Notes under the pieces: generated by a model | The model's input: the letters and a program-made list of their open reading frames with translations, nothing else | Databases searched by the model: none | What the model was told of the DNA's origin: nothing | NCBI GenBank assembly: GCA_030615175.1 | Contig: JAUWZX010000005.1 | Coordinates: 1 to 41,811, forward strand | Length of the DNA stretch: 41,811 bases | Origin: Candidatus Parvarchaeota archaeon | Lineage (GTDB): Archaea; Nanobdellota; Nanobdellia; WJKC01 | Direction: 5' to 3' | Shown here: positions 1 to 41,811 of the stretch, piece after piece | Numbering within the stretch: the first letter of the stretch is position 1 | How the letters are laid out: every line of letters begins with the position of its first letter | Translations under genes and position numbers: made by a program

Positions 1-1
1 C

Positions 2-178
2 AGGGAAGGAAAGAATAAAAACTTCTTCTACTTAAACGCTGAAGAAGTGAACAGGCTAAAGAACGTACTAAAACAATTCACAGAACAAAGCGAGCAAACA
101 ACAGCAATAATCAGGAAATGCAGGACATGCAAATGGATAGAGAAGCAAAAGAGGAAGGATTTGTTTTTCAATGATTAA
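2..178 (+). CDS. 3' end of a gene truncated by the window edge; possible HTH-wing plus CxxC
   Basis: Frame 2 is open from the edge: REGKNKNFFYLNAEEV...RKCRTCKW...FFND, stop TAA at 176-178. Manual translation. Confidence 0.55.
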   Translation, partial: REGKNKNFFYLNAEEVNRLKNVLKQFTEQSEQTTAIIRKCRTCKWIEKQKRKDLFFND

Positions 179-266
179 TGAATATTACCGGAAAAAGGGA
201 CACGAGGTGTCCACGCCTTTATAAATGGTAATTTTTTTTAATAAATTAACAATTGGAGGTATAAAT

Positions 267-554
267 ATGGTTGATGAAAATTTAATACAAAAAGTATGGG
301 AAAAAGCAAAAATTATTAAGAATTATAATCCAGACTTATGGAGAAAAGATGAATGTAATGCGTGGATCAAAAGAAGTAATCATGGAAATAGGAATTCACT
401 ATATGGATGGGAAATAGATCATATTTCACCAAGCGGTGGAGATAATATATCAAACCTTAGACCCTTACAATGGAAGAACAATGTTGATAAAAGTGATGAA
501 AGACTAATATGTCCTGTTATTTCACAAGAAACAAGAAATATAGATAAAAAGTAA
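267..554 (+). CDS. Small stand-alone HNH endonuclease (95 aa)
   Basis: GWEIDHISPSGGDNISNLRPLQWKNN HNH motif. GGAGGT SD lies just upstream of ATG 267, favouring this start over 225. Confidence 0.85.
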   Translation: MVDENLIQKVWEKAKIIKNYNPDLWRKDECNAWIKRSNHGNRNSLYGWEIDHISPSGGDNISNLRPLQWKNNVDKSDERLICPVISQETRNIDKK

Positions 555-632
555 ATATTTGTTTTCAGTTATTAATAATCAACATGAATTGCTAGCTAAC
601 AATATTTAAAAATAAATAAAAGATACCAAATA

Positions 633-1778
633 TTGAGGGATAAAATGAACAAATCTTCAAATAAAAAAGAAGGCAATACTTCTAAAAGACCTATTTTAAG
701 AAGAAACATTGTTCTTAGGAGGATGCTTAAAGAAAATCTTCTAAATTTTAACACCGAATGGACGGATACTAAAAAAATGAAACTAAAGAAAACAAAATTT
801 AACTTTATAGATTTGTTTGCTGGTGCTGGAGGCATTAGTTGTGGGTTTTGCATGGCTGGATTAAGGCCTATTTTGGGTGTGGAAATTAACCCGGTTGCGT
901 GTGAAACATACAGGAATAATTTTCCTGAAGCAAAAATGCATTGTGGTGACATTAAAGGATTAACTAACGAGGAAATAAATAAAATCATTGAGAACCAACA
1001 AGTACACATAATAACAGGGGGATTTCCTTGTCAAGGATTTTCAGTTGCTGGATATAGAGATCCTGATGATAAAAGAAACACTTTGTATAAGGAAGTTGTT
1101 AGAATTGTTAAAAGCTTAAAGCCCTGGTATATTATTCTAGAGAACGTAGCAAACATTGTTACAATGAAAAATGGAGAAGTTTACAAAACAATAATAAAAG
1201 ATTTTGAAAGTGTTGGTTATCCTAATATGTCTGTGCATATTTTAGAAGCAGCTGATTATGGTATTGGGCAATTGAGAACTAGGGCTATTTTTATAGCAAA
1301 TAGGTTCGGATTAAAGAATCCTTACCCAAAGCCTCAATTGAAGCCAGAAGATTATACTCCTATCGAAACAGTTATTGGAGATTTAAAAAATAAGAAACGA
1401 GATCCTTCTATCAATCACGAATGGACTAAGCATTCTAAAGAATTTATTAAAAGAATTTCAAAAGTCAAACATGGTTGTTCATTGTATAAAACGTTTGTAG
1501 ATGCATATAAAAGGCAGTATAAAGGACTTCCTTCAATGACAATAAAGGAAAATCATGGAGCCGCGAATATCCATTATAAATTAAATAGGTGCCTTTCAGC
1601 AAGAGAAATGGCCCGCTTGCAGTCATTTCCAGATTCCTTCATTTTTTCAGGGAGCATGAAAAAGGCAATGTGGCAAATTGGTAATGCCGTACCCCCAATC
1701 ATGTTTAAAAATATAGCTTTGGCGATTAGCTCAAAATTAGAAAAAATTGAGGAAAAATTTGCTAAGAATACTTTTTAA
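633..1778 (+). CDS. DNA (cytosine-5) methyltransferase
   Basis: Motif I DLFAGAGG, IV GGFPCQGFS, VI ENV, VIII QLRTR, IX SAREMARLQSFPD, X QIGNAVPP. The true start may be a downstream ATG. Confidence 0.97.
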   Translation: MRDKMNKSSNKKEGNTSKRPILRRNIVLRRMLKENLLNFNTEWTDTKKMKLKKTKFNFIDLFAGAGGISCGFCMAGLRPILGVEINPVACETYRNNFPEAKMHCGDIKGLTNEEINKIIENQQVHIITGGFPCQGFSVAGYRDPDDKRNTLYKEVVRIVKSLKPWYIILENVANIVTMKNGEVYKTIIKDFESVGYPNMSVHILEAADYGIGQLRTRAIFIANRFGLKNPYPKPQLKPEDYTPIETVIGDLKNKKRDPSINHEWTKHSKEFIKRISKVKHGCSLYKTFVDAYKRQYKGLPSMTIKENHGAANIHYKLNRCLSAREMARLQSFPDSFIFSGSMKKAMWQIGNAVPPIMFKNIALAISSKLEKIEEKFAKNTF

Positions 1779-2709
1779 TGACTCTATTTAATTCTTCTTT
1801 CCATTTTGTCATATCGTACCAGCCACAACCGCAACACTCTCTTTCTGCTTCTTTTCCTCTTTTAGGCACCCTTTTAGGCCAATTTTCGTCACCAACGTAA
1901 AAAAATTTAATTCCGTGAGGAAATCCTCTTTTCCCCATTTGATAACACTTCCTGCAAACCTCTCTTTTTTGTTGATTTCTTCGGTTGGATAATAATTGAA
2001 ATTTTTTTCTTATTTGCTCTTCAGTCATATCATCGAGATTCTCTTCCCTTGTTTTTTCATCCCATCTTATTTCAGGAAATTTGTGGTCCGGTAACAAAGA
2101 AGATCTTCTTCTACTTTCAAAAACATCAAAATTATTTAGAACCCTCAAAATCTTTCTTCTTAGTTTTGGAGACAAAATTTCGTACCCCGTCTCGTGCCCT
2201 CTTGACAAAGGGAGCATTATCAAGTGAGTTGTTTTCTTATTACATTTTTTGCAAAACATATTTGTGTTTGTAGCAAGAGTATAACCAAATTCTTTAATGT
2301 CTTGAATTCTTCTAGCCCAATTTGGATTTCTTGGCAATTCGCAATAAACACATTTCCAATCGAAGTCTTTTAATTTTTCGAAAAATTCTCTAGTTACTTT
2401 TTTACGTGTGCTATCCCAAAAGATACTTTGTTCTCTAAGCCATTGCTTGTAATTTTTCGGATTCATCTGTTTGTGCGTTTTTTCAAGTAATTCAGCTATC
2501 TCCTCTTCGGTTCTAGCTGAAACGCCCGTTCTTCTATATTCAATTGGAACAGAGCCTTTCCAGGCAGTTTTTTGTTTAGGATACGAAAATTTCACGTCAA
2601 CATAAACTTCACTTGCTTTTGAATGAGCTCTTATACCAAAAATTGCAATATTTTTATTTTCGATCATTTTTTTCAATGCTATGGGATTTATTTCATAATC
2701 AGGAATCAT
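1762..2709 (-). CDS. Putative type II restriction endonuclease, Zn-binding HNH (beta-beta-alpha-Me) type
   Basis: Convergent with and overlapping the MTase by 17 bp. LPDHKFP...FQLLSNRRNQQKREVCRKC catalytic-like motif; CxxC pairs CVYC, CKKC, CRKC, CCGC. Confidence 0.75.
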   Translation of the reverse strand: MIPDYEINPIALKKMIENKNIAIFGIRAHSKASEVYVDVKFSYPKQKTAWKGSVPIEYRRTGVSARTEEEIAELLEKTHKQMNPKNYKQWLREQSIFWDSTRKKVTREFFEKLKDFDWKCVYCELPRNPNWARRIQDIKEFGYTLATNTNMFCKKCNKKTTHLIMLPLSRGHETGYEILSPKLRRKILRVLNNFDVFESRRRSSLLPDHKFPEIRWDEKTREENLDDMTEEQIRKKFQLLSNRRNQQKREVCRKCYQMGKRGFPHGIKFFYVGDENWPKRVPKRGKEAERECCGCGWYDMTKWKEELNRVIKKYS

Positions 2710-2962
2710 TTTTTAATCCCTCCAAAATATTTTTTCCTAAATTTGTAATAACATAAGTAACTGTTCTTGAACTGCCCGTTACTGACATCACCAAACCTTT
2801 TTGTTCCATAACTTTTAGAATTCTGCTTGTGGAAGATCGATGTATATTCAATTCTGACGCCAATTCGCTTGATAACAAGCTTCTTTTTGATAATACTTTA
2901 AGTATTAAAATCCTGTATTTCCCATCTTTTACCCAGTTCAGTAATTCCAAAGTCATTAACAT
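2699..2962 (-). CDS. Winged helix-turn-helix regulator (ArsR/MarR-like), probable controller of the R gene
   Basis: ILKVLSKRSLLSSELASELNIHRSSTSRILKVMEQKGLV...YVITNLG wHTH pattern; overlaps the start of the endonuclease. Confidence 0.85.
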   Translation of the reverse strand: MLMTLELLNWVKDGKYRILILKVLSKRSLLSSELASELNIHRSSTSRILKVMEQKGLVMSVTGSSRTVTYVITNLGKNILEGLKNDS

Positions 2963-3025
2963 ATAGTTAACATTTAGTTTTTATAAAATGAATTAACATA
3001 TAATTAACATCAATGGATGTTAATT
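2956..3025. promoter_or_regulatory. Operator/promoter of the wHTH-endonuclease operon
   Basis: TTAACAT at 2956, 2967, 2993 and 3004, and inverted at 3017. Perfect inverted repeat AATTAACATC-aatg-GATGTTAATT (3002-3025). TATA-like TTTTATAAAA at 2979-2988. Confidence 0.7.
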
Positions 3026-3134
3026 TTCCACTCCAGTAACCCACCCGGCGTTTCCGTTTTAAAATAAGTGAATTTATGTTCTTAATCGAATTGATTTATA
3101 TTTACTCGCGCCTCATACACGTTTATAAAATCTT

Positions 3135-3788
3135 TTATCGTCCTAAACTATTATAAAAAGAGCATTTTCCTTTCAAAGGGCACGATTCACATTTTGGCTT
3201 TGTTTTACAAACAAGCGCTCCCAAGTCTAACAATCCCCAGTTATACTCTTTAAAATTTTTTCTAGGAACCAATTCTTCCGCTTTCTTTAATAATCTTTTA
3301 TTGTGTCTTAAATCTTTATCATTTTTAATATTAAAAAACCGCGATACAACCCTGCTTGTATTTACATCCAGTATGGGTAATCTTTTATCAAGTGCGAAAC
3401 AAAAAACCGCATTTGAAATATATTGGCCAACATTATTAAACTCGCTTAGTTTTTTTTCATTAGGGGGGAAGCCCTCACCACCATACTTCTCAGTTATCTC
3501 TTTCGAAGCGTTAATTAATGCTTTAGTTCTTCTTTTACCCAAACCTATCTTAGAAATTATCCTAAAGATTTCTCTTTCTTTTGCATGGGTTATTAACTTA
3601 AATAACTTGTATTTTTTCAAAAAATCCTTTATCACTGGTTCTGCGTTCTCCGCTCTAGTTTTTTGCAAAAACATCTCCACGATTAACATTTGATACGGCG
3701 ACATTTTTCGTTCCCGCCAGAAAAAGAGTCTTCCGTTAGTTTTATAAAAGCTCCTTACTTTGTCTCTAAAATGCTGGTCTAATTTCAT
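3135..3788 (-). CDS. HhH-GPD base-excision DNA glycosylase with [4Fe-4S] cluster (Mig/MutY-like, probable T:G mismatch glycosylase)
   Basis: WR...PYQMLIVEMFLQKT, HhH VGQYISNAV, catalytic LDVN, NWGLLDLGALVC, CxxxxxCxxCxxxxxC cluster motif; no MutY C-terminal NUDIX-like domain. Confidence 0.9.
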   Translation of the reverse strand: MKLDQHFRDKVRSFYKTNGRLFFWRERKMSPYQMLIVEMFLQKTRAENAEPVIKDFLKKYKLFKLITHAKEREIFRIISKIGLGKRRTKALINASKEITEKYGGEGFPPNEKKLSEFNNVGQYISNAVFCFALDKRLPILDVNTSRVVSRFFNIKNDKDLRHNKRLLKKAEELVPRKNFKEYNWGLLDLGALVCKTKPKCESCPLKGKCSFYNSLGR

Positions 3789-3808
3789 TTAAATTACTAC
3801 CTTCCTTT

Positions 3809-4001
3809 TTACAAAGTCTTTTTTAATAATTTGTAACGTATAAAAGCGTCTCTTCCAACAACTCTTTTTATTTGCCTTTTTTAATTAATTTTTGCAAAAT
3901 AATTTGCAATGTTTTTTCTTCTAGCCTTGTTTGTTTTAATAATTCAAATATTGAACAAGGTCTCTAGCATTTTTAAAAATTTTCAAAATTTTTTCAGTCA
4001 T
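3809..4001 (-). pseudogene. Probable frameshifted wHTH gene remnant
   Basis: Three consecutive frames read MTEKILKI... / RPCSIFELLKQTRLEEKTLQIILQKLIKKGK / IKRVVGRDAFIRYKLLKKTL*, a wHTH-like pattern requiring two frameshifts. Confidence 0.45.
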
Positions 4002-4306
4002 AATTAATAACTTAACAATTATCTTGAATATATATAATTACTTTTATATTCTTCTAGTAATAATTATTAATGATGAATGAAGTCTTGTGGGCGCTCACCA
4101 CCTCATCTTTAAATACAACTTCCAGTTCATTTATTAGTAATGAATGAAACTTTATCCCGAATGCCTGAATGGTACCAAGAACTAACTAGGTCAATGGAGA
4201 GTAAGAAACTTGATTTTTGCCTAAAAAGTGATGATTTTTATAAAATCCAAGAAAGGTTTTAATTAATCACAAAATATTTATAACAGAGTTTTTGCTTTAA
4301 AGCAAT

Positions 4307-6127
4307 ATGAATAAAGCATATTTAGTACTTTTAGGATTAGTAATTTTTGCAGGTTGTACTGGTTCAACTGGTGAATTTATTAAAGAATATTTGCAAGGTG
4401 AGGGTATTACTTGCCTTGATATCTGTAATACCCAACCGCATGAATCATGTGAAGAGTTTACTTGGAACATCACTGGTGAACCACCTAATTGTGTTTGCTC
4501 ATATTATTGTAATACTACAACACAGGAAACATCACAAATATGGACACAAGTAAATGAGACCACGCTAACAAGATGTACTCCTTCATGGTCTTGTAGCGAA
4601 TGGAGTGAATGTTCATCTACTACTTTAACACAAACAAGAACTTGCACTGACTTAAATGAATGTAATGTAATAACTGATAAGCCTGCTGAAAACCAATCCT
4701 GCAGTATTGATACAAAAAATGTTTACAATTCAAGGGAAAGTATAGAATTATTTGGTGATAAAAGATATAGTGAAATTGTAAGTACGGCTATTGATTACTT
4801 TCAAGCCAATTATGTAACGAACCACGGTTGTAGTCCAACACCTTGTAATAAAGATTACTGGACAAGCACGGATGGAGGAAACACACACTATTATTTAGAT
4901 AAAAATCAATGGACTGTTAAGTTAGAAATTAATTATAAAAACAATACTCAATTCTGGTACGAATACTTCTTAGTCACAGTTGACCAAGATACATATGAAA
5001 TATTAGATATAAAACAAGTTGATATAGAGGAAGTGGATATTTCATTTAATGTTTCTGATTTTAAGGTTTATAAGGAAGGTGAGAACATATACGCTAAGTT
5101 TACATTAGAATACCCATTACATTACTTGAAGAGGGGGCCATTAAATATTTACACACACCCTAACAAAAATTTGAGTCCGCCATTTGAATTTGATGAATCT
5201 ACACTTGTTCAATTAGGCACTAATGATGAAGATAATTATGTTTGGACTGATGATATAACGCAATATTCTGACAATTACTATCAACTTCAGGTTTATGAAA
5301 TTGGAATAGAACTCTGTGACTCAGAATTAGATGTCTGCGAATTTATTAGAAAAGAATATAATGCAATAATAGACTTCACTTCATTTGGTGATACTCAAGA
5401 AGTGGATATAACTCCTCCAACAATACAATGGGTTAAGATTAATGGAATCAGTGTAAATAATGGAACGATAATAACAATTACTGCTGGCGATTCAATCACT
5501 ATAACTGCAGAAGCTACAGATTCGCTTTCTGGTTTACAGTACCATGGGGTTGAATGGTTTGGACTTACTGGTGGTCGTACACAAAGTGGTTTTGCTTCTT
5601 CAGAAGAACTATTCACTTTCACGTTAGGCGAGAATTTTGGCATTTCCCCTTATATGGAACGGGGTACTTATAGATTAGTATTAAAGTTCAAAGATGTTGT
5701 AGGCAATTCAGTAACGAATACTTTTTGGATAAACATCTCATATGCTGAAGCAACTTCACAAGTGGATACTAATCCTCCTACTTATGATTATTCTCAATGC
5801 TTTCAAATAATTAAGTTTAATTTTGATGCTGAAGGAAATGACCATTACAACTTAACTGATGAATATGTGACTATTCAGAATACTTGTGCTGAAAATATTG
5901 ACATGACTGGCTGGACAATAAGAGATGAAGAAGATAAACACTTTTACCCATTCCCAAACTTCATACTATCTGCCTCGGAAACATTCACTTTATATACTGG
6001 TGAAGGAGAAAATACTGCAACTTCTTTATATTGGGGAAGAATCTATGGAGCGGTTTGGAATAATGATGGGGATACACTTTACTTATGGGATGGTAATGGA
6101 AATATTGTGTTTTACTATTCATACTAA
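4307..6127 (+). CDS. Surface lipoprotein: Cys-rich/TSP1-like repeat, Ig-like domain, C-terminal lamin tail domain
   Basis: Lipobox IFAG|C; CTPSWSCSEWSEC...QTRTCTDLNEC; DITPPTI...AEATDSLSG; LTD signature DEYVTIQN...DMTGWTIRD...VWNNDGDTLYLWD. Confidence 0.85.
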   Translation: MNKAYLVLLGLVIFAGCTGSTGEFIKEYLQGEGITCLDICNTQPHESCEEFTWNITGEPPNCVCSYYCNTTTQETSQIWTQVNETTLTRCTPSWSCSEWSECSSTTLTQTRTCTDLNECNVITDKPAENQSCSIDTKNVYNSRESIELFGDKRYSEIVSTAIDYFQANYVTNHGCSPTPCNKDYWTSTDGGNTHYYLDKNQWTVKLEINYKNNTQFWYEYFLVTVDQDTYEILDIKQVDIEEVDISFNVSDFKVYKEGENIYAKFTLEYPLHYLKRGPLNIYTHPNKNLSPPFEFDESTLVQLGTNDEDNYVWTDDITQYSDNYYQLQVYEIGIELCDSELDVCEFIRKEYNAIIDFTSFGDTQEVDITPPTIQWVKINGISVNNGTIITITAGDSITITAEATDSLSGLQYHGVEWFGLTGGRTQSGFASSEELFTFTLGENFGISPYMERGTYRLVLKFKDVVGNSVTNTFWINISYAEATSQVDTNPPTYDYSQCFQIIKFNFDAEGNDHYNLTDEYVTIQNTCAENIDMTGWTIRDEEDKHFYPFPNFILSASETFTLYTGEGENTATSLYWGRIYGAVWNNDGDTLYLWDGNGNIVFYYSY

Positions 6128-6215
6128 GTGAAAAAAATGAAAGAGGAATACAATTGTAAGGTATATGGAAAGGAAATATCTAAAGAAGAAAAACACTTGT
6201 TATTTACAGTGAAAA

Positions 6216-6344
6216 ATGACTGAAGTTCAATTGTGGAGTTTATTAAGTAATAAGCAGAAAGCATTAGTTCTTGCTGTAATACTTCCAATAATATTTCTTG
6301 TTTGCTTGGGCTTGGCTTACTTAATGGTCTTATTTGGTTGGTAA
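6216..6344 (+). CDS. Small single-TM protein (42 aa), not in ORF track
   Basis: MTEVQLWSLLSNKQKALVLAVILPIIFLVCLGLAYLMVLFGW*, manual translation. Confidence 0.45.
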   Translation: MTEVQLWSLLSNKQKALVLAVILPIIFLVCLGLAYLMVLFGW

Positions 6345-6426
6345 AATTCTTAAAATAATAGAATACGCTTGTTTTGGGCTTCTTTTCAGAAAAGAGAATT
6401 AATAAGTATTTGCTCTTAATTACTGT

Positions 6427-6705
6427 TTATTCATTAAATTTTTCTCTTAAATCTTCAAAATAAGAGCGAGGATAAAATTTAATGTACCATTCACATTTTC
6501 TAGGATTATCTATCCCTTTAATGGCCTCTTCTTTAGAAACAATTTTATAACTGCCACCTAATTGAATATTTTGCTTTAAAACAACAACTGCCTCGCAAGT
6601 CCTTTTTTTCTCATACGCATCAAGCGCATCTAAAACATTCTCTAATTGTGTTAACGTTCTTATTCGTTTTGGGTTAACACAAATTAAATCATAAAGTACT
6701 GCCAT
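6427..6705 (-). CDS. Hypothetical protein
   Basis: 92-aa ORF with upstream GAGGTG SD; no recognised motif. Confidence 0.6.
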   Translation of the reverse strand: MAVLYDLICVNPKRIRTLTQLENVLDALDAYEKKRTCEAVVVLKQNIQLGGSYKIVSKEEAIKGIDNPRKCEWYIKFYPRSYFEDLREKFNE

Positions 6706-6773
6706 AATAACATTTACACCTCTTTTTTTTATTAAACTTTTTATTTATACATTAATTGAAACAAATAATTTAA

Positions 6774-8378
6774 TTACAGGTATTCTGTCATTTTTTCGAG
6801 CATTTCCCTGCCTCTCGGCTCTTCCTTGAATTCAGGGATTACTGTATAAGAGTAAGAGTAATCTGGCGGAAACCATTCCTCACTTATTTTACTAAGAACG
6901 TTATGCTGGTACTGCTTGTCCTTGACTTTATTAATCACTAAGTGTTTAGGCAAGCTAATATCATAATCCCATAACGCGAAAGGATTAATATCCCTAACAG
7001 ACAATTCTACTTCAAGACTATTCGTCTCCCTTAAAGCAGTCATTGTTGGCTGCAAGACTGGAACAGTCATGAACTCATCAGAAAGCATTTCTAAAGAAGA
7101 GTACTCGTACGCTTCACGCCTGTTCTTTAAGAAATTCATCAAATTCTTTGAACGCTCTGAGAACCTGCCTCTAAGCTTTAATTGAAGCAAGTCAAGCTTG
7201 AACATTCCTTCCTGCATGAAATCATAATCCTCCCTTCCAGTGTCCATATTCTTCTTAATATTACCGCTTGGAGGGGCATCAATTATTAAGCAATCCTTAT
7301 CCTTGTTCACTTCCTTCATTGCGCAGTAAAAAGATATGCCAGGAATACTGTCCAAATACTTATCCTCCTTGTAAACAAGGATTTTCAAGCCATTATACTC
7401 CTCAGTCTTGCTTAAGTCAAACCATGGACTGCCACCATCATATTCAGGGATTACGACTCCAAAGCAGTCGCTTAAACTGCTCTTAGCATCAGCACTAATA
7501 ACGTGAACGGTTTCACCTCTTAACGCCTTCTTCAACGCGTAAGCGCATGACATCGTTGTCTTGCCCTGCCCCCCTTTACCGCAAAACATTACCATCCTCT
7601 TATCAGGCAATTCGCCTGACTCTATTTCATACTCCTGAAATGACTCCACTAATTTCTCCGGAGGATTTAATAAATTAATCAATCCTTCACCCACAGGCTC
7701 GAATGACTGCTCGTATAATACTATTTTCTTAGCAGGATTTAATTCAGTGAAGCAGTCAACGTAATCAAGCCATGAATCCTTCTTAGCGTTATTAATTATT
7801 AAATACTCAAGCCCTGGTTGCAAATCCTTAACTAATGGCTCACTGAAGAACCGGTTAATTTTTTCAAGACTCAGGTCTTCAAGAGTGGTTACTGGAATGA
7901 TTTTAGCATTCCTGCTCTTAATTAATTCCCCTAATTCCTCATTATCACTAGCGTATGACAAGATTCTCTGAAGTCCTTCAAGACTGTCAGTGTCAATTAT
8001 CATTAAGCCGTCAAAACCCTTAATTATCTCCTTGCCAGCAAGTAATTCATACTCAGTGTAAACCCCATTATTAATTTTATCCCTTATCCTGTACGCTTTA
8101 CGGCCTGTTGGTTCTAATTCATTAATGTATAACTTACCGTTTAACTGCTTCTTTAAAACCCTGGTCCTGCGATTAGGCTTCAATTCCTTCCAGTAATTCA
8201 ACGCGTCGCGAACTGAATGGAACGGGTCAGCACTAATTATTAAAGTATTCTTCTCATCCTCGTATAAAGAGCGTAACACCCCTATTAATGTAGCAGCAGT
8301 AGTCTTGCCAACACCACCCTTGCCAGTAATAATGATTAACCCCTCATCCAATTCAACCAAATCATTAAGATAACTCAT
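6774..8378 (-). CDS. Tandem two-domain ArsA/GET3-family ATPase, divergent
   Basis: Deviant Walker A GKGGVGKT and GKGGQGKT; switch I SADPFHS and SADAKSS; switch II DTDSLEG and DAPPSGN. Start 8378 chosen from the upstream TATA spacing. Confidence 0.85.
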   Translation of the reverse strand: MSYLNDLVELDEGLIIITGKGGVGKTTAATLIGVLRSLYEDEKNTLIISADPFHSVRDALNYWKELKPNRRTRVLKKQLNGKLYINELEPTGRKAYRIRDKINNGVYTEYELLAGKEIIKGFDGLMIIDTDSLEGLQRILSYASDNEELGELIKSRNAKIIPVTTLEDLSLEKINRFFSEPLVKDLQPGLEYLIINNAKKDSWLDYVDCFTELNPAKKIVLYEQSFEPVGEGLINLLNPPEKLVESFQEYEIESGELPDKRMVMFCGKGGQGKTTMSCAYALKKALRGETVHVISADAKSSLSDCFGVVIPEYDGGSPWFDLSKTEEYNGLKILVYKEDKYLDSIPGISFYCAMKEVNKDKDCLIIDAPPSGNIKKNMDTGREDYDFMQEGMFKLDLLQLKLRGRFSERSKNLMNFLKNRREAYEYSSLEMLSDEFMTVPVLQPTMTALRETNSLEVELSVRDINPFALWDYDISLPKHLVINKVKDKQYQHNVLSKISEEWFPPDYSYSYTVIPEFKEEPRGREMLEKMTEYL

Positions 8379-8430
8379 AATAAATAAAGAATTATGAAAA
8401 CCCATTTAAAAACCTTTAGGAACCCAAAAA

Positions 8431-8460
8431 TAAAGAAAAAAATAAGAAAAAAAGAAATAA
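8431..8460 (-). terminator. Oligo-T archaeal-type terminator
   Basis: T-rich tracts on the minus strand immediately after the stop at 8464; the same element follows the stop at 10963. Confidence 0.55.
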
Positions 8461-8499
8461 TAATTAGTAACTAGTTCTTTCCTCTAACTTCTCGAAGTC
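8436..8499. repeat. Direct repeat copy 1 (gene 3' end plus U-rich terminator)
   Basis: Matches 10934-10998 with one substitution and one homopolymer indel. Confidence 0.95.
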
Positions 8500-9606
8500 A
8501 TAAAGTTCTTTTAACTTTTTAAGTGTTAATGGTTTGTTTCCTTTTTTTAACTCCAATGCGTTTCGACGATATGATAGTGAGTAAGATAACGCAATCTTCT
8601 TTTGCCTTTCATCATCTAATTTTTCATGGTACTCTTTTTGTTCCTTGCTTTTGCTTAAATTATAATAAACTGCTTTTTCAGTTATTGGCACACTTAATGC
8701 ACGATTCTTCAAATTTGTTAAGTAATCTTTACTGCCATGAATTAGTTCACCAGTAAATAATGCATCAGTAACACCAACATCAAGGTTTTTAATCACCATT
8801 TCAATTTCATCCTCTTTTACAGCGTAAACATCAAGCCATCCATTAAAAAAGTTATAACTTTCTTGGTCAACAATGAATAAATCAATATCACTCTCTGGTT
8901 TTTGAGAACCATAGAGAAGCACTAATTGCAAGTCATCAAACTTTTTTCCATAAATTTTGTTTAAGATTTCTAGTAAAACATTCTTATCATAATGTTTAGG
9001 CAAACCTAAATCAAAAAGCAAGGCGTGAGGGGTTAAAGTCTTAGAATAACTAATAAATTCCTTAACCAAGCTAATATTATTTTGATATTCTTTACCAAAT
9101 CTTCTGAGATACACTTCTTGCTTTTCCCAGAAAGCATCTTCACTCAAAAATTCCTTTGCCAAGAGCCATTCTAACCACATAGCAAATCCTTCCTGTAAAT
9201 TAAGGTTCTCATCATAAGATTGAACAATATTTTTGTAAACAGGATTGTCTTCTCTAAATGATTTAAGTTCCTTAATTGGAATCTGTTTGTCTTGGAAGTT
9301 TTTCTTTTCTTCTTCATAAAGAATCTGCTCTAAATCATGAAGTTCTCTTCCTTTTGAATGATTCTCTGCGAATAAGCCATGACCAAAGAACTCGTGTAAA
9401 AAATTTAAAGTTAAGAATTCAGAATCTTGATTTAAATGGGCTTGAAAAGAGCGTGGCAGGTAAAAAGAATCTATTGAATGGTCTTGCCCAATGCTTAAAC
9501 AGAACTCTTGCCAATTACTGTGAAGAAAGTAAGAAGACTTACTAACTGAAAGAGAAAACTTTTCTTGCAAATACTCATTAATTCTCAAATCTAGTTCTTC
9601 TACCAT
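8464..9606 (-). CDS. HExxxH metallopeptidase-like domain fused to a Pol-beta/MNT nucleotidyltransferase domain
   Basis: LHEFFGHGLF...QEGFA in the N-terminal half; LYGSQKPESDIDLFIV...LDVY in the C-terminal half. Confidence 0.7.
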   Translation of the reverse strand: MVEELDLRINEYLQEKFSLSVSKSSYFLHSNWQEFCLSIGQDHSIDSFYLPRSFQAHLNQDSEFLTLNFLHEFFGHGLFAENHSKGRELHDLEQILYEEEKKNFQDKQIPIKELKSFREDNPVYKNIVQSYDENLNLQEGFAMWLEWLLAKEFLSEDAFWEKQEVYLRRFGKEYQNNISLVKEFISYSKTLTPHALLFDLGLPKHYDKNVLLEILNKIYGKKFDDLQLVLLYGSQKPESDIDLFIVDQESYNFFNGWLDVYAVKEDEIEMVIKNLDVGVTDALFTGELIHGSKDYLTNLKNRALSVPITEKAVYYNLSKSKEQKEYHEKLDDERQKKIALSYSLSYRRNALELKKGNKPLTLKKLKELYDFEKLEERTSY

Positions 9607-9648
9607 GATTAAAGAAAAATAAAGAAGGTTTTATTTAAACATTTCCTC

Positions 9649-10128
9649 TTAATTACCCATTTTACTTAATTGAGCATAATATTTTTCTGTTTCTTGTTCA
9701 AAATATTCTTTTATTTCATGAGTTGCTTTTTCAAGTTTATCACATACTCCTGCCATTTCAGTTTCCCCAAGCTCCTCAAATAACTTCTGAGCATAACTTA
9801 TTTTAATTTCAGAATCTAAAGAAAGTCGCCCTACTTCATTATCAACCTGATGTAATAACCTTGCTGCTAATTCCTTTTTTAATTTATCAACTTCCTCGTT
9901 CTTTACTCCTTTCTTGTTCAGCTTTTCAATTAATTTTCCTAATAAAAGAGCTATTTCTTTTGTTCTTCCACCAATTAATTCCCCTATCCTTTCCTTAACA
10001 TTTTTACTATTCAGACTTCTGTCCTCTAATCCTAAAACAAGTTTATTCAATTCTTTATTTATTAATTTAAAGATTTTCTTATCAACTTCAGCTTTCATTT
10101 CAAGCAAAGCATCTTGTTCTTCTTTCAT
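9649..10128 (-). CDS. Hypothetical helical, charged protein
   Basis: 159-aa E/K/L-rich ORF, co-oriented with its neighbours. Confidence 0.7.
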   Translation of the reverse strand: MKEEQDALLEMKAEVDKKIFKLINKELNKLVLGLEDRSLNSKNVKERIGELIGGRTKEIALLLGKLIEKLNKKGVKNEEVDKLKKELAARLLHQVDNEVGRLSLDSEIKISYAQKLFEELGETEMAGVCDKLEKATHEIKEYFEQETEKYYAQLSKMGN

Positions 10129-10169
10129 TTTTCATCAAATCCTAAAAAATAACTTTCAATTATATAAAA

Positions 10170-10490
10170 TTACTGTTTGGATTTGAGAATCTCATCAATT
10201 GTATTGATTAATTTCTTTACTATTTTCTCCTTTCTCTCTCTTGAAAAATCAGGATGAGTAACATCCAATCCAAATTTTAAATCTGACACTCTTTTATCAA
10301 TTCTGACCAAGAGATTACTCCATTGATCATTTACTACAAGCCAATGCACTGTGGAATTTGACAGTTCTAAATCTGTAACAATGCCCTTCAAATAATCCTC
10401 ATATAACCCACGCAAAAACAATAAGAATGGCTTAAAAACTTTCTCAGCATCCTGCCCAATAAACTCACTTAAAGCTTTTTCATCATACAT
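10170..10490 (-). CDS. Hypothetical protein (106 aa)
   Basis: GAGGTG SD before ATG 10490 (MYDEKAL...). Confidence 0.65.
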   Translation of the reverse strand: MYDEKALSEFIGQDAEKVFKPFLLFLRGLYEDYLKGIVTDLELSNSTVHWLVVNDQWSNLLVRIDKRVSDLKFGLDVTHPDFSRERKEKIVKKLINTIDEILKSKQ

Positions 10491-10550
10491 GTTATTCCAC
10501 CTCTTTTTAAAATAAATAAAAAGAAAGAATATAAACATTTATCTTTCTTC

Positions 10551-10847
10551 TTATTCTTCCTTTAAATACTTTAAATACTTTAAAATCTTGGTTTCCATTC
10601 TGCCAGGACCCCTATCATGGTGTATATATGTATTTGCTATTTGGTCTAAGTCTTCTCTCAGTATTACTGTGTTTGGAGTAGTGTTCTCATTAATTCTTAA
10701 CCCACCATCTAGATAAAGATCTATTGGTTTTATTTTAAAAGGCTTGATTGGTCCTGTGTATAAAGCAGTTGCTCCAACAATGTATAAGTCTATCCTCTGG
10801 CATGTCTCTGTACTTTCTAAGATTTGTTCCAATAATTGGCTTCCCAT
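10551..10847 (-). CDS. Hypothetical protein
   Basis: 98-aa ORF with GGTGA SD upstream. Confidence 0.65.
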   Translation of the reverse strand: MGSQLLEQILESTETCQRIDLYIVGATALYTGPIKPFKIKPIDLYLDGGLRINENTTPNTVILREDLDQIANTYIHHDRGPGRMETKILKYLKYLKEE

Positions 10848-10933
10848 TTTTTAATTCACCAATGTATTATTCATTATTGAAATTTAAATAATTTACTGAT
10901 TATTAAAAGTTCATTCTATGTAAAGAAAAAAGT

Positions 10934-10998
10934 AAAAAAATAAGAAAAAAAAGAAATAATAATTAGTAACTAGTTCTTTCCTCTAACTTCTTGAAGTC
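10934..10998. repeat. Direct repeat copy 2
   Basis: A7-TAAG-A8-GAAATAATAATTAGTAACTAGTTCTTTCCTCTAACTTCTtGAAGTC; see 8436-8499. Confidence 0.95.
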
Positions 10999-11688
10999 GT
11001 CACTATTCATGGATTTAATGCCTGCACGCTTAGACTTGTAGTAGTCAAGGAATTCTAAGCCGAGTTCCACGCCAAGAATCGTTGCAATACCAGCATAAGT
11101 TAAAGCCGTCAAAGCAGTAATCCCCTGCGAAACAGCGGGCTCAAGGTCTGTAGATGACACACCCCCAAACTGAGAGTATTCTATTAAATTGTAGGTTCCC
11201 ACATCAGGTTCTATTACGTATGGCATGTTACTTAATCCAATGTTGGCATTTATTAATTGCCCAAGACCCATTCCAGCCCCAATTCTCCTGCCAGTCTTAA
11301 TAGCGCCTTTCAAATGCTCATTATTGAATTTATACATTGCTGCGCCATGCAAAATCCCACCAATAATCTCAGCCCACAACAAAGTCTGAAAACCAAGATT
11401 ACCACCATTAACGTATAATTGCGGAACAGCACTGAAATCCATCTCATTAATTAATTCCCACTGCTGTGTTCCCTCATTCCAAAATATATCTTCAGAAGTC
11501 CATGTCCAATCAGTTATTTTAGTGCCTAACTGTTGTATATCCTCCGCACCTGACTTCTCAAACTGTTCAACAATTAAATTCAATCCCTGCCTTGTGTAAT
11601 CAATAGTGTTCCTTGCAACCTCTTCTGCTACAATTCCTGCACCAGCACTAACTCCATTCCAAACCGCCTTCTTTTTATTGAATTTCAT
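10963..11688 (-). CDS. Hypothetical Gly-rich membrane-associated protein
   Basis: Hydrophobic Gly/Ala-rich helices; TTTATAAA at 11711-11718 upstream; ends KLEERTSY. Confidence 0.75.
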   Translation of the reverse strand: MKFNKKKAVWNGVSAGAGIVAEEVARNTIDYTRQGLNLIVEQFEKSGAEDIQQLGTKITDWTWTSEDIFWNEGTQQWELINEMDFSAVPQLYVNGGNLGFQTLLWAEIIGGILHGAAMYKFNNEHLKGAIKTGRRIGAGMGLGQLINANIGLSNMPYVIEPDVGTYNLIEYSQFGGVSSTDLEPAVSQGITALTALTYAGIATILGVELGLEFLDYYKSKRAGIKSMNSDDFKKLEERTSY

Positions 11689-11741
11689 AAACAGAAAATA
11701 TGAACCTCCCTTTATAAAGAATTATATACTGGAGAATATGA

Positions 11742-14700
11742 TTAACACACCCAAGACCCAGCAACAAATGCACAGCATTGCCCATCATGGCATACCTTAC
11801 CAGTATCACAAACAGTAGTATCATCTGCTATAGGTATATTACTACAGCTAGCAGCAGTACATGAATCAGTAGAACATATCACACCATCATCACAGGACTG
11901 CGTTGAGTAACTGCAAGCACTTCCTACAACAGGGCAGGAACCACTATAATAACGAGTTAAGCTAACACAATAAGAAGCACAATCACCAGCAACACAACAG
12001 GACGCGGTAGTGCCAAGACAAGAAACATCGCATACGCCGATTGCAGTGCAAACCTTACCAACAGCACAGGTCATGCCAAGACAATCAGCATCATCGCAGT
12101 CAAACAGGGAATCACCATCATTATCAACGAAATCACTGCAATCAATCTCCACCTTATCAAGCATATAGCACTTCCAGCCATCAACAGAATAACCATCACA
12201 ATAATCGTCAGCGCAGTCAATAAAGGTATCACAATCATCATCAACACCATTAACGCAGTTCTCAGAAGCAGGCGACAGCCAATCAACAAGAGAGAAATCA
12301 TCAATCAAAATCTTATCATAATAATCACTAATGAAAACACGCAACTTATAATCAGACTCAGGAGTCAATACCTCAACACAATTACTGATTAACTGAACAC
12401 CAGGCACAAGAGAAGGCATGACTTCAAAACTACTGCTGCAAACAACACTGCCATCAGAATCAAGGATTTGATAACCAGTCACTTCATCATACAAACCATT
12501 AAAATCATAAGGATAATACACTTCATTAGGCGAAGCAAACAAACTATACATACTGCCATCAACAGGAGGGCTGCCATCAGCCTGCTGAGGGCACGCTAAT
12601 AACTCAAACTTACCAGCAGGAGAAGTATTATCCAACCTGATGTCAGCCCTGCCGGCAAGCGCTACAACAGAATTAAAAGAATAACAATTCTCATACTCAA
12701 TAACCCCGGCACGCGTGCAGATATCAAAAGAATAAGGACGCGGAAAACCATGATTACAGTCAGGCAAATGACAAAAGACTTCCTGAGAAATAAAATCCTT
12801 CTTCAATATTGGAAGCCCAATGCCGTCAGGCCCGGCAGTATTAGTACAGTAAACAGGCATGTCATCAATCCTGACAGTGAAATTAAAGTAATCATAAGGC
12901 TCGAAACGCAGCTCCCTCTGATTAAAGGAAACGTTAAACCAGTAATCCTCACCACAAAACAAAACCTTGCCAAACTGCGACTCATCATGAGCAGGGCTAA
13001 TCTCATCATAAAACTCATTAACCTTCAATGACTCGGAAGGCACAATCAAATCAGGAAATAACTGGTCAAGAACGGTGACAGGATTCACATCACCATACTC
13101 AAAACGCACAAGAGGAGCAGCACTGCTAAAATCCAAACCATCACACGCATAAGGAACAGTGAAGCCTGAAATCCTATTAATAACGCCGCTATTTATGAAT
13201 AAAATACTTGAATGATTGGAAAAAAAGTTAAAACCAGAAGGAGACAACCCTAACTCAGTGAAACGGAAATCACTATTAACTAACTCAGCAAAAAAGAACT
13301 TACCAGTATCATTACTGAACACGAAATCAGCCACTCCATTAAGGTTTAAGTCACCGGCAGCAAGAAAGCTGACTCCAGTCTCAGGAGAAGCATTAGTGAT
13401 ATCCAAAGGAATGAATCCTAAACGCCCATAATTACGGTAAACCCCTAATGACTCCTCGCCAGTCAAGCCAATAATATCAGAATCACCGTCACCATCATAA
13501 TCCAAAACTAAAAAATCACTAGCAGCGAAAACAGACTTCTCAGGGTAAACGAGCTCAGGAATTAAATCATAATCAAGCATGAACACCCCCTCACCCTCAA
13601 CGCCGTAAAATAATTCACCAGAACCGCCTAACGCGAGCATGGTCACCTCACCACTCGTAGGAATAACAATCTTGCCACCTAAACGAGGAGACTGATGCTC
13701 AAAAATAGTGACTCCTGACTCATTACCAGCAATTAATTCATCACCACTAGAATCCTCAACCAAGTCAGCGCCAAGAATAAAATCATAAGAATTAATCTCA
13801 GGAGGAATGTAAAACGCGCCCTTAGTGCTTAAATTAAGGAATTCAACATCAAAAGCACTAATCGAGTAAAGACCAACACCGTCAAGCACTACCAAATAAT
13901 CATCAACACCTGCAATGCCTGAAATACCAGAAGCAATCACGCCCGAAGCATCAAACTCACTGCCATCAACGAACACGGAATCACCTGAAACGTAAAAGAA
14001 TTCACCATCAAAACCTTCAATGCTCAAGAAATTAAATAAATCAGCATTAATGCCCGCTGACTCCTCTGCAGGACTGAATTCATCAAAAGAGCATGAAACA
14101 TCATTAACCAAGTAATAATAATTACTCGTCTGATAATCATTATCCACATCAACACTAATGTGAACATCACCATCAGGAATAAAGGAAAATTCATACCAGT
14201 CATTAGCAAGGTCATAACCAAGCTCTAAAGGATTAAAAACGAATTCATGCCATGAAATAATGTCATCACAAACAATAACACCCAAATCAACTCCTTCAAG
14301 ACTAACGCTTAAATCCACACTACCTGAATCAGTAAAGCATTCAGTCATTATTTGAGCAAACCCATAATCCTCACGAGTCACGTTCTCACCAACATTAAAA
14401 CTAATTGAAAAAACATCACCCGCCCCAAGCAGTAAATTAGACTCTGCCTGCCCGTCATCATCCCTGAACTGCGCTCCACGGCCAAAAGTGCTCAAGTAAA
14501 CAGGCACCACATTATCCTCATTGTAAGCATAAATAGTCAAGTCAACAAGCGTCTTAAGATCATACTTAACCCTTGACAAACGATTACTGTAAAAACTGCA
14601 GAACTCTCCTTCACCAGAATCACTGCACCACACATCCTCATTAATTAAGTTAGACCCGCGATTAACGCCTAAACTAAGACCATAACGACTTAATGAATAA

Positions 14701-16466
14701 TTAAGAGCCCCGCCCCAATAACACTCACCGTCATTAAGAGGGAATAAGCGGTCGCAGCGGTCATGATGCCTTAACTCAAGATTATAAGTAGTGAAATAAC
14801 CCGTATCCACCTCCTCATCAGTCCAGTTCATTGCAAGAAACAAAGTCTTATTAGGAAGAGGGCACTCGCAGTCAGGGGCGCGGGAGGGGATATGAAACTC
14901 ATCAATCACTAAACTATCATTACATAATTCAGGAGGCACGAAATCCATTGCAGCCTCCTGCGCACCGCAAGAACATGAATCAATAAGCGTTCTTGAAGGA
15001 GGAGTTAACTTTGAAATATTCTGCACTCCAAAATTAAGCTTTGAAGGAATAACCTGCAGGACTAATTCAGAAATACATGTAGGGCACGGAATCTTCAGTA
15101 TAGCCCCCTTCTCAGGGTCGCATACCCAGTTATCACCAAACATGAAGTCACGCTCAACATTGCACCCGTTCACGCCGCAGCGCTCCTCACTCACATCCTC
15201 CTGATAATAACAAAGAGAATAATAACCCGCATTAACAACTAAGCCTGGAGGAGGACAGTACTCCCTAACGCCAGCCCATCCGCCGTAATCACGAGGCAGC
15301 CAAGTGCAATGATAATAGAAATCATAATCCTCCTCCATTAACCGCCTATACTTAAAATCCTCACACTGCCCCTGCTCACAGTACTCCTCAATGCAGTCAA
15401 CGCATGAAATCTTATTAATACAGTAATCCCCTTCACTGACAACGCCGTAGCAGTCAAGTTCCTCCACGCAATCACCAGCTTCATCATACTTAATGCATTC
15501 ACCGCACACGCGGTCCACAACGCTGCCGTCATCATTCAATATCTTAAGTAAATCAGTGCTCTCAGTGAACCCCCAGTTAGAAGGGTTATCCCACCCCCTT
15601 ACAGTGCCAAGGCATTCAATACGGTAATAACAGGAATTAAAATTAACATCATCAGTAAAATCATTGCTTAAATAAGAATTTTTACCCACACCACTATCAT
15701 TAATCTTGTTCTGAAGAGCCTGCCCGTCAAGTGCAATATTATCCGTCCCTAAAATCGTTCTTGCTGGCTGCACTCCATCAAGAATCTCGCTTATCAGGTG
15801 CTCATCATAACCGCAATACTTGCATGGCTCACCGCAAAGAGGCAAATCCCTGCACGCATAAACTCCAGTTTCTCCATTACAATACACATTACTTCCAGGA
15901 TACTTGCTTTCGCATTGAGTAAGATTACAGCACTCATAAGGAGTCCAATTACAATTAGTCACACGGTTATCACAACCACCCTGATTCCAATTCCAATAAT
16001 CACATGCCCATGGAGTTTCACTGCAATCAGCCTCATACCAATTACAACCACCATACGCGTCAATTCCCTTACAATCAGACTCTCCGCTAATACCAGAGCA
16101 ACGGTAAGTGCCGCCCCTGCAACATTTATATAATACACACGAACCCCAATAGCATTGACCATCAGTTTGCCTGCAGTCACTTTTACCTAAGTAACCACAC
16201 TCAGCCTTTGTCGTGGGACCGCAATGCCCTATAGCCCAGCTACAGCCCAAGTGAGCGCACTCATCTTCATAATTCAGAGTCTGAGACGGGTCTGTATCAT
16301 CCCATACATCACAACTGTAAGAACTGCCTGAACAATAACCACAATTATAAGAAGTCTTACCACAGCCAGCACCGCAAAGGTCAGGAGAGTCAGGGCAATC
16401 ACAGGCAGCGAAAGCAGTGCTGATAAAGAATACTGTTACCATAATTAATAATAAGTAAGCCCTCAT
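11742..16466 (-). CDS. Large secreted Cys-rich adhesin-like protein with FG-GAP/VCBS-like and Ca-binding DxDxD repeats
   Basis: Signal peptide STAFA|A; N-terminal Cys/Trp repeats; LDYDGDGDSDII, GDLNLNGVADFV; ENCVNGVDDDCDTFIDCAD and DCSDFVDNDGDSLFDCDDADC; SCDDGVICSTDSC. Confidence 0.8.
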   Translation of the reverse strand: MRAYLLLIMVTVFFISTAFAACDCPDSPDLCGAGCGKTSYNCGYCSGSSYSCDVWDDTDPSQTLNYEDECAHLGCSWAIGHCGPTTKAECGYLGKSDCRQTDGQCYWGSCVLYKCCRGGTYRCSGISGESDCKGIDAYGGCNWYEADCSETPWACDYWNWNQGGCDNRVTNCNWTPYECCNLTQCESKYPGSNVYCNGETGVYACRDLPLCGEPCKYCGYDEHLISEILDGVQPARTILGTDNIALDGQALQNKINDSGVGKNSYLSNDFTDDVNFNSCYYRIECLGTVRGWDNPSNWGFTESTDLLKILNDDGSVVDRVCGECIKYDEAGDCVEELDCYGVVSEGDYCINKISCVDCIEEYCEQGQCEDFKYRRLMEEDYDFYYHCTWLPRDYGGWAGVREYCPPPGLVVNAGYYSLCYYQEDVSEERCGVNGCNVERDFMFGDNWVCDPEKGAILKIPCPTCISELVLQVIPSKLNFGVQNISKLTPPSRTLIDSCSCGAQEAAMDFVPPELCNDSLVIDEFHIPSRAPDCECPLPNKTLFLAMNWTDEEVDTGYFTTYNLELRHHDRCDRLFPLNDGECYWGGALNYSLSRYGLSLGVNRGSNLINEDVWCSDSGEGEFCSFYSNRLSRVKYDLKTLVDLTIYAYNEDNVVPVYLSTFGRGAQFRDDDGQAESNLLLGAGDVFSISFNVGENVTREDYGFAQIMTECFTDSGSVDLSVSLEGVDLGVIVCDDIISWHEFVFNPLELGYDLANDWYEFSFIPDGDVHISVDVDNDYQTSNYYYLVNDVSCSFDEFSPAEESAGINADLFNFLSIEGFDGEFFYVSGDSVFVDGSEFDASGVIASGISGIAGVDDYLVVLDGVGLYSISAFDVEFLNLSTKGAFYIPPEINSYDFILGADLVEDSSGDELIAGNESGVTIFEHQSPRLGGKIVIPTSGEVTMLALGGSGELFYGVEGEGVFMLDYDLIPELVYPEKSVFAASDFLVLDYDGDGDSDIIGLTGEESLGVYRNYGRLGFIPLDITNASPETGVSFLAAGDLNLNGVADFVFSNDTGKFFFAELVNSDFRFTELGLSPSGFNFFSNHSSILFINSGVINRISGFTVPYACDGLDFSSAAPLVRFEYGDVNPVTVLDQLFPDLIVPSESLKVNEFYDEISPAHDESQFGKVLFCGEDYWFNVSFNQRELRFEPYDYFNFTVRIDDMPVYCTNTAGPDGIGLPILKKDFISQEVFCHLPDCNHGFPRPYSFDICTRAGVIEYENCYSFNSVVALAGRADIRLDNTSPAGKFELLACPQQADGSPPVDGSMYSLFASPNEVYYPYDFNGLYDEVTGYQILDSDGSVVCSSSFEVMPSLVPGVQLISNCVEVLTPESDYKLRVFISDYYDKILIDDFSLVDWLSPASENCVNGVDDDCDTFIDCADDYCDGYSVDGWKCYMLDKVEIDCSDFVDNDGDSLFDCDDADCLGMTCAVGKVCTAIGVCDVSCLGTTASCCVAGDCASYCVSLTRYYSGSCPVVGSACSYSTQSCDDGVICSTDSCTAASCSNIPIADDTTVCDTGKVCHDGQCCAFVAGSWVC

Positions 16467-16948
16467 ACTGACACCCCTGAACCGCGCAAATTAAAACTTA
16501 ATTCAACCACTCCAGTATCCTCAATCCCGTGAAGAGGGAACCTGCAGACAGTAAATCCTTCGCTAAAAGCGCCGGCAGTCTCCTCAACATCACCAACAGT
16601 AACCCTGAAACCCATCCTGCCAGCAAGCAAAGGAAAAAGTTCATACGACTTATCACTCAAGTACTGGGCAGTAGGGTAAGTTCTCGCCTCACTAATCCCT
16701 AACTGAGAAAATAATAAGTCAACAGCGCCTAAACGCTCCTCAACCAGGACTTTAATATACTCATTACCAACCATTAACGGCAGAGTCGTTGAACAAGTAT
16801 ACTTAAAATTATTATCCTGAATCTGAATCACGCCGGCAAGAAAAAAGTTATTAACGTAAAAAGACTGCAATAATAAAATGATTACTGTAACAAGTATTAT
16901 GAATATTATCTCAAATATCAAACCCTCCATTGCACCCTTACGACTCAA
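16463..16948 (-). CDS. Pilin-like protein, class III signal peptide
   Basis: TTG start gives (M)SRKG|AMEGLIFEIIFIILVTVIILLL. Confidence 0.75.
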   Translation of the reverse strand: MSRKGAMEGLIFEIIFIILVTVIILLLQSFYVNNFFLAGVIQIQDNNFKYTCSTTLPLMVGNEYIKVLVEERLGAVDLLFSQLGISEARTYPTAQYLSDKSYELFPLLAGRMGFRVTVGDVEETAGAFSEGFTVCRFPLHGIEDTGVVELSFNLRGSGVSV

Positions 16949-16949
16949 T

Positions 16950-17528
16950 TCACAACACCCTCGCCTTAAATAATTCAGCTGAAGCACTGATTAATATTTC
17001 AACATAACCATAAGAGAATCTGTTATCATAAATAATTTTCACTGGCAGCACAACGTTCACATCAGTATTAGGATTAAAGAAGTAATCAAAATGCAGGTAA
17101 GAAGCGTAACCCTCATCATCACCTAACAAGTAATGAGCACCTGACTCATCATAAACCTTAACTCCTATGAAAACATAATACTCCTTTGTGTGCAACTGCG
17201 TGCACGCTTTCAGGCGTTCAACGCTTAACTTATTAGCATCAATTGAGTTAGGAAGAGTTATTTTATCAATAAAGTTATAATCAACACTTCCCTGCTGAAG
17301 CACATCATAAAAAACGCCTTTCTTAACATAAGCAAAGCAATTCTCACTATTAATTAACCGGTTAGCAATTAATAATGCCTCAGTAGTCCAGTCAGCCCTG
17401 CCAGTAGTTATTAAAGAACGGTCAACACTGTCAATAATTAAAACTGCAATAACTGAAGTTGACATGACCATGGCTATTGAAACGAATAATAATACTATTG
17501 TTGACGCGGCAGCCCTCCTATTCAACAC
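16950..17528 (-). CDS. Pilin-like protein, class III signal peptide
   Basis: NRRA|AASTIVLLFVSIAMVM; RLINSENCFAY motif. Confidence 0.75.
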   Translation of the reverse strand: MLNRRAAASTIVLLFVSIAMVMSTSVIAVLIIDSVDRSLITTGRADWTTEALLIANRLINSENCFAYVKKGVFYDVLQQGSVDYNFIDKITLPNSIDANKLSVERLKACTQLHTKEYYVFIGVKVYDESGAHYLLGDDEGYASYLHFDYFFNPNTDVNVVLPVKIIYDNRFSYGYVEILISASAELFKARVL

Positions 17529-19413
17529 GCTTATAACCTCCTAAACCAAAGTCATTATATAATGTCACATTGCCCATGCTTAAATCAATCCTGTAACCTT
17601 TAACCCCTTCTGGTGATGCATTATACATGGATAACTTGCAGTTCAACAAGTAATCAAGACCCATACCCTCACTTAATGATTCAAAAGCATTGCCCTTAAA
17701 AGAAGACATGTGACCAGTCACCATTCCCTGAATCCTCACACCCTCGCACCCGTCAAAATCATTGCCTTCATAAGGACCGCCATAAATGACATTGAAATTA
17801 TACTCCTGCTCTGTAGGGAATTCCTGCCTGAAAAGAGAGCTGAACAATGAACTGTCCTTATCATAAAAAGTAACATTCAATCCATCAGGAAAAGGAATCA
17901 TCCTGGTCAAGCCTTCCATATCGCATGGACGGTCATCACTATCAGCGGTTACTATGAACCCAACACTGCTGTCCTCTGCACAGTAAAAAGTAATCATGCA
18001 GTCCTTAGAAAAACCAGGACCCCACAAAACACTGTCAAAAGGAAAATAATTAATCTCCTGGCAGGCAGGACTAATACAGTAACCTCCCCTCTGCGTGTAA
18101 TAATCCATGTAAACACTTGCTTCAGTAAGATGATAATAATCACAGTCATCCCCCACGCCAGGATAGCATAATTCATAATCAGTCTCCAATTCTAACGTAA
18201 TATCAATATCTGTTTCAGGATAAAAACTATTATACAATAATAAGAATGAATTAATATTAGTGTCATTTACTTGTCCAGTACATGACTCTTCAACGCACAT
18301 GCCTCCAATCATGAATTCATAATCAGCACAGCATGACTCATTACTTTCCTCATCACATTCAAGTTTTGAAATATCCTTTAAATCATAACAAACATCCCTA
18401 ACCCATCCATCAGCAGGGCAGGCATCGCTTGATAAACTATGAATCCCGGGGCAGTACTCCTCGCATAAAACGGTTTCTGAACGCTTAATTATCCTGTAAC
18501 CAGAAGGCAGTATAACCGTGAAGTTCTCACTTAAGTCATTCCAGTAAGGAATTTCATCATAAAGAACATCACCCCATCCATTATCACATGACTTAAATAA
18601 CTCGGATAACAAGCCGCCCAGCCCCTCCCTTAAACTGTCCTTGAAATCAGCGGTTGAAACATGATTCCAGTAAGTTGATGCATAAAAAGTCAGGTTGCCT
18701 TCATATAAATTAAAAGTGTTAGGCATAACGCTTTTAGGCACTACTAGCGCCCTCCTCACTGCCTCAAAATCATTAAGGTCCAAGTAAAGTTCAGAAAAAG
18801 CCTCATAATCACTAGCCCCTCTGTAAAAACTGCCCTTGCCAAGCACAAGCACAGGATTCCAGTAAAAATCATTCTCAGGGTGAGGCCTGAAAGTGAATTT
18901 AACTCCATAAGAACCAGGCGAACCATTGTCCGGGTTGCGGTAAATCATTACCGGCTCTATCCTCTTAATCCACATTCCGTCGCAGACAAGCCCGCGCTCA
19001 TTAGCAGTTACTTCAGTAATGACCTGATTACTCTCCCTCTTAGGCCTGCCATCAGCGTGATAATTATCGCAGTCGCAGTAAACCATTAATAAAGGAATAA
19101 CAGGGTATAACTGCACTGTCAAAGGGTCAAACGCGACCCCGCAGTCAAGGCATTTATCCGTGATGCAGCTGCCTGGCAGCCCGGTACTGACATCAGTGAC
19201 TCCGGAAGGCATGGCGTATAATGAATTCTGAACTAATGAGATAAGATTGCCTGTTAACTTAATGCCAATAACAATGCTGATTTGCTCCTGAATAAAACTA
19301 CTAATCCCTGTCAGTATGAACATTGGACCAATAACAGCGATTATTATTATCGCAATCTGAACTATTAAAAAAGTTCCAGACCCCTGCGCCTTAATCGAAA
19401 GCAGGATAAACAC
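17518..19413 (-). CDS. Large Cys-rich pilin-like protein
   Basis: IKA|QGSGTFLIVQIAIIIIAVI followed by an acidic Cys-rich ectodomain; start codon uncertain. Confidence 0.7.
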   Translation of the reverse strand: MFILLSIKAQGSGTFLIVQIAIIIIAVIGPMFILTGISSFIQEQISIVIGIKLTGNLISLVQNSLYAMPSGVTDVSTGLPGSCITDKCLDCGVAFDPLTVQLYPVIPLLMVYCDCDNYHADGRPKRESNQVITEVTANERGLVCDGMWIKRIEPVMIYRNPDNGSPGSYGVKFTFRPHPENDFYWNPVLVLGKGSFYRGASDYEAFSELYLDLNDFEAVRRALVVPKSVMPNTFNLYEGNLTFYASTYWNHVSTADFKDSLREGLGGLLSELFKSCDNGWGDVLYDEIPYWNDLSENFTVILPSGYRIIKRSETVLCEEYCPGIHSLSSDACPADGWVRDVCYDLKDISKLECDEESNESCCADYEFMIGGMCVEESCTGQVNDTNINSFLLLYNSFYPETDIDITLELETDYELCYPGVGDDCDYYHLTEASVYMDYYTQRGGYCISPACQEINYFPFDSVLWGPGFSKDCMITFYCAEDSSVGFIVTADSDDRPCDMEGLTRMIPFPDGLNVTFYDKDSSLFSSLFRQEFPTEQEYNFNVIYGGPYEGNDFDGCEGVRIQGMVTGHMSSFKGNAFESLSEGMGLDYLLNCKLSMYNASPEGVKGYRIDLSMGNVTLYNDFGLGGYKRVE

Positions 19414-22400
19414 CTTCAGCAGTTAATACAATGCCATTACTCCACGCGTAATCACTTTCACCATATCTTTTAACACTTAATTTATTAATATTATCAATGA
19501 ATGGCCCTCCAAAACCTGCAGGGTCGCCGTAAGCCCCAACCCAGTACTGGAATGCCCTGACCTGCTTCTCCTCGCAGGTTAATCCTGACTTAAAACTAGC
19601 TGATTCGCAGACGTCATCGCAAGTGAATGAAAAGCATGCAGTCATTGTATTACGATAACATGCCTCCCCTACCGAGTAATTGCAGACGTTCTCAAAAGCA
19701 GTGCCTAACTGACCTAATGGCCCAAGTTCAACATCCTTATTATTACAGTACCAGTCCTCTGAAGCTAAACCAAAAATGCTTCCTAACGCGTCAATCCACA
19801 GGTCAAGGTCTCCTAACTCCCTTAAAACCACCCTGGTATAACAGTAATTTGACTCATTAACCCAGATTAATTCATTAGTACCGCATCCTAACTCATCAAG
19901 CCGGACGCATGAAATAGGTCTCATCCTGTTAGGATTAAAAGTCCGGATAGCACCGTCAGCGTACATGATTTCCTCAACAAATCCTCCAGAGTCAAAAACA
20001 TCTGAATAAAAGGATGCTATTGCCAGGTTAAAAAAATAACCAGCAGCCATGCCGGCTAACTTCTTTACTAATCCTTTCAGAAAATTTTTAATAAGCCCTG
20101 ACGCGATTTTCTTTAAAATCTTGCTCTTAATGCTAAAGCCAGTAATGCTTAAAGTAAAATGCGGAGTTAAAAGAACATCCTCTATCTTCTCTGTAAAAGA
20201 ATCCGACACTCTTGAAACAATCTCCTCGCCAGAGAAGAACACTAATAACGCTTTATTAGACTTAAAGAAAGGGTTTAAGTTTGATAATAATTGAGGAACG
20301 AGCCGGGCAGTGCTCGTGTACCTGTTCAATGACAATAAATCATTAATATTACTGTAACCCTTAAACCAGCCCTTAAAATCACTTTCTCTTGAATGCAAGC
20401 CGCTTGGTCCGGGCCAGCACTTAACTCTTGATACCTCGCCAGGCTCCAGGGCTTCATCCACTGCATCCATTAAAGCCAAATTAAAATCACTGACTAAGTC
20501 ATCAACCAAATTGCTAATTAATGACTTAAAATTAGGATAAGGATCACCCAAGTAACCTTCATTAAATATTAACTCAAGGAATTCATTAACTGCGCGTCCA
20601 GTATAATCATTAAACAATGCATTTAAGTCATTAAAAAAAGGCGTCTTAAAAATGTCTGTCTTATAATAATCATTAAATTCATTCTCATTCATTGCATCAT
20701 AAATACCTTCAAAAATTAAGGATTTAAAACTGCCTGGTGAAGGAAGGTAACAAGTCCCTCCATCCTCAACATAATTATCCTGCAGTGACTTATTATATGA
20801 TTGAGTAAGATTGTTCCTTAATAAAACTGAATAAGCAGTAACAGCGTCAAGCGCGTCCTCAAAGACAACATCACCACCACTCCTGCTACTAATCTTTTCT
20901 GCCATTAAATTAATAAGCGGGTCTAAATCATTACCAGACGCTCTTGCCGAATAAGTTTCTAAAATACTCTCAAACACAAGCTCATCTAAATCATAAATAG
21001 AACAGAGGATAGCGTAATAACTTAAATCATCAATATGCTCTCTTAACCCTGCTTCTAATTCATCAAAAATAATTGACTTGCCCATCTCGTAAGTGAAATT
21101 ATTCCTCACATTTGATTCTGTCTCACTGCTTAAACCATAAACCTCTCCTATAGGGTTATAAACCTGATTGCACACAGTGCCAGCTAATTCATAAATAAAT
21201 TCATCATTAACCCTGTCAAGAGTGTCATTAAATGAGTAACTGATATTACTAATTAACCTATTATGAATGTCTGCTCCTAAATCAGGGTAAGAATAAAAAC
21301 CTTCAACACCTCCTAATGATTCATTTAATTCATCATAAATCATTTTTGCAAAAACACTTAGAACACCATCACCTACTGCAGTAACGTCTGACGCTTTATC
21401 CCACATTAAGTCATCATTCATGATTAAATCCACTAATGAAGGGTTAAGCGTGCAGTCACAGCCATCAGGAGTGCAGGAAGGACAATTCACTAAATCATCA
21501 TCATATGACCCTGAATCCTGGACAGGGATTAAGCCAAGGTCAGGCAATACGAAGTAAAGAATGGTGTTACTAATGTCTTCTTCCAAATTACTAAAACCAG
21601 TCTTAACTGAATCCTCCAGCAAGGAGCTGACTTCACTATTAACTGAGGCACTAATGGACTCAGGTGAGGAATCAATTATTGAATTAGTAACCATTAATTC
21701 AGTCCTATCAGCAAGATAATCTGTTAAGTCTGTATTAATTAATTCCTGCAACTCACTTGACTTATCAATTATTATGTTATTATTAATCCTGTTCTTAACA
21801 GTCACTGCCCCCTCTCCTAAGAGGTCATAAATGTCATGATTAATTAATAAGTCGCAGTCAAAAGTGGCAGTGTCACTAGTAAAACTTGAAATAGTAATGT
21901 TATCCCTGTCAGCCAGCGCGCACCCGCCGAAGTATTCGGGCGCAGAGTAAAAATAAACATTGCGTTCAACGCCTTCAATTAATTCTATTACTTCATTAGT
22001 GAGTATCGTGGTCCCTAAGTCAAGAAGTGCAAGAGTGTCAGCCAGTAATTGCTCCATAATGCCTGGCGGCGAGTAATACCAGAACGGGCAGCCAGGAGCC
22101 TTCGCGTCAGCAAGGATTGTTGAATCCCAATCAGAAGTCGTGCACTTAGCCCAATTACCCTCCCACTCATCTAACTGGAACAGGCAGAGGCAATTCGCGC
22201 CAACGCACTTCCTCATCTGCGCTGGAAGCATTCCAGCATCCTCAGGCTGGCTTAAGAAGTTTTGCGGAACATACACTTGTGAAATAATGTTAGTCCGCCC
22301 GAAAGTGCTGATTGACAAGTCAAGAGCCAATGCCTCATTAGTAGCGCCGCGACACACTGCCTCAATCGGCTCCAGGAACCGTCTGAAACCACTGAGCGCG

Positions 22401-22525
22401 GCTGACTCTGAGTAACCGCCAATTAATGATTCCAGACCTCCAAACCATGTCAGGACGACCATGCCGAAAATTAATAATGAAACAACTTCTATCAGCAAGG
22501 TTGTAATACTTGCCTTACGATTCAT
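19391..22525 (-). CDS. Giant pilin-like protein (1044 aa) with acidic helical insert and cationic amphipathic helix
   Basis: MNRKA|SITTLLIEVVSLLIFG; paralog of 22522-24906 (shared CLCLFQ, CVxxDELG and FQYW blocks). Confidence 0.75.
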   Translation of the reverse strand: MNRKASITTLLIEVVSLLIFGMVVLTWFGGLESLIGGYSESAALSGFRRFLEPIEAVCRGATNEALALDLSISTFGRTNIISQVYVPQNFLSQPEDAGMLPAQMRKCVGANCLCLFQLDEWEGNWAKCTTSDWDSTILADAKAPGCPFWYYSPPGIMEQLLADTLALLDLGTTILTNEVIELIEGVERNVYFYSAPEYFGGCALADRDNITISSFTSDTATFDCDLLINHDIYDLLGEGAVTVKNRINNNIIIDKSSELQELINTDLTDYLADRTELMVTNSIIDSSPESISASVNSEVSSLLEDSVKTGFSNLEEDISNTILYFVLPDLGLIPVQDSGSYDDDLVNCPSCTPDGCDCTLNPSLVDLIMNDDLMWDKASDVTAVGDGVLSVFAKMIYDELNESLGGVEGFYSYPDLGADIHNRLISNISYSFNDTLDRVNDEFIYELAGTVCNQVYNPIGEVYGLSSETESNVRNNFTYEMGKSIIFDELEAGLREHIDDLSYYAILCSIYDLDELVFESILETYSARASGNDLDPLINLMAEKISSRSGGDVVFEDALDAVTAYSVLLRNNLTQSYNKSLQDNYVEDGGTCYLPSPGSFKSLIFEGIYDAMNENEFNDYYKTDIFKTPFFNDLNALFNDYTGRAVNEFLELIFNEGYLGDPYPNFKSLISNLVDDLVSDFNLALMDAVDEALEPGEVSRVKCWPGPSGLHSRESDFKGWFKGYSNINDLLSLNRYTSTARLVPQLLSNLNPFFKSNKALLVFFSGEEIVSRVSDSFTEKIEDVLLTPHFTLSITGFSIKSKILKKIASGLIKNFLKGLVKKLAGMAAGYFFNLAIASFYSDVFDSGGFVEEIMYADGAIRTFNPNRMRPISCVRLDELGCGTNELIWVNESNYCYTRVVLRELGDLDLWIDALGSIFGLASEDWYCNNKDVELGPLGQLGTAFENVCNYSVGEACYRNTMTACFSFTCDDVCESASFKSGLTCEEKQVRAFQYWVGAYGDPAGFGGPFIDNINKLSVKRYGESDYAWSNGIVLTAEGVYPAFD

Positions 22526-24906
22526 TTAAGCACTCCAACTGTTTCAATGTAAATCCCGGGCTCACACCTATTATACTCGCTTTCGTAGATTTCAAAGCAT
22601 GATGCGTAAGAGTCAGGTGCCTCAGTGAAATCAATATTAGTGGATTCCCTGAAGTCAGTGTTAACTGCTGTCTTGTATAAAATTGAATATAATTCATCAA
22701 GCGTGTCTTCACTAACTGACCCTGCCTTTAATTTTTCATAAATTCCGGAAAGTTCTGAATACCCTAATTCAAACTCTATCGTACTGTCCCCGATAAGGAA
22801 TGCCAGTATCTTACTATTCCAACTTATCAAAGAAGCTAAAAGACTGGTTATTGGAGTGCCAGAACATACAGGGTTCTTGCATTCACTTAATTCCTCTGCG
22901 CACCGAGTAATCTGCATGCACTCACTGACTGACACCATTTCATCTTCAAACACTGAATCAAGGAAGTCAGTGCTCTCAATTATATCCTTAAGAATATCCC
23001 AGTCTGAGTAGTATTCAAGAACCGGTTCTGAACAATCCTCCCAAAATTTATGCCTGCAAGCGCATTCAGTCATGTCAAGCAATGCATCATGACTGCACGC
23101 TGAAACATCACTCTCACTGCTTTTAATATTAACTTCTGCTTCAAGCATGAATATGTTGCCGTCATAACTCCAGACATTTGATAAGTCAGGGTAAGGAATC
23201 CAATACTGAAAGTACTCTGCCTTTCCCTGCATCGCGTACTGCGGCACCACGCAGTCAATGAACATTCCTTTTGAACTATGTATTCCTGCCAGTAATATGT
23301 CGCCAATAATTATGTCAAGAAATCCTTTAAGGATATCATAAACCCAGGCAAAACTACCCCACAAACTTCTTGCTCCTAATATCATTTCAAAAATATTCAT
23401 TTCATAAGTCTGATCTGACTCCTGGTAACCGCAGTAAATCGCGTCCATCGGGTAATTCAGGGGGTCAGTGAGTCTGAATAACAAAAAGTAATCAGTGTCA
23501 GCAACTAATTTTACCGGATCATTGCCGCAGTTAGGTCCGAGTTCATCAATACTAACGCATGTCATGACTGATAAGTCGCTTGGAAAGAGGTCATAAACCT
23601 TCATGTCATAAGTTTGTTCAGGAGCTAATTGCCTGCCCCAGCCCTTGTCCCAGCACTTGCCTAAAAATGGATTGCCAGCAAAGCAGTCAAGGTCAGTTGC
23701 CTGTCTCTTAGCCAGTATTTCAGCAGTATTGCATGAAGGGCTTAAATCAACAGGCTTAGGTGTTTTAAGCACGAACTGGGCTAATGAACGCCTTAAAGGA
23801 AAAAAAGTTAGTTTAGACGTCCAAAGGCCTGCTACTAAAGCATACTTAATAACCTTAAACCATTTTGAACCCATTACTGCTCCAAGTTGAGACATTTTAT
23901 GAAAAGCCAGAAGACCTGAAGGAGCTTCATCCAGCTTCCCGGCAACACTGGATAAACCTTTAGTTAATCCTTTAATTAATCCTTTAATGAAGTATTCATA
24001 CCCAGCCTCAAGTGCTGAGGAGAAAGAATCTTCTAAAATATCGCCAAATACAGCCCAATCATCCGGCTTCATGACTGCATAACAGTCATATGTCCCGTCG
24101 CCATCCTTCCATTCAAGCATGTCCTTACTGCCTTGAGTCATTAAGTTCTGAGGGTAATTATAAAAAAGCAATGGCTCAAAAGTCCTGTGAATTAACTCCT
24201 CAATAAACACCCAGACGAATCCTGAAATAGCGTAAAGAGCTCCAAAAGCTAAAGGACATGTTATTAACGCCCAAGGACCCTTCTCAGGGCTGCATGCAGC
24301 AGCGACCCCTGTGAGTGAAGGAACAATGTAAGTAAGAGTTATTACTTGAATTATGTTCATAAAAAATCTTATCAGAATCACTGGCATTAACTTTGTCAGC
24401 GCAGTAATTCCTGGAGTATTAAAATGCCATAATGGTGCTGCATCGCTGGGCTTAAAAACCCAAGGACCAGTAGTGGTTACTTGCGCCCAAATATCAGAAG
24501 TATCAGGCGTCTCAGTATAAGCCCATGAAGACCATAACTTGCGCCTCATCTGGAACAAGCACAGGCAGTACTGGTCAGTGCACTTCTCAAGCATTGCCTG
24601 CGGATACTTGTATGACTCATCCTCAAAGTAAGTTTCACCACTGCCAAGTTTTGTCTGGAAAATGCCGTAAACATAATTAAAGTCAAGAGTTGGCAGCCTA
24701 ACATCAAACGCGAGAGCTCTCTGACCAGGATTATTACACGCTTCTGAAATAGGACTTATGAAGTTCTCAAAACCCCTGACAGCATCAGATTTCTGAGTGT
24801 TAGCAAGGAAAGAATTATAAACGTAGAACGCGCCTGAAAAAACAACACCCACTGCTAACAGGGTTATCACAACGTTTAAAACCTCACCAATTATCCCTCT
24901 GCGCAT
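22522..24906 (-). CDS. Giant pilin-like protein (794 aa) with internal hydrophobic hairpin
   Basis: MRRG|IIGEVLNVVITLLAVG; two internal hydrophobic segments; paralog of 19391-22525. Confidence 0.75.
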   Translation of the reverse strand: MRRGIIGEVLNVVITLLAVGVVFSGAFYVYNSFLANTQKSDAVRGFENFISPISEACNNPGQRALAFDVRLPTLDFNYVYGIFQTKLGSGETYFEDESYKYPQAMLEKCTDQYCLCLFQMRRKLWSSWAYTETPDTSDIWAQVTTTGPWVFKPSDAAPLWHFNTPGITALTKLMPVILIRFFMNIIQVITLTYIVPSLTGVAAACSPEKGPWALITCPLAFGALYAISGFVWVFIEELIHRTFEPLLFYNYPQNLMTQGSKDMLEWKDGDGTYDCYAVMKPDDWAVFGDILEDSFSSALEAGYEYFIKGLIKGLTKGLSSVAGKLDEAPSGLLAFHKMSQLGAVMGSKWFKVIKYALVAGLWTSKLTFFPLRRSLAQFVLKTPKPVDLSPSCNTAEILAKRQATDLDCFAGNPFLGKCWDKGWGRQLAPEQTYDMKVYDLFPSDLSVMTCVSIDELGPNCGNDPVKLVADTDYFLLFRLTDPLNYPMDAIYCGYQESDQTYEMNIFEMILGARSLWGSFAWVYDILKGFLDIIIGDILLAGIHSSKGMFIDCVVPQYAMQGKAEYFQYWIPYPDLSNVWSYDGNIFMLEAEVNIKSSESDVSACSHDALLDMTECACRHKFWEDCSEPVLEYYSDWDILKDIIESTDFLDSVFEDEMVSVSECMQITRCAEELSECKNPVCSGTPITSLLASLISWNSKILAFLIGDSTIEFELGYSELSGIYEKLKAGSVSEDTLDELYSILYKTAVNTDFRESTNIDFTEAPDSYASCFEIYESEYNRCEPGIYIETVGVLK

Positions 24907-24993
24907 CTAATTAAATCCTAATGCTTCCTTATTATTAAAATTTTGTTCTCAGTTATTTCTGCTAAAAAATTCCTTTTTCTAAAAGAGTTGCTC

Positions 24994-25152
24994 TCAATCA
25001 ATCAAGTCTGACAAGTTGCCAATAATAGTGGTATGAGTATCATTTAATATGTCAGTCTGCTGAACAACACCATATATCAGGAAGATTACTAGTCCAACAG
25101 TAACTATTACGAGTAATACTATAATTCCTATTGTGCTGATACCTATTTCCAT
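24994..25152 (-). CDS. Small pilin-like protein (52 aa), no leader, not in ORF track
   Basis: MEIGISTIGIIVLLVIVTVGLVIFLIYGVVQQTDILNDTHTTIIGNLSDLID*. Confidence 0.7.
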   Translation of the reverse strand: MEIGISTIGIIVLLVIVTVGLVIFLIYGVVQQTDILNDTHTTIIGNLSDLID

Positions 25153-25368
25153 TCACGCACCATCCTCGCCTGACTGCCAGCCAGGAAGAGTTTCCAATGC
25201 TGATGAAATATTAATTCCTTCAGTAACAGTCTTGCTCGTGCCTGAGATTATACCCCCCTGCTCTGATAACCCTGCAAAGAAGAACACTGCAACAGCAACT
25301 ACTACTAAGACAACTAAAATTATTACCCCAATCATTTGTATGGGCATGCCCTGTGCTTTCCTGCTCAT
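25153..25368 (-). CDS. Small type IV pilin
   Basis: MSRKA|QGMPIQMIGVIILVVLVVVAV. Confidence 0.85.
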   Translation of the reverse strand: MSRKAQGMPIQMIGVIILVVLVVVAVAVFFFAGLSEQGGIISGTSKTVTEGINISSALETLPGWQSGEDGA

Positions 25369-25404
25369 CTAATTTAAATTAGAATCATTAAGTGTTTATT
25401 AAAT

Positions 25405-25713
25405 TTATTGAATAATGCAAAGCCCTCCCCTGGTTGACACCTCGCACGCCCCTGTCTTATTCACGCAGTCACTTAAGTATTCCTGCACTGCTGGTTTCTG
25501 TTTGAATTCATCGCAGTTATTGTAATTAAATGCTTGCCCGAGGAATTCCTGGCACGAGTCCTGGCACTCAGAGTGAGTTAGTGACTGCCCAATTGCTGCA
25601 ACATCTCCCTCAGCCCGCATGAAAGTGATTAAGAAGAATATTCCTAAAGCGAAGAAAACAAGCAAGCCTATGCTCACGTATAATGCTTTCTTTACAGGGA
25701 ATCCGGCTCTCAT
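25405..25713 (-). CDS. Type IV pilin, paralog of the two upstream pilins
   Basis: N-terminal TM; ECQDSCQ...AFNYNNC...GACEVSTRGG shared with 25732 and 26078. Confidence 0.8.
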   Translation of the reverse strand: MRAGFPVKKALYVSIGLLVFFALGIFFLITFMRAEGDVAAIGQSLTHSECQDSCQEFLGQAFNYNNCDEFKQKPAVQEYLSDCVNKTGACEVSTRGGLCIIQ

Positions 25714-25731
25714 GCGAAACCAAATGTTTTT

Positions 25732-26064
25732 TTAAGTGCAACCACCAATATCACAGGCGCAGCTTACTCCACCTCTAACAGTTACAGTGCACGCCCCGAA
25801 CTGTGATGCGCAGCCATCAGTTGCTATGTACTCCTCTACTTGCGGGTTGCCTTCTAAGGCATTACACGTCTCATAATTAAATGCTGATGTTACTATCCCC
25901 TGACATTTTGCCTGGCATTCTGCCTGAGTTGCATTAGTTACTTGCATGCTAGCACCTGCTGAACCGAATCCTGAAATAAAGAATGCTCCGACCACTACAA
26001 GAACTAATAAAGCCAAGGCAGTCAGGACAATCATGTTAACAGGCAATCCTTGTGCTTTACTCAT
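25732..26064 (-). CDS. Type IV pilin (candidate major pilin)
   Basis: MSKA|QGLPVNMIVLTALALLVLVVVGAFF; Cys-rich head. Confidence 0.9.
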   Translation of the reverse strand: MSKAQGLPVNMIVLTALALLVLVVVGAFFISGFGSAGASMQVTNATQAECQAKCQGIVTSAFNYETCNALEGNPQVEEYIATDGCASQFGACTVTVRGGVSCACDIGGCT

Positions 26065-26441
26065 AAATCATCAACTGCTATGGAAACTCTTCAATTCCGC
26101 ATGTTGCGCCACCACTTAAGGTTACTGTACACGTTCCAAAACTTGGCGCGCAATCCATGGCATATACACAGGCTTTAGTTGTGCTTTTTAATCCACTACT
26201 ACCAGAGCCTGGGCACGCACTAGAGCTAACAGGTTTTGTGCCATATGCACCGCAGTCATTGTAATTATAAGCCATTGTCGTTAATGCCTGGCAGTCTGAC
26301 TGACAGCTTGCCTGAGTTGCATTAACTACTTGCATGCTAGCACCTGCTGAACCGAATCCTGAAATAAAGAATGCTCCGACCACTACAAGAACTAATAAAG
26401 CCAAGGCAGTCAGGACAATCATGTTAACAGGCAATCCTTGT
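25921..26441. repeat. 133-bp near-identical direct repeat (25921-26053 and 26309-26441) encoding the pilin N-terminal helices
   Basis: Manual alignment: 2 mismatches, with a 115-bp perfect stretch. Confidence 0.95.
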
Positions 26442-26452
26442 CCAATCCTCAT
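26078..26452 (-). CDS. Type IV pilin (candidate major pilin, 124 aa)
   Basis: MRIG|QGLPVNMIVL...; start 26452 fits the class III leader and the upstream TATA box. Confidence 0.9.
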   Translation of the reverse strand: MRIGQGLPVNMIVLTALALLVLVVVGAFFISGFGSAGASMQVVNATQASCQSDCQALTTMAYNYNDCGAYGTKPVSSSACPGSGSSGLKSTTKACVYAMDCAPSFGTCTVTLSGGATCGIEEFP

Positions 26453-26476
26453 TAGAATAAAATTAGGGCTTGCACG

Positions 26477-26490
26477 TTTATAAATTTTCC
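26477..26490 (-). promoter_or_regulatory. BRE-TATA internal promoter for the pilin genes
   Basis: Minus strand GGAAAATTTATAAA ending about 25 nt before ATG 26452. Confidence 0.6.
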
Positions 26491-28175
26491 TAATCACAGA
26501 TTCCCTGCTCAATTAATCCTGTAATTGTTAAGCCATACTCAACCCCTGACTCAGTCTCCACTGCAATTCCCTGCTCTGACAAGAAGTAATCGCACTGCCC
26601 GGCAAGCACTAATAAGTCGTTCTCGCCATAAAACCTGCACGGGTCGCAGTCAAGTGAGCGGATAAAACAGGATTTAACAGTATCAAACTCATCAGCGTAC
26701 TCAAGCAAGGCATTACTTAATCCTCTGCCAAAATCACTATTAACTAAGCACCCGCACGCGTAATCCTGCCCCCATTCAGAATTCTTAACTGAATCACATG
26801 ACTCTCCTGAAACAAGACTACTAATAACGCTTTCTTTTAAATTATTACAAGCAGCATCACCCAAGTAAGAAGCATCAGTTTCCGGATTTAATGACACAAC
26901 ATTGTCAGTGGAGAATAAGGCAGTCCTGTAATCATTACTGTAATCACCATCAAGCGTTAATGAATAATCATAATGGCAAAAATTATCCTCACTTACATCC
27001 TGCCTCTGCTCAACATAGAATAAATAGTGATTTAACCCTTCATATGCCTCAACCTTAAAACTGCCGGAAAACTCTGGAGGATAATTCTGCGTCTTACCGC
27101 TCGTACACCCGTTAATTGAATCCTTGCCCGGAACATTCAGTGTTGACTGGGAAAAACAATTGCTAATCTCAACGCTGAATTCACATTCATTGAATAATTT
27201 CTTGCAGGGGCATGGAAGGTCGCAGTACTGAATATTAAGACTTAAGTCATTAACTGGAACCCCTATCGCCCTGAATAATGAATACTGAAGTATTGTAAAG
27301 TCCTCGCACCTGCCATTAACAGGCGTATAAATCTGACCTCCATTGTCAGGGTCAATCCTGTCCAGCAACCCCCAGGAAGGCAGGCAGTCATCATCGTACT
27401 GCTTTGATTCATAACATAGTGAATAAGCCCTGTCACTGCACCTGAAGTAATTATTAATATCCTCACCACTCCTGTAATCATACCTGAAATTCTCAGGATT
27501 AACTAAATCATTAAGGTTAATACTGCTCCAGCATGGAATATTATGAAATCCTTTTAAGTGGTCGTCCGCCAGGCAGAAATCAGACATGCCCCAATGCCAT
27601 TTTGAAAAAGAACTGGCGCAGTTAAAATCACCTGTCAGGCAATCATACATTACTGTAACCGCCCGTTCCTGCTGGCTTAAGCCAATCTCACTTAACTCAT
27701 CTGTCTGCTCATCTAAGAAGCAGTGACCCTCATCATCATCCTGAATATTATCACTAAAACCCCAAGGAATGCCCCACCTCTGCCCAAAGCCAAGTTCAGT
27801 TAATAAGGCATCACGGTAACATCTTGTTTCCATAGGCCATGGAAATATAGGATTCTTCCACCTGGCATTTTCAAGCGCCAAGGTCGCGGCAAGAATTAAA
27901 TGTTCATTACAAGGGAAGAAAGTGATTACGTCACTCGTATCCTGAACTTTAAGGAATGATGAATCAGAATAAATTATCTCCTCATCACCTCCGAGAGACG
28001 TGTAGCAAGAAAGCATGCAAGGCAAGTCCTCAGAAGTAAGCAAGGGCAGTTCAGCACGGCTGATAGCTGCTACTAACTGGTTTTGAGGAAGGAATGTGAC
28101 AACTACTAAGGCAACAATGACTATCACTACTACCACAAGAATTAACTTCAATAACTGATTAGCTTCAAAGTCCAT
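26490..28175 (-). CDS. Pilin-like membrane-anchored protein with transglutaminase-like Cys motif
   Basis: MDFEANQLLKLILVVVVIVIVALVV; GRCEDFTILQYSLFRAIGVP. Confidence 0.75.
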   Translation of the reverse strand: MDFEANQLLKLILVVVVIVIVALVVVTFLPQNQLVAAISRAELPLLTSEDLPCMLSCYTSLGGDEEIIYSDSSFLKVQDTSDVITFFPCNEHLILAATLALENARWKNPIFPWPMETRCYRDALLTELGFGQRWGIPWGFSDNIQDDDEGHCFLDEQTDELSEIGLSQQERAVTVMYDCLTGDFNCASSFSKWHWGMSDFCLADDHLKGFHNIPCWSSINLNDLVNPENFRYDYRSGEDINNYFRCSDRAYSLCYESKQYDDDCLPSWGLLDRIDPDNGGQIYTPVNGRCEDFTILQYSLFRAIGVPVNDLSLNIQYCDLPCPCKKLFNECEFSVEISNCFSQSTLNVPGKDSINGCTSGKTQNYPPEFSGSFKVEAYEGLNHYLFYVEQRQDVSEDNFCHYDYSLTLDGDYSNDYRTALFSTDNVVSLNPETDASYLGDAACNNLKESVISSLVSGESCDSVKNSEWGQDYACGCLVNSDFGRGLSNALLEYADEFDTVKSCFIRSLDCDPCRFYGENDLLVLAGQCDYFLSEQGIAVETESGVEYGLTITGLIEQGICD

Positions 28176-28180
28176 TTCTT

Positions 28181-30178
28181 TTAAACACCACACTCATTCA
28201 CAACATCCGCTATGAACCCTTCCTTATCATCAGGGTTATCAAGGAATTCAGCGCATGCATTTACTAAATCACTTAATGAGGCATCACTCCACTCATTACC
28301 GCAGGCGACTCCAGCATAACTCTCATGAGTCACTTCATTTACATCAAACTGCGTCTTGCACTCTGTTAATAAATAATCATCATCCAAATTATTAAATGAC
28401 TTAATCAGGCGATACCTGCAGTACGGCTCCACGCTCCTGTGATACTGGTTAATGTTAAAGATTGAACCCTGAATATCAATGATGTACGTGCCTCCGTAAA
28501 ATTCAGGCGCTGACTCCAGATAATCACAAGGATTATACGAACCATACGCTCCTAATGGTTCAACAGTTACTTCATTATTAGTAATGCAGTTTATTTCTTC
28601 ACTATAATAACCGCACTGCTCCACTAACTCCATGCAAGGGCATGGAAGACTGCAAGCGCCTAACTCAAGTGAAACCGTAATTGGTGGTGGAACAATGCCT
28701 GATGAACTGTCAGGAATTCCTAAAGTCCTGAATGCTGCGTACTCCATTATTGCAAGGTCCGCGCAAGTTCCTCTCTTTTGAATCATGGTTTCCCATGCGG
28801 GCTGGCAGTCAGGGTCAGCGTCCCCTCCGCCACTAACCGCCCCGTACTTCTCAAATTCATAATTGCATGCATCATAAGGGCCATTATAACAAGTAAGATT
28901 AACTAAATCCATGCCAGTCCTTGGCATTAAAGTATAATTTACCGGGTCGAAACGTTCTTTTAAACTTCTTAAGTCAAGGCAGTTAATGTAACCGTAATTC
29001 TTTAAGCCAGGATTATTAAGGCAGAAACTATGCATGTTATAACCACCAATTAATCCTAAACTCTGAATCTCCACCTCATCATTGCAGTCACCTTTAAAGC
29101 AGTTATGCAGAAATTCCACTGCATCATCATAGTAATTAAGGAATGACACTGCAGTAGTCTCTTCATAAACAATGTCAGGACAGTTAAAGCATAATTGAGG
29201 CACTGAATACGCATCCAAAAACTTCGGGGCCCGCACAACCAGAGTCTTATAAGATGCTTCTGTTAAATCATAAAGGTATACTTCCTCTATTAATTCATAA
29301 TCCATAACAACCCAGCCAAGGTAATTATAATATGATAACTCAGAACTTTGTGAAACAACAAAAGGATGATTAAAGACTTCTCCTTCAATTGTCTTGCTTA
29401 TAATATCATCAATCACTTCTATGTGATTTGCTTCACAGCCATCATTCACTCCATCAACATCACTGCAATCCAGATTATTTTCGTCAAGGTAATTAATTAC
29501 TTCCTGATTTAACTTAAACACCAAATTATCAGATATTGCAGTCCTAATAGTTTCCGTAATATAATCATACTTGTACTTGCCGTACTCTAATGCCATCTGG
29601 ACAAAGTCAAGTAATTGATAATTGCACGAGAAATATAATGGCAGTCGTTCAATAACTGAGAAGTCAAGTCCTTCCTTTTTCTCGCAAAAACCCTTAACTT
29701 TATTGCACTTGAAAAGGCATAACTCTAATTCACTGCTAGAGCACGCCTCGCATTCATCAGGCAAGTCAAATAATCCATTATTATAATCTTCACAGCAGTT
29801 ACAGCACTCCTTGCATGAATCATCTGGTTCATCACAAACGCAGGCGCCGCAAGTGCAGGAACCACTAATTAAGTACTTCTCGCACTCAGGCGGCGGGCAG
29901 TTAGACTTGCAGTAAGCCGTACAGCACTCATCATCATCAATACATAACGTATCAGATATTCCATAATTCATTACCGCCACTTCCTCATCACTTAAGTCAG
30001 AGAGGCAGAAGTAAGCGCACGGAATCTCAAAATAAGAGATGTCAGGAATGAACACACTGATTGTGTCAAGAACATCCTCAGTCATCGGTGCAGTGAAATT
30101 AGAAACCGCTGTTGCCACGATAATAATTACTATAAGTACTATAATCAGTTTTAATATTGAAGCTGTAGCAAACCTCAA
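28181..30178 (-). CDS. Pilin-like membrane-anchored protein with transglutaminase-like Cys motif (paralog of 26490-28175)
   Basis: N-terminal TM; PAWETMIQKRGTCADLAIMEYAAFRTLGIP; shared CxLPCPC and PEFxG blocks. Confidence 0.75.
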   Translation of the reverse strand: MRFATASILKLIIVLIVIIIVATAVSNFTAPMTEDVLDTISVFIPDISYFEIPCAYFCLSDLSDEEVAVMNYGISDTLCIDDDECCTAYCKSNCPPPECEKYLISGSCTCGACVCDEPDDSCKECCNCCEDYNNGLFDLPDECEACSSSELELCLFKCNKVKGFCEKKEGLDFSVIERLPLYFSCNYQLLDFVQMALEYGKYKYDYITETIRTAISDNLVFKLNQEVINYLDENNLDCSDVDGVNDGCEANHIEVIDDIISKTIEGEVFNHPFVVSQSSELSYYNYLGWVVMDYELIEEVYLYDLTEASYKTLVVRAPKFLDAYSVPQLCFNCPDIVYEETTAVSFLNYYDDAVEFLHNCFKGDCNDEVEIQSLGLIGGYNMHSFCLNNPGLKNYGYINCLDLRSLKERFDPVNYTLMPRTGMDLVNLTCYNGPYDACNYEFEKYGAVSGGGDADPDCQPAWETMIQKRGTCADLAIMEYAAFRTLGIPDSSSGIVPPPITVSLELGACSLPCPCMELVEQCGYYSEEINCITNNEVTVEPLGAYGSYNPCDYLESAPEFYGGTYIIDIQGSIFNINQYHRSVEPYCRYRLIKSFNNLDDDYLLTECKTQFDVNEVTHESYAGVACGNEWSDASLSDLVNACAEFLDNPDDKEGFIADVVNECGV

Positions 30179-30181
30179 GAC

Positions 30182-30313
30182 CTAAAACCTCAATACGTTA
30201 ATTGATTCATTAACTCCTGATTCCAGATAACCAGCTATTGTTATTGCTAATAATATTAAAATCAATAACACAATAACTGTTATTACTGCAATTGCAATCG
30301 TCTTAAATTCCAT
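30182..30313 (-). CDS. Small pilin-like protein (43 aa), not in ORF track
   Basis: MEFKTIAIAVITVIVLLILILLAITIAGYLESGVNESINVLRF*. Confidence 0.7.
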   Translation of the reverse strand: MEFKTIAIAVITVIVLLILILLAITIAGYLESGVNESINVLRF

Positions 30314-31180
30314 TTAAGTAACCACCGCCGTTGATACATCATAAGTGCAAAGTATTAACTGGTCAGCAGAAGCGGAAGCAGAGACAGTGTAGCACAGCGT
30401 CTCAGTAGACGTCTTGACTCTTGAAATTGCCTGGAAGAACTGGTCAATATAGTATAATCCTACCACGTACTTCCGCTTTTTCCCGTCACAAATCATATTA
30501 TAACCAAGAATCCCTCTGAACCCGAGAAAAGGATTCTCAGCGCCTAATAAGTCAGAATACCTTTTCTGAATATCACCAATGCTATAAAAATGAGTGTCAG
30601 CATACCTGTTAAGGAATACCTGGTCAATGATTATTGAACCACCAGACTCTGTTAGTGAATCATAAATATCCTCATACTCTTCATACATATTCTTAATCCA
30701 CTGAGGGTAAACGCCATCACTTAATGAATCACACTTTAAGTCAATTGTTTGCTCAAAACAAGTGAATTGATTGCCTCCCTCGTACATCACTAACGGGTCC
30801 CACCGGCCCTCCCCGAACACATCCCAGCACCTGATGGATTCATCCATTACTTTCCTGGTCAGAACGTCAAGCGTGACGTAATCAGTGTAATCAACTGCGG
30901 GTCCAGGATAACAGGCAAGAGGGACAGACATTAAACTAACTGCTGCACCGCCAAACCCTCCAGTAAGTGTTCCAACAGCACCTAAAAGCGTCTCAACCAC
31001 GGGGTTGCCGAGCGTGGCAGCCCTGAAGAACACGTTAATCTTGCAGATTGAGTCAGAAAGCCCTCCAGTAATTATTGGATAAAAAGAGAACACGAGTGAC
31101 AAGACGATGAACGCGACTACTGCAAATAATATTACCATCACTATTGAATTAAATCCTAATTCAGTGCCTCTTCGATTCAT
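30314..31180 (-). CDS. Pilin-like protein, class III signal peptide
   Basis: MNRRG|TELGFNSIVMVILFAVV; ICK...VPLAC...RCWDVFGEG motif; Gly-rich segment LGAVGTLTGGFGGAA. Confidence 0.8.
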   Translation of the reverse strand: MNRRGTELGFNSIVMVILFAVVAFIVLSLVFSFYPIITGGLSDSICKINVFFRAATLGNPVVETLLGAVGTLTGGFGGAAVSLMSVPLACYPGPAVDYTDYVTLDVLTRKVMDESIRCWDVFGEGRWDPLVMYEGGNQFTCFEQTIDLKCDSLSDGVYPQWIKNMYEEYEDIYDSLTESGGSIIIDQVFLNRYADTHFYSIGDIQKRYSDLLGAENPFLGFRGILGYNMICDGKKRKYVVGLYYIDQFFQAISRVKTSTETLCYTVSASASADQLILCTYDVSTAVVT

Positions 31181-31332
31181 CCAATAACACTCCTCTTGCC
31201 GAAAATACTGCCTGCTTCAACAGCAGGATTAACTATTAAAATGAATAGTAAAGTAAGTATTATTATAATTACTACTGCAAGTATTGCAATAACTATCTCC
31301 TTAAAACCTAACTCAATTGCTCCAAGCCTCAC
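31177..31332 (-). CDS. Small pilin (51 aa), not in ORF track
   Basis: GTG start: MRLG|AIELGFKEIVIAILAVVIIIILTLLFILIV...; ATGA overlap with the next gene. Confidence 0.75.
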   Translation of the reverse strand: MRLGAIELGFKEIVIAILAVVIIIILTLLFILIVNPAVEAGSIFGKRSVIG

Positions 31333-31365
31333 TATTAATAATTAACTAGCTCTTCAAATAAATAA

Positions 31366-31503
31366 TTATATGATAAAAGGAATGTTTATTTGAGAACCTG
31401 CCTGGTAAGTAAAAGTAAGGATGAATATTAAAATAATAATGAATATTGCTATGACTACGAGTAATAATCCTAATACTGAACCCCATTTAATGTCAAGCAC
31501 CAT
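31366..31503 (-). CDS. Small pilin-like TM protein (45 aa), not in ORF track
   Basis: MVLDIKWGSVLGLLLVVIAIFIIILIFILTFTYQAGSQINIPFII*. Confidence 0.65.
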   Translation of the reverse strand: MVLDIKWGSVLGLLLVVIAIFIIILIFILTFTYQAGSQINIPFII

Positions 31504-31506
31504 TTT

Positions 31507-33612
31507 TTAACCAAACACTAATCCTGCCTCCACAGCAACTCTTGCAATGCCAGTGAACACGGTAGTGACGGCGAAAGTCACTATTACATAAATGATTAAA
31601 CCAATTGGAAGCATTCTTGAAATAAGGTCAAATTTGAATAAAGGGTCGCCTGCTAACTCTATATCACCATCAATCATTGATAATAAAATGATTATTTCAA
31701 CAACGTAAATGCCAACAACTGGCTGGAAAATAAATAATGGGATTGCTTTACTAACCTGGAATATCCCAAGAATCCATGTGCCAGCACCCATGCCAAAAGC
31801 CGCTCCTCCTTCATCAGCCATCATGCCCACAACCTGCGTGCCTAATATGTCAAGGATTATTAATATCATGGCTGTTAATCCAACAACGAGTCCTGAAATT
31901 ACTGGCGCTAAAAAACTTGACTGGAACTTCATGCTTGAAAGAGTTTCAGACAATATATCCCTGACTTTTTCATCAATCCTGTGAATATCCCTTAAGTAAT
32001 TACTCATGTTAACAAGACTTATTGCTGCAACGTCAAGGCTTTTCTTAGCACTCATGACTGCAACGTTTAAAATACTCTTAACAATTGCTGAAGGATAAAA
32101 ACGAATCGCGCCAATCTTAGGGTCAAAGATTGCTGATTCAACATCCATTCCTAATTCATTAATATTCTTGCTTATCTCGCCGAACAACCTGGAAGTTGCT
32201 GACTCACCCATAATACTGGCAACCTTTGTAAGAGCTATTTCTAAAGGGTAACCTTCACCAAGCCTGTTACCTAACTGGAAGGTTGCGTCAGCGAACTCGC
32301 GCTCAATCTCCTGCAACTCCTTTCTAATCTTCATCCTTGAAGTAGCAAGTAATTTGCCGTAAATAATCATTGCAGCAGCCGGCGCTGCAACAATTAACAG
32401 TGTTGCGTAAATATCCATTTCCTGAGGCTTTATTGAAGCATACATTGGAAAGTAAAAGAACATTGGGAGCAGTAATAAGAACGCGACTATTGCTGCAGGA
32501 ATCCATGCTGAGTAAGCCTTCCTGCCTTCCCCTTTACCCATGAAGAACTTGCCTTTCGGCGGCACGTCAGGATGAATACTGATATCCGGTATCGGGAAGC
32601 CTGCAGGCCTCTTAGCCAGCGAGTACTTGGCGAACACGAAAACAGCTATTGGCAGTATAACATCATAAAGCACTATTAATGCTAATGGATTAACAATATC
32701 ACTTAGGAAAGCACCCATTATAGGGAACATGACTAATCCAAGAACTGGAAGCATTATGCCCATCATGTAAAGCATGTTGATAGGAGTCCTTAAAGCATTA
32801 GCGTACCTAATCATCTGCTCATAAGTCCCTTCAAGAGATAAATCTAATGATTTATTAAGCATCCTAATCCTTGCATCCTCACTCCCCTGGTAAAGACTTG
32901 CTTCAATTAAGTGCACTGCGTCAACAAATACTGGCGAAGTTTCCTTCCAGTTCAACACATAACTATCCAATGCTTCCTTCATGCTTGCATACTTGCGTGA
33001 CTGAACATCCCATAATAACTTCTTAAAGTCATTGCCCAGCGCTGTCTCCAAGTTATCAGCAACGAATTTAACAGCTGCCTCTAAATTACTCGTTGTGCGC
33101 ATGAAGATAACCATGTAAAGTATTGACAGTATTAATTCTGAAGAGGCGCGGGCTCTTCTAATATCAAGCATCCTGTCAGGGTAATTTGTTATGTACATGA
33201 ACGCGCCGAACCCTGCCACTGCCAGCAATAGTCCTCCAGGACCAACGAATAAGAATGCAATAACACCCATTATTAGGAAAAGTATTATTGCCATTATGCC
33301 AAGCGAATAAATATCCGCTGGCTCAACATCTAGTCCAAGCAATCTTATCTTTACTTCTAATTTATCCTTTGTCTTCTGGTCAAGAGCGAATTTAATGCCA
33401 AGACTTCTTGACCATTTAGCGAGTTTCTCAAACCATTCTCCTCCTGCCGTTTTTTCTTTTTCAAAAATCTTAAACTCCCTTGAACGCGCAATTATTTCCT
33501 TTTTCTGCGCTTCTATGCCTGCACCGGTTTCAGGCTTCTTCTCCTTAACTCTATCCTTTAAGTATTTCTCCTTTAACTCCCTCTCTATCTGCGCTTTAGT
33601 TTTCTTTGCCAC
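31507..33612 (-). CDS. TadC/GspF-like type IV pilus platform membrane protein with two cytoplasmic domains
   Basis: Polytopic 701-aa protein; MRTTSNLEAAVKF and QLGNRLGEGYPLEIAL domains; overlaps the ATPase gene. Confidence 0.88.
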   Translation of the reverse strand: MAKKTKAQIERELKEKYLKDRVKEKKPETGAGIEAQKKEIIARSREFKIFEKEKTAGGEWFEKLAKWSRSLGIKFALDQKTKDKLEVKIRLLGLDVEPADIYSLGIMAIILFLIMGVIAFLFVGPGGLLLAVAGFGAFMYITNYPDRMLDIRRARASSELILSILYMVIFMRTTSNLEAAVKFVADNLETALGNDFKKLLWDVQSRKYASMKEALDSYVLNWKETSPVFVDAVHLIEASLYQGSEDARIRMLNKSLDLSLEGTYEQMIRYANALRTPINMLYMMGIMLPVLGLVMFPIMGAFLSDIVNPLALIVLYDVILPIAVFVFAKYSLAKRPAGFPIPDISIHPDVPPKGKFFMGKGEGRKAYSAWIPAAIVAFLLLLPMFFYFPMYASIKPQEMDIYATLLIVAAPAAAMIIYGKLLATSRMKIRKELQEIEREFADATFQLGNRLGEGYPLEIALTKVASIMGESATSRLFGEISKNINELGMDVESAIFDPKIGAIRFYPSAIVKSILNVAVMSAKKSLDVAAISLVNMSNYLRDIHRIDEKVRDILSETLSSMKFQSSFLAPVISGLVVGLTAMILIILDILGTQVVGMMADEGGAAFGMGAGTWILGIFQVSKAIPLFIFQPVVGIYVVEIIILLSMIDGDIELAGDPLFKFDLISRMLPIGLIIYVIVTFAVTTVFTGIARVAVEAGLVFG

Positions 33613-36600
33613 TTAAATCCATCTCCTTCCTGAACACCTTAACCTTTTCTTTAAGCCATGCCTCATATAATCTTAGAACATCCTTTGTTTCAGGGTAGCC
33701 CATCTCGCTTGATAACCTGTCAAATATTTTATGGAAAGCATCATTTGCTTCAACCATGAAGTCAGCCTCGTACAACTCCATCACTCCTGACTTCTCAGCG
33801 TAATCCTTAATTAATTCCTTTGTCCTAGTCCTTAAATTAATGTTCTCCCAGACAGCATCCCAGTTACCAGCCCATTCCCTGACCCTGCCGGCAATGCTTT
33901 TCAGCACTTCACTCTCGCCTTCAAGCAAGTCCCTCGTAGGCACTAATTTATTTGATTTAGAGTCATAAGTCATTAGAGTTACGAAACCATGCTCCCTTAC
34001 AGGATCCTCCTCCCAGTCTTTCCTTATTTCTGTTATATCAACTAATTTCCTGACTTCCCTTAAACCTGAAGGGTCTCTTATCTTGTTTGCAATCATTATT
34101 ATATCAGTTGCCTTAAAACTAGTTCTTGGAACTTCCAAGTCATTAACAACTCTGTCAAACACTCCGTAAGCACTGTCACCGTGAATAGTTCCTGCAACAA
34201 CGTTTGCCAGGGCGCCGACCCTCATTGCCTCATATAATGCTTTTGCTTCAGTGGACCTAATTTCACCCATTATCAGGCTTGAATCGCCAAGACGCAGTGA
34301 AGTCCTTATGCCGTCAGCTGCTGATAACTCACTTTTGCTTCCAACAATAGCGCTTCTAACCTTCATTGATACAATGTTGTAACCAATATTGCGCATGTAA
34401 TTAATAGGTAATTCAAGAGTGTCTTCTATAACGATTATCCTGTAACGCCTCATTATCTCTATAAGTAAGGATTGCAGTAATGAAGTGTTATGCACTACAA
34501 TATTATTTGCTATGAAATTATGCGTGCCTTCAACCTCTAAGTCATAAACGTAACCTTCATCATTAATTACTCTATCAACACTGACTACTTCATCAAAGAA
34601 TACTTCCGAGCCTGCTAGTATCCTAAGGTTTTCAATAATAGTTTTAAATCTTGATAATTCATTTGATTTGAGACTATTTAATTCAATAATTCTCCTTTCA
34701 AAAGTATTAAGTATTTCTTTTAATTTTTTCTTGCTTGGATTACATATTCCTTCAAAATCACCCTTCAAGTTCTTCATGAATAATCCTTTATATAATTCTT
34801 TTAAGGGCTTGCTGATATTAGGGATTACTTTAACATTCTTCACTTCATGACTGAAACCTGTTTTTTCATAGTAATTCCTTAATGAATCATCACTATTAGT
34901 GAACATTAATTTGCTTTTATTAACGTGGCTATCACTAATGAAGTCCATAAACTCAGGCATCTTAACAGGCCGGGACAAGTGTACTTTTAATAAAGTATTT
35001 TTATTAATACAAGCATAATTAAACCCTGATTTCTCATTAGTAACAGCATTAATTAATTTCATCCTGCGCTTGTATTTCTCAAGCAAGTTTAAAGGAGTTC
35101 TTAATATTTCAGGAACAGTTATGAAATCCTTTTTCTTTATTTGCTCTGCAAAAACTTCAGTTAACACTCCATTTTTTATGGTATAAAACGGGTGTTCAGG
35201 CGTGACTCTCACTTTCCTTCCTGAACGAGTCATAACTTCAATAACATCTGTTAAATATTTTCTTTTATAAACTGCTTTTACTTCCTTTTCTTCAAAACAC
35301 AAGTTCCCAGTATTCATTGTTAAAACTTTTATTGGTTTCTCAGGGACTCCTATAAAACCATCATCTGTTCTTTCACTATTAATTAATAACACGTTATCCA
35401 CCAGTTCTTTTATTGGCTTAAGTGAACCGCCAGCAAGCTGCACTAATGAATCCCCTGTCAAGCACTTCCCTGAACCTCTGGTGCCTGCCACAAGCATTGG
35501 ACGCGCGCCGTCAATCAGGAAACTAATTAAGCCAGCTGATAAAGGCGTTATCATCCCAACCTTCATGAATAACGGCAGAGTCCAGGGCCTTTCCCTGTGC
35601 CTCCTGAAAGTGAATGCCAGACCTGTAGGGCTTAAAGGCTTCTGTATTACTGCAACCCTTGCCCTGGCTTTTTTAGTTTCTAATTCAGTGTCAAGGACTG
35701 GATTAGCCTCGTCTAAAGCTCTTCCAGAAAGCATTCTGAACCTTGAAGCCCAGGCTTTTGCCTCCTTAATATTTGGATAAATATTTGTCTCGCACTCTCC
35801 GTGAATCGAGTGCTTGAAGATTATTGGCGTACTGCCTACAGGCGCGTTAACGTAAATATCTTCCACTTTTTCATCCTCTAATAACACTTCTATTAAACCG
35901 AAGCCGACTGTAAGCCTCATTAATATTCTTGCAAGTTTTTCAATTTTCTTATAGGACATCTTTATTTCATTATTGCGCGCTAACTCCTCAACCAAGTCCT
36001 TACCGATATTAAAGAATACTTCCCTCATACGCGTAGGGTTTACGAATTCCTCCCTTCTGGGCTTGAATTTAACCATTATCTGTCTTGCCTCGTCAAGTAA
36101 TGTATAATCATTCTCGTCAAGTTTAAATTCCGGCGGCACTATGTGATACACATACCTTATCTTATCAGGTAATTCGTATACGACTACATCATTCTCCCCC
36201 ACCCTATACGAGTCAATCTCCTCAGCCCTCATCGGCGGCTCTGATATCAGTCTCGTGTACATGAAGTTAGGTTTGATTATTGGCTCAAAAACCACTGTGT
36301 ATAATTCCCTGTCACCTACTTTATAGCCTGGAAGTTTATCCTTAATCAATCTTATTATTTTTAATCCTGCAATATCCTTCACAATGTCTTCAATTATTGC
36401 TGCATACTCAGTTACGCATTTCCTCTCACTCTCACCTTCAGTTATCTTAAGCCTTGACCTTATCGTCCTATAATGCCTTAAAGCAATTAAGTAAGCGCCT
36501 ATTGGGTCGCTTTTCAGGGTGTTAATTATTTCTCTTACCTTCACAACGTAGTCAGGAATTACTTTTCTGCACTTCTCGCTTATTAATTCTATTGACAGCA

Positions 36601-36874
36601 CTTTCTTTTCCTTAACCAGTTTAATGAATAGTGATGCAAGTTCATTCATTAATTTAGCCTGCGTTAAAGGGTAAATATAATTCCTCTCAGCCTCGAATAT
36701 TATTGTCGTTACTGAACCAGTTTCCATTAACTTGTTAACAGTGTCATCCATGCATAAAGGATTGTTCTCAATGCTTGGATAACTAGTAGGGTCTTTCCAC
36801 TTTATTATTAGGTTAACCTCTGTCCCTTCCCTTTCAATTTCATAGTTCTTTTCTTTTTTAGGGTCCTCAGGCAT
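33596..36874 (-). CDS. VirB11/CpaF-family type II/IV secretion (pilus assembly) ATPase with intein
   Basis: Walker A AGTRGSGK|T split by the intein; IEDTLEL Asp box; LRLGDSSLIMGEIR Walker B; GTIHG His box; GGAGGGG SD. Confidence 0.95.
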   Translation of the reverse strand: MPEDPKKEKNYEIEREGTEVNLIIKWKDPTSYPSIENNPLCMDDTVNKLMETGSVTTIIFEAERNYIYPLTQAKLMNELASLFIKLVKEKKVLSIELISEKCRKVIPDYVVKVREIINTLKSDPIGAYLIALRHYRTIRSRLKITEGESERKCVTEYAAIIEDIVKDIAGLKIIRLIKDKLPGYKVGDRELYTVVFEPIIKPNFMYTRLISEPPMRAEEIDSYRVGENDVVVYELPDKIRYVYHIVPPEFKLDENDYTLLDEARQIMVKFKPRREEFVNPTRMREVFFNIGKDLVEELARNNEIKMSYKKIEKLARILMRLTVGFGLIEVLLEDEKVEDIYVNAPVGSTPIIFKHSIHGECETNIYPNIKEAKAWASRFRMLSGRALDEANPVLDTELETKKARARVAVIQKPLSPTGLAFTFRRHRERPWTLPLFMKVGMITPLSAGLISFLIDGARPMLVAGTRGSGKCLTGDSLVQLAGGSLKPIKELVDNVLLINSERTDDGFIGVPEKPIKVLTMNTGNLCFEEKEVKAVYKRKYLTDVIEVMTRSGRKVRVTPEHPFYTIKNGVLTEVFAEQIKKKDFITVPEILRTPLNLLEKYKRRMKLINAVTNEKSGFNYACINKNTLLKVHLSRPVKMPEFMDFISDSHVNKSKLMFTNSDDSLRNYYEKTGFSHEVKNVKVIPNISKPLKELYKGLFMKNLKGDFEGICNPSKKKLKEILNTFERRIIELNSLKSNELSRFKTIIENLRILAGSEVFFDEVVSVDRVINDEGYVYDLEVEGTHNFIANNIVVHNTSLLQSLLIEIMRRYRIIVIEDTLELPINYMRNIGYNIVSMKVRSAIVGSKSELSAADGIRTSLRLGDSSLIMGEIRSTEAKALYEAMRVGALANVVAGTIHGDSAYGVFDRVVNDLEVPRTSFKATDIIMIANKIRDPSGLREVRKLVDITEIRKDWEEDPVREHGFVTLMTYDSKSNKLVPTRDLLEGESEVLKSIAGRVREWAGNWDAVWENINLRTRTKELIKDYAEKSGVMELYEADFMVEANDAFHKIFDRLSSEMGYPETKDVLRLYEAWLKEKVKVFRKEMDLSGKEN
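34487..35464 (-). mobile_element. Intein (326 aa) inserted in the P-loop, with degenerate homing endonuclease
   Basis: Block A CLTGDS, block B VTPEHPF, blocks F/G VYDLEVEGTHNFIANNIVVHN followed by Thr(+1); visibly more AT-rich than the exteins. Confidence 0.95.
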
Positions 36875-36964
36875 TGATTATTACCCCTCCAAAATCCTTA
36901 TATTTATTTAGTGCTTCATACTTTTTAAGTATTTAATAGGATAAATATTTTAAGGTGAGTTAAA

Positions 36965-37390
36965 ATCCCGAATGCGAAAGAACAGGAAGCCCCTAAGAAG
37001 AAAACAACTAAGGAGCAGGAGTTAGAATTAATTAAGGAATTAATTAGTAACGTTGCAAGGATTAATGACCGTTTAAGAATTATTGAAGAAAGAGTTCACA
37101 GGAATCGTGAGAAGATAAGAGTTGTTGATGAAAACTTAATCATTAAAGTTAATTACTTAAAAAATTCAACAAAGAATACTAATCTTAAAGCCATTGAGTT
37201 AAACAAGAAGGTTGAGGAAATCACTGATTCTCTTCAGAGAATGCTTAAAACTCTTGCTGAAACCGCAAGGATTTCTGATTTAGCAGTTATCGAGAAAGTA
37301 CTGGACTTATTTGACCCCACAAGATATTTAACTGAAAAAGATGTATTAAAAGTTATTAATAAAGAGTTAGGAACAAGGAGTGTTAAGTGA
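36965..37390 (+). CDS. Coiled-coil protein (141 aa) missed by the ORF track; apparent ATC start
   Basis: 426-nt open frame after AGGTGA SD: PNAKEQE...NDRLRIIEER...IEKVLDLFDPTRYLTEKDV; abuts ATG 37391. Confidence 0.8.
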   Translation: MPNAKEQEAPKKKTTKEQELELIKELISNVARINDRLRIIEERVHRNREKIRVVDENLIIKVNYLKNSTKNTNLKAIELNKKVEEITDSLQRMLKTLAETARISDLAVIEKVLDLFDPTRYLTEKDVLKVINKELGTRSVK

Positions 37391-38065
37391 ATGGGAATTT
37401 TAGGTAAAAAAGGAGAGAAGAAAGAAAGTAAAAGTGACGTCCCTGTTCAAGCAGTTATCAGCATGAGGGATAGAGGATTAACTAATGAGCAAATAATTAA
37501 TCAATTGAAGAGTCAGGGGCACAAACTTCAAAGCATTAGGGATGCATTGACTCAAGCAGAGGTTAAGAGCGCTGCAGTTATGCCTAAAGAACCTGAAATG
37601 CCACCACCTCTTGAAGCTCCTCCGCTCCCGCCGCCTCCAATGCCTGGAGAAGTGACGCCATCTAAAGCGCCTGAAATGCCTGTATTCGGGGCTAAGGTGG
37701 AAAAAGTCAGGGAAGCTAAGATTGAGGAAATGGAGCGTATACTTGAAGAAATCGTTGACGAGCGGTGGAAGGATGTTACTGCTCGTTTCAAGACTCTGGA
37801 AGAATTAAAAGGCAAGATTGAGATAAAGATTGACGAACTTAACATTAAGGTTAATGGCTTGGTTAAGCGCATGGATAACATTAGCAACGTGATGATGACA
37901 AAGGTTGAGGAGTATGATAAGACAATGAAGGATGTTGACGTTGAGATTAAAGCTTTAGAGAAGGTAATGCAAAAACTTGTTCCAAGCATGGCTGAGCAGG
38001 TTAAGGAATTAAGGGATATAGTTACTGGCTTGCGCGGTTCAACTAAGACAATTAGTGAAATCTGA
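37391..38065 (+). CDS. Cytoplasmic protein: small helical domain, Pro-rich linker, coiled coil
   Basis: VISMRDRGLTNEQIINQLKSQG; PPPLEAPPLPPPP; EEIVDERW...EIKALEKVMQKLVP. Confidence 0.85.
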   Translation: MGILGKKGEKKESKSDVPVQAVISMRDRGLTNEQIINQLKSQGHKLQSIRDALTQAEVKSAAVMPKEPEMPPPLEAPPLPPPPMPGEVTPSKAPEMPVFGAKVEKVREAKIEEMERILEEIVDERWKDVTARFKTLEELKGKIEIKIDELNIKVNGLVKRMDNISNVMMTKVEEYDKTMKDVDVEIKALEKVMQKLVPSMAEQVKELRDIVTGLRGSTKTISEI

Positions 38066-38078
38066 TTTTCATAAGTTT

Positions 38079-38756
38079 TTACTTCTTAGGCGCTGTTATT
38101 GCTATTGTTGAAACTAATAGTATTATGAATACCATTATTGCTCCTACTACCTCAGGGGTTCCTAAAGCGTAAGCCACTCCCTGGTAGCCGCCTTTATAAT
38201 ATATTCCTTTTATTAATTGGTATTCCTGCCCATCAACAACTATCATGCTTGGCTTGCCTTCAGCTTCAGTAACGTTTCCAATGTATTCTCCTTGAAACCT
38301 GTTCTCAACAATTAAGTCTCCTGATTCATTAATCATCCGTGCTGGTATCCTGTCCATGGATATAAGCCAGTCCTGCAGTCCTATTATTGTGAAGAGCACT
38401 AAGAGTCCTACCACCATGATTATGAACATTGTGCTCTTTAATGCATTAGCAACTGATTCCTGCGGTGCTCCCAGGAATAAGAATAGTAAGTATCCTATGA
38501 AGAATAGTATGAATAATATCATTAGTACTGGCAGCACTGAGTTCAACCAGTAACCTGCTCCTGCCATGATGAATAAGAATGCAATAGTGAATGCTAGTAT
38601 ACCGTTAATGTCTGCCCTGTCACTTACTATTTTCAACTTCATTAACAGCCCGTACATTACTGCGAAAACTAGTAGGAATGGTATCACGTAGTCAGTTATT
38701 CCTAACTGCTTGAATATGTCTACTGGCATCGCTGTTTTAGGGTATCCTGTTGCCAT
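38079..38756 (-). CDS. Multi-TM membrane protein, paralog 3
   Basis: GITDYVIPFLLVFAVMYGLLMKLKI...INGILA. Confidence 0.85.
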   Translation of the reverse strand: MATGYPKTAMPVDIFKQLGITDYVIPFLLVFAVMYGLLMKLKIVSDRADINGILAFTIAFLFIMAGAGYWLNSVLPVLMILFILFFIGYLLFLFLGAPQESVANALKSTMFIIMVVGLLVLFTIIGLQDWLISMDRIPARMINESGDLIVENRFQGEYIGNVTEAEGKPSMIVVDGQEYQLIKGIYYKGGYQGVAYALGTPEVVGAIMVFIILLVSTIAITAPKK

Positions 38757-38757
38757 T

Positions 38758-39348
38758 CTAGAACTCCCCTTCCAAGTCAATTAATTTCTTAAGTAATCCT
38801 CCCCGCCCACTGCTCTTTTTCTGCCTGCCAGTCATGAATATTAGTAGTATTACGAATATGAATATTCCAAGTATTATAACGCTGCCCCAGTCAACTCCTG
38901 TTATCCTTGGCATTTGTATTCCTGTTAGGTTTAATTCTCCTGCAACGCTTAGCCATGTGAGTATTATTACTGCTCCTATTGCTCCTACAACGATTAATGG
39001 TCTTAGAGGCATGCCGTAGAATCCTTCTTCCTTTTTTGACAGGAAGCCGCCTATTACTATGAATACTAGTAATGCTACTGTCACCATGCCCAGGTATGGG
39101 AACATCTTCGTTATTAGTATTGTTGAGAACGCGCTTGTAGCTGTGAAGTAAGCAATTGCAAGTGCCAGTATTAGCCTGGCCCCCCTATTGTCTTTGAATA
39201 AGTGCACTCTTTCAAGTATTAGGAATATTATTGAGTATATGACTAGGAATACGCTTAGGAATTCTATGCCTGTGACTCCTGGAGGCATTAGTGGTGTCAT
39301 CATTTCGTTTATCAGGTTTATTGAGTTCGCTATCACGTTGGTTGTCAT
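38758..39348 (-). CDS. Multi-TM membrane protein, paralog 2
   Basis: FLSVFLVIYSIIFLILERVHLF...LILALAIA...FPYLG. Confidence 0.85.
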   Translation of the reverse strand: MTTNVIANSINLINEMMTPLMPPGVTGIEFLSVFLVIYSIIFLILERVHLFKDNRGARLILALAIAYFTATSAFSTILITKMFPYLGMVTVALLVFIVIGGFLSKKEEGFYGMPLRPLIVVGAIGAVIILTWLSVAGELNLTGIQMPRITGVDWGSVIILGIFIFVILLIFMTGRQKKSSGRGGLLKKLIDLEGEF

Positions 39349-39351
39349 TAT

Positions 39352-39900
39352 TCATGCACCTTCTTTCTTGCCTGGAGTCTTGCTTATATAATAAATGACT
39401 ATTATGAATGCTAGGAAGAACATTATTCCCCAGAAGTCCACTATTGATAATCCCATTGCTGCCAGTCCTTTGTTAAGGTCTAAATCCACTCCTGCCAGCC
39501 CTATTAGTACTGCTGCTAGGCTTCCAACCACTATTACTGCTCCTATCTGTAATGTTCTCTTTGCGTGCGGTCCTGTAAACCATTCCTCAATGTCTGTGGC
39601 GAACATTGCTATTAACATTAACCCGCATACAATGACTATACTTATGATTGATACCCATGGCAGGAACCCTGTTAGGAATCCTACGAACCAGCCTGTTAGC
39701 ACGCTCGTCATTGCTATTGTGAATGCTATTATCGCATTAACTGCAGGTCCTTTTTCTCCGAATACTTTGGTCTTGCCTAATATTCCATATATTATTGAGA
39801 ATACTAGCAGAAATGGTAGGACTACGTCGAATATCCCGAACTTCTTCCACGTTTCAATTATGCCTATCACAACTGACGTGTCATTAACAGGAACACTCAT
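39352..39900 (-). CDS. Multi-TM membrane protein, paralog 1
   Basis: GIFDVVLPFLLVFSIIYGILGKTKVFG...VNAIIA...LPWVS; upstream AAAACTTTTAAAT BRE/TATA-like element. Confidence 0.85.
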   Translation of the reverse strand: MSVPVNDTSVVIGIIETWKKFGIFDVVLPFLLVFSIIYGILGKTKVFGEKGPAVNAIIAFTIAMTSVLTGWFVGFLTGFLPWVSIISIVIVCGLMLIAMFATDIEEWFTGPHAKRTLQIGAVIVVGSLAAVLIGLAGVDLDLNKGLAAMGLSIVDFWGIMFFLAFIIVIYYISKTPGKKEGA

Positions 39901-39945
39901 ATCATTATTAAAACTAATTGGATAGATTTAAAAGTTTTGCTATGG

Positions 39946-40109
39946 CGTGAATTGCAGGTCTTTGGGATGGTAATCCTTAAATCCTTCTACAATGTATGCT
40001 ACAACTTTCTCCCTGCCTTGTTTCATTCTGACGTGAATTGCAGGTCTTTGGGATGGAAATCATAAAATCCTTTTACAATGTATGCTATCTCTTTCTTTTT
40101 GCCTGGTTT
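39946..40109. repeat. Tandem imperfect 78-bp duplication of a gene 3' end (39946-40023 and 40032-40109)
   Basis: 11 mismatches in 78 bp, with a 25-bp identical block. The downstream copy forms ORF 39940-40026(-) MKQGREKVVAYIVEGFKDYHPKDLQFTP. Confidence 0.92.
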
Positions 40110-40784
40110 TACTCTCACCTTGCCTAATGATAATTGAGTATATTCCCTCCCTTCATGCTTTTCTTTTTTTCCAAGTTTTACTTTTTCATCGCTTTTCATT
40201 ATTTCAAATCCTTCTGGCAGGAAGTCCTTAACATTAATTTTTATCATGTTTTTTCCAATGTTTTCTACAGTAAGGACTATCTTGAACTCGCCTGATTTAC
40301 CTTCGATTGGGATTATTTCTTTTCCTGTCCTGAAACTCATTATCGGCTTATGCTTTTTAATTAATTCCTCAACTTCTTCGCTTAGTATTTCTTGCGATTC
40401 TCCTCTGTTTATTAAGTATTCGTTTATTTTTTCTGCTTCATATTTAATGAATTCAGCCATGTCTTTCCTAATATCTTTTTCCTTTATGTTTTGAATTCTG
40501 TAAACAGCTTCTTTGAATTCCCTTCCACCTTCTTTCCATAAGTTAGTTAGTTCCTTTGCTTGTCCAATGAATATTAATTCGTATAATCCTTTCATTGCCT
40601 GGTTTATTCTTTTAGCATTGCCTTTATAAATTATTTTTATTAATGCATTAATTAATTCTGCGTATAATTCACTGATTAACGCTTTCTTCTTCCCTCTTGC
40701 TTCTAAGCCTCTTGCGCTCATTTGAATTATTGTTTTAAAAGTATTAATTAATTTTTCAACTCCTTCAGCATCAAGTTTCTTCAT
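40023..40784 (-). CDS. Helical region plus C-terminal Ig-like domain; probably the distal part of a frameshifted gene
   Basis: IVLTVENIG...VKDFLPEGF...VKPGKKKEIAYIV beta-sandwich pattern; the frame stays open upstream to 40865 across an A10 tract. Confidence 0.7.
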   Translation of the reverse strand: MKKLDAEGVEKLINTFKTIIQMSARGLEARGKKKALISELYAELINALIKIIYKGNAKRINQAMKGLYELIFIGQAKELTNLWKEGGREFKEAVYRIQNIKEKDIRKDMAEFIKYEAEKINEYLINRGESQEILSEEVEELIKKHKPIMSFRTGKEIIPIEGKSGEFKIVLTVENIGKNMIKINVKDFLPEGFEIMKSDEKVKLGKKEKHEGREYTQLSLGKVRVKPGKKKEIAYIVKGFYDFHPKDLQFTSE

Positions 40785-40831
40785 GGCTTTCTTTAATTCA
40801 GAAATTACTTTGTCCGAACTTGTTTTAGTTA

Positions 40832-41811
40832 TTATTTTTTTTTTAATTCTTCTACTAACTTCTTTTTATCTTTAGGTAGGAAGTCAACTAGTAATGGTTT
40901 ATTACAATGAGGACAGTAAGACGCGTTTTCACCTACTCTTTTTTTACAATAAGGGCATGATTTGCCTCCTTTCTTTATCTTGTAAAGTACAACTTCGGCA
41001 GCGCCTTTACATACAGGACAATGTAATTCCCTTCTTACTTCCCTTTTTCCATTCCGTTCTCTTATTTTTGATAATGCAAAGAACCTCCAATTACACTTCC
41101 CGCAAACGTATTTAAAAACGTAATCCTTAACTCCTTGTTTTTCAAGTAATTCAAGTACGCTCTTATTTCTTTCAGTTATTTCCTTGCTTAATCCATCTAA
41201 TTTGCCTTCATTTACTTTCTGCCCGCGCTCCTTCATAATTAAAAACTTTTTAAATCTTATAGAGTCCTCAATTAACATTAACAGGTTTTCGAAAAACTTA
41301 GTAACATTCATTCTATGAGTAACTCTTTCTACTCCAGTGCCGTAACTTTCTACTTCAGTTTCGTAAGGGCGATGCCCAAGATAACGATGATATTTAATAG
41401 ATGTTTGCTGCTTTACGTAATACTTATGCAGTCTTTTTAGTTTGACTTTTGATGTTTCAAGCTTACTTATTTTTCTTGTCTTTTCTGTATTAATCTTGTC
41501 CTGGTCAATTGAACCGTCAGCCTTTAGTGGCACTTCCTTCTCAACTCTCTCTCTTTCCTTCCTTCTCTTCCTTGATTCCTTTAGCCTTGTTGCTGGCGGC
41601 GCTCCAAACGGTTCTCCCAGAGGAAGTCTTTCAATTCTTTCTTTGGTGGCTGGTCTTGCCTTTGATAAACTAAGCTTGCTAAACAACTTAATAACCGAAA
41701 TCACTCCAATAACAACCATTATAAAAGTAATCACGCCCTGACCCATCTGACTAGCAATACCAGCCATAGTAAAACTAGCAAAAGTAAGCAAAACCCAAGC
41801 AGAAAACTCAC
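40832..41811 (-). CDS. Membrane-anchored basic protein with zinc ribbons; 5'-truncated by the window edge
   Basis: TM segments; CGKC, CPVC, CPYC and CPHC; frame open to the window edge; stops immediately after an A10 run. Confidence 0.75.
   Translation of the reverse strand, partial: EFSAWVLLTFASFTMAGIASQMGQGVITFIMVVIGVISVIKLFSKLSLSKARPATKERIERLPLGEPFGAPPATRLKESRKRRKERERVEKEVPLKADGSIDQDKINTEKTRKISKLETSKVKLKRLHKYYVKQQTSIKYHRYLGHRPYETEVESYGTGVERVTHRMNVTKFFENLLMLIEDSIRFKKFLIMKERGQKVNEGKLDGLSKEITERNKSVLELLEKQGVKDYVFKYVCGKCNWRFFALSKIRERNGKREVRRELHCPVCKGAAEVVLYKIKKGGKSCPYCKKRVGENASYCPHCNKPLLVDFLPKDKKKLVEELKKK

Follow-up and report, generated by a model that had tools for sequence, protein, structure and literature searches.

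A sixteen-gene pilin-like array behind a CpaF-type ATPase and a TadC-like platform: a candidate host-gripping machine of a host-dependent archaeon

With which genes does a host-dependent archaeon take hold of its host? To date, imaging papers state, in the portions available to us, that the proteins of the DPANN attachment organelle are unknown, and the accessible part of a 2026 survey describes pilins as scattered in Nanobdellati. A 41,811-nucleotide stretch of a Candidatus Parvarchaeota genome (hereafter, the window) contains an ordered set of pilin-like genes that raises this question anew. We found no description of a 16-gene array in the literature covered; most subscription journals lie outside that scope, as do the supplements of PMC11291902 (Dataset 13) and PMC13705601 (S4, S5), which may list these genes. 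In this report, we analyze the locus as a candidate machine with which its owner might grip, and perhaps pierce, its hosts.

The locus occupies the minus strand at 11742..36874 (all features are on this strand unless stated) and contains all that the initial annotation had claimed: an ATPase, a TadC-like platform, exactly 16 co-oriented ORFs that start with a hydrophobic helix, and a 1574-aa Cys-rich secreted protein. In array order, the 16 ORFs encode 45, 51, 288, 43, 665, 567, 144, 110, 102, 71, 52, 794, 1044, 631, 192 and 174 aa; internal ATG codons probably start the 144-aa ORF (leaving about 124 aa) and the 567-aa ORF (leaving about 561 aa). Distances between genes range from -38 to +87 nt. 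Such a helix opens 16/16 array ORFs, compared to 220 of 1033 ORFs genome-wide, and the longest run of helix-bearing ORFs in the genome, 17, is this locus, the second longest being 5. Promoter and terminator scans of the locus, with methods ill-suited to archaea, gave signals at shuffle level only.

Are these ORFs pilins? A [KR]x[GA] leader was recognized by eye in 11 of the 16, the same count of class III-type leaders as first proposed, and by regular expression it is absent from the 45, 43, 665, 567 and 52-aa ORFs. A strict FlaFind-like pattern is passed by 2/16; PF04021 matches nothing in the window, and no pilin family model (Pfam, NCBIfam, PF04021) matches any array ORF. Class III signal peptides are a tentative reading of these N-termini. 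Across related loci, the motif is missing from about a third of array-type ORFs (119/376, a set that includes some Sec-type proteins and neighbours), and genes at the same position carry a leader in one genome and lack it in another. As had been noted, archaellin, FlaH and A24 prepilin peptidase families have no match among the 29 window proteins scanned. A class III signal peptidase (A24, PF01478) is encoded elsewhere in the genome, at C5:149308; in G019 and G034, an A24 peptidase gene lies at the array end, and in L118 near TadC.

The motor genes are better recognized. The VirB11/CpaF-type secretion ATPase (1092 aa, 33596..36874, PF00437 over cut-off) has a long N-terminus and a 326-aa intein (residues 471-796, 34487..35464; PF14890, TIGR01445, TIGR01443) lodged within Walker A, which is intact around it; the extein counts 766 aa, and the G001 ortholog is a 757-aa protein without intein. 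Two NCBIfam models, TIGR03819 (E 1e-31) and FlaI (E 7e-26), match below cut-off, and the family profile finds 2oap and CpaF as best PDB matches, CpaF scoring above FlaI. The platform is a single 701-aa multi-TM protein (31507..33612) of TadC/FlaJ-like type, an assignment made via family members: the protein itself has no Pfam match, and 13 of 27 aligned members match PF00482 (best E 8e-7). It has a match in 40/41 genomes; used as a lone query against named genomes it gave no result. Upstream of the ATPase, beyond the span first described, lie three membrane-protein genes and a coiled-coil gene. The former (182, 196 and 233 aa, 38079..39900) are multi-TM paralogs (E 1e-12 to 1e-5) with homologues in 49 of 80 ATPase loci, and are probable accessory membrane components. 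The 224-aa coiled-coil protein (37391..38065, plus strand, divergent from the ATPase) has weak matches to coiled-coil-rich Pfam families only, and homologues in 58/80 loci.

The locus is shared with relatives and is not peculiar to the source genome. In 26 of 35 relatives' genomes, the array comes after TadC (three others are too short and six lack it there), and G001 and G002 keep the gene order 1:1; because of this, the possibility that the large ORFs are not syntenic with the ATPase/TadC pair, raised at the outset, falls away. Two of the six genomes without an array at TadC (G017 and G032), as well as G042, have 13-18 pilin-like genes around the gene for the 288-aa family, and G021 keeps a five-gene remnant; G029, a complete 0.6-Mb genome, has a shorter array after TadC. 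Among Woesearchaeota-labelled loci with full flank, 15/37 have at least five pilin-like ORFs, many ATPase-TadC pairs being without an array, and in an Undinarchaeota-labelled locus the array adjoins the pair.

From the platform onwards, the array begins with two helix-only ORFs (31177..31503), of 45 aa without leader and 51 aa with one; both have orthologs in G001 and occupy the same positions in G002. The 288-aa subunit that follows (30314..31180) belongs to a conserved family, designated C, found in 109 of 121 genomes, yet the ordered 16-subunit array escapes the Pfam and NCBIfam models tried. Its AF2 model (pLDDT 81) is pilin-like in shape, with a long N-helix (residues 9-57) and a disulfide-rich head; an uncharged Gly/Ala segment spans residues 65-97. 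The model has no Foldseek match at E <= 0.001 and no pilin among the VIA matches listed, searches in which the N-helix filled the results and the head was barely probed; a PDB profile search gave one match, 8fk7 (E 0.69), to the N-helix only. A 43-aa ORF without leader (30182..30313) has an in-frame stop directly 5' of its ATG and GGTGG upstream, and its counterparts in G001 and G002 also lack the leader. Three paralogous Cys-rich ORFs of 102 to ~124 aa (25405..26512), tandemly expanded in relatives, are by size and paralogy only the best candidates for major subunits; two of them have a QGLP mature start, and the 110-aa ORF is 76% identical to that of G001. Beside them lie a 71-aa ORF with leader and a 52-aa ORF without (24994..25368), the G002 gene in the latter position having one.

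Five proteins (665, 567, 794, 1044 and 631 aa) are giants by comparison. The two paralog pairs announced among them are borne out: 665/567 (E 1e-18) and 794/1044 (E 3e-11). Their identity to G001 is 42-50%, versus 84% for TadC, and no internal repeats were found. The 794-aa (22522..24906) and 1044-aa (19391..22525) proteins belong to a family, F, with two conserved Cys motifs that are 78-133 aa apart in three short members, about 335 aa apart in the former and about 760 aa, mostly acidic, in the latter. A profile of 20 short F members from other families matches both (E 1e-8 and 2e-5), and the two are class-wide 200-400-aa subunits enlarged by inserts. The net charges of the large heads are -46 and -87. 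The 1044-aa protein has no Pfam or NCBIfam match, and an ESM Atlas search with the 794-aa protein was without result; the latter has a hydrophobic two-segment stretch at residues about 160-240, also present in G001 and G002. Homology of the F and C families (probability 42%) is unsupported. The 631-aa protein (17518..19413) has a leader and homologues within its own family only; its membership in the family found at the same position elsewhere was rejected, as a profile of those genes gives no match.

The initial annotation envisaged enzymatic or membrane-active modules. The large members are indeed modular and have potentially membrane-active hydrophobic segments; enzymatic cargo is not supported, as the only enzyme-like fold has no conserved catalytic His, and the giants are mostly not enzymes. 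That fold belongs to the E family: a 665-aa N-anchored protein without leader (28181..30178), whose transglutaminase-like core is indicated by PF01841 (E 0.003) and motif alignment, and its likewise leaderless 567-aa (probably 561-aa) paralog (26490..28193), which keeps the Cys. Among 48,161 chains, the top 12 fold matches of the 567/665 core are, judging by their titles, transglutaminase-like, with Z of only 4.7-5.7, rmsd of 4.3-8.9 A and a model pLDDT of 50; the Atlas lead was 0.76, and a Foldseek search at E <= 0.001 found nothing. The family resembles the LapG/BTLCP cysteine proteases (PDB 4fgo; PF06035, PF01841) in its GxCED motif and following helix and perhaps in this fold, and Cys and Asp are invariant in 27/27 rows covering the site. 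It differs from them in having no conserved His, a Cys-Pro-rich motif being found in its place, and in being joined to an N-terminal anchor and encoded within a pilus array. His occurs in at most three rows of any alignment column, and 12 of 26 motif-bearing rows have none within 110 aa after the Cys; one match, P0039 (E 6e-4), has a GxCED-type motif and a downstream His. An active protease role was therefore rejected, as was remote homology with the C family, in which only the TM helix aligns. The G001 ortholog of the 567-aa protein has an extra LamG domain. The E family is lineage-restricted, with members found in four of the 151 genomes of the class and numbering 32 among 1.84 billion representatives, and is so rare that it is not a core part of the machine.

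The array closes with 192-aa and 174-aa ORFs (16463..17528), compact forms of genes with longer counterparts in other lineages; the 192-aa family is recognized by HMM, and the 174-aa family can be followed outside its own family through position and alignment alone. Homology between the two is unsupported beyond the leader. The Sec-type 1574-aa protein (11742..16466; 99 Cys) has acidic disulfide repeats and one FG-GAP repeat (PF13517 over cut-off, NF033662 below), and by analogy would be a putative tip adhesin. In all nine genomes for which we retrieved the end of the locus, the array ends in a large secreted Cys-rich protein; in two of them, it is followed by one or two N-anchored genes. Large proteins of related loci contain LamG, H-lectin, F5/8, PKD, PQQ-propeller or DUF2341 domains; 17 of the 31 scanned have no Pfam match, so that the term 'binding module' applies to a minority.

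Taken together, we give an even chance to a vertically inherited, Tad-like type IV filament machine of Nanoarchaeia whose product would be an adhesive contact filament, variable at its tip. The type IV filament character proposed initially is supported by synteny with ATPase and TadC and by the peptidase in trans. The motor would comprise the ATPase, the platform, the coiled-coil protein and the three membrane proteins; a single A24 peptidase would clip leader-bearing subunits, several others being made already leaderless. Small helix-only and ~110-aa Cys-rich pilins may form the shaft, and the 288, 794, 1044, 631, 192 and 174-aa proteins may assemble into minor-pilin or tip complexes to which, as PilY1 systems suggest, the Sec-secreted adhesin would be attached; this division into major and minor subunits follows size and paralogy only. 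Loop inserts in conserved cores would be fast-changing binding modules for host or surface recognition, such as lectin, PKD, propeller and the catalytically degenerate transglutaminase-like domains.

It is conceivable that the filament goes further and acts as a penetration or translocon device, whose hydrophobic hairpins enter the host membrane so that a feeding bridge opens. Uncharged stretches of at least 25 aa, many of them Gly/Ala-rich, occur in 16/33 C-family proteins of syntenic loci versus 5/35 control N-anchored proteins, and in 36 of 59 further members (32/40 genomes), a set biased by selection as it consists of the top matches of a profile already containing such segments. Comparable segments sit in differing subunits by lineage (the 794-aa protein here, the 192-aa family in G015 and G018), and the available part of a cryo-ET study reports a filament that leaves the Nanobdellota attachment cone and reaches the host membrane, its proteins being unknown to the authors. 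The segments of the 288-aa family and the 794-aa protein suggest membrane insertion and make host penetration plausible; these two, rather than the giants as a group, give the strongest hint. However, when all array proteins are counted, such segments are no more frequent than in controls (24/233 versus 5/67), and by that filter 8 of 20 loci have none; Pfam matches to glycine-zipper or bacteriocin families concern single members, the segments could enter the cell's own membrane instead, G013 has no C-family match, and in the accessible portion of Hamm et al. (PMC11291902) such loci also occur in a species not seen to invade. We hold this reading to be rather unlikely, and are equally tentative about the composite in which the operon encodes the Nanobdellota host-contacting filament, complete with membrane-inserting hairpins, feeding translocon, swappable recognition modules and leaderless subunits.

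The leaderless giants point elsewhere, to a short pseudopilus or membrane-anchored complex, with no long pilus, in which large proteins keep uncleaved N-helices. The 665 and 567-aa proteins have no class III leader (the 794, 1044 and 631-aa proteins do have the motif), 19 of 23 E-family members likewise lack a leader-like motif and four have it, heads of 500-1000 aa seem large for a filament shaft, and the available part of PMC13705601 describes T4F machines that bear class III binding proteins. The many helix-only and ~110-aa tandem-duplicated subunits, however, resemble those of a polymer, and leaders come and go between same-position genes; we consider this reading improbable. A competence-like pilus importing DNA or nucleotides into a biosynthesis-poor organism was weighed as well: DNA uptake is a function of type IV filaments in other prokaryotes, and near-universal retention would fit an essential nutritional role; the strong acidity of the large heads and the lack of any nucleic-acid-binding or channel family among locus proteins (Pfam, NCBIfam) make it less probable still. 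Least credible of all is the view that ordinary membrane-anchored surface proteins lie beside ATPase-TadC by chance: the array-less Woesearchaeota-labelled pairs speak for it, but it is largely refuted by the class-wide synteny, with the Undinarchaeota-labelled locus and the peptidase linkage adding to this.

The adhesive contact filament that we prefer gives proteomics and cryo-ET named targets in existing co-cultures, and its hydrophobic segments and leaderless subunits are peculiarities specific enough to be tested.

How does the locus compare with known systems? Archaellum identity was rejected, PF01917 not being found in the 87%-complete genome while the control was positive in known archaellated genomes. 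The succession of minor-pilin-like genes and then a gene for a large secreted protein, itself with a propeller-type repeat, recalls the PilY1/PilC adhesin tip complexes of bacterial T4P, a likeness of gene layout alone, with no sequence similarity found. Many pilins, some of them headless, and large adhesin-like proteins are shared with bacterial Tad pili and the T4F System 1/Epd pilus of Methanococcus maripaludis, going by the available parts of PMC13705601 and PMC4858521; that pilus has two platform genes, versus one 701-aa gene here, where PF04021 also finds nothing. A separate two-platform locus exists in the source genome (C5:34316-44024), its ATPase far from the window's clade. In the accessible part of Hamm et al. 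2024 (PMC11291902), locus 2 (CCP-CpaF-TadC) is conserved in Nanoarchaeota, Woesearchaeota, Pacearchaeota and Undinarchaeota, filament proteins are named in a figure legend for locus 1 only, and nothing is said of the 16-gene array, the inserts or the terminal secreted protein. A locus 1 counterpart, with PilA-like genes and a chaperonin, lies at C5:312625-325185. By its layout, the 224-aa coiled-coil protein would be the CCP of locus 2, and the motor core of the window matches that locus: a coiled-coil gene, a CpaF-like ATPase and TadC, without PilA or FlaF.

Between 36874 and 11742 on the minus strand, the window carries an ATPase gene, a 701-aa TadC-like membrane protein (the platform), 16 ORFs and a 1574-aa secreted protein, as the initial annotation had described; its claim that each of the 16 ORFs begins with a hydrophobic helix also held (16/16). 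Together with the final 1574-aa gene they form an uninterrupted run of 17, in a genome where 220 of 1033 ORFs start with such a helix and the second-longest run is 5. The loose [KR]x[GA] motif of class III leaders, claimed for 11 ORFs, is present in 11/16 and absent from 5. Strict pilin and leader tests are weak: 2/16 ORFs satisfy a FlaFind-like pattern, and none of the curated pilin families scanned against the array scored above its cut-off.

As a variant of the type IV filament machinery, the locus is real and is conserved throughout its lineage. Synteny of the array with the ATPase/TadC pair, which was to be checked in relatives, was recovered there: gene order matches the window 1:1 in the relatives G001 and G002, and among the 35 of 40 relatives with downstream DNA, which are kin and hence non-independent, a pilin-like array (at least 4 of the first 6 ORFs past TadC) follows TadC in 26, 3 contigs are too short and 6 have no array there. 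A set of 37 named loci with full flank overlaps these 35 relatives and includes an Undinarchaeota-labelled locus; TadC comes next in 32 of the 37, and at least 5 pilin-like ORFs are found in 15. The 288-aa family, a conserved pilin-like subunit, occurs in 109/121 genomes (E <= 0.001). Three genomes (G017, G032 and G042) have 13-18 pilin-like genes around its gene, with TadC not directly before the block, and G021 keeps five genes of the array. In G017 and G042 (stretches L207 and L210), what directly precedes the array is not TadC but a large Cys-rich protein together with four class III-type genes (150-380 aa). In stretches L152-L160, genes read from their sequences as peptidyl-prolyl isomerase, FtsZ and Spt5 lie after the array in 8/9 genomes with a locus end, often with Alba and SecE; these shared neighbours suggest that the array may there occupy a fixed chromosomal site, one not common to the window.

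The named ATPases closest to that of the window carry the labels Parvarchaeota or Nanoarchaeia. A tree built by a quick method, with long outgroup branches, places it among ATPases so labelled and well away from the other two secretion ATPases of the genome. A 326-aa intein (34487-35464) lies within its Walker A; it is not present in the G001 ortholog, and a simple pattern search found no LAGLIDADG-like motif in it. The platform family matches PF00482 via 13/27 aligned members. Upstream, a coiled-coil gene and a trio of paralogous membrane genes have homologues in 58/80 and 49/80 ATPase loci, respectively. The prepilin (A24) peptidase, expected outside the window, was located on contig C5 of the same genome; in G019 and G034 the array itself ends with it. 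C5 also carries two more type IV filament loci: one, at 34316-44024, has two platform genes (System 1-like), and in the other, at 312625-325185, PilA-like genes adjoin genes for a coiled-coil protein and a chaperonin, as in locus 1 of Hamm et al. The one detected A24 peptidase would be common to all three loci. No archaellin was found in this 87%-complete genome.

Some subunits may bypass this peptidase. An in-frame stop lies immediately 5' of the ATG in the 43 and 52-aa ORFs, the G002 gene at the 52-aa position has a leader, and G031 holds paralogs both with and without one. Across 31 loci the motif is missing in 119/376 array-type ORFs, a figure raised by the inclusion of Sec-type proteins, neighbours and leader variants. 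Alternatively, leaderless subunits could be uncleaved membrane anchors. In a G001 paralog of the Cys-rich 110-aa pilin (L031:6445-6867) the N-terminal helix is tandemly duplicated, possibly by assembly artefact.

Of the giant subunits, the 794 and 1044-aa ones are members of a class-wide protein family, mostly 200-400 aa long, and both are matched by a profile made solely from 20 short members that come from other families. Their enlarged size is due mainly to inserts, because two conserved Cys motifs, 78-133 aa apart in three short members, are about 335 and 760 aa apart in them. The 567/665-aa pair is confined to 4/151 genomes and 32 representatives. Its model is of low quality overall (pLDDT 50; core 60-85), and on it the 12 best fold matches (Z 4.7-5.7) are, to judge by their titles, proteins of transglutaminase type. 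The Cys and Asp of a GxCxD motif are invariant (27/27 rows) and the alignment has no conserved His, so that the pair is more probably a pseudo-enzyme than a protease; the enzymatic modules proposed for the giants are thus not borne out by this pair. In G001 the ortholog of the 567-aa protein carries an additional LamG domain. Pfam matches, mostly LamG, H-lectin, F5/8, PKD, propeller, Ig or DUF2341, were obtained for 14 of 31 large proteins of related loci and not for the other 17. A profile search tied the 631-aa protein to no same-position family elsewhere. Identity to G001 is 42-50% for the giants against 84% for the platform, and 16/26 arrays have an N-helix ORF of at least 550 aa within the fetched stretch, some of Sec type.

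The assembly and function that we infer would be as follows: the motor assembles small subunits into the shaft of an adhesive filament, and the larger subunits with the 1574-aa protein form a variable tip recognising a host or surface. We give this reading an even chance. Its main rival, a filament serving penetration, is unlikely, at about half that weight. It draws on the 288-aa family, modelled confidently (pLDDT 81) as a helix spanning residues 9-57 with a compact head: uncharged stretches of at least 25 aa occur in 16/33 members from syntenic loci and in 36/59 further members (top profile hits, biased towards such a stretch; 1/60 was removed for lacking the N-helix), versus 5/35 controls. 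In the window the stretch follows the N-helix; in Woesearchaeota-type members it lies close to the C-terminus. A two-segment hydrophobic stretch with a Cys pair is shared by the 794-aa protein and both of its orthologs. A generic filter, which ignores C-terminal segments, however retained 24/233 array-region proteins (12/20 loci) versus 5/67 controls. Such segments are specific to certain families, and they do not indicate which membrane would be entered. That the subunits form a non-extruded surface complex is improbable, an uptake pilus still more so, and chance clustering of the genes very improbable indeed.

Past the array, window 6774-11688 encodes three proteins: one of 543 aa with two ArsA-like ATPase domains, one of 380 aa (weak nucleotidyltransferase match) and one of 241 aa, the latter two sharing their last seven residues; a similar block lies a few kb past the locus in G002 (L036 5366-8851). 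Positions 4307-6127 encode a secreted, Cys-rich protein of 606 aa that carries a lamin tail domain (PF00932) at its C-terminus, and a low-GC cassette at 633-3788 holds, judging by sequence, a cytosine methyltransferase, a possible restriction endonuclease (315-aa), an HTH regulator and an HhH-type glycosylase.

The array was found nowhere described in the paper texts searched. In the portions available of each source, cone filaments of 6.6-8.2 nm are reported at the attachment site (PMC11420986; 10.64898/2026.06.04.730037), their proteins being stated to be unknown (PMC11420986); pilins are scattered in Nanobdellati (PMC13705601), and PMC13718433 notes pilin genes and adds nothing further. Hamm et al. 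(PMC11291902, and preprint), in the text accessible, describe two conserved DPANN loci that combine CpaF and TadC with a coiled-coil protein, naming filament proteins for locus 1 only; the layout of the window fits their locus 2. System 1, defined in the available part of PMC13705601 by two platform genes, differs from the window locus, which is without the second. The motor is already published; the window adds subunits enlarged by inserts, a pair of degenerate transglutaminase-like proteins, hydrophobic segments specific to particular families, and subunits that have no leader.
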